Of a stretch of DNA of 64,000 bases, positions 1 through 64,000 are shown in pieces. This DNA is from an uncultured bacterium. Lineage in GTDB: Bacteria; Krumholzibacteriota; Krumholzibacteriia; LZORAL124-64-63. The position numbers were made by a program, and so were the translations under genes. The notes under the pieces are model-generated. The model did not search any database. It was not told where the DNA came from and was given only the letters and a program-made list of their open reading frames with translations. Each line of letters starts with the position of its first letter. Position 1 is the stretch's first letter. The stretch covers positions 1 to 64,000 of the forward strand of contig CAVSGO010000007.1 of assembly GCA_963727525.1 (NCBI GenBank), written 5' to 3'.

Positions 1-849
1 GACTTCAACCTGCTGTACCGCTGGTTCGTCGGGCTGTCGATGGACGACCAGGTGTGGAACCACTCGACGTTCTCCAAGAACCGGGACCGGCTGCTGGCGA
101 ACGACGTGGCCGACCGCTTCTTCGAGGCGATCAAGGGCCAGGCCGCGGCCAAGAAGCTGCTGTCGCGTGACCACTTCACGGTGGACGGGACGCTGATCGA
201 GGCGAGCGCGTCGCTGAAGAGCTTCCGGCCGAAGGACGCGCCGCCACCGCTTGACGACGACGATCCGGGCACGGGCGCCACCGGCGTCGGCCGCAACGAG
301 ATGGTCGACTTCAAGGGCGAGAAGCGGAGCAACGACACGCACCAGAGCACGACGGATCCGGACGCGCGGCTGGCGCGCAAGGGCGACGGCAAGGAAGCGA
401 AGCTGTGCTACGCCGGGCATCTGATGACCGAGAACCGGAACGGGCTGATCGTGGACGCGGAGCTGACGCAGGCGACGGGAACGGCCGAGCGCGAGGCTGC
501 GCTGGAGATGATCGCGCGGCTGCCGGGCACGGACCAGAAGACGGTGGCTGCGGACAAGGGCTACGACACGAAGCGGTTTGTGGAGGCCGCACGCGCCCAC
601 GGCGTGACGCCGCATGTGGCTCGCAAGAACCAGCACTCGGCGCTGGACGGCCGAACGACGCGGCACGCGGGCTACGCCCGGAGCCAGCGGAGACGGAAGC
701 TGGTCGAGGAACGGTTCGGCTGGCTGAAGGACATCGGCGGGCTGCGGAAGCTGAGGCACAGTGGCCTGGCGAGGGTCGAGTGGGTCTTCAAGTTCGCCGC
801 GGCGGCGTGCAACGTGGTGATGATGCGGAAGCTGCTGGCGGCGACGTGA
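1..849 (+). CDS. IS5-family DDE transposase (5' end outside window)
   Basis: Open frame from base 1: DFNLLYRWFVGLSMDDQVWNHSTFSKNRDRLL, VDGTLIEA, ADKGYD, RRKLVEERFGW motifs. Confidence 0.9.
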   Translation, partial: DFNLLYRWFVGLSMDDQVWNHSTFSKNRDRLLANDVADRFFEAIKGQAAAKKLLSRDHFTVDGTLIEASASLKSFRPKDAPPPLDDDDPGTGATGVGRNEMVDFKGEKRSNDTHQSTTDPDARLARKGDGKEAKLCYAGHLMTENRNGLIVDAELTQATGTAEREAALEMIARLPGTDQKTVAADKGYDTKRFVEAARAHGVTPHVARKNQHSALDGRTTRHAGYARSQRRRKLVEERFGWLKDIGGLRKLRHSGLARVEWVFKFAAAACNVVMMRKLLAAT

Positions 850-1044
850 GCGGGGCCGCCGGGGGCTCCAGGCCCAGTCATCGGGGCAGGAACGGCCTGA
901 TCCGGGGTGCGGGAAACTGGGTGTCGCCATAACGCGCGCTCCCTGGAACCGAAGGTGGTCAGGTAGCTGCTCAGCCGGACTGCGAAAACTGAGCCGGGCA
1001 GGCGAGGGCAGGGGCCTGTCGGGGCACGTTGTTCAACAGCCTGC
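1..1044 (+). mobile_element. IS5-family element, right part; ends ...TTCAACAGCCTGC and abuts ISCR copy A
   Basis: Terminal sequence typical of this IS5 group at about 1029-1044, followed directly by internal ISCR transposase sequence. Confidence 0.7.
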
Positions 1045-1925
1045 GACTGGGACCGCCAGGGACTCGAACGACTGGTGCGCTACTGTGTGCGCCCGGCGCT
1101 GGCCGCCGGCCGTCTCGGTCGCCTCAACGCCGACACGCTGGTGTACCGCCTGCGCCGATCGCGATCGGATGGGCGCACGGAGATCCTGCTGAGCCCGCTG
1201 GAGTTTCTCGAGCGTGTGGTCGACCTGCTCGCCCCACCCCGCAAACATCGTCACCGGTACTGCGGCGTGCTGGCCCCAGGCGCGAAGCTGCACCGCGCGG
1301 TGACCGCGACGGCCGGTCCCGCCGGCACGGTGCTGCAGGCCCTCGACCGCGCGCGGGCGGCGATGGGGCTGACCGAGGTGACCGCACCGCGGCCGAAGGC
1401 GTCGCGCAGCTGGGCGCTGTTGTTGGCGCGCATCTACGATGCGCGGGCCTTGCAATGCCCCCGCTGCGGCGGTCCCATGACAATCATCGCGTTCATCCTG
1501 GACCCGGCGGTGATCAAGCGGATCCTCGACCACGTCGGGGTGGAGAGCGTGCCGCCGGCCGTGTTACCGGCGCGCTCACCACCGCAGGGGGAGCTGGAGT
1601 TCGCACAGGGGCCCGACGCGGTGGCGTGGGATGAGGTGGACCAAACGGCGGGCGTGTCGGACGCGGATTGAGATCCCCACAGAGTGAGGCGCCTGATGTG
1701 AAGGCCAGCGAGTCGGCCGAACGGAGAGGTCTGCGTCACGGCCGCGAAACCGGGCGCTCGAGGGCCGACACCCGCGACACGAGGCGGGCGCCGAGGCAAG
1801 ATCGCGGGGTTCACGGGCAAGTCGAGAGCGATCGATTGGCGAACATGTGGTACCATCGAAGGTATCGCGTCGGCGGAAGGGGGGAGCCGCGCTTCGCAAA
1901 GGTGGTCTGGAATGCCTATACTCCC
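1045..1925 (+). mobile_element. ISCR/IS91-like copy A: 3' half of transposase (to 1671) plus oriIS-like end (subtype 1, GGAATGCCTATACTCCC)
   Basis: ERLVRYCARP, CPRCGGPM, PARSPP motifs; CCTATA end resembles IS91/ISCR oriIS. Confidence 0.85.
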
Positions 1926-2266
1926 TGACGTGATGCATGACCAAGGTGGGCAGTTTCAAAAGCCGCTGGGCTGGTGACGGGATCTTCTGCATTTGAACGC
2001 CCGCCAGCACCAGTCGCTCGGATGTTCAAACTTTTCCTGGAATCTTTTGATAAAATATAAACACATCATAATATCTCATTGCACCACAATATTTTAGCAA
2101 TGTTTTTGGTTTGCGGATTTCTTTTTCCGCGGTAGCCTCCAGCCGGGATTTTCTGGGGCCCCAATACTCACGCCCAAAAAAAATGGAAAGGAGGATGTGC
2201 CGCCATCCGCCTATCACGAGCATGCCACAGTACAAAAGACCCATAGGCTTTCCGGAGGGAACGGCA

Positions 2267-4990
2267 ATGAAACAATTCGTGTTGATTGCGCTCGTCCTTA
2301 TGATCAGTCTACCAGCGTTGGCAGACAACGACTGGTGCCTTACTCCAACACCGCAAGTCGACTCACTCGCGGTCAGAAGCGTCGACTATCCGTACCCCCA
2401 CGAGATGAGCACAGCCGTCATTCGGTTCTACGCACACCGGCTTTTCCGTACGGACGGCAGCGGGGGCATCACAGAGGCGCAACTCGACGAACAACTCGAA
2501 TGGCTCTACGACGGCTTTGCGCAGTACAACATTCACTTCGTCGAGGCCGCGCGAGACACCTTCCACATCTCCTTCTATGACTCGGCGCTTGTCTTCGTGG
2601 GCGGCGGCATCTTCGATTTCATGGATAACCACAACCACACCGACGGTATTGATATCTTCGTCACCGAAGGGATCCACAACGTAAATTTAGGCGGTGCTCG
2701 AGAGGTCCCTGCGACGTCGCTGTTCCTTTCCGGGAACAGGATGTTCAATGAGGTAATTGTCCACGAAGTCGGCCACTGCCTTGACCTGTATCACACCTTT
2801 GAGACGCAGTTCGGCGTCGAGAACCCCGACGAATCAAACTGCGATGTAGCAGGCGATTTGATTTGCGATACTGCGGCCTGTCCTACAGGTGGCATCTACG
2901 AACCGTTGACAGATCCGGATACCTGCACGCTGACGTCACTGTTCCATCTGGTCTACCCAGACTACGACCCCGACCCGCACAACTACATGGTCTACGCGCC
3001 CATCCATTGCTTTGACAACTTCACCGACGAGCAACTGGCTCGGGTGTTCGCCAGCCTTGAGAATATACCTATTCTCCAGGCGGTGCTCGTTGATTCGGCT
3101 GTTCGCTTCGCCAACTACTCCGGCGACACCGGCCTCGATTACACCGGGGTACCGCGCAGTAGCGTGGGCTTCGACTACAACTACGATCCGCAGGCGCAGC
3201 GCAATCTCGAGGACCTGATGATAACGATCGCCGACAGCGCCGTGTATTCGGCGCTGTATGAAGCAACGGGCCTAAGCGAGAACAACATCCCAGAATTTGA
3301 TCGTGTTACAACCGAAGCGTTTGCGGTTAACAGACCATTAGTTGGTTTGGGAGGGGTATCGGTTGCCGATATGGACAATGACGGTGACCTCGACCTCTTC
3401 TGTGCATCGGGCACTTCGGAAACGCCCCACCTGTACGGCAACGATGGGGATGCTAGTTTTACCGACGTCACCGAGACGCTCGGCCTCGATGAAGCGGCAA
3501 CCAATAGCTGGGCTGGCGCCTGGGCCGACTACGACCGGGACGGATGGGTCGACCTCATGCTAATCCGCGGCGGCGAGCCGGAGGTAGACCCCGACGAAAT
3601 CGGAGCCGAGGAAAGTCTGCTCATGAGGAACGATCTCGACCCGGTTCTCGGCTCCGGAGTCTTCGAAGACGTGACGTCAGCCGCGGGCATGACGACCAGT
3701 GGTGCTAACGCTGCAGCCGCCCTAGCGGGTTGCTGGGGTGACATCAATGGCGATGGCCGCGCTGATCTCTACATCGCCGATTCGTGGCAGACGGTGGGGG
3801 CTCATGGGCGCCTCTTTGTGCAGCAAACCGACGGCACGTTCCTTGAGCAGTCGTCAAGCCGTCTACCAACCGGATCTCTTCTGTTCCAGACAGCGGCTAC
3901 TTTTGCAGACATGGACAACGATGGCGACTTTGACCTCGTTGTTGGGCAAAATTCGGACGATCAGGGGGCTTGGCAGACTGGCGCCACGGTCTACTTCAAC
4001 AATGGATCGGGGTATTTCACGTCCGAGTCGCCGGTTACCGTCCCGAATTTCGGCGGTGCGACAGGCCTTAAAGTCTGGGATCACGATCTCGATATGCGTC
4101 CGGACATCTTGCTGACGACGAAAGACAGTGGGCAGTCTTCACGGTTCTTCCACAATCTTCAGACCGAGAGCGGGCTTGCACTCAACGATGAGACCCACCA
4201 TGTAGGGCTCGATGATGGCTTTTCTGCCGGCGGTCTGACGGTACTGGACTGGAACCGCGATGGGGATAAGGACGTCTATCTCGGCCGTCCCGTGAGCACA
4301 GGAAAAGTCTTTTACCGAGCTGAGGACGATCAAAGCGACGACGATCTTGGCACAGACTTCATCTGCCTACGGCTGTCCTCGCCGCAAGGCGTGAACAACC
4401 GTGCCGGGATTGGCGCCGTGGTACTGGTTGAGATTGACAACGTTCTGCAGTGCCAGGTTGTCGATGGCGGCAGTGGCCGTGGCGGCCAGGACGACCTAGC
4501 GCTCACGTTTGCGGTTCCGGGTGCGTCCGGCACCTATCCCGTGGAGATTCATTGGCCCAACGGTTGGGTTCAGACGGCCTACGTGGCCGTTGACGACGTA
4601 GGCGAAGATCCGCAGATTATCGAGGACAACACCAACCCAACGGTCGTCAACACGTCAGTTGCGTTCAGTTCTTCGTATGATCCGAATCTGCAGCAGACGT
4701 ATTGGATCTTCACGTGGGAGACCGAATATCGCAGCGACTGGTCCCTCGATAAGGTCAACGTGTTGTCTTCGTCTTGCGGCGGGGCGGTGGAGTACACCGC
4801 CGGCTCAGGTGGAGTACAGCAAACGATCGCACGGCTTTCTACCGGCAAGTACCAGCACTCGCTGACGATTCCGGTCAATTGTAGTTCCCCGTGTACAATT
4901 CCCTACACCGTCACCAGCGCGCATCGAACCGGCATTTCGAGCACGAGCAGCCAGAAGTCGTTCAGAATTCAGTTCTGCGCCCAGCAGTAA
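2267..4990 (+). CDS. Secreted M43 (pappalysin-like) metallopeptidase fused to FG-GAP repeats and an ASPIC/UnbV-like domain
   Basis: GGAGG RBS and signal peptide; HEVGHCLDLYH zinc motif, NYM Met-turn; repeated DxDNDGDxD; NRAGIGAVV...QVVDGGSG. Confidence 0.8.
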   Translation: MKQFVLIALVLMISLPALADNDWCLTPTPQVDSLAVRSVDYPYPHEMSTAVIRFYAHRLFRTDGSGGITEAQLDEQLEWLYDGFAQYNIHFVEAARDTFHISFYDSALVFVGGGIFDFMDNHNHTDGIDIFVTEGIHNVNLGGAREVPATSLFLSGNRMFNEVIVHEVGHCLDLYHTFETQFGVENPDESNCDVAGDLICDTAACPTGGIYEPLTDPDTCTLTSLFHLVYPDYDPDPHNYMVYAPIHCFDNFTDEQLARVFASLENIPILQAVLVDSAVRFANYSGDTGLDYTGVPRSSVGFDYNYDPQAQRNLEDLMITIADSAVYSALYEATGLSENNIPEFDRVTTEAFAVNRPLVGLGGVSVADMDNDGDLDLFCASGTSETPHLYGNDGDASFTDVTETLGLDEAATNSWAGAWADYDRDGWVDLMLIRGGEPEVDPDEIGAEESLLMRNDLDPVLGSGVFEDVTSAAGMTTSGANAAAALAGCWGDINGDGRADLYIADSWQTVGAHGRLFVQQTDGTFLEQSSSRLPTGSLLFQTAATFADMDNDGDFDLVVGQNSDDQGAWQTGATVYFNNGSGYFTSESPVTVPNFGGATGLKVWDHDLDMRPDILLTTKDSGQSSRFFHNLQTESGLALNDETHHVGLDDGFSAGGLTVLDWNRDGDKDVYLGRPVSTGKVFYRAEDDQSDDDLGTDFICLRLSSPQGVNNRAGIGAVVLVEIDNVLQCQVVDGGSGRGGQDDLALTFAVPGASGTYPVEIHWPNGWVQTAYVAVDDVGEDPQIIEDNTNPTVVNTSVAFSSSYDPNLQQTYWIFTWETEYRSDWSLDKVNVLSSSCGGAVEYTAGSGGVQQTIARLSTGKYQHSLTIPVNCSSPCTIPYTVTSAHRTGISSTSSQKSFRIQFCAQQ

Positions 4991-4997
4991 AGGAGGG

Positions 4998-5870
4998 ATG
5001 GTTATGAGAAACACAAAACTGCTCGTCATCTGCGTCGCGCTTTTTGCACTAGTCGGTCAAGCGACGGCCGATCCAATCGCCATCAGTGGTGTGGTGGGCA
5101 TGAACCCGGTACCAGAAGGCGCCTACGCGGCCGTGTGGGTCCCGGTGCCGGCGGGCCAGGCTTTAGCCGGGCTGCGCTGGTATAACAACGACGTTCTCGC
5201 TGTCTTTCCTCAGGTACTCGTTGCCAGCGGTACGCCGGACGCGGTAGCAAGTCTTGCAAACGGGACCGTCGTCGCCACAAACGTAGAAGGCGACTCCTCT
5301 GAGTGGAGTCAAGTGACATTTGGTGGACCGTGCTTGGGCGAGGGTGAAGGACTTTACTGTCTGTTCGTCTTGCCGGATGGCGGCGGTTACGAATCCCCGG
5401 GTTACGGCGGTGGTGCCGCCTTTGGTTATGCGACAGAGGGCCCGAGTCAACCAAGCTGGCTGTGCGTCGAAGGGGAGACATGGACGAAACTCGACGGTGG
5501 CACCGGATTTGCCGTAGAACCGGTGTATGTGCCGGCACAGCCGGGCATGGTGCAACTATCGAGACCCGCGGGAACGGCGATAGAAATCGTCAGAAATCCC
5601 AGCTTTGGCCCGGCACATCCGAACCCTTTCAACCCGCAAACTGTGCTAGAATATTCGCTACCAGAGGCCCAGAGCATAGACTTGAGCATCTTCGATCTGA
5701 GCGGTCGTCTGGTGCGGCATCTGGACCAGGGTCAGCGCGCGGCGGGAGACCACAGCGTGGTGTGGCAAGGCAACGATGACCAAGGGCGGCGCCTTGCTAG
5801 CGGAACCTACCTAGCGCGGTTCACGGCTGGACGAATCTGTCAGACCCAGCGCCTAGTGCTGGTGAAGTAG
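4998..5870 (+). CDS. Secreted 'WYNND' protein with C-terminal FlgD-Ig/T9SS-CTD-like domain
   Basis: Signal peptide; PNPFNP...WQGNDDQGRRLASGTY...LVLVK; paralogs at 8937 and 26856. Confidence 0.8.
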   Translation: MVMRNTKLLVICVALFALVGQATADPIAISGVVGMNPVPEGAYAAVWVPVPAGQALAGLRWYNNDVLAVFPQVLVASGTPDAVASLANGTVVATNVEGDSSEWSQVTFGGPCLGEGEGLYCLFVLPDGGGYESPGYGGGAAFGYATEGPSQPSWLCVEGETWTKLDGGTGFAVEPVYVPAQPGMVQLSRPAGTAIEIVRNPSFGPAHPNPFNPQTVLEYSLPEAQSIDLSIFDLSGRLVRHLDQGQRAAGDHSVVWQGNDDQGRRLASGTYLARFTAGRICQTQRLVLVK

Positions 5871-5882
5871 GTTAACTAGAAA

Positions 5883-5913
5883 ACTGGAGCGGGGCACACC
5901 GCCCCGCTCCAGT
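5883..5913. terminator. Perfect 13-bp stem-loop between genes (terminator or mRNA-stabilising hairpin)
   Basis: ACTGGAGCGGGGC-ACACC-GCCCCGCTCCAGT; no clear U-tract on +. Confidence 0.55.
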
Positions 5914-5924
5914 CGGGGGCTATC

Positions 5925-7094
5925 ATGGCCAAGCAATGCACCATTCTCGTGATCTTAACGCTGCTGTCCTCGCCATCGCCAACTTTTGCGCGTACCTGGC
6001 ACGTAGAAAAAGATGGCAGCGGGGATTTTGCCGTGATCTACGAGGCGCTCGATGCAGCGGTAGCTGGTGACACTATCCAGATAGGCGCGGGGCGCTTTGA
6101 GGAATATCGCCGAGAAACGGACTATTTGTGGGAGGCGTACTGCTGTGCACACGTCACGACACCGAACCTAACCATTCGCGGACTTGGCGCAGAAGTATCT
6201 ATTATTGGACTAGACCACTTTGATCCGCACTTCGAACACTACGTTATTGGGATTTCGTGCAATCACAATGATCTCACGGTCGAAGATTTGACAGTGAATG
6301 GCGTTCATGAATGCATCCACTTTGAAGGCCCAAACCTTCACGCGCGAGACTGTTATTTTTCCGACTGCAACATGGGAGTCAGCACATGGAGCGAGACAAG
6401 CACTATTCTACAGAGATGTCGCATTATCGGGGCGCAAAGCCGGGGCGTTTTTGGTGCACATGCCAATGGTGTTTCGATTACAGATTGCGAGCTGTTTAAT
6501 GGAGTTCATTTTGCTGTATCCGCTGTCGGAGGCAATGGGTGGGTAGTTAGAGACACAGAAATTCACGATTATGCGGGGGGCATGCACTTCGAGAGCCTAG
6601 CCACAGGGATTGTCGAACGGTGCCATGTGCAGGTGGTAGAGGGCAATAGCCCAGCTGTGGAGTGTATGGATGGCGCGACAATGCTGTTGTTAGACAACGT
6701 ATTTGAAAGCGACCTGTGGGCGGGTTTTTTTGGCACCAATGGAACGATCACCACGGCCACAAACAATGTATTTCTCGGTGGCTCGTATACGGCGATCGAG
6801 GTGGCATATTCGCCGATGGATTTTCATGGGAATCATCTCATAAGTCGCGGCGGTCTGTCCGTGGCTGCTCTTTGGTTGCGGGGTGGCCTGGAGCAGCCAT
6901 ATGACTTGGATCTAACAGGTAACTATTGGGGCACAGATGATCCGGCGCAAATCGAGACCTGGATCGACGACTATAACGATCATTCCCCGATGGACAACCT
7001 ACACTTCGTTATCGTCCGCTATGCCCCCTTCGCCGACCAGCCAGTCGAGACGGAAGCTACTACATGGGGGGCAGTCAAAAGTCTGTTCCGATAA
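5925..7094 (+). CDS. Secreted right-handed beta-helix protein with TWGAVKSLFR tail
   Basis: RTWHVEKDGSGDF...AGDTI start, beta-helix-like repeats, NYWG motif. Confidence 0.75.
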   Translation: MAKQCTILVILTLLSSPSPTFARTWHVEKDGSGDFAVIYEALDAAVAGDTIQIGAGRFEEYRRETDYLWEAYCCAHVTTPNLTIRGLGAEVSIIGLDHFDPHFEHYVIGISCNHNDLTVEDLTVNGVHECIHFEGPNLHARDCYFSDCNMGVSTWSETSTILQRCRIIGAQSRGVFGAHANGVSITDCELFNGVHFAVSAVGGNGWVVRDTEIHDYAGGMHFESLATGIVERCHVQVVEGNSPAVECMDGATMLLLDNVFESDLWAGFFGTNGTITTATNNVFLGGSYTAIEVAYSPMDFHGNHLISRGGLSVAALWLRGGLEQPYDLDLTGNYWGTDDPAQIETWIDDYNDHSPMDNLHFVIVRYAPFADQPVETEATTWGAVKSLFR

Positions 7095-7221
7095 ATAGCA
7101 TTGGATCAGTGACCTCTTGCGTGTCGAGCAAACGGTCTGCCCTAGTCCGCCATGATCCGGTCGTAGTTCCCTTGGACGTCATCGATGCTCTCGGTGCCAT
7201 AGAGGTCAACCGGATGACGTA

Positions 7222-7493
7222 GAGTTTCTTTCGCACATTCGTTGAGAGGTGGCCCTCGATCTGGTCTACTAGCGGTTAACCACAACCCTTGGAAGACCGG
7301 AGAAGGAGGACCACCCATGGATGAGGATAGCAAAAGGCTGGCGGATGTCATCAGCATTGACCAGGATCAGCTCAAGGGCCATGTCGGGGAGATCGTGCGC
7401 AGCACGGTGGAACAAACGCTCAATGGCCTTCTGGATGCCGAGGCCGATCGCCTTTGCAGGGCTTCACGATACGAGCGCAGTCCGGATCGGCAG
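7222..7493 (+). pseudogene. IS256-family left end and N-terminal transposase fragment (ATG 7317), cut by IS3 element
   Basis: VRSTVEQTLNGLLDAEADRLCRASRYERSPDR is IS256-like; IR-like GAGTTTCTTTCGCACATT. Confidence 0.75.
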
Positions 7494-8696
7494 CGTAAGC
7501 TTCCCCACATAGAGAACCAGCGTAAAGTAGAGCTTTCTGGCATAATGTGAGCCAGGAGGTTCTGATGAAGAAGTCTCAGTTCACGGAGGAGCAGATCATC
7601 GCGATCCTCGCGGAATCCGATTCCGGACGTGCCGTGCGCGAGGTCTGCCGCGAGCATGGGATCAGCCCTGCGACCTACTATCAGTGGAAGTCAAAGTACG
7701 GCGGCTTGGAGGCCTCGGATCTCAAGCGGATCAAGGAACTCGAGTCGGAAAACGCCGAGCTAAAGCGGATGTACGCTGAGACGAGCCTCGAACGCGACGC
7801 GCTCAAGAGGCTGCTGTCAAAAAAACTGAAAGGCCGCTAGACCGTCGAGAAGCCGTGAGGTGTCTGGTGGCCGAAGAGAAGATTTCGGTGAGACGAGCAT
7901 GCGACCTCGTAGGATTGTCGCGATCGGCGTGGTATAGCGAGCCACAGGATCGCCTGGCTCGCGATCGTGAGGTCATAGATGCGCTGCAGACGGTGGTCCA
8001 GAAGCACCGTCGCTGGGGATTCTGGAAGTGCTTCTCGCGCCTGCGCCAGCAAGGCGAGACGTGGAATCACAAACGGGTCTATCGGGTCTACAAGGAGCTC
8101 GGGCTAAACCACAAGCGGCGAACGAAGAGGAGACTGCCAAAGCGGCCCGCGGCGACGATGGACGTACCCGCGCGCCCCAACGCCGTCTGGTCACTCGATT
8201 TCGTCCACGACACCCTGTACTGCGGTCGGAGATTCAGGACGTTGAATGTCATCGACGAGGGCGTGCGGGAGGCGCTAGCGATCGAGATCGATACGTCGCT
8301 GACAGCGGCCCGAGTCGTGCGGCTGATGGGACAGCTGAAGGACTGGTACGGGCTGCCTGAGGCGATCCGGTGCGACAATGGCCCCGAATTTCTGAGCGCC
8401 GTGTTTGTTGCTTGGTGCGAGGAGAACGGCGTCGAGCTGCGATACATCCAACCCGGCAAGCCAAACCAGAATGCGTACGTCGAGCGGTTCAACCGGACCT
8501 ACCGGGAAGAGGTGCTGAGCGCATACCTGTTCGACGACCTGGACCAGGTCCGCGAGATCACCTGGGAATGGCTGCAGGAGTACAACGAGGTAAGGCCACA
8601 CGACTCGCTGGGGCAGTTGCCTCCGGCGGTCTATCGAAGGACGCTGACAGCCGGAAACTCTACTTTCAATCGGTCCGCTTGACGGGGAAGCTTACG
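7494..8696 (+). mobile_element. IS3-family element (IS407-like): orfA 7565-7840, orfB to 8682, A7 frameshift site at 7819-7825
   Basis: Inverted ends CGTAAGCTTCCCC / GGGGAAGCTTACG; MKKSQFTEEQII, WSLDF, CDNGPEF, QNAYVERFN; no target duplication. Confidence 0.93.
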
Positions 8697-8915
8697 CTAT
8701 TACCGGGCGGTATGTTGCCGAATCCCTACGTTGTAACGGGTACAACCACTTTAACAAGTCTAGGTAGCGGTCAATTTCGCCACACATGGACTCTACATAA
8801 CGTCGTATGTTCGGCGCCACGCAAGGTTAATTGCAAGATCGAGTCGTGGCTTGGCAACTACCAGGCGACAGGCGAAGTTAACTACAAGGCGAGTTTTTGC
8901 CTGCAAGGATCATAG
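8697..8915 (+). pseudogene. C-terminal remnant of a paralog of the 2267-4990 protein
   Basis: LGSGQFRHTWTLHNVVCSAP...ASFCLQGS aligns by eye with LSTGKYQHSLTIPVNCSSP...IQFCAQQ; same position upstream of a WYNND gene. Confidence 0.6.
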
Positions 8916-8936
8916 CGCGAGACTGGAGGGAATATC

Positions 8937-9854
8937 ATGTGGAGATTCTGCTGTTTCATAGGGGTCGTGTTGGTCTTTCAGGCATCTTTTTCGCCGACCT
9001 GCAAGGCCGTGGGTAATGTCTATCCCGAAGTGCAAGGCGTATTCGGTGTTGCTCCGGTTCCGGAGAACACGGCGTTTGCGATTTGGGTGCCTATTGAATC
9101 GGGAGCCGCGATTTCTGGTATCAGTTGGTACAACAATGATAGCGAAGTCGTCTTCCCCAAATTCTTGGCGATGGCAGGCGACTATGGCGGCCCTGGGGCG
9201 CTGGCGCTAGCGACTGTCGTTGGTACAAATGTATCCGGCGTTTCTTCGGGGTGGAGCACGTGCGAGTTCTCACAACCCGTCACATCAGAGAATTCTGGGA
9301 TCTATGTGATTATCGAGCTTCCGGACAGCTCGGAATTTCATTACGCGGGAACCGGCGGCGGCGCCGGGATTGGATACATTGACGGCGGAGACATCAATAT
9401 TGGCTGGATTACGGGCGATGGAGAAAACTGGGATCCACTAGCCGCTGTTGATCAAATGGCAATCTTGCCGGTTGTGTCGCAAGATAAGTCTGCAAATGTA
9501 CTTGTTCTCTCTATTTCATCGGAACACGGCCCCAATGATGATATTCACGAAGAAGAGTCAGGTGCCGATGGTGTTGAAGTACGGCATCAGTTGTCGGCTG
9601 TTCCGAACCCTTTTAATCCATCGACGGAGGTTTGGTTCAATACCTCTAATAGTGGCCAAGTTGAAGTTTCCGTATTTGACGTTAGAGGTAGATTTATTCG
9701 GCGTTTGACAAATAGCTATTTATCGGCCGGAAGTCATCATGTGCGGTGGGATGGGCGCGACAGCGCGGGCGCTGCCGTCGCGAGCGGCGTCTACTTCGTG
9801 TGCGTCCGCGCGACGAACTACTTCAGAAATATTCGCGTCACTCTCGTTCAGTAG
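8937..9854 (+). CDS. Secreted 'WYNND' protein with FlgD-Ig CTD (paralog 2)
   Basis: GGAGG RBS, signal peptide, WYNND, PNPFNP, WDGRDSAG...ASGVY. Confidence 0.8.
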   Translation: MWRFCCFIGVVLVFQASFSPTCKAVGNVYPEVQGVFGVAPVPENTAFAIWVPIESGAAISGISWYNNDSEVVFPKFLAMAGDYGGPGALALATVVGTNVSGVSSGWSTCEFSQPVTSENSGIYVIIELPDSSEFHYAGTGGGAGIGYIDGGDINIGWITGDGENWDPLAAVDQMAILPVVSQDKSANVLVLSISSEHGPNDDIHEEESGADGVEVRHQLSAVPNPFNPSTEVWFNTSNSGQVEVSVFDVRGRFIRRLTNSYLSAGSHHVRWDGRDSAGAAVASGVYFVCVRATNYFRNIRVTLVQ

Positions 9855-9927
9855 CGAACATGTTTGGCGTAATTCGGGACGCAAAAGAAGCGGTCACATA
9901 CCATGTTTAGGATTCGGGAGGGGCGGC

Positions 9928-11118
9928 TTGCAGTGCCGAAGTAGCGCGATTCTGGCGGTCGTTTTTCTTTTTCCAGCCGTAGGCCTCTGCCGAACTTGGC
10001 ATGTCGAGAAAGATGGAAGCGGCGACTATACGGTCCTTCAAGATGCACTCGATATGGCCGTATCCGGTGATACGATAAGTGTCGGGCCTGGTCGCTATGA
10101 TGAGTGGCAAACTCATGGTGCAGGCGGTAGTGAAAGGAAGGTCTATGGATTTGTAGATCGCGGATCAATGACGATTTTCGGTTCGGGCATTGAGACTATC
10201 ATCGGCCCTTCCGCACCCTGGGACCCGGGGCAGGGGTACACGCACGGTTTTGAGACATCGAGCACTTGCGCCGTTCTCAACGTACAACATATTACACTCG
10301 AGCACCTCACGAGAGGTGCTGTAATGAGTTATGGTGATTCGCTCGTTGTTGCATGGTGTGAGTTCCGCGAGATGCAGACTGGGATAGCAGCGGCTTCAAG
10401 GTTTCTTTCGGTTAGCAATGCAGAATTCCATGGAACTTTGGCCGATGGATACGGAATACTCTCCTATTTCCAGGATCGAGTTGTACTCGACTCATGTGTC
10501 AGTACTTCGGACTCGCAAGGGTTGGTTAACCACCTTCAAGTGGAGGGCCCAGCAGAGGTTGATGTGGCAGGTTGTTGTTTTACTGGAGGCAGCGGTGGAA
10601 TCGGGCTTTCTCGAGGACCGCATGCTTACATTTATCAATGCGAGTTTGACGGGCAAACGCATTTCGGTATAGATATCGAACTATTGTCTCCCGCGTGTAC
10701 TTTAAGAAACTGCGTATTTCGCACGCAGCGACGAGCACTTATTGGATCGATCGATCCAGGAAACAAATGGTTTGTTGAGCACGTAGTTTTTGAATCCGTG
10801 AGCCACTCAACGCTGAGTGCTGGCTATCTCGAGGGCGGATACTTCCGTGATTGCGAATTGGCGGCGGGAGAACACGGAGTAGTTTCGAATCTTTCATATC
10901 CAGATAAGGCGTTCAAGATTGAACCGGATAAGCCTACTCATTTCGACATGCGCAACAACTGGTGGGGAACGGCGGAGGCGGACAGTATCGGAAAGTTGAT
11001 TTTTGATTACGGTGACGATGACCGTGTACCCTACATCATTGACTTCGAACCATACTACAATGGCCCGGTAGCCAATAAGAGACGGAGTTTGGGTGAAATC
11101 AAGTCATTTTTTCGGTAG
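9928..11118 (+). CDS. Secreted beta-helix protein (paralog 2), tail SLGEIKSFFR; probable TTG start
   Basis: RTWHVEKDGSGDY...SGDTI, NWWG; GGGAGG upstream of in-frame TTG. Confidence 0.72.
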   Translation: MQCRSSAILAVVFLFPAVGLCRTWHVEKDGSGDYTVLQDALDMAVSGDTISVGPGRYDEWQTHGAGGSERKVYGFVDRGSMTIFGSGIETIIGPSAPWDPGQGYTHGFETSSTCAVLNVQHITLEHLTRGAVMSYGDSLVVAWCEFREMQTGIAAASRFLSVSNAEFHGTLADGYGILSYFQDRVVLDSCVSTSDSQGLVNHLQVEGPAEVDVAGCCFTGGSGGIGLSRGPHAYIYQCEFDGQTHFGIDIELLSPACTLRNCVFRTQRRALIGSIDPGNKWFVEHVVFESVSHSTLSAGYLEGGYFRDCELAAGEHGVVSNLSYPDKAFKIEPDKPTHFDMRNNWWGTAEADSIGKLIFDYGDDDRVPYIIDFEPYYNGPVANKRRSLGEIKSFFR

Positions 11119-11441
11119 GTCTAAAGAAGTGCTCGATATCTTTCTTGATCTTTGGAGTCGACGCATCCTTGAGTCGCGATGATGTCCGGTGAGGCTACTT
11201 GGCTTGCTGGAAGAGTTCACGGAAGAGGTTGATTGGCCAAGGGCCCGGTTTCCGCTTTTATTGCATCTCGCAACATGAACGGGGATTGGGACCGCTGGAG
11301 CCGCGACCCATACGATGGCCCCATCGCTCGCATGCACGTCCAGCGCCTCGGCGTCGACGTAGCCGATACCGTCTCAGGGATCTTCGAGCGCTCCTTCGCC
11401 GGACAGGTGCGCGCCAACGCGAAGGAGCAGGGCTCGCCGAG

Positions 11442-11690
11442 GTCCGCGACGAGCTCCGCCACCGCGGCCTGCGCTGGCTGGTCAGGCACGGCCACCTCGA
11501 CGCCGCTGCGGCCAGTGAGATGCGCACCTGGCAACACGGCGGCGGCTGGTATGAGCCCGCTGGGATTTCTCGAGCGTGTGGTCGACCTGCTCGCCCCATC
11601 CCGCAAACATCGTCACCGGTACTGCGGCGTGCTGGCCCCAGGCGCGAAGCTGCGCCGCGCGGTGACCGCGACGGCCGGTCCCGCGGGCAC
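11442..11690 (+). mobile_element. ISCR copy B: internally deleted transposase fragment without canonical oriIS
   Basis: LRHRGLRWLVRHGHLD...WQHGGGW joined directly to SPL(G)FLERVVDLL...TAGPAG. Confidence 0.8.
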
Positions 11691-11712
11691 CTCGACGACG
11701 TCGGCGTGGAGG

Positions 11713-12003
11713 TGGAACGGACAGCAGCTCGACCAGGCGCTGCCGTGGCTCGAGGCGCAGCTCGCCGCCGTACGTGCCGTGCATCCCGACCGCGAACTGG
11801 TGATCAGCGAGCCCCAGTAGCGCGAGTTCTACCGCGCCCTCCGCGCCTGGGCCGACGCCACCCGCCAGGTCGTCTTCGTCTTCGAGGCCTTCGACGAGAA
11901 CTGGAAGGGCGGCGACGATCCGGCCGAGGTCGAGAAGCACTGGGGGCTTTATCACGCGGACCGCACGCCGAAGGCGGGAGTGGCGCCGGCACCGGAGCAT
12001 TGA
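11713..12003 (+). pseudogene. GH17-like glycoside hydrolase C-terminal fragment with internal stop at 11818-11820
   Basis: Manual translation: ...HPDRELVISEPQ*REFYRALRAW...FVFEAFDENWKGG...EKHWGLY. Confidence 0.6.
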
Positions 12004-12123
12004 TATCCGTATACCCGACCTCTCGAGACGACACCTCTTGAGACTGCGCTTGACGCATTCCTTGCTTCTGCCATATCACTGGTCGAAATACCTTCACCCA
12101 GCGCTGATTGGAACGGGTCGCGC

Positions 12124-13893
12124 ATGCTTGAAAAAACCGGTGCGGCCATTCCCGGCCTGTTCCTGCTCGCCGTGCTCTCGGCGGGCGTCCTGACGGTCCA
12201 CGACGTCGGCGACACCGCGGTCGCGCCCGTCGAGGTGGCGCCGACCTCGGACCGGCCGACGCTCCAGCCGCCCGCGCCGCGGTTGCCGAGGATCACGGAG
12301 CCCAGGGCGGTGCTGGTACTCGATGTCTCCGGCAGCCTGGGGGTGGTTCGCCGGCCGTCGGATCCGGAGCACCTGCAAGCCCTCGCCGCCCTCCGCTTCT
12401 ACGACACCTACCTCGCGATGGCGAAGGAAGTGCTCGGCCAGGACGGCACGGCGCGCATCGCCGTCGTGCTGATGGGGACCGTTGCCCAGACGATCGACTG
12501 GGATGGCCAGGGAACCCTGTTCCTGGCGGTGTCCGCGGACGACCGCGCGCTCTACGAGCAGGTCGTCCTGCATTACCTCGGCACGCCGGGCAGACCGAGC
12601 GACGAGGCCGATCCGGACCCTCGCCGCGCCCAGGACTCGGACTACGCGGCGGCGCTCGACGCGGTGGCGGAACTGGTCACCGATGCGCCCAGCCCCCCGG
12701 CCGTGGTGTTCATGACCGACGGCACGACGGATCCCCATCCGTGCTTCACCCCGCTGATCGCCGACGCGCAGCGTGACGGATTGCGCAGGTGCCGGGGCAA
12801 CACCGCGGCGCCGACCCGGTTGTCGGCGATCACGCGTCCGCCGATCTTCGACCGCCGCGCCGAGGACCCGCCGATCAACAGGTTCGCCATGCCCGACACC
12901 GTCGACATCGAGCGGGCCGTCGTCGCGCGCGTCCGGCGCCTGCTCGCGCGGCGGTTCCCCGTCGGCGAGATGGGCGAGGCCGCCGCCGGGCGGACGGCGC
13001 CCCTGGCCTGGTTCCCCATGTATCTCGAGGCGCGGGCGCGTCCCGGCGATCGGGAGGCCGTGCAGGCGATGCTCGCTCCCGACCCTGACGGCAGCCTGAT
13101 CGCGTGCCCGACCGCCGGCGACATGGTGCGCGAGTTCGTCACCGCGCTGGCCCAGTGGTTCCGCATGACCGCGCTGCCCCTGGCTCCCGGCGAGACGCGA
13201 TTCCAGGTGCCCACCGGCACGCCGATGCTGACGATCCAGGTCGAGAGCGATGTTCCGCTCCCGTCGCTGAAGCTCACCCACGGCGCGCGCGAGGTGGCGC
13301 TGACGGGCCACGGGCGATTCTGGGGTGGTGTCGTGACCGGCGAATGCGACGGCGAGTGGACGTTCGCGGCCGGGCGCCGCGCCCAGCTCCGAGCTTCGAT
13401 CTTCCGGCGCCCGCGCTACGAATGGGTCCTGTCCGTCCCCGAGGTCTGCGCGCAGGTGCCGCAGGGACCGGCTCCCGAGGCGCAGCTATATCTCTGCCGT
13501 TTCAGCGACGGCCAGGCGGTGGCCGCGAGCGAGGTCTTCGGCGAGCTGCCGGCGACCCTGCCCGGTTCCGTGGAGCCGGCCGGTGGCGAACGGCAAGCGG
13601 TGGAGTTCACCCTCGCACGCGATGCGGCCGGCACGAGTCCGCCAACCTACGCGGCCCCGATTTCCGCGGCGCGGCTACCGCTGGGCGATGCGATGGTCAG
13701 CGTGGAGCTGGCCAGCCTGCGCGCGGTCGACATGTCGCTGAGTGAGGATCAACTCACCCGTCCGTTCGTGATCGCGTCGTATACGCGCCTGTTCGTGCGG
13801 GATGCCAGGGGTCGGCGCTCGGGAGAGATTCGCCTCGACAACGTGCCGGAAGCGCCCGACTGGGCCTGGTCGCTCGGCGAGAGGCAGCCGTGA
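12124..13893 (+). CDS. vWA-domain protein, probably exported
   Basis: Hydrophobic N-terminus; VLVLDVSGS (MIDAS DxSxS) and VVFMTDG. Confidence 0.7.
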   Translation: MLEKTGAAIPGLFLLAVLSAGVLTVHDVGDTAVAPVEVAPTSDRPTLQPPAPRLPRITEPRAVLVLDVSGSLGVVRRPSDPEHLQALAALRFYDTYLAMAKEVLGQDGTARIAVVLMGTVAQTIDWDGQGTLFLAVSADDRALYEQVVLHYLGTPGRPSDEADPDPRRAQDSDYAAALDAVAELVTDAPSPPAVVFMTDGTTDPHPCFTPLIADAQRDGLRRCRGNTAAPTRLSAITRPPIFDRRAEDPPINRFAMPDTVDIERAVVARVRRLLARRFPVGEMGEAAAGRTAPLAWFPMYLEARARPGDREAVQAMLAPDPDGSLIACPTAGDMVREFVTALAQWFRMTALPLAPGETRFQVPTGTPMLTIQVESDVPLPSLKLTHGAREVALTGHGRFWGGVVTGECDGEWTFAAGRRAQLRASIFRRPRYEWVLSVPEVCAQVPQGPAPEAQLYLCRFSDGQAVAASEVFGELPATLPGSVEPAGGERQAVEFTLARDAAGTSPPTYAAPISAARLPLGDAMVSVELASLRAVDMSLSEDQLTRPFVIASYTRLFVRDARGRRSGEIRLDNVPEAPDWAWSLGERQP

Positions 13894-14966
13894 TGCGCGA
13901 CGACCACGATCGTCGGCCGACGTCGCGGCCGGTCCTCGCCGAGGCGCGCAGGCGCGAGGCGATCAACCTCCGCTGGCTGGTCGGCCTGCTGGTGGCGCTC
14001 ACCGTGTACTTCGGCGTCCTCAACCTCCTCGTGCTCCTGCGGATGCAACCGCGTCCCTTCCGGCTGGAACTCGAATCCAGCCACTACGCCCTCACGATGC
14101 CCGGCACCCGGCTCCTGCTGGTCTGGGACCCGCTGGACGGCGCGCAGACGCCCGCCGACCAGTCAACGCGGCCGCTGGTGCGCGTCGGCAGCGTCGACAT
14201 GACGCCGGTCGCGCCGGAATCGCTGAGTACGGCTCAGGGTGTGCCGGTGCAGGGTCCGACGGACGTCGCGGTCGTCTTCCAGCCGCGCACCACCGTCGGG
14301 CGTCACGAGGGCAAACTGGTGCTGGCCTTGCCCGGAGTCGCGGCGGCCGACTGGCCGACCTGCCCCATCTCGGTGGAATTCAGCGGGAATCCGTGGCGAG
14401 TGTGGTTCATCCTGCGCACGTGGTTGGTCGTGCTGATCGTTCTGGCGGCGGCCGTCCACGGGCTGTGCCTCATGCTGTTCCCCGCCCCGTCGGGACACCT
14501 GCTGGTGCACCGTTCCCTGTCGTCCGTCACTCCCCACGCCACGAGTGCCGTCCAGAAGAGCGTGACCTTGACGCTGCGGCCCTCGGCTCGTCTCTTCCCC
14601 TGGCAACGCGCGAGCCTCTCGCTCACGACGTTGCTCGAACAGGGCGGCGCCGGCGCCTTGAACTGCCCCGAGGGCACGCTGTGGTTCACCGCCCCGCGCA
14701 CGGCACCCGTGCTCCTGGTCGCGGACGGCTCCGACGGCACCCTCAAGCGCCGTGAACTGTCCCGCGAGAAGCCCGATCCCGCCCGCCTGAACCCCGTCCT
14801 CGCCAGCGAGGACATGACCCCCGATCGCGAGTATCTGTTCTTCGATACGCTCTCTCAGACCTGGGTCTCGTTCCACTGGTCGCCGCACGGCGAGAGTGAG
14901 TGGCCGGTCGCACCGGAAGGCTTCGCCCGGATCGCCCCATGGCCCGGTCACGCTCAGCATACGTAG
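13890..14966 (+). CDS. Hypothetical membrane protein (2 TM), coupled to the vWA gene
   Basis: Overlapping stop/start; two hydrophobic segments. Confidence 0.55.
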   Translation: MMRDDHDRRPTSRPVLAEARRREAINLRWLVGLLVALTVYFGVLNLLVLLRMQPRPFRLELESSHYALTMPGTRLLLVWDPLDGAQTPADQSTRPLVRVGSVDMTPVAPESLSTAQGVPVQGPTDVAVVFQPRTTVGRHEGKLVLALPGVAAADWPTCPISVEFSGNPWRVWFILRTWLVVLIVLAAAVHGLCLMLFPAPSGHLLVHRSLSSVTPHATSAVQKSVTLTLRPSARLFPWQRASLSLTTLLEQGGAGALNCPEGTLWFTAPRTAPVLLVADGSDGTLKRRELSREKPDPARLNPVLASEDMTPDREYLFFDTLSQTWVSFHWSPHGESEWPVAPEGFARIAPWPGHAQHT

Positions 14967-15359
14967 AGCGGCCTTCATAATTGACGGCCAGCATGTGTGG
15001 GACCTATCCTGACCGATCGCGGCGATCGCTGAGAGGAATGCCGCAGGGCAGCAAGTGATCGGGATCGACGGGGGATCATGCCTCGACGTCCGTACTTTCT
15101 CGTCATCCGCCCCCGCCCATCGCGGTCGTGTTGCTCTACGTCCATGCCGTGCCCCGGCCGACACCGCATGGCCGCTGCCGGGACATGGCGCATCACTATC
15201 TCGGCGGGCTCGAGGTGCGCAACGCGATGCGGGGAGTCGGGCCCACCGGCCTGGACAACGTGTTGCGCGAGGCCGATCTCTATCCACCCGGCCACTCGGT
15301 CGGTCTCGGCACCTGGCTGCTGGTGTTCGGCGAATCGGCCGAATCGTGGCGCCTCTTCG

Positions 15360-16064
15360 GCTGGTCGATCTTCTCGCCCCACCGCGCAAGCATCGCCACC
15401 GCTACTGCGGCGTGCTGGCCCCGGGTGCGAAGCTGCGCCGGGCAGTGACCGCGACAGCCGGCCCTGCGGGCACAGTGCGGCTGGCCGTCGACCGCGCGCG
15501 GGCAGCCATGGGGTTGGCCGAGCCGACCGAACCGCGGCCGACGGCTTCGCGCAGCTGGGCGATGCTGCTGGCGCGCATCTACGACGTTCGGTCTCTGCAA
15601 TGCCCCAGATGCGGAGGCCCCACGACGATCATCGCCTTCATCCTGGACCCGGCGGTGATCAGACGGATACTCGAACACCTCGACCTGGAGAGTGAGCCGC
15701 CGCAGGTGTTGCCGGCGCGCTCACCACCGCAGGGCGAGTTGGAGTTCGCACAGACCCCGACCACAGTGACGTGGGACGAGGTGGACCAGACGGCGGGCGT
15801 GCCGGACGCAGATTGAGATCCGCCCCGTGAGGCAAGAGCAGCCGCAGCCGGGGAGCCGGCCGATCGCAGAGGTCTGCGTTCTCGACGCGAAATCGGCGGT
15901 CAGCGGGTCGTCAAACACGATGCGATCCGGCCACGATGGTCATGTCGCAAGGTCTACGGACACTGCGAGCGCGATCTCGTCGCGAAGAGGTAGTAGAATC
16001 GAGATATCGCGTCGAGGGCTCGGCGAGACGAACGTCAAAAAGGGCGGCAGAAATTCCTATCCCC
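15360..16064 (+). mobile_element. ISCR copy C: 5'-truncated transposase (stop 15816) plus oriIS subtype 2 (GGCAGAAATTCCTATCCCC)
   Basis: Apparently identical to the 3' part of copy I. Confidence 0.9.
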
Positions 16065-16141
16065 TACAGAAGGAAACCTACGACGGCCGGGCGATGTGAC
16101 GCCGAACGACGTCGCTAAAACAACCGGCGGCGGAGCCGGGT

Positions 16142-16513
16142 TCATCCGGTGGCTATGACTTCGCCGATATCCAGCTCGTTGCCGTCCGGGTCGGCGACGC
16201 GGAAGTCGCGCAGGCCGTAGTGGCGGTCGCCGACGGGGACCACGATCCGCGCGCCGACGTGGCGAATGTGTTCGTAGTAGGCGTCGATCCCGGTGACATG
16301 GAGGTAGGCCCGCGACGGGCCTGCGGGTTGTGCGTCCGGCCGCTGTGCCAGGGTGATCTCGACGTGGTCGCGGCAGACAGCGGCCAGTGTCGGCGGCGTG
16401 CCCCAGGTCCAGGCGACGTCGAAGCCCAGCGTACCCTGGTAGAAGTCGAGGGCCCGGCCGAGGTTCTGTGTGGCGAAGATCGGCGCGATCGATTCGAGGC
16501 GTGTTTCCGTCAT
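16142..16513 (-). CDS. VOC/glyoxalase (bleomycin-resistance-like) protein
   Basis: IAPIF...ALDFY...LGF; YGLRDFRVADPDGN. Confidence 0.85.
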   Translation of the reverse strand: MTETRLESIAPIFATQNLGRALDFYQGTLGFDVAWTWGTPPTLAAVCRDHVEITLAQRPDAQPAGPSRAYLHVTGIDAYYEHIRHVGARIVVPVGDRHYGLRDFRVADPDGNELDIGEVIATG

Positions 16514-16930
16514 GTGGTTGCTCCATCGCCGGTATCGGCATGTTCGAAGTCGTGGGGCGGGGTGTCGATGTTGGTACCGATCCGCCACGTCACCCCGCTC
16601 GGGTCGGTCAATACGAAATCGCGGATGCGCCACGGCCGGTCGGCCGGCGGCTCTGCGCGTACGCCGTAACGCTCGACCAGGCGCTGCGCCTGCACGTGCC
16701 GCCACCAGGCGTCCACGTCGGCGACCAGCAGGTGCATCCTGAAATGCCCGGTGAGTGCATTGCTGGATACGTTTTCCAGCAGGAAGCTGCACCGGCCGGC
16801 ATGGAGGTAGGCGAGATCGTCCGCGGACCACGGGATCGAGAATCCGAGGTCGGCATAGAAGCGCTTCGACAGTTCGAAGTCCCGTGCGGGGACGAAGGCC
16901 TTGATCTCGACGGTATCGAGGTTTGTCCCA
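16510..16930 (-). CDS. VOC/glyoxalase protein (start codon unclear or damaged)
   Basis: EIKAFVPARDFELSKRFYADLGF; PWRIRDFVLTDPSGVTW. Confidence 0.75.
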
Positions 16931-16955
16931 CTTCCCGGGCGTGTTGCGTGCGTGC

Positions 16956-17330
16956 TCAAAACACCATGACGTGGTCGACGAGGTATCGGCCGTCGCGCTC
17001 GAGCAGTACCATCTCGGCGACGAATTCGCCCGGCTGGCGGGTGAAGTGTTGCTTCCAAACCAGCGCCACCGAGTCCGGCCGGCGGAACAGGGCAACGAAC
17101 TCGCGTTCGGCGAAGAAGCCCTTTTCTCGCTGGTAGTCCCGGCAGATGGCGTGCAGTTGCTCGCGCGGCAGCATGGCCTTGAGGCGGTCGGTGAAGTCGA
17201 GCACGTGGCGCTCGTAATCGATGGCGGTCGAGGCGTCCATCAGGTTGTCCATGATCGGCGTGGCGATCGCCAGGATCTCTGCGTCCGATTTTCCGGTCAG
17301 ACTCGTACCGTGTTCGCTTGCCGCGGGCAT
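16956..17330 (-). CDS. Conserved hypothetical protein
   Basis: Clean ORF abutting the MarR gene in an operon arrangement. Confidence 0.65.
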   Translation of the reverse strand: MPAASEHGTSLTGKSDAEILAIATPIMDNLMDASTAIDYERHVLDFTDRLKAMLPREQLHAICRDYQREKGFFAEREFVALFRRPDSVALVWKQHFTRQPGEFVAEMVLLERDGRYLVDHVMVF

Positions 17331-17800
17331 TATTCGTCCGCTCCGGCTTCTTTGCGGCCGATGTCGATCAGGACGGCCAGGGTTCGGCGGGTGCGCTGCA
17401 TGTCTTCGGCGCCGGCGCGCGATTGCAGGGCCGCGTCGATACGTTGCCGGGCGGCGGCCTGGACGGCGGCGGCATGGCGGCCGCGCTCGGTGAGGGTGAC
17501 GTTGAGCCTGCGGCGGTCGGCCGGGTCGGTCGTGCGCTGCAGGTACCCGCGCATGACCAGGGTGTCGACCAGCTGGCCGGCGGCCTGCTTCGACACGCGC
17601 AAGTCGCGGATCAACGCGCTCAGCGGCACGCCCTCATCGCCCAGGGCCAGCCCGCCGATGACATAGAGCCCGTTCCTGGGGATATCGTCGTAGCCGGCTT
17701 CGGCGAGGGCGCGGCGCATGGCGGCGCCATACGTGACGCGGGCATGCCGCAGTAGGGCAGGCAGGCTGATCTCGGCGGACGGCTTCCGGGTATCGTTCAT
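17330..17800 (-). CDS. MarR-family regulator
   Basis: VSKQAAGQLVDTLVMRGYLQR..DPADRRRLNVTLTERG. Confidence 0.9.
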   Translation of the reverse strand: MNDTRKPSAEISLPALLRHARVTYGAAMRRALAEAGYDDIPRNGLYVIGGLALGDEGVPLSALIRDLRVSKQAAGQLVDTLVMRGYLQRTTDPADRRRLNVTLTERGRHAAAVQAAARQRIDAALQSRAGAEDMQRTRRTLAVLIDIGRKEAGADE

Positions 17801-17938
17801 GCGCACAGCATAAGTCAATATTAGTTGACTGTCTATATATTTTACTATTTGGTCGTAACACCGCGCCGGGGGCGGTCCCATGGGCTTTCGGCAGGCGGGG
17901 GGGGGGCCTACGGATTATCGGCTAGCCGGTCCCGCGCA

Positions 17939-18457
17939 TCAATTCCCATGGTTGACGTCGGGCACTTCGGGCACGACATAGTCGACGATGTGCTGGCCGT
18001 AGCCGGGATTGAGCCCGGGCCCGACGATCGGCTGGGTACCCTTGTAGCCGGGGCGGCTGATGCCCTTGTTCCCGATGGTGAAGATATGGTCCGCCGGCAC
18101 GCCGACGCTCAGAAAGGCGTTCGCGGCTATATCGGAATCGTTGTAGCCGTAGTCGTAGCTGATCTTTGTCTTTTTTGCAGGGCTTTCAGCATGTCCGAGA
18201 ACATTTTCGTGCCGTGCTTGCCCATATAGTCGCCCATTGCCACGCCGGGGTCCGGCGCGTTGATGACGGCGCTGTCCGGATCCGCGCTGAGGAGAAGCAC
18301 GGTGCGGCCGGGCTCTGTCGGAAAGCCGTTGTCGTGGAGCCATTGCAGGGTGGCGTCGCCCATGAGCATGCCCTTGACCGTCATGCCCTTGGGCCGGCCG
18401 CACTTGTAGACGATGTCGTAGCCCAGGCGATAGTAGATGTTCATCAGCAGCGCGCTG
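17939..18457 (-). pseudogene. N-terminally truncated, frameshifted LNS2/HAD-like protein fragment
   Basis: GYDIVYKCGRP...WLHDNGFP in one frame, then YGYNDSDI..AF..VGVP..HIFTIG in another; cut at copy D. Confidence 0.45.
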
Positions 18458-18852
18458 CCCGCCGCCCACCTCGACGACTCGGCCACCGCGCGCGTCCGCG
18501 ACCAGCTCCGCCACCGCGGCCTGCGCTGGCTCGTGAACACGGCCATCTCGACGCCGCCGCCGCCGGCGAGATGCGCACCTGGCAGCACGGCGGCGGCTGG
18601 TCCGTGCACGCGGCTGTGCGGATCGCCGACTGGGATCGCCAAGGCCTCGAGCGCCTGGTCGATCTACTGGTTCTCGACGCGAAATCGGCGGTCAGCGGGT
18701 CGTCAAACGCGATGCGATCCGGCCACGATGGTCATGTCGCAAGGTCTACGGACACTGCGAGCGCGATCTCGTCGCGTAGAGGTAGTAGAATCGAGATATC
18801 GCGTCGAGGGCTCGGCGAGACGTCGAAAAGGGGGTCAGAAATTCCTATCCCC
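18458..18852 (+). mobile_element. ISCR copy D: doubly internally deleted mini-element with oriIS subtype 2
   Basis: HLDD...DWDRQGLERLV joined to DLL, then to the 3' non-coding end GGTCAGAAATTCCTATCCCC. Confidence 0.85.
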
Positions 18853-18951
18853 TTCTGCCCAAAATTTATTGTAATCAAAATTTCTTTTAAAGGCGCTTTT
18901 TGTTGTGTAGTAAACATTTTGTACGTCAACAAAGATACTAACATTTTTCAT
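18853..18951 (-). pseudogene. NYN (LabA/DUF88) domain N-terminal fragment cut by the copy D end
   Basis: MKNVSIFVDVQNVYYTTKSAFKRNFDYNKFW; very low GC. Confidence 0.75.
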
Positions 18952-18953
18952 AA

Positions 18954-20262
<1,309 letters not shown>

Positions 20263-20281
20263 TAAATTAATCAGAGGTTCC

Positions 20282-20947
20282 CTAGATACTCGTCCTTTCC
20301 CAGCGAGCGCCGTCGGTATTTAAAAGATTTAAACCCAACCAAACAAACCATACCATTTGAAAAATTCCAAATATTTCGGTGAAAATTTCATTTGGGTATA
20401 CAGTTGATAGTCCCGCAACGCCCACGAATAAACCAAAATAATTAAGGTATCTTGAATACATTTGGCCTTTTAAAGCGGCAATACTTAACAGTAACACCCA
20501 GGCGCCACCAACTAATTCATTCCCGCCACCAATGCTTTCAACTATCAATGAAACTATATTCCAAGTGTTAAATGCGACACTTGTACCGTCGCTCATCATT
20601 TTCAAAGACTGATTAAGGCCAATAGTTGAGAGCATACCACTTGCGATAACTAAACCTACCCAGATAACACCAAACACCGCGCCGATAGATACTATTACGT
20701 TGTCTGTATGTTTAAGTTCTTCATATAAGGTAACGACCAGGAAGGATAAGAAACACCCAAAAATAACATACATTAGAAAATTGATTGCTGAAAATGGCAG
20801 TTGATTTTCTGCCAAGTAAGTCATTTGCTCACCTGGATTGCCATCATATGGGAATGACCAAATTGCGCCAAAATATATGAACGCAATCAGGTAAATCAGA
20901 GCAATGACAATACTAGTAGCTCCGGCCAACTTGGCATAACTTTTCAC
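20282..20947 (-). CDS. Low-GC integral membrane protein (DUF4386-like), integron-cassette-like
   Basis: Multiple TM helices, GGGNELVGG motif; preceded by an attC-like site. Confidence 0.7.
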   Translation of the reverse strand: MKSYAKLAGATSIVIALIYLIAFIYFGAIWSFPYDGNPGEQMTYLAENQLPFSAINFLMYVIFGCFLSFLVVTLYEELKHTDNVIVSIGAVFGVIWVGLVIASGMLSTIGLNQSLKMMSDGTSVAFNTWNIVSLIVESIGGGNELVGGAWVLLLSIAALKGQMYSRYLNYFGLFVGVAGLSTVYPNEIFTEIFGIFQMVWFVWLGLNLLNTDGARWERTSI

Positions 20948-20986
20948 GTGAGATTTTCCTTTTCTAGCATGGGTTTCACTTGGAGT

Positions 20987-21045
20987 GCTTACACCTGAAT
21001 AAAGCCGAGCCGCGAAGTGGCATCGGCTTGAATGATTTGTCTGGC
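20987..21045 (-). other. Degenerate integron attC site resembling the aadA attC
   Basis: Minus strand GCCAGACAAATCATTCAAGCCGATGCCACTTCGCGGCTCGGCTTTATTCAGGTGTAAGC; imperfect palindrome with eroded AAC/GTT cores. Confidence 0.7.
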
Positions 21046-21083
21046 GCCAGTAAGCTCCTCTGCTCGAAGTTTTTTCTCAAGGG

Positions 21084-21230
21084 CTAGAGATGTAATTTGA
21101 TTGTGGCGGCAATTTGTCGTTGCTCTTCAATCGAAATTACTTTGTAGTCCTTCTGGAGAAATCGACGGTCTGGTCGCTGTCTTTGTATCGATGAACAACG
21201 TGCACGTGAAAATGAGGCTCGTGCTGCCCG
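21084..21230 (-). pseudogene. HIT-family protein C-terminal fragment (frameshifted) cut by the copy E end
   Basis: Manual translation GQHEPHFHVHVVHRYKDSD (HxHxHxx), continuing in another frame to ...IAATIKLHL*. Confidence 0.6.
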
Positions 21231-21713
21231 CGTATAGGTCAAACAGACCACGTTTTCGGAACCCCTCCCCCACATGGCGCCGACTCGCGCGCTCGATTCT
21301 ACCACACTTTTGCCGCGCCTTCGCATGAGAGTCGTCCGTGAACCTCGCGACACGCCCGTTGTGAGCGGATCGAGGCGTCATTCCGCGGTGCCAATCGCCA
21401 GATTTCCTCGCCGCCGCGCAGACTGCTCCCACCGGCCGACTGTCGGGCCTCGCCCCTTGACGATTCCGAAGCTCGGGTTCTCAGTCCGCGTCCGGCAGGC
21501 CGGCTGTCTGATCCACCTCGTCCCAGATCACTGGACCGCTCGCCTGCGCGAACTCCAGTTCTCCTTGCGGCGGTGAGCGCGCCGGCAACGTGGCCGGCGG
21601 CTCACTCTCCAGATCGAGGTGATCGAGGATCCGCTTGATCACCACCGGGTCCAGGATGAAGGACAGGATCGTCATCGGACTACCGCAGCGCGGGCATTGC
21701 AAAGGCCGCGCGT
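21231..21713 (-). mobile_element. ISCR copy E: transposase C-terminal end plus oriIS subtype 3 (GTTTGACCTATACG)
   Basis: Near-identical to the ends of copies F, G and H. Confidence 0.9.
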
Positions 21714-22336
21714 GTCAGGCCCATCAGACCCATCAGGCGCCGGGTCCGGGTGCGGCCCACCCTGTGGCCCTGCCGGCGAAGCCAGCGGGCCATCTGCCGC
21801 GAGCCGTACCACGGCGTCTCGAGGAACTGAGCGTCGATCAGCTTCATCAGCTTCAGGTTCAGCTCGCTCTCGCCCTTGCGGTCGTAGTAGAACGACGACC
21901 GCGAGATTCCGACCAGCTCGCACTTGCGAGTGATGCTGAGTCCGCCCTTGCCCTCGCTGACCATCGCCGTCCTTCGGTCGCGACTCATCGGCCGAAGGCT
22001 TTGGACAAAAAATCGTTCTCCACGGTGAGCTTCCCGATCTTGGCATGGAGTTCCTTGAGCTCGGCGTCCTTCGCCGCCTCGGTCCGGTCCGCCTTCTTGG
22101 CGAACAGCTCAGGCAGGCTCTCTTGAGCCCGCCGCTTCCACTGGCTGATCATGTTCGGGTGAACGCCGTGCTTAGCCGAAAGCTCGGCCATCGTCAGGGC
22201 CCCGGAAAGCGCCTCGAGGGCGACCTTCGCCTTGAAGTCGGCGGAGAATCTGCGTCGTGTGGTCATTGCTCCTGTCCTCTCGTTCGAAGGGCGGGAGCCA
22301 CCTTAGCACACTGTCCGAATTCCTGGGGCCACCTCT
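21714..22336 (-). mobile_element. Truncated IS3-family element (orfA 21985-22266; orfB cut at the copy E junction)
   Basis: RRRFSADFKAKVALEAL; CELVGISRSSFYY, YGSRQM; left end AGAGGTGGCCCCAGG. Confidence 0.85.
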
Positions 22337-22653
22337 GTACTGGCTGGCTTCGAAGGTCCGACGGCCCGGGCGATCTGGCGGTTGGCCATGCCGTTGACGG
22401 AGAGGATGAAGATCTGGGCGAGGATTTCTGGCCGTTTGAGCAAGTAGGTGGCCGAGAAGGTCTGAGTGGAGAAGCTGCGGCCGCAATGGCGGCAGGTAAA
22501 TCTCCGTACGCGCAGGGGCGGCTTTTCGCGGGTGAACTGGCCTCGGCGCGAAAAGGGCCAGGGACCGCCGGAATGCAGGAAATACTGGCATTCGGGATTA
22601 GGGCAGTGGGGCGGAGCCCAGGGTTGAGTCGAGGTGTCAGTGGTATCGCACAT
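22337..22653 (-). pseudogene. N-terminal Zn-ribbon/HTH fragment of an IS1-like transposase
   Basis: PPHCPNPEC...RFTCRHCGRSFS...GMANRQIARAVG, cut by the IS3 end. Confidence 0.5.
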
Positions 22654-22712
22654 GGCCCCCGACTTCGCAAGTCGAGGGCCATGCACAGTCTTCGAGGTAC
22701 AACCCAGGACGT

Positions 22713-24212
22713 CTACCGATAGAGCGCCTTGACGTGGCTCCACGTCGTGGGTTCGGTCTCCACTGCCCACTCGAGTCCATCCAGATGGCACACGTAGGGG
22801 TACTCGTTGCCCGCGCCTTGCGGAGGCGCGAACACGGTGGAGCCGATCCAGAACCAGACGGCGGCTCCCGGCGCATAGCCGGTGATGGTCATATACGCCT
22901 CGAGGCAGGGGCCGCCGGTCGCCTGCTGGATCACGGCGACGGCGTTGCAGTCCTGGGGGCCAAGCTCGAACATGTAGGTCGCGTACTCCGCATCGAGGAT
23001 CGCGTCGATGGCTCCCGTGGGGCCCATGGTGAGGATGAACCAGTCCGTATCGCGGTATTGCGCACCGCCCGGGGCGTTGTACCAACCGGCGACGCCGCAG
23101 AGTGTCAGGCTGGAACTCCACCCGTAGATATCCTGGAAGGGATAGCCGGTAGAATTGCAGCCGCCATTAAAGTGGTCGACGTAGCCGTCGTGCAGCGGCG
23201 GTTCGTTCTCGTGCGTGCTGCCCGGCGGGCAGTCGATGACACAGGGGACATCCATGGCGATGTCCATCTGGTAGCCCCCGAAGGCACCGCCGTAGCCATC
23301 GACCACGATGTAGTAGGTCTGGCCCGCGGTCATGGCGACCTGCTCGAGCTTCGACGAGTAGGTGTAGCACGGCGAGCCGGAGTAGAAATCGTCGTTGCAG
23401 GCGATCAGGTTCAGGGCGGTGTCGTACACGTAGGCCTTGGTGTCGTAGCTGGAATGGCAGAAGTCGATGTCGAGCGAGATCGATGCCGTCGGCGTGTAGC
23501 GGTAGACCACGTCCGGCGCCGTGGAACCCGAGTAGGGGCAGACCTCGTCGTAGTCGTTCACGTATCCGGCCGTGGTGCCGGTGACGCTGTACGGGATGTC
23601 CGGGATGATGGTGGCGTTGGCGATCGTGTCGCCGCCCTGATCGACGACGCCCCCGTCCTCGTTGGGATCCCAGCGGCGCATGTTGAACTCGTAGTGGCCG
23701 GCCGCGCCACCCGAACCGTCGACGACCAGGTAGAAGGTCTCGCCCGCGGGCACCCAGAGGTTGTCGATGCGCGACGTGTCGAAACCGCACTCGGAGTCGG
23801 CGTAGTGGTCGTCGTTGCAGTCGATCACCTCGCCATTGGCGCGGATGACGTAGATCTTCGTGTCGTACAGCGATCCGCAGAAGTCGATCGTCAGTGTGCC
23901 GTACTCCGGGCGGGTGAAGGAGTACACGACGTCCGGCGACGGCGAATTGGCGTCCGGGCAGACGGCGTCGTAGTCGTTGGTATGTCCGACCGTGGTCCCC
24001 GAGCCCGAGAACGGCAACGAGGTGATCGGCGTCGCGTCGGCGATGGTCTCGCCGCCCTCGCGGTCGATCGGCGGCAGCACGCGCTGCATGGGCTCCAGCT
24101 TCGGCGGCCGCTGGGGCGCGGCGTTGCCCGTGGTCTGGGCGCTCGCGGCTGCCGCCAGCACCGCGGTGGCGAGCACGACGAGGCATGAATAACGCAGGAT
24201 CCTGACGACCAT
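22713..24212 (-). CDS. Secreted Cys-rich protein with duplicated PPC-like beta-domains and TWSHVKALYR tail
   Basis: Signal peptide; two copies of GGxTIA..T...NDYD.VCP....PDVVY...IDFC.S.YDTK...CNDD...VVDG. Confidence 0.75.
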   Translation of the reverse strand: MVVRILRYSCLVVLATAVLAAAASAQTTGNAAPQRPPKLEPMQRVLPPIDREGGETIADATPITSLPFSGSGTTVGHTNDYDAVCPDANSPSPDVVYSFTRPEYGTLTIDFCGSLYDTKIYVIRANGEVIDCNDDHYADSECGFDTSRIDNLWVPAGETFYLVVDGSGGAAGHYEFNMRRWDPNEDGGVVDQGGDTIANATIIPDIPYSVTGTTAGYVNDYDEVCPYSGSTAPDVVYRYTPTASISLDIDFCHSSYDTKAYVYDTALNLIACNDDFYSGSPCYTYSSKLEQVAMTAGQTYYIVVDGYGGAFGGYQMDIAMDVPCVIDCPPGSTHENEPPLHDGYVDHFNGGCNSTGYPFQDIYGWSSSLTLCGVAGWYNAPGGAQYRDTDWFILTMGPTGAIDAILDAEYATYMFELGPQDCNAVAVIQQATGGPCLEAYMTITGYAPGAAVWFWIGSTVFAPPQGAGNEYPYVCHLDGLEWAVETEPTTWSHVKALYR

Positions 24213-24487
24213 CGCGGCCCTCCTCCGCTAACGACCATTTCGTGACGAGGCCACTCCGATTCTACCGCACTTGCGGCCACGATTCAATCGACCTGCGGCG
24301 AATCCGAGGCGATCCGCGGAACCCGGGCCATTCCGTACGACTCCCATCGTCATTCGGCCATCCGGACATCGCTGGACATCGGCGCCGGGAATTCCATTGC
24401 GTCATCCGACTCACGAATGCTGCCGGTCGTGAGCATCGCAGGACAGAAGGAGGGACCGATCATGAAGAGACTCATCGTGGGCGGCGG

Positions 24488-24873
24488 CGTATAGGTCAAA
24501 CAGACCACGTTTTCGGAACCCCTCCCCCACATGGCGCCGACTCGCGAGCTCGATTCTACCACACTTTTGCCGCGCCTTCGCATGAGAGTCGTCCGTGAAC
24601 CTCGCGACACGCCCGTTGTGAGCGGCTCGAGGCGTCATTCCGCGGTGCCAATCGCCAGATTTCGTCCCCGCCGCGCAGACCACTCCCACCGGCCAACTGT
24701 CGGGCCTCGCCCCTTGACGATTCCGAAGCTCGGGTTCTCAGTCCGCGTCTGGCAGGCCGGCTGTCTGATCCACCTCGTCCCAGATCACTGGACCGCTCGC
24801 CTGCGCGAACTCCAGTTCTCCTTGCGGCGGTGAGCGCGCCGGCAACGTGGCCGGCGGCTCACTCTCCAGATCG
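24488..24873 (-). mobile_element. ISCR copy F: shortest remnant (about 386 bp) with oriIS subtype 3
   Basis: Last about 44 transposase codons plus the complete 3' non-coding end. Confidence 0.9.
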
Positions 24874-25004
24874 CAGAGGTCGGCGGTCGACCAGATCTCG
24901 AAGCCGGTGCGGTGCACGGCGGCGATCCGGGCGACGGCGGTGTCGTCGTTCTCGAGTTGCTGCCGGAAATAGGTGTCGAAGCCCAGCTGGGCCAGGTCGA
25001 ACAT
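24874..25004 (-). pseudogene. N-terminal fragment of an RsgA-like GTPase fused to copy F
   Basis: GGAGG RBS; MFDLAQLGFDTYFRQQL...VARIAAVHR resembles the N-terminus of long RsgA paralogs. Confidence 0.55.
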
Positions 25005-25393
25005 GGTGATGTCCTCCACGTCATGCGGTCGGCCGTGCATGCGCAAGCACCACGCCGGCCTGACGACAGGCGGCGCGGGGCTCCGGATCACGGACGAAGG
25101 TGAGACACAGCGGCGGGAATCGCCGGGTGCGTCGCGCTACGTGCGATCCGCGTGAAGGACGAGGGCGGACATCAACACTCCCATGTTCGGCGTGGATAGG
25201 ACGCGATCATTGTAGCGCGTCGGGCCCGAGTGATCAACCGAGGTGTGACGGCGAGAGCCTCCGGACGCGGTCGAGCCGAGTCCGCGTCCGCGTAGCGCAC
25301 TCAGAACGGACTGGCGTCACGTCGCCGCTCCCGCGGTGGCAAGTTCGCGCGTTTGCGCGCGGCGCGGTTCGCCCGCAAGGCCGTCACGAGTCG

Positions 25394-25968
25394 TCACCGG
25401 TACAAGGCCTTGACGCTGCCCCACCGCGTCGGCGCCGCCGCGACCTCGCAGTCGCCCAGGATGGCGACGGCGTCCAGGGTCCAGCCGTCCGCGTCGACGG
25501 GGCAAGCGTAACCGAGCGGTTCGATACGCGAAGGGTCGTTGGTCATGATCGCGCCATGCCCGGGCAAGGATGCCGGGACCGCGGGCCCCAATCGAATGCC
25601 GGCCGCGAATGCCGTAAACGCCAGGAGTTGCACGTCCGCGATCAGGGTGGGACCGTCGACCGGCACGGGCCCGCAGCCGCTGCAGAACAGGAAGTTGTAC
25701 GGGAAGTTGGGCACATCGCAGACTTGGCACGGCGGCATCGTGGCCGAGAGCACGAGGATATCTGGCGCTGCCGGCTCGAAACGCCAGCCGAACTCGATGG
25801 CGTCGAATTCCCCGAGGTCATCCGCGCTCTGCAAGACGAAGTAGAGATGGAAACTCTCCATCGCCGCCGCCGGGCCGCGGCAGGTCTGGGTGCCATCGCT
25901 GTCGAAGTACACCCCGAGGCAGTTTGCGACCCCATCGCAGGTGCCTGCCCCCCACGCGACACCGCCGG
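25394..25968 (-). pseudogene. Secreted protein decapitated in its signal peptide by the copy G end; tail TRWGSVKALYR
   Basis: CLGVYFDSDG...; native start missing. Confidence 0.65.
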
Positions 25969-26856
25969 CGTATAGGTCAAACAGACCACGTTTTCGGAAC
26001 CCCTCCCCCACATGGCGCCGACTCGCGCGCTCGATTCTACCACACTTTTGCCGCGCCTTCGCATGAGACTCGTCCGTGAACCTCGCGACACGCCCGTTGT
26101 GAGCGGCTCGAGGCGTCATTCCGCGGTGCCAATCGCCAGATTTCGTCCCCGCCGCGCAGACTGCTCCCACCGGCCGACTGTCGGGCCTCGCCCCTTGACG
26201 ATTCCGAAGCTCGGGTTCTCAGTCCGCGTCCGGCAGGCCGGCTGTCTGATCCACCTCGTCCCAGATCACTGGACCGCTCGCCTGCGCGAACTCCAGTTCT
26301 CCTTGCGGCGGTGAGCGCGCCGGCAACGTGGCCGGCGGCTCACTCTCCAGATCGAGGTGATCGAGGATCCGCTTGATCACCACCGGGTCCAGGATGAAGG
26401 ACAGGATCGTCATCGGACTACCGCAGCGCGGGCATTGCAAAGGCCGCGCGTCGTAGATGCGAGCCAAGAGCAGCGCCCAGCTACGCGACGCTTTGGGGCG
26501 CGGCTGGGTCGCTTCCGTCATCCCCATCGCAGCCCTGGCGCGCTCGAGCGCGAGCAGCACCGTGCCGGCGGGACCGGCGGTCTGTGTGACCGCCCGGCGC
26601 AGCTTCGCCCCTGGAGCGAAGACCCCACAGTACCGATGGCGGTGCTTGCGTGGTGGGGCGAGCAGGTCGACCACGCGCTCGAGGAACTCCAGCGGGCTCA
26701 GCAGGATCTCCGTGCGGCCGTCTGGTCGTGGTCGGCGCAGGCGGTACACCAGGGTGTCGGCATTGAGGCGGCCCAGGCGGCCGGCGGCCAGGGCCGGTCG
26801 CGCGCAGTAACGCACCAGTCGCTCCAGGCCCTGGCGGTCCCAGTCGGCAAGCCTGA
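25969..26856 (-). mobile_element. ISCR copy G: 5'-truncated transposase plus oriIS subtype 3
   Basis: Nearly identical to copy H 39971-40858. Confidence 0.92.
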
Positions 26857-27752
26857 TGAAAAGAAGACGCGTGAGTGGACTAGCGGCGGTTGTGCTCTTC
26901 TCGGTTATGACCGCATTTCCGGCTGATGGGGTAGATGTAAGCGGCGTGTTTGGAATGGCAGAACTGACAGAAGCGATGTCCATCGTTATCTGGATGCCGG
27001 TAACGGAAGGCGAGGCGGTTAGCGGATTCTCTTGGTACAACAATGATGCGCTCGCGGTGTTTCGCCGCGTACGAGCCATGGCGGGCGTAGTAGAACATCC
27101 AGATGACCTTAGCAATGCAGTTATTGTAGGGGAAGAAGTGGTGGGGAGAAGCTCCGATTGGAGTCAGTTTACGTTTGATCGGCCGCTCGCTTCAGATTCT
27201 GATGGGATCTACATCGTATTCGATATTCCAAGAGGCGGTGAGCTTGTACATGAAGGCGAAGGCGGAGGCTATGGCGTTGGTTTTCAAGGCGGAAGCGGCT
27301 TTATTCGGTGCTGGATCTGGAGTGATGTCGGGGGCTGGGACGCGGTGGACCCCGGTTTTCAAATGGCGGTCATACCCGCTGCGGAAATAGACAAGCGGGG
27401 TGACGTTCTCGTGCTACAGCGCGGTCAGGGAGGCGGTCGGCTGCCGACGGAGGAAGGCAACACGCCGCTTGAATCTGCGGAGATGACGTTGCTAGCAATA
27501 CCAAACCCGTTTAATCCGGTGACTGAGATTGAGTACACCACTGTGACGAGCGGCGTCGTGAATCTCGGATTGTATAATGTGCGAGGTCAAATAGTGCGGA
27601 TGCTTGTACATGCGCAGCAGGAACCCGGGACCCATCATGCGACTTGGAATGGTCAGGATCACGCCGGGCGAAGTCTCCCAAGCGGCATGTATCTGGCCCG
27701 ATTACAGGTAGGATCTATGCAGGTCGTCGAGCGACTGACCCTGTTAAAGTGA
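26856..27752 (+). CDS. Secreted 'WYNND' protein with FlgD-Ig CTD (paralog 3); ATG overlaps the copy G breakpoint
   Basis: WYNND, PNPFNP, WNGQDHAGRSLPSGMY...LTLLK. Confidence 0.8.
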   Translation: MKRRRVSGLAAVVLFSVMTAFPADGVDVSGVFGMAELTEAMSIVIWMPVTEGEAVSGFSWYNNDALAVFRRVRAMAGVVEHPDDLSNAVIVGEEVVGRSSDWSQFTFDRPLASDSDGIYIVFDIPRGGELVHEGEGGGYGVGFQGGSGFIRCWIWSDVGGWDAVDPGFQMAVIPAAEIDKRGDVLVLQRGQGGGRLPTEEGNTPLESAEMTLLAIPNPFNPVTEIEYTTVTSGVVNLGLYNVRGQIVRMLVHAQQEPGTHHATWNGQDHAGRSLPSGMYLARLQVGSMQVVERLTLLK

Positions 27753-27962
27753 AGGTTCTGCAATGCGATCGGGTCGGTTGTCCGGTATTTAGTCCTCAGA
27801 AGAGACGCGGCAGCGTCGGCGGCCGATAGAATTCGGAGGATCGAGGCTCGATAATTGCAGGTCGACCTGGAGATTTGCAACTTGCGAGACCGCTGCGGCT
27901 TCTAAAGGCCTTGAGTGACGTAGGTTGATCGTTGCGTCCTGTTTCAGCGAGGACTTGTTCCA

Positions 27963-28958
27963 ATGCCCAGTCACGATGCACAAACTAGACGGACCTCGTC
28001 GGCCATTGCCGTCTTTGGGTTATCGTGGATGGCAATCCTGGGCGGCTGTGCAGTTCCTACCGAGAACGACCCGGCCATCGTGACAAAGGTGCTGGGAACC
28101 GACAGCGTGACAGGCGCGATAGGCTCGATGTGGGTGTCACCGGGCGAGCGATGGTTGTCGTTTCTGGAATTGGACTCGCTATCCCATCTCGGAGGTCTCG
28201 CGAGTATCGATCTAGCCACTGGGCAAAGGGTAGAGCACGATCTAAGCGGCGTTGCGGAGAAAGTACGAATAGCGAATTCCAACGAGTCTATTCTCGCAGA
28301 TGCCGCGGGGTTTCAAGGTAAATACACTGGCTGGTATGAGGGTCGCCTTTACTTGCCCTTCTCCAGCATCGGGGTGATCGGCGCACTGGTAGTTGACAAT
28401 GCGGAGCCTGTGGTAACGCTCGGTAAGGATCCGGGTAAGGCGCTCATGCTTGTCGACGGGCCGGAATGGGGCAGGTGGGCTAGTTCAGCGAACCGTAGGC
28501 GGGGCGGGCGAACTCAAGACGGTACGATTGATGATGCTCAGATTGTATCTGCAGCTTGGCACAACGGAAGATACGCTCAGGCCACCTATATGCAAGATCG
28601 TAACAGTCAGTCGATCGTCGTAGTCGGGCCCGACGGCGCTAGGCGTCGAGTAGCGAAGTTGCCTGGTGGCGGTATCTTTAATAAAGTGCAACTATCTTTG
28701 TTGCGAGTATCTCCTAATGAGACCTATTTAGCCATTGTAGCGAGTAAAGAACCAAAGATATTGTCACCTATAATGCGAGATGACCTTTACGTTGTGGACT
28801 TCGCGACAGGTAAGAACATGAGATTATGCAACTTCCGAATGATCGCGAACTTACAGTGGAGCACAGACGATAAGCGCATCTACCTGACCGGCATCAAATT
28901 GGATGAGACACGGGCAGCCTATGTCGTAAACGTTGCAAAGGCATTCGGACACGAGTGA
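27963..28958 (+). CDS. Putative lipoprotein, beta-propeller/TolB-like
   Basis: ILGGC lipobox-like; VSPGERWLSF, VSPNETYLA, WSTDDKRIY blade-like repeats. Confidence 0.6.
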   Translation: MPSHDAQTRRTSSAIAVFGLSWMAILGGCAVPTENDPAIVTKVLGTDSVTGAIGSMWVSPGERWLSFLELDSLSHLGGLASIDLATGQRVEHDLSGVAEKVRIANSNESILADAAGFQGKYTGWYEGRLYLPFSSIGVIGALVVDNAEPVVTLGKDPGKALMLVDGPEWGRWASSANRRRGGRTQDGTIDDAQIVSAAWHNGRYAQATYMQDRNSQSIVVVGPDGARRRVAKLPGGGIFNKVQLSLLRVSPNETYLAIVASKEPKILSPIMRDDLYVVDFATGKNMRLCNFRMIANLQWSTDDKRIYLTGIKLDETRAAYVVNVAKAFGHE

Positions 28959-29564
28959 CCCATATTCCACCCGCGAGGGGATGTCGTATCGGCACGAAGC
29001 CCTGCCGATAGATCAAATTCTGAGAAAGAGTTCGCTTCCGCGTCTCACCAGGGGAGCCAGCTTCATTCGCGGGTACCAGTCTCACGAGTAATGTTCAACT
29101 GAGCGGTATGATTCGCGGCGAATATGCGCGACTATAAGCGCTTGTCGTTGCGTAGTTAGCGAGGGCGGGTAGGTTCGGGCGTGAAGGCGGAGAATTCTGA
29201 GAATTCTTAGGTCGCCCCTGCGGGCTGCAGCGACGGCCGTGTTCTCTGTGACTCTTGGTTTCTGTGCCTGGCGCTCCAAAAAGGTTAACAGCCCGCACTA
29301 AACATCAAGTACGCTCGCAACTCAATTGGGGACAACGGATTGTCGCCTTAGGCGCGATCTGGACTTCCCGCCAACCCACTATTGGACTCGCGGTTGCCGC
29401 ACCTCTTGAGCGCCAGTGCGTCTTGTTTCCCGGGTGTCCGGCACCGCCATCGGCGTGTATACTACAATACGAGCTACATGACACCGGGGCTCGGGGGACG
29501 CCCGCTTCCATCTACACGAAGACGGCGTTGAGATCTCCGAAGTTCTTGGGGGAGCCGGAACACC

Positions 29565-30767
29565 GTGGGCAGTCGAGGCAGTACAGCGACTATCGCAGTG
29601 ATCATGCTAGTGTGCGTGGTCGCTGTTGCGGCCGCTAGCGAACGACCAGGCGGGAGACAACTCGCTTCGCTCGGGGATGGACGTTTTCTCTTGGCGCGGG
29701 AGACCGACGAGGGGGTGATCCTGCAGTTCTGCGGAGATAAAGCCACCTCAGATGATCCCGTGGTGTTGCTACGGGATTACGCGTACGTCGAAAGAATCGC
29801 GTGGCTCGATGCTAAGCAGTTGGCGGTGGTCTTTGCAGGCCAAAGTGAGGCCGCTCCCGCGGTCTTCGCGTACTCTCGAGATGGGAAGCAACTATGGCAT
29901 CACCCTCCAGAGGAAGCTCTCTTACGTGCTCAGCTAATTACCTTACCGGGAGACTCGACGCTCGGGTACATCCCGAACAATACCGGTTGGGGTGATCCTC
30001 GTCCAATCGCTTTGCCCAAGGAGCTCGATTTCCCCCGTCGACGCCGCGCCGGTTACTATCAGAACAGCTTAGTTGGACCATCCACGCATCTCGTCGAATG
30101 GCGTCTCGACAACGGTTCATTAGAAGTCACTCTTCGCAATATTCTCGCTCGTGACCCGATTTGGTCAGTCGATTATCAAGACGTGTCGCCAGGCTGTGAG
30201 ATGCGCGACTACGGCGGTGCGGTTGGTACTCGTTGTGCTTGGTTGACCTGGCAGTGCAGGTTCGATCCATTCCCGATGATATCGATCGATTTAGAGACTG
30301 GGGCTGAGCTTGCTCGCCGCACGTTTGATGGATATGCGGCAGCAGCATTTCCCGAACCGAACGGCAATCGCCTGCTGGTTTGGCTGCAAGACTTCTATCA
30401 CGACGGCAAAATGATGGTGCTGGATGGGGTCACGCTTTCAGTCACGGACTCTTTGGCGGTGCCATACGGCTGGAACCCGGTAGGCTTCAAGGTGGAACAG
30501 CAGCGTGCGTCTGCGGGGGACGTTACTCTCGCTACTCTCCGTGGATGCTGGCCGTCTCGAGTCACTCCGCCGCCGGAAGACACGCCGATCCCGCGCTCAC
30601 TTGTGATCAAGTGGGACGAGCGTGTGTCCACCTACTTCCTACCGGAAGCGGCGTGCTTCGACGGTTCGGCCAATGTACGCATCTGGCGAGAATGGTATAG
30701 TGATGGTTCATGGCGGCACATCGAGATAGCGAAGTGGGAGCCGCCTCGCAACGAGACAACGAGATAA
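29565..30767 (+). CDS. Secreted hypothetical protein, possible beta-propeller
   Basis: Signal peptide; 400-aa ORF; YSRDGKQLW. Confidence 0.55.
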   Translation: MGSRGSTATIAVIMLVCVVAVAAASERPGGRQLASLGDGRFLLARETDEGVILQFCGDKATSDDPVVLLRDYAYVERIAWLDAKQLAVVFAGQSEAAPAVFAYSRDGKQLWHHPPEEALLRAQLITLPGDSTLGYIPNNTGWGDPRPIALPKELDFPRRRRAGYYQNSLVGPSTHLVEWRLDNGSLEVTLRNILARDPIWSVDYQDVSPGCEMRDYGGAVGTRCAWLTWQCRFDPFPMISIDLETGAELARRTFDGYAAAAFPEPNGNRLLVWLQDFYHDGKMMVLDGVTLSVTDSLAVPYGWNPVGFKVEQQRASAGDVTLATLRGCWPSRVTPPPEDTPIPRSLVIKWDERVSTYFLPEAACFDGSANVRIWREWYSDGSWRHIEIAKWEPPRNETTR

Positions 30768-31247
30768 GAACTACCGCGGAGGCCGGAGTCCAGTTGGATG
30801 GACGCAGCGGCAACGCTGTGCCGTCGGTATTTTCGGAAACGACCACTCCCGTCTGGCGGTCCCTGCGGGATGAAGCTGAGAAAGCTATCGTTGATCCAGT
30901 GAACGCCGGGCCGTACCGGGCGACGAGGAAGATGGCGTTGGCGAAGTGAGCTGGCCGCGGCCTGGAGACCCCACGAGGCGGGAACGAGAGATGAGGTGGT
31001 GATCATGTGGTTAGCTGCGAAAGGACTCACCCAACGACGGACCTAAGCGCCCGACGGCAGCGGCGTAACTTTGGGTGTGGTACAACAATCACTGGGGGAA
31101 GGTCACTCGTCGCCGTCTTTACGGCGCAACGCGCGGCGTACTGTACGACGCATTCCCAGTCAGACTAGATAGGAGCTTCAAGAGATTGTGGATTCGTCTA
31201 CATGGGACAACTCCGGATTGCGGTAATGCGACAGAAAGGGAACAGGA

Positions 31248-32216
31248 ATGCCGCAGTGGTTGTACGAGAGGCTTGCAAATGAGTCAACAAATTGGCATCC
31301 TGACTTCGCATTCAGGAATTCTGTGAGATGGGCGGTGGCGCTAGCCCGATTATGCGAGCATGGACAATTCGAAGACGGCGCACTTCGCGCCTTCTACGAG
31401 CATACTAGAAGACGCGCTGTAAACCGCGTGGCTGACAACTTGACATTTGAATCGTTATTGATGGCGGCACATAATCTCGCCTCCCTGTCAGCGACCAAGA
31501 ATGGTGATCACACGCAAATTGACCAAGCCCGTTCCGGCACCATTACCTGGTATTATGGCATCTACTACGCAGCCAGTGCTATGCTGGCTGCGTCAGATGG
31601 AAGCAATCAAAAGGACCATGCTGGCACAGCACGAGCGTGGGGCAGGCAGATTGTGACTCAAACGTACGTGGTCGCGCCGTTTAACTACGCAACTTCAACG
31701 CTCGTCAAGAGTGAGTATGAGGACGAAATCGCGCGCATGCGTGCGGGGAATCGGTACAGTCTCAACGATCCGCCGAATGACGACGAGTCAGCGCTCGGGG
31801 GATGCATTTCGTATTTGGAGGGGACGGCAAGCCGAGATCGAGAGATCATTGAAGACAGAATTCGGTCGTCCCGGGACTTCGCCAACCTTGGGTATCGCGA
31901 TTTTCGCACCAAGGCCGCGCGTGGCTTTCGCGACCAGCAATTGGCGGGCCGACAGACGAATTTTCTCAATCAGGCAATACGGTACCGGGGGAAAGCGAAC
32001 TACCGAGATTCAATCTATCTATCATACGGTCAGGATCGCCAGGGGCAAATTGAACAGATGATTGACGGACTGGAGGTGACATTGAGGTGCTTTCTACGAA
32101 TGGCGTGCAGGTTTGCTGAGCGACGTGTAGAACGCGGTACTTGGACACTGTTGTGCGATGACCTCCAGAATCACTGCATTTTCAGTCTTGATACCGAACT
32201 ATTTCGTGGGCGTTGA
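31248..32216 (+). CDS. Hypothetical protein, HEPN-like
   Basis: WYYGIYYAASAMLA...DH and YRGKANY resemble HEPN helices; RBS-like sequence upstream. Confidence 0.5.
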   Translation: MPQWLYERLANESTNWHPDFAFRNSVRWAVALARLCEHGQFEDGALRAFYEHTRRRAVNRVADNLTFESLLMAAHNLASLSATKNGDHTQIDQARSGTITWYYGIYYAASAMLAASDGSNQKDHAGTARAWGRQIVTQTYVVAPFNYATSTLVKSEYEDEIARMRAGNRYSLNDPPNDDESALGGCISYLEGTASRDREIIEDRIRSSRDFANLGYRDFRTKAARGFRDQQLAGRQTNFLNQAIRYRGKANYRDSIYLSYGQDRQGQIEQMIDGLEVTLRCFLRMACRFAERRVERGTWTLLCDDLQNHCIFSLDTELFRGR

Positions 32217-33215
32217 GCTCCGAATCGCGCGGATTGCCGTGCTGAGGTTCGTGGTTCCAGAAGGTGAATGTACTGCCGCGGTCAAGGTCGTCCCGACCGC
32301 CGGCCGAGAGCCGCGGGGAGTCCAGTAGCGAAGGAATGCGGCACTGGATCTCGCCCGTATTGGACTCGCTGCTTGCCTGGCGCCGCCGTCTCCCGCCGCG
32401 ACGACGGACCCTCGGCCCGGCGGGTGGAAGCCGCGGGGAGCGCCGGTAAACTGAAAATCGCGGGGGAATGTCTCGCCTCTATCGGACCATTCGCGCAAGT
32501 GTTAGCTTGAAGCAGCTCCCGCCGGCGAAATACCGCGCCGGTTTGATCATGGCGGAGGAGCTGGGTATGTTGGCGAAACTGCTCTACGTCCGAACCAAGA
32601 GTGCTTGAGAACGACCTAATTGCGATAGTTTTCGCATGAACGACGGGAGTAGATGGTGAAGCGAGGGCACCACGTCTATGGAAGCCGCGTAAAGTCGGAC
32701 TCTAGGAAGTACATCTGGGCTGTCGGGGGTTTCGTCGTGGCGTCTGTATTTTGGCCTGCAGTTAACTACTTTCAACAACAGAAGAACGTTTCAGCAAACA
32801 ATATTCAATTGATACTTAGTCTCCAGGCACGAAAGATCGAAGTACTGGCTCAAATTAGCGAATTGTCGGATGACTACAGTCGCATTGCCGGCACAGATGG
32901 CGCATATGGCGATCCTGTGTTTACGAAGCGGATAGAAGAACTTGGGAATCGCCTGAAGCTCGAAAAGAAACTCTACCGTTCAACTGAACGCTATTTAGCG
33001 GCCATTGCGTATTCCGATGCAAACCGGCCACCCATTCCGATCGATGCCGGCCACCGATTCCGACGGAAGCCGGCCACCCATTCCGATCGATGCCGGCCGC
33101 CAATTCCGACGCAAACCGGCCACCTGTTGAGGTGACCACCGGCGGTCAGTGACGCGGGGCAACTCAGCCGGTACCGTGCTCGCTTTCTCGATTGACCCAG
33201 AGGAAGGAGTCCGCG

Positions 33216-34799
33216 GTGCCGCAGAAGAGGTTGTCCATGCGCAAGATCAAAGAAGTCTTGAGGTTAAAGTATGGCTGCGGGCTGAGCGATCGTGCGATCG
33301 CCCGCAGCTGCAGCATCGCTCGCAGCACCGTGGCCGAGTACCTGCGGCGTACCGAGGGGGCCGGCCTCACCTGGCCGGTACCCGACGACGTCGACGAGGC
33401 GACGCTCGAGGCTCTGCTGTTTCCGCCGCCACCGGCGATCTCGGCCGATCAGCGTCCCCTGCCGAACTGGCGCGACGTGCACCTGGACCTGAAACGGCAT
33501 AAGGGTGTGACCCGGTTCCTGCTCTGGCAGGAGTACAAGGCGGGGTATCTCGACGGCTACCAGTACAGCCGCTTCTGCGAGCTGTACGATCAGTGGTGCG
33601 GCCGCCAGGACCTGGTGATGCGCCAGACCCACCGGGCGGGCGAGAAACTGTTCATCGACTACGCGGGCCAGACCGTGCCGATCGTCGACCGCGGGACCGG
33701 CGAGATGCGTGAGGCTGAGATCTTCGTCGCCGTACTCGGGGCCAGCAACTACACCTACTGCGAGGCGACGTGGACACAGTCCCTGCCGGACTGGATCGGC
33801 TCCCACGTGCGCGCGTTTCGCTTTCTTGGCTCCGTGCCTGAGGTCCTCGTGCCGGACAATCTGAAGGCCGGCGTCACCAGTCCTCACCTCTACGAGCCGG
33901 ACCTGAATCCGACGTACCAGGAGATGGCCGACCACTACCAGGTGGCGGTGATGCCGGCCCGGGTGCGCCGGCCAAAAGATAAGGCCAAGGCCGAGGCGGG
34001 CGTGCTGCTGGTCACGCGGTGGATCCTGGCGCGGCTGCGCCACCGGACCTTCTTCTCGCTCGCGGAGCTGAACGAGGCGATCGGCGAGCTGCTCGTGGAG
34101 CTGAACGAGCGGCCATTCCAGAAGCTCGAGGGCAGCCGGCGCAGCCTGTTCGAGGAGTTGGACCGACCGGCGCTGCGGCCGTTGCCAGAGGCGCCGTACG
34201 AGTACGCCGAGTGGTGTCAGGCCAAGGTGAACATCGACTACCACGTGGACGTCGCCCGGCACTACTACTCGGTGCCTCACGAGTTGGTCGGTGAGCGCTG
34301 CGAGGTGCGCCTGACCGACGCCACGGTGGAGGTCTTTTATCGCAGCCGGCGAGTGGCCAGCCATCGGCGCAGCCGGCGCCGGGGCGGCCACACGACCGTG
34401 CGTGCACACATGCCGGAGTCGCACCGCCAGCACGCGGAGTGGACACCCGAACGCCTGGTCCGCTGGGCGAGTGAGTCCGGTGAGGCCGTCGCCGAGGTGG
34501 CGCGGCAGATCCTCGATCGGCGCCCGTTGCCTCAGCAGGGATTCCGCTCCTGTCTGGGCGTGATCCGTCTCGGCGAGCGCTACGGTCACGATCGCCTCGA
34601 GGCCGCCTGCCGTCGCGCTCTCGCGACCGGGGCGTGCAGCTACCGCAGCCTCGAGTCGATCCTCAAGAGCGGCCTGGACCAGAAGCCGCTGCCGCAGCCG
34701 GATGCGCCACCACCGCCGATCACGCACGGCAATATCCGCGGTGCTGACTACTACGCGCCCGAACTGCCGCTGCTCGAGGAAGGAGGCCGGCCATGCTGA
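33216..34799 (+). CDS. istA: IS21 transposase
   Basis: FIDYAG, VPDNLK, PKDKAKAE. Confidence 0.95.
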   Translation: MPQKRLSMRKIKEVLRLKYGCGLSDRAIARSCSIARSTVAEYLRRTEGAGLTWPVPDDVDEATLEALLFPPPPAISADQRPLPNWRDVHLDLKRHKGVTRFLLWQEYKAGYLDGYQYSRFCELYDQWCGRQDLVMRQTHRAGEKLFIDYAGQTVPIVDRGTGEMREAEIFVAVLGASNYTYCEATWTQSLPDWIGSHVRAFRFLGSVPEVLVPDNLKAGVTSPHLYEPDLNPTYQEMADHYQVAVMPARVRRPKDKAKAEAGVLLVTRWILARLRHRTFFSLAELNEAIGELLVELNERPFQKLEGSRRSLFEELDRPALRPLPEAPYEYAEWCQAKVNIDYHVDVARHYYSVPHELVGERCEVRLTDATVEVFYRSRRVASHRRSRRRGGHTTVRAHMPESHRQHAEWTPERLVRWASESGEAVAEVARQILDRRPLPQQGFRSCLGVIRLGERYGHDRLEAACRRALATGACSYRSLESILKSGLDQKPLPQPDAPPPPITHGNIRGADYYAPELPLLEEGGRPC

Positions 34800-35551
34800 C
34801 CAACCCGACGGTGGAGAAGCTGCGCGAGATGAAGCTCGCTGGCATGGCCGATGCCCTGGTCGAACAGCTGAGCGACCCGGACACCACGGCGCTGTGTTTC
34901 GAGGATCGGCTCGGCCTCTTGGTCGATCGCGAGCAGACCGCGCGGGCGAACCGTCAGCTGAAGACGCGATTGACCCAGGCCAGGCTGCGGATGTCTGCCT
35001 GCGTCGAGGACATCGACTACCGCAGCCGGCGCGGCTTAAGCAAGACGGTGATCCGAGGTCTGACCGATGGCCGCTGGCTCGCCGAGTACCTCAACGTGCT
35101 GATCACCGGGCCGACAGGCGTCGGCAAGACGTACCTCGCCTGTGCCTTGGCCCAGCAAGCTTGCCGCCGGGGCCGGCGGGCGCTGTACCTGCGGCTGCCG
35201 CGGCTGTGCCATAGTCTGGAGATCGCTCGAGCTGACGGCAGCTACCACGACCAGCTGGCCAAGCTCGCGCGGCAGGACTTGCTGGTGCTCGACGACTGGG
35301 GCCTGGCGCCGCTGTCGCCAGCCGGCCGCCGGGACCTGCTGGAAATCCTCGACGACCGCTACCAGCGGCGGTCGACCCTGATCACCAGCCAACTGCCCGT
35401 CGCGAAGTGGCACGAGTATCTGGACGACCCGACGCTGGCCGACGCGATCCTCGACCGCGTGATCCACAATGCCCACCGGATCGAGCTGAGCGGCGACTCG
35501 CTGAGAAAGAAGAAGGGAGAATCGTTGACGACGACGAACGAGGCAGGTTAG
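34793..35551 (+). CDS. istB: IS21 AAA+ helper ATPase
   Basis: GPTGVGKT, LLVLDDWG, ADAILDR. Confidence 0.95.
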   Translation: MLTNPTVEKLREMKLAGMADALVEQLSDPDTTALCFEDRLGLLVDREQTARANRQLKTRLTQARLRMSACVEDIDYRSRRGLSKTVIRGLTDGRWLAEYLNVLITGPTGVGKTYLACALAQQACRRGRRALYLRLPRLCHSLEIARADGSYHDQLAKLARQDLLVLDDWGLAPLSPAGRRDLLEILDDRYQRRSTLITSQLPVAKWHEYLDDPTLADAILDRVIHNAHRIELSGDSLRKKKGESLTTTNEAG

Positions 35552-36062
35552 AAGTAAACTCCCGCGTCACTGCGCTCCGGCAGGTGGCCGGAACGCTTCG
35601 GAATGAGCGGCCGCTTTGCTCTGGATTAGGCGGCCGGCATGCGTCGGATCAGGTGGCCGGCATCGCTTGGATTCGGTGGCCGTTTTCGTCGGAATACGCA
35701 GCCATCGAGAAAAGAGATGAAGAGCCTCCGCTACAACTTGAATTCCGGCAGTTGGGTATACCGGGCGCGCCTAGTCATCTGCAGTGGCGCTAGCTGCGTC
35801 ATAGATATGGAGAACGACGCAGGATTGCGGCGAGTGCCGGTTGCACCACTTGGCTCTTGAATGCAGCGGTCGAAAGCCGCGGGGAGTCCAGTTGCGAGGG
35901 AGTGCGGAGTGGGGCTTTGATCCTTCGTTGGACTGCTTGTGTCAGCGGCTGGCAGAAATAGCGAACAGCCCTTGGCGGGTAGCTTTCTTCAGGCTTGCCG
36001 ACGGGACATCTCCAGCCTGTGCCCCCGGGACTTTTGATATAGGTGCTTACGGCTGTGTGTGG

Positions 36063-37535
36063 CTATGTACCCAGTGAGAGGTCGCGCTTACCGCGGTTAC
36101 ATTCGCGACATAGCGTCCATAGGTTGTCTTCGACCGTCCTCCCCCAAGCGGATACGGCAGTCTTGTGGTCGACCTCGAGGTGAATACCTGAGTCTTCGGC
36201 CGCCGACCGTCCGCATAACTGGCAGCGGAAACTATCCCGTTTCATGATCAAAAACCGCAGGCCAGCGGTCAACTTCGAACGCTCCGTAGCCATCCACTCG
36301 ATTGTCGGTTTCTCGTGAGATGATACGTTCTTTGGAGACTTGCCGGGCGCAGGCGGGGCGGGTGACTGTGTGGCAGAATGGGCGGCAATGACGTCTCTGC
36401 CATATGCGAGGCTCTGCTTTATACTGATGACGACACCCGGCTCAGAGACAAAGCAATCTGTGTCTTCGCTTCGCGGTGGTCTCCCGGTTCCCTTCGTGTA
36501 GCCGGATACCCAAGTCTTTCCGAAAACCACATTCCCGGCAGGGTCATGCCCACACACGGATTTGTCCTGATAGCTTCGCCAGTGTCCCGCAACTGCATAG
36601 CTGTAAGGAGGGGGAGTCCAGGATCTAGTACTTGGGCGGATCTCAACATGCGGACGAATGATGCGGACGCTTTTTATGACTCGAAACTTCGGCGCGTGAT
36701 TTCGTGAGACGCGCTTTCTGGACCGCTTGCGCGGACGATCAGACTTGCTTGTCGAAATCGAAACCGGCTCGTCGGCTACAAGATCATACATAAAATCGAT
36801 ATATGACGGAAGATAAAGGCCAAGACGTGCAAGTTCAAACAAACCGCCAAAACGATCGTGATTCTCCGCGCCGGTTTCCCGTACGTTTTCGATTATTTGC
36901 GGTGATGGCGTGGCAGGTCGGTAAAGATGCGCTTGCATTTCATCGAGTAAGTAATCTGTGTAGACCCCGCTCATAATAAAGCGCCATTCCGTTTCTCCGG
37001 GATCCGGTCCAAGAATCGTGTATCGATCCCACTCCACAAGAGGCGCCGACTCAATTTCCGGATCACGGGAGGACCGCGACTCAGGCATAGCCGCAAAAGT
37101 TATAGTCGTAGCGAGCAGGCAGGCCGGAAGGTCACCGAAATTCTGAAACCTCATAGTAACGGAAACGAACGGGCCAGACCTAGCAAGGGCGGCGTCTATG
37201 ATACCGAGACCGCCACTGAACCAGGGAAGTGAAATAAGCGGTTCGGACAAGGGCAGCGTCAAGGACTGATAAAACGCTGCATGACCGTCTGAAAACAGCG
37301 AGAGGGTTGGTGGGGCAGGTAAACTCGAGGTTGCGTAGTCGAGGAAATCTTCGAAGTCGAGACGCAAATAATCCCGCTGCGTGGATAACCTACGAATAGT
37401 CGGACTAGGTACTAGGCACCCTAACACCGGAGCTAATAGAGGCTTAACGCCTCGATTCTTTCCCCTCACTATGGGGAATATCTCGTCGAAGAGATCGGCG
37501 ACCACAGCTTCGAGCTGATGGATGAAGTCGGTCAC
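36063..37535 (-). CDS. HNH endonuclease with a large uncharacterised N-terminal region
   Basis: RDSFRCQLCG...LEVDHK...NLWTLCRECNRGK. Confidence 0.8.
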   Translation of the reverse strand: MTDFIHQLEAVVADLFDEIFPIVRGKNRGVKPLLAPVLGCLVPSPTIRRLSTQRDYLRLDFEDFLDYATSSLPAPPTLSLFSDGHAAFYQSLTLPLSEPLISLPWFSGGLGIIDAALARSGPFVSVTMRFQNFGDLPACLLATTITFAAMPESRSSRDPEIESAPLVEWDRYTILGPDPGETEWRFIMSGVYTDYLLDEMQAHLYRPATPSPQIIENVRETGAENHDRFGGLFELARLGLYLPSYIDFMYDLVADEPVSISTSKSDRPRKRSRKRVSRNHAPKFRVIKSVRIIRPHVEIRPSTRSWTPPPYSYAVAGHWRSYQDKSVCGHDPAGNVVFGKTWVSGYTKGTGRPPRSEDTDCFVSEPGVVISIKQSLAYGRDVIAAHSATQSPAPPAPGKSPKNVSSHEKPTIEWMATERSKLTAGLRFLIMKRDSFRCQLCGRSAAEDSGIHLEVDHKTAVSAWGRTVEDNLWTLCRECNRGKRDLSLGT

Positions 37536-37770
37536 AACGCTACCTCAGTCGATTACACCATCACTCGATCAGCGGCTTCGTGTATTGTATAATGCCGGCG
37601 TGGCGTCTCGGTGTCCACAACGTACTGGTTGGCCGGCGAACCGGAGCGTCCAGATAGGAGCTATAGTCCCTGGGATGCTGCTCGTATCGGACAAACCGGT
37701 CAGATAGCAACCCCGTCTCCCGCCCGCGGACCGACTCTCGCCCCGGCGGCCGGCCGTAGCCAGTCGTGTC

Positions 37771-38250
37771 CTATTCCGAGCCAAGGTCCATTGGGATCGC
37801 ATATGTGTGGCCGAATTTGGGAGCGACCTGGTCCAAACGGTGAATGAATTCATCCCACGTCTGGCACAAACGCATGACGAATACCACGCCGCCTAGGTGT
37901 TCGCGGAGCTTGGGGTGCCCAATGTCTGCCGTCAGACGTCGGTGGTAGTGAGTCTTGAGTGCACCCCTGCTGTTGCGGGGCGTAATACGGCGCAGTTCTT
38001 CAAGGACGCCAGGCGCAAGCCGCGAATAGACAACTTCGTTCGTTAGCTTCCCAACCTGCCATGGCTTGCTGACGCCCTTGTCAGGCGGGTACTCCCATCC
38101 CTTCAGACGGTACATATGGCGGTAGAAGTCGTCTGGGAAAGTCTTTACCCACGGCCGGATCTCGTCCGCTATAAATCTCTCCAGAATGACGGCCAGAGCA
38201 TTCCTGGCGCGCTCATCTTGATAGCCGGTTGCTTCGTCAACCAAGGCCAC
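37771..38250 (-). pseudogene. P63C-domain protein, probably N-terminally truncated
   Basis: ALVDEATGYQ..R...L..ILERFIA.EIRPWVKTFP..FY, VYSRLAPGVL.EL. Confidence 0.7.
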
Positions 38251-38411
38251 CTCTTCTTGCTGTATTTAAATATGTTACACAAGTTCGCGGCCCCAATAAG
38301 AGCACCGGATGCAGCTACACCATTGGGTCGCGGCAATCATGTAGGGGGTATGTGCAACGAGATCACCCTGGGCGGCATTGGAGCGGGGAGGGCCAGAAGC
38401 CTATCGCGTTC

Positions 38412-38560
38412 TCATTCCCGGTTCAGCATCTTCCGGCGTTCCTTCGGGTCGTCGAACGAGACCGCCATCGGGTCGAACTCCTCGGGGGCGTGCGAACCGC
38501 CGCACCACTTCAGATAAGAGTCGTGTTCCTTGTGTTTGGAAGTGTGGATCGCCTTCAGCG
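38412..38560 (-). pseudogene. C-terminal remnant of a pRiA4b ORF-3-like protein
   Basis: Manual translation KHKEHDSYLKWCGGSHAPEEFDPMAVSFDDPKERRKM. Confidence 0.45.
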
Positions 38561-38587
38561 CTTCCTGTTATTCGCATCACGTCCGCC

Positions 38588-39142
38588 TTATTCCTCGCCT
38601 ATCTTTTTTTCCAGGTTGAGCGACGATAGAGCAAGTTGGAGATCATCGAAGTTGCACACCCATTGTGTTCCATCGGCCAACCTAACTCGCGCAACATAGG
38701 TGACTGTTGTTAGCAGTTCCGCCGCATCATTATCTCGCGCCCGCCATTCGCCACTAATGGTCGCAGGCCCGGTCGAAAAGTCCTTCGGCTCCGTGTTCGC
38801 GAGGTTCTGCATATGTTTCCCAAATACATCGTAAAGCGCGGTCCGCACCTGTATAGCCGTAATCGGCTGCTGTGCGATCAATTCGGTCTTGCCGCTTATG
38901 CGAAATCCGCGGTCTTTGTAGATGAAAGAACTCGTATGGCTGACAATCTGCACCGGACAACTGGCCTCATTGAACAGCACGCTTTCGCGCTGCATTGACG
39001 AGCCTTCATTGATATCCACCCCAGAAATCTTGAATGAAAATGGGCCATCCGGTTGCCTCGAGATATTGTAGTCGCCCGCGTATACCGGGCCGGCGATAGC
39101 GGCTACGAAAGCGATCACTGCGACGCACAATTCCTTATTCAT
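38588..39142 (-). CDS. Secreted hypothetical protein
   Basis: Signal peptide and RBS; ALYDVFG...VARVRLADGTQW. Confidence 0.65.
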   Translation of the reverse strand: MNKELCVAVIAFVAAIAGPVYAGDYNISRQPDGPFSFKISGVDINEGSSMQRESVLFNEASCPVQIVSHTSSFIYKDRGFRISGKTELIAQQPITAIQVRTALYDVFGKHMQNLANTEPKDFSTGPATISGEWRARDNDAAELLTTVTYVARVRLADGTQWVCNFDDLQLALSSLNLEKKIGEE

Positions 39143-39262
39143 CCTGAGCCCCTCTGTAAGTATAACGCCTACGGCGAGCAGCTGGTGGGCCTAACGCAAC
39201 GCCTGCGCGTGCGGACGAGGTGACGGACCGATCCGGCTGCCTCATGGCTAACTAGATAGCCT

Positions 39263-39886
39263 CTACTTCCAACCGCAAGTGGTTTGCAAGGGTTTCACTG
39301 CTTCTGCGAGTCCCCGAATGTCGAATACGGCTGTTACGGGACTTTCGCTATAGGGAGTAACCTGCGCAACTAACTTATCCGCTTTGACTAGGCGGCGTAT
39401 GAGGTCGATCGCACTTGCGGGATAGAAAGTCGCTTGGCTGTCGGTGGAAAGCCCCCACTGGGAAGTCCTAGCCTGTTCCGTCCCTACGCGGTAAGTAACT
39501 TGCGCTTCGCTTCCGAGGTAGTTATTCCAATTTATATAGATTTCTGTCTTGTTGCTCTGGCACCTGAGAACGAGAACGATCGGTTTGCCCCACGTCGACT
39601 GGCCCGTATCTGCCTCGAGCGCCAATACAACAGTTTTTGTGTCGTCGATGGGGTTGACATTTTGCTTAATCTTCCACTTTCCAGACCCAGCGACCGCAAC
39701 TTCAGACGAGGTCGCAACCAGACCTAGTTCGCGAGCGATAGAATCGTAGCATTCCAAGCGTTCGAGGTCCCCGTCTATACCGGCACACTTTGCAATTCGC
39801 GACCGCAACTCGCCTTCCTGTGCAACTGAGTATGTTGGGATTGCGACTACTGTTGCAATTCCAATTAACAGGGTGAGCGCCTTCAT
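39263..39886 (-). CDS. VasI/TagO-like secreted protein (orphan; no T6SS genes in the window)
   Basis: CAGIDGDLERLECYD, GKW, NPIDD, LVLRCQSNKTE. Confidence 0.65.
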   Translation of the reverse strand: MKALTLLIGIATVVAIPTYSVAQEGELRSRIAKCAGIDGDLERLECYDSIARELGLVATSSEVAVAGSGKWKIKQNVNPIDDTKTVVLALEADTGQSTWGKPIVLVLRCQSNKTEIYINWNNYLGSEAQVTYRVGTEQARTSQWGLSTDSQATFYPASAIDLIRRLVKADKLVAQVTPYSESPVTAVFDIRGLAEAVKPLQTTCGWK

Positions 39887-39970
39887 CGTGCCTCCGCTCC
39901 GTTAGCCTAGCTAGAATTATTGATGCCTTGGTATCTCGATACGGAGCCCTGAGTGGCTGGACGGCGCAGG

Positions 39971-42086
39971 CGTATAGGTCAAACAGACCACGTTTTCGGA
40001 ACCCCTCCCCCACATGGCGCCGACTCGCGAGCTCGATTCTACCACACTTTTGCCGCGCCTTCGCATGAGACTCGTCCGTGAACCTCGCGACACGCCCGTT
40101 GTGAGCGGCTCGAGGCGTCATTCCGCGGTGCCAATCGCCAGATTTCGTCCCCGCCGCGCAGACTGCTCCCACCGGCCGACTGTCGGGCCTCGCCCCTTGA
40201 CGATTCCGAAGCTCGGGTTCTCAGTCCGCGTCCGGCAGGCCGGCTGTCTGATCCACCTCGTCCCAGATCACTGGACCGCTCGCCTGCGCGAACTCCAGTT
40301 CTCCTTGCGGCGGTGAGCGCGCCGGCAACGTGGCCGGCGGCTCACTCTCCAGATCGAGGTGATCGAGGATCCGCTTGATCACCACCGGGTCCAGGATGAA
40401 GGACAGGATCGTCATCGGACTACCGCAGCGCGGGCATTGCAAAGGCCGCGCGTCGTAGATGCGAGCCAAGAGCAGCGCCCAGCTACGCGACGCTTTGGGG
40501 CGCGGCTGGGTCGCTTCCGTCATCCCCATCGCAGCCCTGGCGCGCTCGAGCGCGAGCAGCACCGTGCCGGCGGGACCGGCGGTCTGTGTGACCGCCCGGC
40601 GCAGCTTCGCCCCTGGAGCGAAGACCCCACAGTACCGATGGCGGTGCTTGCGTGGTGGGGCGAGCAAGTCGACCACGCGCTCGAGGAACTCCAGCGGGCT
40701 CAGCAGGATCTCCGTGCGGCCGTCTGGTCGTGGTCGGCGCAGGCGGTACACCAGGGTGTCGGCATTGAGGCGGCCCAGGCGGCCGGCGGCCAGGGCCGGT
40801 CGCGCGCAGTAACGCACCAGTCGCTCCAGGCCCTGGCGGTCCCAGTCGGCAAGCCTGACCTCGGCGTGCACGGACCAGCCGCCGCCGTGTTGCCAGGTGC
40901 GCATCTCGCTGGCGGCGGCGGCGTCCAGGTGGCCGTGTTTCACGAGCCAGCGCAGGCCGCGGTGGCGGAGCTGATCGCGGACGCGCGTGATGGCGGCCTC
41001 GTCGAGATGGGTGGCCGGATGGAAGACCGCAGCTTCGGCGTCGTCCTCGTCGGCGCTGAACACCCCGTCGGTCACCAGCACATGGAAGTGGACGTGGCTG
41101 TTGAGAGCGTCGCCGAAGCGGTGGACGAAGAGGATGGCGCCGAACTGGGCGTCCGGTGGCGCACCGGGGCTCGCCCGGCGCACGGCTGCCTGCACCGCCC
41201 GCAGGAAGATCCTCGCCAGGCCGTCGACGACCTCGGGCTTGTGCTTGAGGAACCAGCGCACCCGCTTGGGCATCGAGACCACCCACTGCCGGTATGGGAC
41301 GCGTGGCAACACCTCGTCGACGAGGTGGGCGGCTGTCTCCACCATGCGGCGCGTGCCGCAGGATGGGCACAGGTCACGGACCTTGCAACTGAAGGGCACC
41401 AGGATACTCGTGTTTGCACGATGCGCAGCGCACGCGGGCGAAGCCGTGGGCCGGGATGCCGCAGCGCAGGTACTCGCGCAGGGCGCGCTCGGCGGCCGGG
41501 CGCACCGGGCGCAGGTCGGGATCGCGGGATCGCGCCAGGGCGAGGAACGTCTCCAGGTGCTCGCGCACGGTGCGGTGCATGACCGTCGCGGCGGGCTGGC
41601 GGGGGCGGTAGATGGCGGGGCAGGTGGCGGTGTCGGTGGCGAAGGGCATGGTCGCCTGCCGTCGCCGCGGGGCGTCGGGAGGCGGGTGATGGCGTCAATG
41701 GTGGGAGACGGGAGGGATCGCGCACGGAGCGCGAACGCCGGAGATGCATGTCGCGGGCCTCGCTTCGGCGACAGGGGACGAAAGTCATGTCACGTCGCCG
41801 CTGGTCAGCGACGGTCGATGAGCACCAGCAAGCTGCGGATGTAGTCGCTGCCCACCCAGGTGTGGGGCATGTCGCCGATGAAGTGGGCGGTCTGCGGATT
41901 GTGCCATACCACCTCGGGCCACTGGCGCCAGCCGACGGGGGTGCGGTGGGCGAGAAAGAACGTGAGCGCCTCTCGAGCGCGATCGTCCCAGCCCAGGCCC
42001 GCGAAGGCGCCGATGTTGCGGATCTCGTACGGCGTGAACGCATCCCATGGCGCGCCGTCGCGGCGAGCGGTGAAGAAGTCCCAGTA
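39971..42086 (-). mobile_element. ISCR copy H: near-complete, oriIS subtype 3, includes the captured GH tail (41805-42086)
   Basis: Full transposase span, leader, and upstream segment shared with copy I. Confidence 0.9.
40221..41649 (-). pseudogene. ISCR-type HUH transposase with a +1 frameshift near 41405
   Basis: Zn site CASC...SCK...CPSCG, HUH HVHFHVL, single-Tyr RLVRY; AGGATACTCG versus AGGAACTCG in copy I. Confidence 0.9.
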
Positions 42087-42254
42087 ACGAGTCGATCATC
42101 CTGACGCCGGCAGCCCTCGTATCAGGTTGATAATGATTTCTGGGAATTTTACTAAAGAAAACATCAAAGACAAGAAAACGCGGCCGATCACTCGGGGACA
42201 TGGAGGGTTCATGGCTGAATACCGCAAGGGTGCTACAAGCAGGAGCGCGAGAGC

Positions 42255-43976
42255 ATGAAGGTCAACCTCAGGAACCGTTTTCTCATCCCGACCACCGCGG
42301 CCCTCGTCGTGTCCCTCGGTTCCTATCTCCTGATCACGACCCGACAGACGAGCACCGCCCTCAACGCCTCGGCCCATGACGAGATGACCGAACTGAATCG
42401 CGTCGTCCAGGAAGAGATCGTGTCGTGGTACGACCATCGTCGTCTCGATGTCGATCGCTGGAGCGGTTTCGACGCGGTCGCGGCGGCCGCAGCATCACCC
42501 ACCGAACAGAACGTCGCGACGGCCGGCGCCCTCCTCGCGCACCTCAAGGAGCACACCGAGGATTTCGAGGGCATCCATCTCGTGAATGCGGACGGGCTCG
42601 CCATCGCGTCGAGCAATGCGGGGAGCGCGGGAACGCTCGACGTCCATGAACGCGATTACTTCCAGGCCTGCCTGCGCGACAGTAAGCCGACGCTCTCCCG
42701 GGCCCTGGCGAGCAAGGTGACGGGAAACGCGGTCGTGGTGATCTGCTACCCGGTGACGGCACCGGCGGGCGGGACCGCGGGCGCGCTGCTCGGTGTCGTC
42801 GACCTCGGGCACTTCACGTCGAAACTCGTCGACCCGATCAAGATCGGGAAGACCGGGTACGTCTACGTCTGCGACGACGAGGGCACGTTCCTCGCCCATC
42901 CCCGCAAGGACCTGATCCTCAAGAGCAAGCTGACGGAGTGGGACTTCGGCAAGCGGATCATGGAGCAGGGCAACGGGCTCATCCGCTACAACTTCAAGGG
43001 CATCGATCGTCAGTCGGCGTTCGCGCGGATCGACGAGCTGGGGTGGGTCACGGCGGTGGCCCTGGACGACGATCAGGTGTTCGCCGCGTCGCGTCGGTTG
43101 CGAAACCTCGGTGCGCTCATCACGCTCATCGCGCTGGCCGGCGTGAGCAGCATCCTGTTCATCGTGTCGCGGTCGGTCACCGGTCCCATCAACCGTATCA
43201 TCGCGGAGCTGACCGCGGGGTCGGACCAGACGACGGCGGCCGCGACCCAGATCGCCGACGCGAGCGTCATGCTGGCCGAACAGGCCAGCGAGCAGGCCGC
43301 CGCGGTCGAGGAGACGTCGGCGAGCCTGGAGGAGATGTCGTCCAACGTCCGGCACACGACGGACGCGACGAACCGTTGCCAGGAACTTATGGACACCACG
43401 CGTCAGGTGGTGCACGACGGGCTCGCCTCGATGGCCGAGATGGTCGAGGCCATCGGTACGATCAAGACGAGCGCCGACGAGACCGCGCGGATCGTCAAGA
43501 CCATCGACGAGATCGCCTTCCAGACCAATCTCCTGGCCCTGAACGCCGCTGTCGAGGCGGCGCGCGCCGGCGAAGCCGGCAAGGGCTTCGCCGTCGTGGC
43601 CGAGGAGGTCCGGAACCTGGCGCAACGCGCCGCACGGGCATCGCAGGAAACGTCCACGCTCATCGAGGAGTCGGTCAATCACGCCGATCGCGGCGTGCGC
43701 GTCACCGACTCGACGCGCCAGGCCTTCGACACCACGTCGAAGACCGCCGATCAGCTCGCCACCCAGATCGAGGCGATCCTCGCCGCCGCGCGTGAGCAGT
43801 CCGACGGGATCGACCAGATCAACACGGCCGTCCGCCAGCTCGACCAGGCCACGCAGGGCGCCGCCGCCAACGCGGAAGAGACCGCCTCCTCCGCCGAGGA
43901 ACTCAACGCGCGCTCGGTGGAACTGGACCAGGTCGTCGGCCAGTTGCACGCGATCGTCACGGGAAAGACGCGGTGA
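42255..43976 (+). CDS. Methyl-accepting chemotaxis protein with a Cache-like sensor
   Basis: [37 protein letters not shown]; 2 TM. Confidence 0.95.
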
Positions 43977-46900
43977 CCGTGTCGACGACATCGATGTGGG
44001 AGACGTTGGCCGTCTCGAACGACGATCAGGTCCGGACAGGTGACGAGGTCAATCCGTCGACGGTCGCCGACGTGGTCGACCGTCTCGTGCGGTTGCTCGC
44101 CACGCCGGACAAGGACGTGGGCGATGCGGCAGCCGTCACGCTGGAGTTCGCGCTCCAGGCCACCGGCGCCTCCCATGGCCTGGTCGGTTCGATCGATGCC
44201 GAGAACGGGGACCTCGTCGTCCACCGTCATACGGGCCTGATGGCACCGGACTCGTCGGACGGGGCGGCGGACGGTCTTCGTCTGCGTCTCGGCAGCCACG
44301 GCCACGCGACCGGTCTCTGGCAGCACTGTCTCGCCGCACGGCAGCCGTTCTTGACGAATGACGCGAAGCACCACCCTGCGGCACGTGGCCTGCCCACCGG
44401 GCACGGCGATGTGACGAGTTTTCTCGCAGCGCCGGCAATGTATGGCGACTTGCCGCTCGGCATGATAGCTCTCGCGAACCGACCGGGCGGCTTCGTCGAG
44501 CGCCACCTCGGCCTCGTGGCCAGGCTGGCCGAGGTCTTCGGTCTCGCGGTGCAGCGCACGCGATATCTGGCGGCGCTACGACGCAATGAGGAACAGTATC
44601 GAGGGTTCTTCGACGCCTTCACGGACATGATGCTGGTACTCGACGAGCGGGGAAGGATCCGAGCCGTCAACCCTGCCGGCGTGGCTCTCACGGGGTTCGC
44701 AAAGGACGAGTTGATCGACCACGAGGCTTCATTGCTCCTGCGGCAGGATCAGCGGGCGGTATTCGAGACCGTGCGGCAGGAAGCCGTGGCTTGCGGTGCT
44801 ACCGAATGGAAGACCGTGCTGGTCGCCAAGGGCGGTGAAGAGAGGACCTGCGAGGTTCGTGCGCAGTTCGTATCCGGCCAGAAGGTGTTGTTTCTCAGCG
44901 CTCACGACATCACCGAACGGCTCGCGACGCGTTCGGCACTCCAGACCGAACGGTTGCGGCTGCGCCAGCTCGTCAACAATGCACCCATCATCATCGGCGG
45001 TATCGACGGCGACGGACACTTGACGTCTCTCAATCCCGCCGGCCTGCGCCTCGTCGGCCTGCCGGCGGGTGACGTCGCGGGGACACCTTGTGCCGACTTG
45101 CTCGGCTTCGCACCCGATGTCGCCAAGCCGCTGATCGATCGCGTCTGGCGGGGCGAGCACGCCGACGGCGAGTCGACCGTGATCGACCTCTTCGGTCGAA
45201 CGCGGAACCTGGCCTGGAGCTTCGTGCCCCGCCGACGGGCATCGGGCGCGGTGGAGGAGGTCTGGGCGTTCGGCATGGACATCTCCGATCGCGCGGAAGC
45301 CGAGAACCGAGCGACAGGCCAACGCGAACGTCTGCGCGCTGTCCTCAACGCCATTCCCGACTTCGTCTTCTTCAAGGACGCCGCCGGCACCTATCAGGAC
45401 TGTAACCCGGCTTTCGCCGCCTTCGTGGGCCGCCCAGAGTCGGAGATCGTCGACCGGCGCGACGCCGATCTGTTCCCCGTCGACGCGGCGAAGGCATTCC
45501 GCGCCGATGACCAGCGCGTCATGCGACGCCGGTCTGCCGAGCGCATCGAGGAGTGGGTGGACTATCCCGATGGCCGTCGTGCTCTGGTCGAGACCATCAA
45601 GCAACCCCTCTTCGGCACCGGCGAAGAATGTACGGGTCTCGTCGGCATCAGTCGCGACGTCACGGATCGCTGGCGCGTCGCCGAGGGCCTCGGCAAGCGT
45701 GAGGCGATCTTCGGGGCGGTGGTGCGAGCCGCACGAGGATTCCTGGGCGGTACGGCGTGGGACAGCTACATCCCGGCCTTCCTCGCGGAGCTGGGAAAGG
45801 CTGTCGACGCGAGCCATACCTACATCCTCATCAACGATGTCGCCGAAGGCGGATTGCACTCGCCACGGACCCGCGACGCCTGGACGGCCGTCGGCGCCCC
45901 GTCGCCCTGGCTTGCGGCCGATCGTTCTTACGCCGAACTGGGTCTCTCGGCCTGGGAAGAGGAGCTGAGCCGTGCCCGCACGATCACGGGCAGGGTGGCC
46001 AGCCGCGCGGAATCCGCGTCGACGGCGCTCGCGGACGCAGAGATCGGCTCGTTTGTCGCGGCGCCCGTCTTCGTCGCTGATCAATGGTGGGGCGTGCTTC
46101 TCGTGACGGATACCGAGCCTCGAATCTGGCTACCCGACGAGATCGAGGCCCTGGAGATTGCGAGCGCGGCCATCGGCTCCGCAGTCGTGCGAGAACGCGC
46201 CGTGCGGGCCGTGGTCGCCGCGAAGGATGAAGCGGTGACCGCCAACCGGGCCAAGAGCGTATTCCTGGCGAACCTGAGCCATGAGATCCGCACGCCGCTC
46301 CATGGCATCCTGAGTTATGCGCGCTTCGGCACGAAGAAGTATGCGACCGCGTCGCCCGAGCGCCTGCGCGAGTATTTCGAGACGATCACGGTGAGCGGCG
46401 TACGTTTGCTCGACCTCCTGACCGGTCTCCTGGAGATGTCCAAGCTCGACGCCGGCCGCGTTTCCTTCGAGATGCGTGAACTCGACATCACCACCGTGCT
46501 CAAGGCGCTATCGTCCGAGATGAACGTCCGCCTCGCCGAGCGCGGCATGTGGCTCGAGGTGGAACCCATCGCGGTGTCTCCGGTCGCCTATTTCGACGAG
46601 CGCGCCATCAGCCAGGTTTTGAGCAACCTCGTGAACAATGCCGCTCGCTACGGCAAGTCCGACACGGCGACGCGGGTGTCGCTGCACGATCGCCGCGACC
46701 GCGCCGGCAGGTCCTGGCTCGAGATTCGCGTGGCCGATCGTGGCATGGGAGTGCCGGAAGGCGAGCGCGAATCGATCTTCGGTGAGTTCGTGCAGAGTAG
46801 TCGGACGAGTAGCGGGGCCGGCGGCACGGGCCTCGGCCTCGCGATCTGTCGCCGCATCGTGCGACAGCACGAGGGCCAGATCTGGTACGAGCCACAGCCG

Positions 46901-47014
46901 GATGGAACCGGCAGCATCTTCTGTTTCACCCTGCCCCGTCATTCCCAAGCTGTCACGCCACGGTCCGAGGAGGAACGCGGTCATGAGACCCATGAATACG
47001 ATCCTGGTCGTTGA
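43973..47014 (+). CDS. GAF/PAS sensor histidine kinase
   Basis: GAF, three PAS-like units, [22 protein letters not shown]. Confidence 0.92.
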
Positions 47015-48074
47015 CGACGACCCGATCAATATCGACATCGTCCAGGAGACCCTTGGCGAATGCTGCCGCGTGCACGTGGCGCACGATGGCGAAACCGCAC
47101 TCGCGGCGCTCCCGCAAGTGCGACCCCACATCGTCTTGCTCGACATCATGATGCCCGGAATCGACGGCTATGCCGTGTGCCGCGCTATCCGCGAGGACCG
47201 TCGTCATGCCGCCATCAAGATCATCCTCTTGAGTGGGCGCGCTTCCATCCAGGAACGCCTCGAGGGCTATGCGGCGGGTGCTGACGACTACATCGTCAAA
47301 CCGTTCGTCGACGACGAGCTGCTCGCCAAGGTCCGGGTCTACACGCGCCTCAGCCGCACCGAGGAAGTCGACGAACTGAAGAGCGATCTCTTGAAGCTCT
47401 TCTCCCATGAGACCCGCACGCCCTTGAACGCGATCCTCGGGCTCTCGGAAGTCATCAAGGACGACAGCCGCGTGCCCCCGGACGTCCGTGACCTCGCCGA
47501 CGACATCAAGTTGAGTGGCCGTCGCCTCCTTGAGTTCTTCCGCAAGGCACAGCTACTCTTCGACATCAAGAAGGGCGCCGACTGGGAATTGCAGGAGGAC
47601 TCGTTCGGAGATCGGGCATTGGCCTGGGCCGATGATCTCCATCAGACACTCCAGGCTGGTCGGATCGAGCTCGATGTGACGGGCGACCCGACTCTGATGG
47701 CCAACTGGGACCTGCTCGCCGAGGTATTTCGCGCGCTCGTCGAGAACGTGTGGAAGTTCGCCGACCGCAGCACGACGGCCGAGGTCACGGTCCGCGGTGA
47801 CGCGGATTCCGTCGTCCTCGAGGTCGCCGATCGCGGCCCGGGCGTCAACGCCGGCAAACACGAGGAGATCTTCGAACCCTTCACCGTGCAGGACATCGCT
47901 CATCACGGGCAGGGTCAGGGCCTGAGCCTTGCCATCGCCCGCGAGATCGCGTTGCTCCACGGTGGCGATCTCACCGTTCGCGATCGACCTGGCGGCGGGG
48001 CCATCTTTCGGCTCGTGTTGCCCACCAGACTCGAGGCCGGCGCGGAAACGCTCACCGCGACACGGACGCGGTGA
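46983..48074 (+). CDS. Hybrid response regulator-histidine kinase
   Basis: ILVVDDD, LLDIMMP, KPF; SHETRTPL; GQGLSLAI. Confidence 0.9.
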   Translation: MRPMNTILVVDDDPINIDIVQETLGECCRVHVAHDGETALAALPQVRPHIVLLDIMMPGIDGYAVCRAIREDRRHAAIKIILLSGRASIQERLEGYAAGADDYIVKPFVDDELLAKVRVYTRLSRTEEVDELKSDLLKLFSHETRTPLNAILGLSEVIKDDSRVPPDVRDLADDIKLSGRRLLEFFRKAQLLFDIKKGADWELQEDSFGDRALAWADDLHQTLQAGRIELDVTGDPTLMANWDLLAEVFRALVENVWKFADRSTTAEVTVRGDADSVVLEVADRGPGVNAGKHEEIFEPFTVQDIAHHGQGQGLSLAIAREIALLHGGDLTVRDRPGGGAIFRLVLPTRLEAGAETLTATRTR

Positions 48075-48792
48075 GCGCCGCCACGAGCAGGTCGGCGAGA
48101 CTCTGACTCGAACGCGGGTTCTGGCCGGTGATCAGCTCGCCGTCGCGGACGACGTGATCGGCGAAGTCGGTGCCGGGCAGGAACCTCGCGCCCAGGCTCG
48201 TCAGCTTCTGCTGCAGCGAGAAGGGCACGGCGTCCTGGAGCTGCGCCGCCACCTCCTCGGCATCGGTGAACGACGTCACGCGCTTGCCCCTCACCAGGGG
48301 CGTGCCGTCGGCGAGGGTGGCGCCCACGAGCGCCGCGGGGCCGTGGCAGATCGCGGCCACGATCTTGCCCGAACGCGCGAAGTCGCTCACCAGGGCGGCC
48401 ACCGCCGGATCGACGGCGAGGTCCATCATCGCGCCATGCCCGCCCGGGACGAAGAGGGCGTCGTAGTCGGCGGCGCGGTAGGAGTCGTCGAGCTTCGCGG
48501 TCTGTCCCAGCTCGTCGATCGCCGCTCCCCAGTCGTCGCGTTGCACGGCCGACGGCTCGCTACGCGGATCGATCGGCACCTGTCCCCCCAGCGGGCTGAC
48601 CACGGTGACGTCGACCCCCGCTCCGCTCAGCGCCACGTACGGCACCGCGAACTCCTCGAGCCACAGCCCGGTGGGATGGCCGTCGGGAAAGTGATCGGCA
48701 CTGGTGGTCAGGATGAGCACGCGCGGTGCGTCGGCCGCGGCCAGCGGTGCGAACAGGGCGACGAGCAGCAGGGACACCATCATCCGGCGCAT
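48052..48792 (-). CDS. DJ-1/PfpI (type 1 glutamine amidotransferase-like) protein with signal peptide
   Basis: TGLWLEE, PGGHG, AICHGP, LITGQNP. Confidence 0.9.
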   Translation of the reverse strand: MRRMMVSLLLVALFAPLAAADAPRVLILTTSADHFPDGHPTGLWLEEFAVPYVALSGAGVDVTVVSPLGGQVPIDPRSEPSAVQRDDWGAAIDELGQTAKLDDSYRAADYDALFVPGGHGAMMDLAVDPAVAALVSDFARSGKIVAAICHGPAALVGATLADGTPLVRGKRVTSFTDAEEVAAQLQDAVPFSLQQKLTSLGARFLPGTDFADHVVRDGELITGQNPRSSQSLADLLVAALTASVSR

Positions 48793-48874
48793 GGCGAGCC
48801 TTTCCGTTCAGGCCGGGAGAGTGCGACGAACAGGCACAGGATAACGTCGGTCGGCGAGAACTCCACGGCAGCGC

Positions 48875-49447
48875 TCAGTACAGATCGATGCCGGCCGTGA
48901 ACGTCCACTGGTGGCTGGCGCCGTCGTCGAGCGGCGCTCGGTCGAGGTTCGAGCCGTAGTCGAGCGCGGCGTGGAGGCCGTGGTAGGCGTCGAAACGGTG
49001 ACGTAGCCCCGCGCCCCATGCCCAGCCGTCCTCCCAGCTAGAGTCCGTGTGCGTGTGGCTGCCGCGCAGCGTGACGACCTGGCCATAGGTCATCTCGATA
49101 CCGATCGCGGTGCTGGCGAACGACGGGCGGTGATCCTCGAGATCGTCTCGCCAGGCGAGCAGGACGCGGGTGACCAGAGGTCGTGCTCCGCGAACGGGAT
49201 GACCGAGCGCGGCCACACCGCCAATCCCGAATCGGTAGTGGCGAAAGAATGTCGCGCTGGGGAGACCATTGACCGATCCCTCCAGCAGGTTGCGCACGCT
49301 CGCCGTGCCCACGAGGCGAAGGGCGACATCCTCGGTGGTCGCGAACGGCCCGGACACGGTCAGGCCCAGATCGGGGCAGAACACGTCGTCGCCGGATCCG
49401 CCGATGTCGAGGGTGTACTGCTTGAGGCTGGCCCCGATGCTCAGGTG
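48875..49447 (-). pseudogene. C-terminal part of an outer-membrane beta-barrel (PorV-like), decapitated by the copy I end
   Basis: LSIGASLK, DLG, GIEMTY...LRG, WGAGL, alternating terminal strand ending in Y. Confidence 0.5.
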
Positions 49448-51678
49448 GGGGATAGGAATTTCTGCCGCCCTTTTTGACGTTCGTCTCGCCGAGCCCTCGA
49501 CGCGATATCTCGATTCTACTACCTCTTCGCGACGAGATCGCGCTCGCAGTGTCCGTAGACCTTGCGACATGACCATCGTGGCCGGATCGCATCGTGTTTG
49601 ACGACCCGCTGACCGCCGATTTCGCGTCGAGAACGCAGACCTCTGCGATCGGCCGGCTCCCCGGCTGCGGCTGCTCTTGCCTCACGGGGCGGATCTCAAT
49701 CTGCGTCCGGCACGCCCGCCGTCTGGTCCACCTCGTCCCACGTCACTGTGGTCGGGGTCTGTGCGAACTCCAACTCGCCCTGCGGTGGTGAGCGCGCCGG
49801 CAACACCTGCGGCGGCTCACTCTCCAGGTCGAGGTGTTCGAGTATCCGTCTGATCACCGCCGGGTCCAGGATGAAGGCGATGATCGTCGTGGGGCCTCCG
49901 CATCTGGGGCATTGCAGAGACCGAACGTCGTAGATGCGCGCCAGCAGCATCGCCCAGCTGCGCGAAGCCGTCGGCCGCGGTTCGGTCGGCTCGGCCAACC
50001 CCATGGCTGCCCGCGCGCGGTCGACGGCCAGCCGCACTGTGCCCGCAGGGCCGGCTGTCGCGGTCACTGCCCGGCGCAGCTTCGCACCCGGGGCCAGCAC
50101 GCCGCAGTAGCGGTGGCGATGCTTGCGCGGTGGGGCGAGAAGATCGACCAGGCGCTCGAGGAACTCCAGCGGACTCAGCAGAATCTCCGTGCGCCCGTCC
50201 GGACGCGGTCGGCGCAGGCGGTACACCAGGGTGTCGGCGTTCAGGCGTCCGAGGCGGCCGGCGGCCAGCGCCGGGCGTGCACAGTAGCGCACCAGGCGCT
50301 CGAGGCCTTGGCGATCCCAGTCGGCGATCCGCACAGCCGCGTGCACGGACCAGCCGCCGCCGTGCTGCCAGGTGCGCATCTCGCCGGCGGCGGCGGCGTC
50401 GAGATGGCCGTGTTCACAAGCCAGCGCAGGCCGCGGTGGCGGAACTGGTCGCGGATGCGCGCGATGGCCGAGTCGTCGAGGTGGGTGGCGGGGTGAAAGA
50501 TCGCCGCATCCGGGTCTGCGGCGTCGCGGCTGAAGACACCGTCAGTCACCAGAACGTGGAAGTGGACGTGGCTGTTGAGGGCGTCACCGAAGCGGTGCAC
50601 GAAGAGCATGGCGCCGAACTGGGCGTTGCGGGGCGAATCAGGGCTCGCATGGCGCAGTGTCGTTTGCACGGCCCGCAGGAAGACCCTGCCCAGGCCGTCG
50701 ATGACCTCGGGTTTGGTCTTCAGGAACCAGCGCACTCGCTTGGGCATCGACACCACCCACTGGCGGTACGGGACCCGGGGCAGGACATCGTCGACGAGAT
50801 GGGCGGCTGTCTCCACCATCCGGCGTGTGCCGCACGCGGGGCACAGGTCACCGACCTTGCAGGAAAACGGAACCAGGAACTCGTGCTTGCAAGACGCACA
50901 GCGGACGCGAGCGAAGCCATGGGCCGGGATGCCGCAGCGCAGGTACTCGCGCAAGGCGCGGTCGGCGGCCGGACGCACCGGGCGCAGATCGGGATCGTGG
51001 GATCGGGCCAGGGCGAGGAACGTCTCGAGGTGCTCGCGCACGGTGCGGTGCATGACCGTGGCGGCGGGCTGGCGGGGACGGTAGATGGCGGTGCAGGTGG
51101 CGGTGTCGGTGGCCGAAGGCATGGTCGCCTGCCGTCGCCTGGGGGCGTCGGGAGGCGGGTGATGCCGTCAATGGTGGGAGACGGGAGGGATCGCGCACGG
51201 AGCGCGAACGCCGGAGATGCATGTCGCGGGCCTCGCTTCGGCGACAGGGGACGAAAGTCATGTCACGTCGCCGCTGGTCAGCGACGGTCGATGAGCACCA
51301 GCAAGCTGCGGATGTAGTCGCTGCCCACCCAGGTGTGGGGCATGTCGCCGATGAAGTGGGCGGTCTGCGGATTGTGCCATACCACCTCGGGCCACTGGCG
51401 CCAGCCGACGGGGGTGCGGTGGGCGAGAAAGAACGTGAGCGCCTCTCGAGCGCGATCGTCCCAGCCCAGGCCCGCGAAGGCGCCGATGTTGCGGATCTCG
51501 TACGGCGTGAACGCATCCCATGGCGCGCCGTCGCGGCGAGCGGTGAAGAAGTCCCAGTATTTCTCGAAGGTGGCCTCGAGGGCGCCGGGGGGCAGGATGG
51601 CGCGGGCCTGGCAGGGGTCGAGGGCGATGGTGGTGGAGGTGGCGTCGAAGTCGCCGAGGTCGGCGCAACCGGGAATGT
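49448..51678 (-). mobile_element. ISCR copy I: near-complete, oriIS subtype 2, includes a longer captured GH tail (51278-51678)
   Basis: As for copy H but with a different transposase allele and ori subtype. Confidence 0.9.
49696..51122 (-). pseudogene. ISCR-type HUH transposase with a -1 frameshift near 50415
   Basis: GTGAACACGG versus GTGAAACACGG in copy H; all catalytic motifs present. Confidence 0.9.
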
Positions 51679-53199
51679 GCCGTACGGGAAGGTGGCGCGG
51701 CCGAACGTCCCGAAGGTGTTGTCGTACCCGCCGTCGGGCAGGAGGCGGGCGACCCCGATGTCGCTCTCACTGCCCCCCACGTTGGCGACGGTGCCGGCGA
51801 TGACCAGCTTGTCGTCGGGCTGGACGACCAGGCCGTACGCAGTCGCCTGCGTCCAGCCGGGGAAGCCGATCGCCTGCTGACGGCCACCGTCGAGCCATCC
51901 CTGGGGCCAGATACGAAGCAGCAAGTGGGACTCGTTCCACGCGCCGTAGATGACGGCACGTCCGTCGGGCAGGAGCGCCAGGGAGTAGCCCGAGCAGAAA
52001 GCCCCACTGCCATTGTAGAGGAAGTCGTGCTGGCCGCCGAGGAATGACAGGTCCAACGAGCCGTCTGCGTTCAGGCTCTTGACCATCACGAAGCCTTTGC
52101 CGTTGGAGTTCTGGTATTCGCCCAGCATCAGGATCCCGCCGTCGGGCCGCACCGCGATGTCCCGGACGGTGAAGTGGTCCGAGACCTGCAACTTGCCGTC
52201 GCCGTCGAACGAGTTGTCGAAGGTCCCGTCCGGGTTGATCCGGACTGCGTAGGCCGGGCCGCTTTCGTTATTGGGATAGGAGATGTACGAGCCGACGACG
52301 ACGATCTTCCCATCGGGCGCGACCGCGACGCCATGCACTTCGTTGTCCAGTGGCCCGATGTCGAATTGTTTCTTTCCCGTCCCATTGAAAGTCGAATCCA
52401 GGTAGCCGCCTGTCGTCAGGCGCACGATCTTGAACACACCGTCCGTGACGACGTCGGTTCCCCCGCCGGCCATCACCAGGCGCCCACTGCCGTCGAGGGT
52501 GGCATCGTAGCAGGCCACGTTGCTGTTGGGCCCCAGGTCGCCAAAGCCGACGGTGATCTTTCCGTCGCCGTTGAACGTGGTGTCCAGGGAGCCGTCCGCA
52601 TTATAGCGGGCGGCGGAGAAGTCGTAGTCGTTGCTGACGAGCGAGCGGCCGGCGGCGATGATCTTCCCGTCGGCCTGAATCATGACGGCATAGGCCTGGT
52701 CGGCGTCCTCCGAAAAGTCCGTCAGCACCCAACCGCCCGAGCCGAAGGTGTGGTCGAGGTGGCCGTCGATGGTCAGGCGGGCCAGCATATAGTTGGCGGG
52801 ACTCGTGTTGGCCCAGCCGGCGACCACGATCCTGCCGTCGGTCTGCACGGCGACACATGTGGCCCGGGTCTGGAACGACGGGTTCAGGATCGCCGCGGCG
52901 CCGGTCCCGTCGGCGAATGTGGTGTCGACGGTGCCGTCGGGAAGGAAGCGCATGACCAGATTGCCCAGTGACGTGTATCCGGCCGTGAGGATCTTCCCGT
53001 CCGGTTGCACGACCATGCCCCGCGCGGCGCAACACATCGGGTAGCCGTACCGGACGACGACCCCGCGGTCTCCGAACCCGGCGAACTCGGTGTCGTCCCG
53101 CTGTCCGCCGAGCGCCGTCTCGGCGCCGCCTGCCACTAGTGCCAAGGCGACTAGCGCGGCGGAGATGCCAACCTGGATGGATCTGACGTAGTCCCTCAT
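51679..53199 (-). pseudogene. Secreted delta-60 repeat (beta-propeller) protein, C-terminally truncated at the GH/ISCR junction
   Basis: Repeated VQPDGKI...ARY/L..DGSLDTTF..G. Confidence 0.8.
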
Positions 53200-53568
53200 G
53201 ATTTCCTCCGCTCCCGGGTTGCGGCCGGACGGGGTCGCCCGCACCGGTCGTTCTTATCGTTCTTACGCTGGCTTGTCTTGCCCCTACGCACCAGCGTCCC
53301 CCGGCGAACACACGAATCTGTTCGTCAGCCGGCGGTGTCACCGACGCACCGACCGACCAGACGGCATTGGGGCAGGCCGGCACTGCCAGGGGTAGAAAAC
53401 GACGGGGATTGGGAATCAGCCAGGCGGATGGCGCTCATCAACTGGTCGGGCAGGGGTCGGTTGGCGACAAGAACCAACCGGGCTCGTGGCAGCCCGCCCA
53501 CTCGTATGCAAATGACAGCCAAGCATCGGCTTGGCCCAGCGCGTAGCGGTATTGCAGAGTCGACGCCG

Positions 53569-54993
53569 CTACGGCCGGCGCTCGTATACGTCGCGGCCCA
53601 CGAGCATTCGAACGATGTGGTCGTTCTCGTCTGCCTGAAAGACGATCAGCGTTCCGTCCTCGCGTTGGAAGAGGAGGTTTCCCACCGGATAGGCCCTTTT
53701 CCTTTGAAAGACAATGGCGCCGTTGTCGGACGCGGCGACCTCGACCGGCGTTGCCTTCCAGCCGCCCTTTTCCGGCCGGGTGTGGTTGCACATGGCGCTC
53801 GTGTACGATCCCGTCACGCGCGCGAGGCCGCCCCCCCTGCGGCGCGGAAGTTGTTCAGCCGCGTGGGTTATCTGCGGAAGCATGGCGTGCGTGAGAGCCG
53901 GGACGACGGCGTCTGCGAGGGTGGCGGACTCCTGGTTGCAGGCGACGAAGACACCGAGATGCTCGGACGGCACCAGATAGAGGAAACACCCGAACCCTGC
54001 CATGGATCCACCGTGACTCATGGCCGCTACACCTTCGCGCCTGTCTTCCATCAAGATCAGGCCATAGCCTGGGAGGCGTGGGTCGTTGCGAAACTGGGTC
54101 GCGAGCATTGCGCCGGTCGACTCGCGCGAGAGGATGCGCGCGCCGTCACACGCGCCACCTTCGAGGAGTGCGATCATCAGGCGTGCCATGTCGGTGACCG
54201 TGCTGTTCACCGACGAAGCGGGCGCGGTATTCATGTACTCCCACGGCATCGGCTCCCACTCCCCGGCAAAACCGTAGCCGGTGGCGATATCGTCCCGAAA
54301 TTCCGTGGGCACGGCAATGCCGCTTCTCGTCATGCCGAGCGGCGTAAAGATATGGCGCTGGAGATAGTCCTCGTACGCCACGCCGGAAACATCCTCCACC
54401 AGCACGCCGGCAAGCGTGACCGCGTAGGTGTCGTATATGGCCAACTCTCCCGGCGGGCGAATACGCACGAGGTTTCCGCGCAGGAATTCGGCGAGCGGAA
54501 GCACGGAGTCCGGCCCGGCGGCATGGCGCCCATAACCCAACTGGTCGAACCCCGCGGTATGGGTCAGAAGATGCCGGACACGCACGGGCTCATCGAAGGG
54601 GCCGTCCACGTGGATCGACTGCAAGTGCAAGTTCACATCGTCGTCGAGATGGACCTTGCCCGCGTCCACCAGCTGCATCACTGCGATCCCGGTCAACACT
54701 TTGGTGACAGACCCGATGCGAAAGATCGTCTCTTGCGCACTGACGGGCCTCTCCTGGAACACCTCGCGCCGCCCGAATCCCTGCGCGTACACCATCGCGC
54801 CGTCTTTCACGACGGACACCGCGGCGCCGGCGATGTAGCGGTCGGTCATCTTGTTGATGAATACGGGCCGCAGGATTGCATCGACGACTTCGCGCGTCCA
54901 GGCACCGGGGCCACCGACGTCTTCGGCGAACACCCGGATCGGGGCAATCGAGCAAAGCGCTGCTGCCACCGTCAATAAAAGGAACCGCTTCAT
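53569..54993 (-). CDS. Secreted serine hydrolase, beta-lactamase class C/PBP-like family
   Basis: FRIGSVTK (SxxK), LLTHTAG, PLGM, HGG. Confidence 0.88.
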   Translation of the reverse strand: MKRFLLLTVAAALCSIAPIRVFAEDVGGPGAWTREVVDAILRPVFINKMTDRYIAGAAVSVVKDGAMVYAQGFGRREVFQERPVSAQETIFRIGSVTKVLTGIAVMQLVDAGKVHLDDDVNLHLQSIHVDGPFDEPVRVRHLLTHTAGFDQLGYGRHAAGPDSVLPLAEFLRGNLVRIRPPGELAIYDTYAVTLAGVLVEDVSGVAYEDYLQRHIFTPLGMTRSGIAVPTEFRDDIATGYGFAGEWEPMPWEYMNTAPASSVNSTVTDMARLMIALLEGGACDGARILSRESTGAMLATQFRNDPRLPGYGLILMEDRREGVAAMSHGGSMAGFGCFLYLVPSEHLGVFVACNQESATLADAVVPALTHAMLPQITHAAEQLPRRRGGGLARVTGSYTSAMCNHTRPEKGGWKATPVEVAASDNGAIVFQRKRAYPVGNLLFQREDGTLIVFQADENDHIVRMLVGRDVYERRP

Positions 54994-55457
54994 CAGAGAT
55001 CTCCCCGTAGTCCGCTCGTCTCCCCCCTGGCCACAACAATCCCCATAGTCGATCAGTTACTCGGCCGTATAGGCCGCCCTCCTGCGCTCGCGTAACCTCT
55101 ACCAGGAACCGCGATGCCAACCAGGCTGTGGCGATGAATATCACATCTGCTCTCCCCATTCAAGATCCTCGCTCGGGCTGGCTCGCGCACCGCGGGATCG
55201 CGACCCGATCCCGCCTTCGGCAATGAGGGCACACTGTCAGGGAAGGCGCTCGGAGATGCGGGTCGGCAGCAGGGCCCTCAGCGATGGCAAAACCATTGTG
55301 CGCCCGGCACGGCCGGAAGTACGCATTTTTCACATGCCGGACCGAATTAGTTACCAAACGACCCGTAACTGGCTTCAATTACAGCAGTTCAACTAGCGAT
55401 TCTCAAGTTGCGTAAACCGGATAATATTAGTAATCTTACCGCAAATGGCTCACAACG

Positions 55458-56176
55458 GGGGATAGGAATTTCTGACCCCCTTTTCGACGTTCGTCTCGCC
55501 GAGCCCTCGACGCGATATCTCGATTCTACTACCTCTTCGCGACGAGATCGCGCTCGCAGTGTCCGTAGACCTTGCGACATGACCATCGTGGCCGGATCGC
55601 ATCGTGTTTGACGACCCGCTGACCGCCGATTTCGCGTCGAGAACGCAGACCTCTGCGATCGGCCGGCTCCCCGGCTGTGGCTTCTCTTGCCTCACGGGGC
55701 GGATCTCAATCTGCGTCCGGCACGCCCACCGTCTGGTCCACTTCGTCCCAGGTCACGGCGGTCAGGGTCTGTGCGAACTCCAACTCGCCCTGCGGTGGTG
55801 AGCGCGCCGGCAACACCTGCGGCGGCTCACTCTCCAGGTCGAGGTGTTCGAGTATCCGTTTGATCACCGCCGGGTCCAGGATGAAGGCGATGATCGTCAT
55901 GGGGCCTCTGCATCTCGGGCATTGCAGAGACCGGACGTCGTAGATGCGCGCCAGCAGCATCGCCCAGCTGCGCGAAGCCTTCGGCCGCGGTTCGGTCGGC
56001 TCGGTCAATCCCATCGCTGCCCGCGCGCCGTCGAGGGCCTGCCGTACTGTGCCCGCAGGGCCGGCCGTCGCGGTCACTGCCCGGCGCAGCTTCGCGCCCG
56101 GTGCCAGCACGCCGCAGTAGCGGTGGCGGTGCTTGCGCGGTGGGGCGAGTAGATCGACCAGGCGCTCGAGGAACTC
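55458..56176 (-). mobile_element. ISCR copy K: 5'-truncated transposase plus oriIS subtype 2
   Basis: EFLERLVDLL...PDAD plus GGTCAGAAATTCCTATCCCC. Confidence 0.9.
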
Positions 56177-56291
56177 TGATCATGAAAATGTAAAGACATG
56201 ATAATAATAGTCCTGTATAATGCGCCCGGGGTTCCGGCCCGGGCCCGCGTCACGCATGCGATCCGGGAGGGACCATACGGGAGGAGTGATC

Positions 56292-58061
56292 ATGTCTATC
56301 CCTAGACCCAACCCATTCAAGAATGGTCCCGTCCTCGCCGGGTTGCTGCTCGCGGCCCTGGCTCCGGCGTCGACCGGCGCGATTCGCACGGACGATCTGA
56401 TGTTCGAGTACGGGGACGCTCCGGAGGACTACCTCGCGTACCCCAGCTCAGGTCAGCAGGGCCACTTCCCCACATGCTTCGACCCCGTCGGGTACTACGT
56501 GCGTCACGCGAATCCCGGATCCTATTTCGGACCATCGGCGGACCTGGAGGTCGACGGCAATGCGGGCCTCTGCTTCGTGGAACCCTACGACCAGGACGAG
56601 TGCTGGGGACCCCTGGACGGCGATTCCGGACTCGTGAAGCCGACCCCCTTCACGGTCTTCAACGGTACCGTCGTTCTGTGCAGCCAGCCGCCGGGCACCG
56701 CACTGGGCACGGTCTGCGGCTTCGCCCAATGGGGCACCGACATCGACATCGAGGTGCACAACACCTTCAACTTCCCGCAAGCGGTGAACATCCTTTTCGA
56801 CTGGGACCAGGACGGTTCTTGGCATGGTCAGAGCCAGTGCAACGGCGGCACCCCCGTCCCGGAGCACGCCGTCTGGAATCTCCAGGTCCCGGGGAACTTC
56901 AGCGGGCTACTCTCGCAGCTAGGCCCCCCCGCCATCCAGATCGGTCCCAACTCGGGCTACGTCTGGGTGCGCTTCACCATCACCGACCCGGGCGCGATCC
57001 CCGCCCCCGGCTGGGATGGCACCGGCAATTTCGACACCGGCGAGACCGAGGACTACCTACTGCGCATCGATCCCATCCAGGAAGCCGCCGAGCTGGGTGA
57101 CGCGCCCGAGGATGTGATCGCCTACCCGCTGACCAACATCGTGGGCCATTTCCCGACCTGTTACGGAGGTTCGGCCGGCTACGTGCGCCACGCCAACATC
57201 ACGAACACCCACCTGGGAGCCACCGTCGACCTCGAACCGGACGGGAATCACGGTGAATGCGGGTTCATACCCTACGACTACGACGAGTGCGGTGAGCTCA
57301 TCGAGGCCGGCCTCCAGATCGCCCAGCCGTACACCATCGGCCTGACCGGAAACATCGAGCAATGTGCCGGCACCACCGGCGGCAACATCGGCTATCCCTG
57401 CGATCCCATGGTCTGGGGCACCGATTTCGATGTCTTCGTGACGAACAACCGGGCCGAGGTCATGTACCTGAACGTGCTGGCCGACTGGAACGGCGACGGC
57501 ACCTGGGGTGCGACCGTCACCTGTCCCTCGGGCATCGTGGGCGACGAGCACCCCCTGAAGAACGCGGTGATTCCCGGCGGCTTCAACGCCAGCGCCTCAA
57601 GCCTCTCGCTCCCGGACTTCCGGATCCTCTCGGGCGAGCAGTGGGTGTGGTTCCGGATCACGCTGAGCGATATGCCCGTGTCCCTGCCGTGGGACGGGTC
57701 GGGCGACTTCCTCTACGGGGAGACCGAGGACTACCTGCTACGGGTCGGTGACGCCGCGTCGGCCGTGCCGACGGCGCAGGAAGCCGGTCTGATCCTCGAG
57801 CCCAGTTTCCCCAATCCGTTCAATCCCCGCACGACCATCGCGTACGGCCTGCAGAAGGCCGGACCGGTGCGCGTGGACATCCTCGATCCCCGCGGCCGCC
57901 GCGTCGTCACGCTGGTTCAAGGCGACCAGGACGCCGGCCAGCACTCGGTGACGTGGGAGGGGCGGGATCAATCCGGAAGGCTGGTGCCATCGGGCGTCTA
58001 CATGGTGAGCGTCACCGCGAACGGCACGGTGCGCACGGGCAAGCTGTCCCTGTTGAAGTAG
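56292..58061 (+). CDS. Secreted tandem GEVED-domain protein with FlgD-Ig CTD
   Basis: Two units GDAPE...DW..DG.W...WxRxT...GETEDY; PNPFNP tail; GGAGGAG RBS. Confidence 0.8.
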   Translation: MSIPRPNPFKNGPVLAGLLLAALAPASTGAIRTDDLMFEYGDAPEDYLAYPSSGQQGHFPTCFDPVGYYVRHANPGSYFGPSADLEVDGNAGLCFVEPYDQDECWGPLDGDSGLVKPTPFTVFNGTVVLCSQPPGTALGTVCGFAQWGTDIDIEVHNTFNFPQAVNILFDWDQDGSWHGQSQCNGGTPVPEHAVWNLQVPGNFSGLLSQLGPPAIQIGPNSGYVWVRFTITDPGAIPAPGWDGTGNFDTGETEDYLLRIDPIQEAAELGDAPEDVIAYPLTNIVGHFPTCYGGSAGYVRHANITNTHLGATVDLEPDGNHGECGFIPYDYDECGELIEAGLQIAQPYTIGLTGNIEQCAGTTGGNIGYPCDPMVWGTDFDVFVTNNRAEVMYLNVLADWNGDGTWGATVTCPSGIVGDEHPLKNAVIPGGFNASASSLSLPDFRILSGEQWVWFRITLSDMPVSLPWDGSGDFLYGETEDYLLRVGDAASAVPTAQEAGLILEPSFPNPFNPRTTIAYGLQKAGPVRVDILDPRGRRVVTLVQGDQDAGQHSVTWEGRDQSGRLVPSGVYMVSVTANGTVRTGKLSLLK

Positions 58062-58516
58062 GCGAATGACCTGCACGCGGGCGGGCCATGGCGATCTCGC
58101 CATGGTCCCTCGCGTGCGCATCCCCCGGAAAGGGAATGCCGGGCGCGCTCGCTCTGGCGCGAACGACCCCGTGGTCCCTGTCGAGTATTGGCGCTCACGC
58201 CGATCTCGGCTATGCCAGAGACCACCGCCAGCAAGGACGCGCGAGGGCATGCCGCACGGTCACGACCTCGATCCACCGATCACCCGCATCACCGAGGTCC
58301 GCTCGGAATACACATCGGCGCGGCTGATCTGCGCCAACCTCGCGTACCGGCTCGCGGGCACCCGCTATCAGCGCGCGCCGGGCTACCTGCCGGCAGAGAT
58401 CGATTTTCCTCGACCCGACGGCAAGCTGGCGACGCTCGAGGTGCGCGACTACGACGTCCGCCATCTCGACCGCGTCGCGAAAGGCCGCGCGGTTCGTCGG
58501 GGCCGGACCTCGTCTG

Positions 58517-59662
58517 ATCAGCGGCGGTCGATGAGTGTCAGCAAGCTGCGGATGTAGTCGCTGCCCACCCAGGTGTGGGGCATGTCGCCGATGAAGTGGG
58601 CGGTCTGCGGATCGTGCCATACGACCTCGGGCCACTGGCGCCAGCCGGCAGGGGTGCGGTGCGCGAGGAAGAACGCGAGTAGCTCCTGGGCGCGGTCGTT
58701 CCAGCCCAGGTGGACGAAGGCGCCGATGGTGCGGATCTCGTAGGGCGTGAACGCCTCCCATGGGGCGCCGTCGCGGCGAGCGGTGAAGAAGTCCCCCAGT
58801 ACTTCTCAAAGGTAGCGTCGAGAGCGCCGCGGGGCAGGATGTCGCGGGCCTGGCAGGGGTCGAGGGCGATGGTGGTGGAGGTGGCGTCGAAGTCGCCGAG
58901 GTCGGCGCAGCCGGGGATATAGGGGATGTTGTGCGCTTTCATCGCGGCGGCGATGGAGGCGCCGAGGTCGGTGGCGAAGCGGTCGCGCAGGGTGGCCAGT
59001 CGTGCCTGCTGGGCGGGGTCGCCCATGGCGGTGGCCAGGTCGACGGCGTCCTTGTAGCCGCGCAGGGCCCAGAAGTCGTCCCAGTAGGAGTGCATGGGCT
59101 TGGCCGAGTAGCCCTCGTGGCTGATGTTCGGCGGGAGGATGCCGTAGAACTCGGTGCCCGCGAACTCTGGCGTGCGGCGCTCGTCGAGCAGGCTCTCGAG
59201 GTAGGCGATGCCGTTCAGCACGCGCGGCCACATCGCGGTGAGCACGTCGCGGTCGCCGGTGGTGCGCCAGTACTCGGCGACCAGGAAGATGAACTCGCCG
59301 GTGGAGTCGTGCTCGGGCACGGGGTCGGCGCCGCGGCGATCGACGACGCAGGGGATCTTGCCGTTCTCGTACTGGTGGGGCGCGAACCAGAGCAGGAAGT
59401 CGCGTGCCGCGTCGGTGAAGCCCAGGCGCAGCAGGGCCTCGCTCGTGAGGGCGCCGTCGCGGATCCAGCTACGCGCGTAGGCGCAGGTGCCCGGCTGGAT
59501 GGCCGGACCCGCGCGGTTGACCAGGATGAAGCCGAGCTGGGCCTTCAGCGTGAGCAGTGCGTCTTCCATTCCAGGCGGCGCGACCAGGTCGACGCGTGCC
59601 AGTTTTCCCTCCCAGCAATCGGTGGCGGCGCGGGTCACCGATACGGGATTGACGGGCTGCAT
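58517..59662 (-). pseudogene. (alpha/alpha)6 glycoside-hydrolase-like gene fragment, frameshift near 58795; diverged relative of the GH tails in copies H and I
   Basis: YARSWIRDG, PVPEHDSTGE, SHEGYSAKPMHSYWDDFW, GDMPHTWVGSDYIRS. Confidence 0.75.
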
Positions 59663-59831
59663 CGGCGAGGTTGGCTCGTCTGATGGTCTTGGGTACTGTC
59701 GCGGCCGTCGCCGGACAGAGTGGTTCCCCGCGATGTCAACGATCGTCGCGTCCGGGGTTACGCGGCTTCGCGGTAGTACCGGCTATGTAACCCACCCAGA
59801 AATTGGCGGCGTCTCACCGGCCCAACGTCGT

Positions 59832-60870
59832 CCATCTCGACGAAGCCGCCATCACGCGCGGCCGCGATCAGCCCGTCACCGCGGACTGCGCTGGCTCGTG
59901 ACGCACGGCCACCTGGATGCCGCTGCCGCCAGCGAGATGCGCACCTGGCAGCACGGCGGCGGCTGGTCCGTGCACGCGCAGGTCAGGATTGCCGATTGGG
60001 ACCGCCAGGGCCTGGAGCGACTGGTGCGTTACTGCGCGCGACCCGCCCTGGCCGCCGGCCGCCTGGGCCGCTTGAACGCCGACACCCTGGTGTACCGCCT
60101 GCGCCGCCCACGACCGGACGGCCGCACGGAGATCCGGCTGAGTCCGCTGGAATTCCTCGAGCGCGTGATCGACTTGCTCGCCCCACCACGCAAGCACCGC
60201 CATCGGTACTGCGGCGTGCTCGCTCCAGGAGCGAGGCTGCGCCGGGCGGTGACGCAGACCGCCGGTCCCGCCGGCACGGTGCTGCTCGCGCTCGATCGCG
60301 CCAGGGCTGCGATGGGCATGGCGGACGCGTCCGAGCCGCGCCCCAAGGCGTCGCGTAGCTGGGCGATGCTGCTGGCGCGGATCTACGACGCGCGGCCTTT
60401 GCAATGCCCACGATGCGGCAGCGCGATGACCGTCCTGGCGTTCATCCTGGACCCGGCGGTGATCAAGCGGATCCTCGATCACCTCGATCAGGAGAGTGAG
60501 CCGCCGGTCACATTGCCGGCGCGTTCACCGCCGCAGGGAGAACTGGAGTTCGCGCCGGCGAGCGGTCCAGTGATCTGGGACGAGGTGGATCAGACAGCCG
60601 GCCTGCCAGACGCGGAATGAGAACCCGAGCTTCGGAATCGTCAAGGGGCGAGGCCAGACAGTCGGCCGGTGGGAGTGGTCTGCGCGGCGGCGAGGAAATC
60701 TGGCGATTGGCACCGCGGAACGACGCATCGAGCCGCTCACAACGGGCGTGTCGCGAGGTTCACGGGCGATTCTCATGCGAAGGCGCGGCAAAAGTGTGGT
60801 AGAACCGAGCGCGCGAGTCGGCGCCATGTGGGGGAGGGGTTCCGAAAACGTGGTCTGTTTGACCTATACG
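59832..60870 (+). mobile_element. ISCR copy L: 5'-truncated transposase (stop 60620) plus oriIS subtype 3 (diverged variant)
   Basis: Same motifs; ends GTTTGACCTATACG, 6 bp from the kinase stop codon. Confidence 0.9.
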
Positions 60871-60876
60871 CTCACG

Positions 60877-63720
60877 TCAATGGGCGGCCTCATACAGCTT
60901 CCGGAACTCCGGCATATCGCGCAACGACGCGAACACCGGCGACACGCCCAGCAACTCGCGCGACGGGAGATACGGCCCGGGCTCGTCGACGACCGTCTTC
61001 CACTGCGCCACCGCGGCATCACTGTCGCCCAGCAGCATTAGCGTGTATCCCTTGAGGGCGTCGTGTTCGGACCGGATCCATTTGTCGCGGGTCGCGGGAT
61101 AAGTGACTTCCGCGGCACTCGCCTCGCGCAGGGCCGCGTCACGGTTCCCGACACCGGCATAGGCCAGCGCCAGCGAAGCCCGGATCCGCGAGTCGTTGGG
61201 TGATGCCTTCACCTCGCGCTCCATGATCTCGAGGCCCTTGCGGAACAACGGCTCAGCCGCCTCGCGGCTCCCAAGCAGGGCTTCGGCCAGCCCGGCGAAC
61301 AGCGGTGTCGAGTAGGTGATGAACTGTTCGGACATGACTTCGCCCATCTCTCCCGCTGCCGCGATGGCGGCCTCGCGGTCGCCGCGATAGAAATTGACTT
61401 CGTAGGTGTCGATCGTAAGGTCGCGCGGATCATCGGAAGCCGGCCCGCGCGCCAGCCACTCCTGTGCTGACGCGAAGTCTCCCTTGGCCAGGTAGGCATC
61501 CGCCTTGAGGCGATAGCCGATGCCCGCGTCCGGGGACAGTGAGATGACCTCGTCGAGCGTGGAGATGGCGCGGTCGAAACGGCGGAGCAGGCAATTGGTC
61601 TCGGCGACCCCCCACATCAGCCGTGTGTTCCGGGGGTCCTTGTCCATCGCCTGCTGGAGCAACACCAGGCCGTCCTCGTAGCGCCCCTGTCGACGACGGA
61701 TGAACCCGATGGCCTCGAGCACGTCGGCGGTCCCGGGCATCTCCTGCCGCACGCGCTCCATCTGGTGCACCGCTTCATCCAGGTCCTTCCGGCCCCAGTA
61801 GGCCACCCAACCCCGCGCGTAGGGAAGCCAGGGCGAGTCCGGAGCCAGCGCCTCCACGCGTTTGATCTCGGCGTCGGCCATGTTTAGCCGCGCCGGCGAC
61901 GCATCGTAGCCGAAGTGGATCAGGCCGGCGTACTGCTTCGCCAGCATCGCATGGGCCACCAGGAAATCCGGATCCAGCTCGATCGCGCGCTTGAGCATAT
62001 CGATGGCCGAGCGGGTGGTCGGCTCGTCCAGGTTGATGCCCTCGGCGTACCCGAGCGCCTTGAGATAGGCATGGTAGGCGTCAACGTTGTCCGTTAGCTT
62101 GACGCCCAGCGCCATGCGGGCCGGCTCCAGCAGCGTCACCCCGAGGGCGTCGACGACCTTGGTGGAGATCGTGGACTGGATGCGGAAGATCTCTTCCATC
62201 GACTCTTCGTAGCGGTCGGACCAGACCGGCGTGTCGTCAGCGGCGCGGATGAGCTGCGGCACCACGCGCACGCGGCTGGCGCCGCCAGCCATCTTCTCCC
62301 AGCGGACCGTCCCCTCCAGCACGTAGCTGACGCCCAGTTCCTGACCGATCTGCCGGGTGTTCTTGCCCGTCTTGTCGTACTGGACGGCGGTCGTGCGCGA
62401 GAGCACCGACAGCCCGTCCACGTTGGCGAGCCGGCTCATGATCTCGTCGGTGATGCCGGCCGCGAAGTAGGCGTCTTCGGGCAGACCCAGGTTGTCGAAG
62501 GGGAGCACGACGATCGATTTGACCGCTTTCTCACCCTTGACCGCAACTTCACCCGAAGCGCCGCGCACCGACTTGCCGTCACCGCCGCCGCCGCGCAGAC
62601 CGAAGAAAACGGCCGCAGCGATGGCCACGATCGCGATCGCACCCACGCCCAGCATCCGCCGGGAGGGGCGACTCCCTGCCGGCGGCATGACACCGCTGGC
62701 GGTCGAAGGTCCCGCTCCCGGGCTCGAAGTCGCGGACGGACCCGCAGTTGACGGCGCCATGGCGGGGTGCGAGGCGGATGACACAAGTGAGGACGGCTGC
62801 CCCGCCCATGAACCGCCGGCGGTGGACAGGCCCCCGGCGGAGGTGCTCAGCGGACCGGCGTCCGACTGCACCTCGTCGCGCAACCCTTCCAGTTCGTTTC
62901 GCACGTCGAGCGCGGTCTGGTAGCGGCGGTCCGGCTCCTTGGCCAGGCAGCGGTTCACGATGCGCCCGAGATGGCGCGGCAGCTCCGGCTTCACTTCATT
63001 GACGCCCGGCGGCATGTCGCGCAGGACCGAAGACAGCGTGGACATCTGGCTGTCCCCGGTGAACGGGCGACGGCCGGTGAGCATCTCGAACAGGATGACG
63101 CCGAGCGAGAAGATATCCGTGCGCGCGTCGATGGCCTTGCCCTCGGCCTGCTCGGGCGACATGTAGGCCGCCGTACCGAGGATCTTCCCTTCGCGCGTGG
63201 CCACATCGGCCACGGTCATCGTGTTCATCCCGTGCTCGGCCGGCGCCGCCTCGAACAGCTTGGCCAGGCCGAAATCGAGGATCTTCACGCGACCTTCGTC
63301 GTTGATCATGACGTTGTCGGGCTTCAGGTCCCGGTGCGTGACGCCCTGCCGGTGTGCGCCGTTGATGGCATCGGCCAGCGGGATGGCCGCGGAGAAGAAA
63401 TCGCGCAGCCGCATCCCTTCGGGCTGGATCATCTGCGTGAGCCGCCGCCCGGTCACGTGCTCCATGGTGAGGAACGGGATCTCGCCGTCGTCTTCCACCG
63501 AATGGATGACCACGATGTTGGGATGGTTCAGCGCCGCCACGGCGCGCGCTTCGCGCACGAAACGGCCGCGCCGTTCGGGATCACGGGCCATCTCGGCGGG
63601 CAGCACCTTGAGCGCCACGTTGCGGCCCAGTTTCGTGTCCTCCGCGAGGTACACGGTGCCCATGCCGCCGGAGCCCAGCTCGCTGACGATGCGGTAGTGA
63701 CCGAGGGTTTGTCCGATCAA
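60877..63720 (-). CDS. Ser/Thr protein kinase with TolB-like and TPR regions (probable TTG start)
   Basis: GSGGMGTVY, VALK, HRDLKPDN, DFG, YMSPEQ; SIVVLPF..DAYFAAGITDEI; TPR-like helices. Confidence 0.93.
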   Translation of the reverse strand: MIGQTLGHYRIVSELGSGGMGTVYLAEDTKLGRNVALKVLPAEMARDPERRGRFVREARAVAALNHPNIVVIHSVEDDGEIPFLTMEHVTGRRLTQMIQPEGMRLRDFFSAAIPLADAINGAHRQGVTHRDLKPDNVMINDEGRVKILDFGLAKLFEAAPAEHGMNTMTVADVATREGKILGTAAYMSPEQAEGKAIDARTDIFSLGVILFEMLTGRRPFTGDSQMSTLSSVLRDMPPGVNEVKPELPRHLGRIVNRCLAKEPDRRYQTALDVRNELEGLRDEVQSDAGPLSTSAGGLSTAGGSWAGQPSSLVSSASHPAMAPSTAGPSATSSPGAGPSTASGVMPPAGSRPSRRMLGVGAIAIVAIAAAVFFGLRGGGGDGKSVRGASGEVAVKGEKAVKSIVVLPFDNLGLPEDAYFAAGITDEIMSRLANVDGLSVLSRTTAVQYDKTGKNTRQIGQELGVSYVLEGTVRWEKMAGGASRVRVVPQLIRAADDTPVWSDRYEESMEEIFRIQSTISTKVVDALGVTLLEPARMALGVKLTDNVDAYHAYLKALGYAEGINLDEPTTRSAIDMLKRAIELDPDFLVAHAMLAKQYAGLIHFGYDASPARLNMADAEIKRVEALAPDSPWLPYARGWVAYWGRKDLDEAVHQMERVRQEMPGTADVLEAIGFIRRRQGRYEDGLVLLQQAMDKDPRNTRLMWGVAETNCLLRRFDRAISTLDEVISLSPDAGIGYRLKADAYLAKGDFASAQEWLARGPASDDPRDLTIDTYEVNFYRGDREAAIAAAGEMGEVMSEQFITYSTPLFAGLAEALLGSREAAEPLFRKGLEIMEREVKASPNDSRIRASLALAYAGVGNRDAALREASAAEVTYPATRDKWIRSEHDALKGYTLMLLGDSDAAVAQWKTVVDEPGPYLPSRELLGVSPVFASLRDMPEFRKLYEAAH

Positions 63721-63865
63721 GAGGTCTCCTGGGGAGCGACGGCGGTCCGGATCGTGGCCATGGCCAAGCACCGTGCGCGGCGGATCCGCGCACGGTGCTG
63801 CTTCAATATTATTGTATTGATCTTATCATGATTGTTGTGCCGCGGCAATGCCGCGGAAATCCACC

Positions 63866-64000
63866 CGGTGACGCCCTCAACAGCCACGTCCACTTCCACG
63901 TTCTGGTGACTGACGGTGTCTTCATCCGCGACGCCGCAGACCCGGACGCGACGATTTTCCACCCCGCCACCCACCTCGACGCGGCCGCAGCCAGCGAGAT
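63866..64000 (+). mobile_element. ISCR copy M: 5'-truncated, internally deleted fragment running off the window
   Basis: GDALNSHVHFHVLVTDGVF...PATHLD joined to AAAASE. Confidence 0.85.

Follow-up and report, generated by a model that had tools for sequence, protein, structure and literature searches.

A polar, clustered array of IS91/ISCR-family element copies in the genome of an uncultured bacterium

Copies of the element in the window

The stretch of DNA that was analysed (64 kb; hereafter the window) contains 12 pieces of one IS91/ISCR-family element, identified using repeat finding, BLASTN searches with two full copies as queries and nhmmer searches with a profile built from 17 copies (Table 1). 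All of them were recovered almost to the base where the original prediction had placed them, including the ten that it described as having a complete 3′ end. These ten copies (all except B and M) retain the origin (oriIS) end: each stops abruptly at one shared position, 251 bp beyond the stop codon of the transposase gene, and homology ends exactly at the origin tip in every case. Eight of the ten are shortened on the transposase-start side, at differing points, and the ten lengths (395, 411, 484, 707, 719, 881, 889, 1040, 2117 and 2231 bp) agree with the differing 5′ extents given earlier. For H and I, the predicted extents match in length, but the last 327 bp (H) and 446 bp (I) on the 5′ side are a captured gene fragment and not part of the insertion sequence (IS). 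The breakpoints of A and E adjoin other IS (a DDE-transposase IS at A and an IS3 at E), by which they were proposed to be set. Every transposase gene in the window is broken. The array, as traced by nhmmer, runs on to about 102 kb of contig C7. Identities between copies are 76–100% over hundreds of bases which, together with the clustering in C7 described below, excludes chance. Copy I is about 88% identical to H, with the last 250 bp unalignable.

Table 1 Copies of the element and associated features in the 64-kb window
Feature	Position	Strand	Description
DDE-transposase IS	40-849 (gene)		Adjoins 5′ break of copy A
Copy A	1044..1924	+	Origin-anchored, 5′-truncated, 881 bp; divergent subfamily
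Copy B	11349..11690	+	Internal fragment with internal deletion, lacking both ends (also listed as 11442-11690)
Copy C	15358..16064	+	Origin-anchored, 707 bp; 99.9% identity to origin-side part of I; inverted relative to I
Copy D	18458..18852	+	Origin-anchored composite with internal deletion: mid-gene piece plus last ~190 bp
IS3 element	19004-20232		ALIL frameshift site; begins 3 bp past end of copy D
Copy E	21230..21713	-	Origin-anchored, 484 bp
Truncated IS3	21714-22266		Truncated inside orfB; fused to 5′ break of copy E
Copy F	24487..24897	-	Origin-anchored, 411 bp
Copy G	25968..26856	-	Origin-anchored, 889 bp; 99.8% identity to H
Secreted FlgD_ig-tailed protein gene	26856-27752		A of its ATG comes from 5′ break of G
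Low-GC (0.58) 'sandwich' cargo segment	26857..39969	.	From break of G to origin end of H; contains IS21 (33192-35551), HNH, P63C and VasI-like genes
Copy H, IS proper (about 1.79 kb)	39970..41759	-	Origin end at 39970; one frameshift, in zinc-finger region
Glycosidase-like gene 3′ end and 45-bp downstream spacer	41760..42086	-	Captured, upstream of H; 100% identity to piece in I
Copy I, IS proper	49448..51232	-	Second subfamily; one frameshift
Captured glycosidase-gene 3′ end at I	51233..51678	-	119 bp longer than at H
Copy J	55458..56176	-	Origin-anchored, 719 bp, I type; in AT-rich divergent intergenic region between PF00144 serine hydrolase gene and GEVED/FlgD_ig gene
Glycosidase-like gene paralogue fragment	58511..59782	-	Frameshifted; 87% to C3:407297-409498; outside IS
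Copy L	59832..60871	+	Origin-anchored, 1040 bp; 93% to H; origin end 6 bp from stop codon of opposite-strand Ser/Thr kinase-TPR gene
Copy M	63866..64000 (on to 64698 outside window)	+	Fragment lacking both ends

Family assignment and element ends

An intact copy located outside the window (C5:7414-9176) encodes an HUH transposase of 475 residues (HUH motif, HVHFHVL), in an element of about 1.76–1.79 kb whose non-origin end is located about 110 bp upstream of the start codon. This transposase matches the Pfam families Y2_Tnp (124.6 bits; cut-off, 20.9) and Zn_Tnp_IS91 (70.7 bits; cut-off, 26.3) and the NCBIfam model NF033538 for IS91 (129.3 bits; cut-off, 125). Its best NCBIfam match is ISCR clade Ia, at 237 bits and thus far under the cut-off of 925, and it shares 33.5% identity with ISVsa3/ISCR2 and 30.4% with ISCR1 over 91–92% of its length; the element is a distant relative and falls outside that clade. 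At least three subfamilies of the element occur in this one genome.

In the protein alignment, the element has LERLVRY where the annotated ISCR1 and ISVsa3 (ISCR2) transposases have LERLCRY, and the Tyr of this LERLxRY motif is invariant in all four aligned sequences. The residue four positions before it is Arg (RLVRY) instead of the first tyrosine of the two-tyrosine IS91 motif, an equivalence that follows published IS91 numbering. Such an Arg in place of the first Tyr (RxxxY versus YxxxY) is, according to the original prediction, a mark of the ISCR type. The assignment of the element to the IS91/ISCR family is borne out by the Pfam matches, by LERLxRY, and by the oriIS tip and its distance from the gene. 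The oriIS end motif (GTGGTCTGTTTGACCTATACGC) resembles those of ISCR1 (GGTGGTTTATACTTCCTATACCC) and ISCR2 (GGGCGTTTATTCTTCCTATACG) and takes the form ...CCTATAC(G/C)C in the element; the tips read ...GGTTTATACTTCCTATACCC in ISCR1, ...CGTTTATTCTTCCTATACG in ISCR2, and ...GTCTGTTTGACCTATACGC and ...CAGAAATTCCTATCCCC in the element, at 232, about 234 and 251 bp past the stop codon, respectively. The two ends of the element are unrelated (origin, ...CCTATACGC; other end, GGCCCGCGAC.TGCA...) and form no inverted repeats. Target-site duplications, which were also predicted to be absent, were found at none of the flanks of ten window and two off-window copies. IS91, IS801 and IS1294 proper are described as having a GTTC/CTTG target tetranucleotide beside oriIS and two tyrosines (Y249 and Y253 in IS91) (PMC5714925, PMC13181058); GAAC/CAAG was present at the origin flank in 0 of the 12 flanks inspected.

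Polarity across genomes

The genome-wide nhmmer search gave 59 matches. These resolve into 4 full copies, 18 that keep the origin end only, none that keeps the terminus only and 24 internal loci, together with three matches to the glycosidase gene. The predicted anchoring at the origin with variable 5′ truncation is therefore real, with 18 origin-anchored against 0 terminus-anchored copies (two-sided binomial, 8e-6, with the caveat that copies sharing descent are not fully independent). The short origin-anchored copies grade in length from 85 to about 1100 bp, and many have a further gap inside; their 5′ ends are mildly clustered (6 neighbour pairs ≤15 columns apart, P about 0.015), and the element's first ~700 columns contain none of them. 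The flanking base differs from the lost parental base, such that no base is shared, at 8 of the 10 window 5′ breaks compared (C is ambiguous, and F and B are unscored). A genome from another genus (G192), in which the element is only 67% identical, shows the same polarity: 12 matches correspond to 2 full, 5 origin-only, 0 terminus-only and 2 internal copies. A third genome (G141) has C-terminal fragments beside a near-full copy. Several short copies are young, as they share 99–100% identity with a full one: C with I, G with H, and in G192 a 657-bp origin-only copy that matches, at 100%, a full copy lying 3.7 kb away in the same orientation. No conserved tetranucleotide was found at the truncation points of ten window copies; the G192 copy alone breaks beside CTTG.

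Clustering and neighbourhood

Genome-wide mapping upheld the predicted clustering, and copies are not equally dense throughout the genome. The first 100 kb of contig C7 contain 13,195 of the 20,866 IS91-masked bases (a mask that takes in about 1 kb of glycosidase-gene paralogues), so that 63% of element bases lie in 2.1% of the genome; in contrast, another IS, of 1.18 kb, is dispersed, with 24 further copies on 6 other contigs. The assembly comprises 8 contigs, the largest of 2.37 Mb, and IS91 pieces gather near several contig ends. Six consecutive copies (E–J) have the same orientation and A, C, D and L the opposite one, giving only 3 orientation runs among the 12 copies (P = 12/924). GC content steps at A (0.70|0.54), E (0.64|0.43) and G (0.56|0.68). 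The zone also contains three IS3 copies (one truncated), an IS21, a DDE IS and an IS256-like stub. The original prediction had further suggested enrichment in secreted and surface proteins, which the counts do not support: the window has 4 FlgD_ig-type sorting domains against the 2–3 expected per 64 kb, with at least 150 matches genome-wide.

Upstream capture and junctions

Upstream of each of the two full window copies lies the 3′ end of a glycosidase-like gene (327 bp at H and 446 bp at I). Over 394 bp that take in this gene end, the sequences of H and I are identical (100%), and their outer limits are nested; the piece is absent from the C5a and C8 copies, and the paralogue fragment at 58511..59782 is related to it. 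The gene end carried by H and I is direct evidence of read-through capture, the mobilization of adjacent DNA named in the original prediction. H is also chimeric, with its first ~67 bp at the terminus side I-like and the remainder like a C5 copy (C5a), which shows that homologous recombination between copies also shaped the locus.

At I, the origin end adjoins the C-terminal 190 codons of an outer-membrane-barrel gene, the N-terminal half of which is absent from the assembly, and on the other side the captured glycosidase piece is fused to a DUF5122 propeller gene without a stop codon of its own. The copy on contig C8 has its origin end fused to an internal position of an IS transposase gene, beyond which 4.5 kb match window positions 2869-7359 at 99.98% identity. 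Because unrelated, truncated genes are joined there, insertion of a short product cannot by itself account for at least four junctions (both sides of I, E, G and the C8 copy), and secondary events must be invoked. The original description of the flanks as unrelated genes stands for I, E and G, as it does for the C8 copy outside the window, and there they are also truncated; as evidence it is weak for H and J, which lie in divergent intergenic regions; a simple insertion is possible for J.

Origin of the array

We consider it probable that rolling-circle transposition that stopped early or overran, combined with local pile-up and later scrambling, explains the locus, and that the window covers the densest section of a plasticity zone colonized by an ISCR-like branch of the IS91 family. 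Transposition would begin at oriIS and proceed back through the gene; an early stop would yield origin-anchored copies without the front of the gene, and overrun of the far end would drag upstream DNA along, as with the glycosidase-gene end at H and I. Judged by sequence, both kinds of putative product are present, namely origin-anchored copies of variable length and full copies with an upstream flank. The intact C5 copy could supply transposase in trans to E, F, G, H and L, whose origin ends are identical. Products would accumulate locally and then be scrambled by recombination between copies, deletions and insertion of other IS, which would leave many copies at the seams of compositionally different, partly truncated gene segments. 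We infer early termination, rather than later deletion, as the source of the short copies, and likewise the entry of any cargo segment through the element. No empty site was found among the genomes compared, none of which belongs to the same genus. Full copies could instead have inserted normally, with truncations, seams and mosaics produced by later deletion, inter-copy recombination and other IS, and with polarity unrelated to transposition. The other IS in the zone, the recombinant nature of H and the 24 loci without either end would fit such a history, and the IS801 authors, in their account of natural fragments, attributed most of these to reorganization and not to one-ended transposition (PMC3189936), which speaks against a one-ended origin. 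Decay, however, should leave terminus-anchored pieces about equally often, yet the ratio of origin- to terminus-anchored copies is 18:0 here and 5:0 in G192; several short copies are young, and homology always stops exactly at the origin tip. We therefore regard decay as quite an unlikely sole cause. It is very improbable that repeat-induced chimeric joins made an apparent array. The window does begin a contig, IS91 pieces cluster towards several contig ends, and the C8 end that duplicates part of the window could be an unresolved variant; yet the 8 contigs resolve 24 further copies of the 1.18-kb IS (96–99% identity) internally, the IS91 pieces are short (0.1–2.2 kb) and mutually different (76–100%) with unique flanks, and the independent G192 genome has the same polar pattern.

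The original prediction saw a locus grown by repeated one-ended events, in which accreted units would act like an integrase-free cassette array. Worked out further, this reading would make each stretch between successive co-oriented oriIS copies (E, F, G and H, possibly also I and J) a mobilizable cassette that leaves origin to origin as a circle and is added beside an existing origin by transposase or recombination, the locus growing unit by unit as an integrase-free capture platform. The co-orientation of E–J with so few orientation runs, the copies at GC steps (A, E and G) and the C8 junction, which is of circle-closure type, are in line with this, and the succession of G (889 bp), 13.1 kb of low-GC DNA and full H is the expected product of a circle carrying an origin piece and cargo that recombines with a resident element. 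Such a sandwich of remnant, cargo and full element is also found in G192, and one in which an ISCR28 remnant with oriIS and a full element surround a resistance gene has been described (PMC12772301). However, no origin-to-origin unit is present twice in the genome, the segments between elements being unique apart from IS pieces, 2869-7359, 29049-30952 and paralogues; a search of 90 other genomes from the family turned up no donor loci; the cargo is no richer in secreted proteins than the genome; A, C, D and L face the opposite way; and the break between truncated transposase and cargo falls inside each unit, which the model leaves unexplained. With no unit found twice, accretion of cassettes stays an inference, and we judge this reading of the locus unlikely and the integrase-free cassette platform unproven. 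Its strongest form, in which the short origin-bearing remnants are working parts and a second co-oriented oriIS serves as stop and docking site for a transposase acting in trans, with units excised and stacked in integron-like fashion without an integrase, is doubtful; if true, this uncultured FCB-group bacterium would be building a capture array in its chromosome.

Comparison with known systems

The element shares with ISCR1 and ISCR2/ISVsa3 an HUH transposase with an N-terminal zinc domain and LERLxRY and, with ISCR1 and ISCR2, an oriIS tip ending ...TTCCTATAC(C/G) about 230–250 bp past the stop codon. As in ISCR elements generally, there are no inverted repeats or target duplications, the DNA at the origin end is variable, and truncated copies lie beside cargo, as reported in PMC11239352 and PMC12772301. 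It differs in its low protein identity to ISCR1 and ISCR2 (30–34%) and in lacking their ~50-residue insert, and it is chromosomal in an uncultured environmental bacterium, has no link to integrons or resistance cassettes and exists in many copies of at least three subfamilies in one genome.

For IS801 of Pseudomonas syringae, right-end fragments of 229, 360 and 679 nt were reported in 26% of transposition events, and full copies carried 290–1431 nt of upstream DNA (PMC3189936); one-ended transposition is given as 1–14% of events for IS91 and IS1294 (PMC13181058). Both IS801 product classes have counterparts here, in the 18 origin-anchored copies and in the two full copies that bring along part of an upstream gene (327 bp for H, 446 bp for I). 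The described IS801 miniatures start at a left-end-like (terminus-like) tetranucleotide, whereas the window copies have no such signal; the right end alone was retained in only 5 of the 17 P. syringae fragments reported (PMC3189936) compared with all 18 one-ended fragments here, where internal-gap composites are also frequent. The IS91-flanked catabolic gene clusters of sphingomonads (Sphingobium herbicidovorans MH) likewise involve several IS91 subtypes with a common terminal region that bracket imported genes; in that account mobilome sequencing detected circles that include cargo, and it is clear which function of the cargo is under selection (PMC5737581). The cargo here is miscellaneous, and any circles are hypothetical. 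Helitrons encode a Rep–helicase fusion, a protein architecture unrelated to that of the element. Their likeness is in working principle only, as they too use HUH-type rolling-circle transposition and are described as capturing adjacent DNA if transposition runs past the stop signal (PMC5714925).

The phrase 'candidate new platform' overstates the case because this behaviour is already on record: right-end miniatures, upstream capture and sandwiches of remnant oriIS, cargo and full element have been reported for IS801 and ISCR elements (PMC3189936, PMC12772301). The array is a real feature that displays behaviour already described for the IS91/ISCR family, and not a new gene-capture system.

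Copies of the element and its transposase

The window spans the initial 64 kb of C7, a 2.37-Mb contig in an assembly of 4.66 Mb, 8 contigs and 67% GC. Every piece named in the original prediction was recovered, at its coordinates and nearly at its length, by repeat finding and by BLASTN searches with H and I, the longest copies. With a 17-copy nhmmer profile run against the genome, copy A was also seen to reach the common origin end (the end past the transposase stop codon), at 1924, so that 10 of the 12 pieces keep this end, as had been counted: A, C, D, E, F, G, J and L, which are truncated, and H and I, which are full length. B and M lack both ends. Every transposase gene in the window is broken, those of H and I by one frameshift each.

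The long copies encode the Pfam domains Y2_Tnp and Zn_Tnp_IS91, and a full copy on contig C5 (98.3% identical to H) carries an intact 475-residue transposase gene. Its product passes the NCBIfam IS91 model (129.3 bits; cut-off, 125), and its best-scoring NCBIfam model is ISCR clade Ia (237 bits, far under the cut-off of 925). In tblastn comparisons with plasmids, it shared 33.5% identity with the ISVsa3 (ISCR2) transposase and 30.4% with that of ISCR1, over 91–92% of the length. Alignment with both revealed the common motif LERL(V/C)RY, with Arg four residues ahead of the invariant Tyr; for the IS91 transposase, two tyrosines (Y249 and Y253) are reported (PMC5714925). A search for related loci with the transposase as query returned five MAG loci and was weakly informative.

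Ends of the element

The common end lies 251 bp beyond the transposase stop codon, with the tip ...GTGGTCTGTTTGACCTATACGC in one subfamily (H-type) and ...GGCAGAAATTCCTATCCCC in the other (I-type). Given that tip and distance resemble those of the annotated ISCR1 (...GGTTTATACTTCCTATACCC, 232 bp after the stop codon) and ISCR2 (...CGTTTATTCTTCCTATACG, about 234 bp) loci, this end is, judging by sequence, an oriIS of the ISCR kind. As predicted, no target duplication was seen at the flanks of the window copies. The origin ends also showed no adjoining GTTC/CTTG. The consensus fold of 14 origin ends was almost unstructured (−1.4 kcal/mol), and single folds of four were not better than shuffles (z, −0.6 to +1.2); the only structure seen, by eye, was a 4-bp stem (GGTC/GACC) adjoining the H-type tip. 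A box, GCGAAA.TGTGGTAGAATCGA, lies some 75 nt inward from the origin tip, at the same position in other copies, and is conserved among copies that are otherwise 55–80% identical. It includes an outward-facing TGn-TAGAAT string; a sigma-70 scan for an outward promoter (39800–40300) found nothing. The next gene past the origin points away from it in 7 of 10 window copies, which is not significant.

Comparison of H and I with the C5 copy and a copy on contig C8 set the limits of the element, which begins near GGCCCGCGAC.TGCA, about 110 bp ahead of the start codon, and measures about 1.76–1.79 kb (a related element in another genome is 1756 bp). H and I extend beyond these limits by a further 327 and 446 bp, respectively, and this extra DNA comes from a glycosidase-like gene, with its 3′ end and stop codon followed by a 45-bp spacer; candidate piece K, considered as a terminus-end fragment, is a paralogue of this gene and was rejected. 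H and I are identical across their first 394 bp and diverge after; at sites that distinguish I from the C5 copy, H is I-like to about 395, mixed to about 520 and C5-like beyond. These comparisons show that an ancestral element ran past its far end, taking upstream DNA along, and that later homologous recombination between the subfamilies left at least one of H and I a chimera.

Locations of the features discussed
Feature	Location	Remark
Full copy with intact transposase gene	C5:7414-9176	
Long paralogue of glycosidase-like gene	C3:407297-409498	
Frameshifted fragment of glycosidase-like gene	window 58511-59782	absent from the original prediction; not an IS end
Conserved box near origin	window 39995-40045	
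4491-bp repeat	window 2869-7359; C8:263094-267584	99.98% identical
IS256/mutator-like N-terminus	window 7317-7490	by eye
IS3 interrupting it	window 7490-8705	
Inverted repeats in copies C and I	window 15358-16064; 49448-50154	virtually identical, 33 kb separation
1.9-kb repeat	window 29049-30952; C2:4985-6889	98% identical
400-residue ORF in it	window 29565-30767	
Low-GC stretch	window 26857-33191	
Native-looking stretch	window 42087-49444	
1.18-kb IS	C4:80856-82034	24 further copies
Tandem array near contig start	C4:1858-5287	period, 573 bp

Polarity of truncation and clustering

Truncation is strictly polar. The 59 genome-wide profile matches resolved into 4 full, 18 origin-only, no terminus-only and 24 internal copies, besides 3 matches to the glycosidase gene; for a ratio of 18:0 the two-sided binomial probability is 8e-6, read with the caution that copies sharing descent do not count as independent. 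The origin-anchored copies extend over 87 to 1117 profile columns, no truncated copy enters the element's first ~700 columns, and neighbouring truncation points show some bunching (P about 0.015). At seven loci the copy is a composite in which a mid-gene piece is joined to a short origin piece. We also analysed a four-contig genome of a different genus (G192), in which the element is only 67% identical, using its own full copy as query. Among the 40 of 426 first-look candidates that were scored, it held 2 full, 5 origin-only, no terminus-only and 2 internal copies, three of the origin-only ones being composites; this brings the one-ended fragments of the two genomes to 23 that keep the origin and none that keeps the terminus. 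One G192 origin-only copy (657 bp) matches, at 100% identity, a full copy lying 3.7 kb off in the same orientation, and in a further genome a near-full copy is adjoined by C-terminal fragments. The length spectrum of the one-ended fragments is near-continuous and internal gaps are frequent. No GTTC/CTTG-type or other common tetranucleotide marks the 10 window breaks, and a lone CTTG at the G192 short-copy break was treated as chance. For eight of these ten breaks, flank and lost parent sequence have no base in common (C was ambiguous; F and B were unscored).

The copies are clustered, as anticipated: 13,195 of 20,866 masked bases (63%) fall in C7:1-100000, that is, in 2.1% of the genome, which rules out equal density everywhere, and the remainder is found mostly close to the ends of C3 and C8 and to the distal end of C7. 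The most abundant IS of the genome, a 1.18-kb element (96–99% identity), is dispersed across six further contigs (C2, C3 and C5–C8), unlike the IS91 pieces.

Junctions and neighbouring sequence

Unrelated genes on the two flanks had been taken as evidence of one-ended events. This stands at I, E, G and the C8 copy, whose junctions cannot be plain insertions, and carries little weight at H (where a VasI-like gene and a chemoreceptor gene start divergently on either side) and J (in AT-rich intergenic DNA, with a serine-hydrolase gene to one side and a GEVED/FlgD_ig gene to the other), because both could be. The origin end of I adjoins the final 190 codons of an outer-membrane-barrel gene, the first half of which is nowhere in the assembly, and its opposite side is fused with a propeller gene that lacks a stop codon. 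The E break is joined to an IS3 that is cut within orfB and that, in one metagenome contig, runs on beyond the cut point. A secreted protein gene takes the first base of its start codon from the G break. On C8, the origin end is joined to about codon 14 of a transposase gene (IS256-like by eye), followed by 4.5 kb 99.98% identical to window 7359–2869; the missing continuation is not on the other side. Copies also lie at composition steps.

The 4491-bp repeat contains genes for an FG-GAP/M43 protein, an FlgD_ig protein and a beta-helix protein and the start of an IS transposase gene; its second copy is the very end of C8, begins exactly at an IS91 origin end, and may have arisen by recent duplication or represent a structural variant that coexists with the other. 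The IS3 that interrupts the IS256/mutator-like N-terminus in the window has the ends ...TAAGCTTCCCC / GGGGAAGCTTA. The repeats in C and I would be a ready substrate for inverting the stretch between them, including D–H. The 1.9-kb repeat, with weaker copies at the start of C5 and beside an IS3 on C3, may be an unrecognised mobile element; its ORF had no match in Pfam or NCBIfam. Elsewhere, C4 carries a tandem array, and the end of C2 and start of C3 overlap by 3 kb at 91% identity. Against relatives' genomes (none of the same genus), the native-looking and low-GC stretches gave domain-level or IS-end matches only, and the flanks of the G192 short copy matched different contigs of one congener, more than 1 kb away.

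Origin of the truncated copies

In the published model of the IS91 family (PMC13181058, PMC5714925 and PMC5737581), transposition starts at oriIS, one strand is displaced back through the gene, and the process stops at terIS or elsewhere, a missed stop carrying adjacent DNA along. The simplest account, which we favour with some reserve, is that early-terminated rolling-circle events would be a main product of the element, that these products would land nearby, and that the zone would then have been reshuffled by recombination, deletion and other IS elements. It is supported by the 23:0 polarity, the young short copies (99–100% identical to a nearby full copy) and the exact origin tips, and weakened by several junctions that need secondary events. 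The polarity is at odds with pure decay. An assembly error is improbable, since other repeats were resolved by the assembly and the IS91 copies differ from one another. Four metagenome runs of one study (5–8% of sampled words) gave short contigs over IS3/IS91 parts only, bridging no junction, and so weigh neither way on the assembly.

The original prediction read the locus as a capture array; on one model of such an array, a second origin would act as a stop or docking site. The single orientation of E, F, G, H, I and J (3 orientation runs among 12 copies, P = 0.013), the enclosure of 13 kb of low-GC DNA between G and H, which has a twin in G192, and the circle-closure type of the C8 junction would fit this model, and a comparable ISCR28 'sandwich' is described in PMC12772301. 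However, no origin-to-origin unit is present twice, a donor was not found among 90 other genomes of the same family, and the break between truncated gene and cargo is left unexplained; we consider this reading improbable. The proposed enrichment in secreted proteins had to be abandoned, as FlgD_ig matches number at least 150 genome-wide versus 4 in the window. These proteins (248 first-look candidates, 150 scored) have the FlgD_ig-type domain at the C terminus, where it appears to be the organism's general sorting tag.

Comparison with known systems

Early termination has an experimental counterpart in IS801, for which PMC3189936 reports that 26% of events gave right-end fragments (229, 360 and 679 nt) and that full copies carrying 290–1431 nt of upstream DNA were obtained as well. 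Both product classes are also seen in this genome, although IS801 has a terminus-like tetranucleotide at the truncation and the window copies have none. The 23:0 polarity, near-continuous lengths and internal gaps support early-terminated rolling-circle events as a main product of the IS91/ISCR family rather than a laboratory oddity, in a clean natural record of its behaviour outside the clinic. Transposition by ISCR-type enzymes is without experimental demonstration according to PMC6218425, and one intact transposase with many identical origin ends makes a tractable set for testing it. The main value lies in this natural data set and in a source of an intact ISCR-like transposase with matching origin ends. 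The locus discloses no new class of mobile element. Because truncated ISCR copies beside cargo, outward effects of oriIS regions, IS91-bracketed catabolic clusters and IS801 miniatures are already in print (PMC11239352, PMC6218425, PMC5737581 and PMC3189936), the element is a well-marked case of known behaviour.
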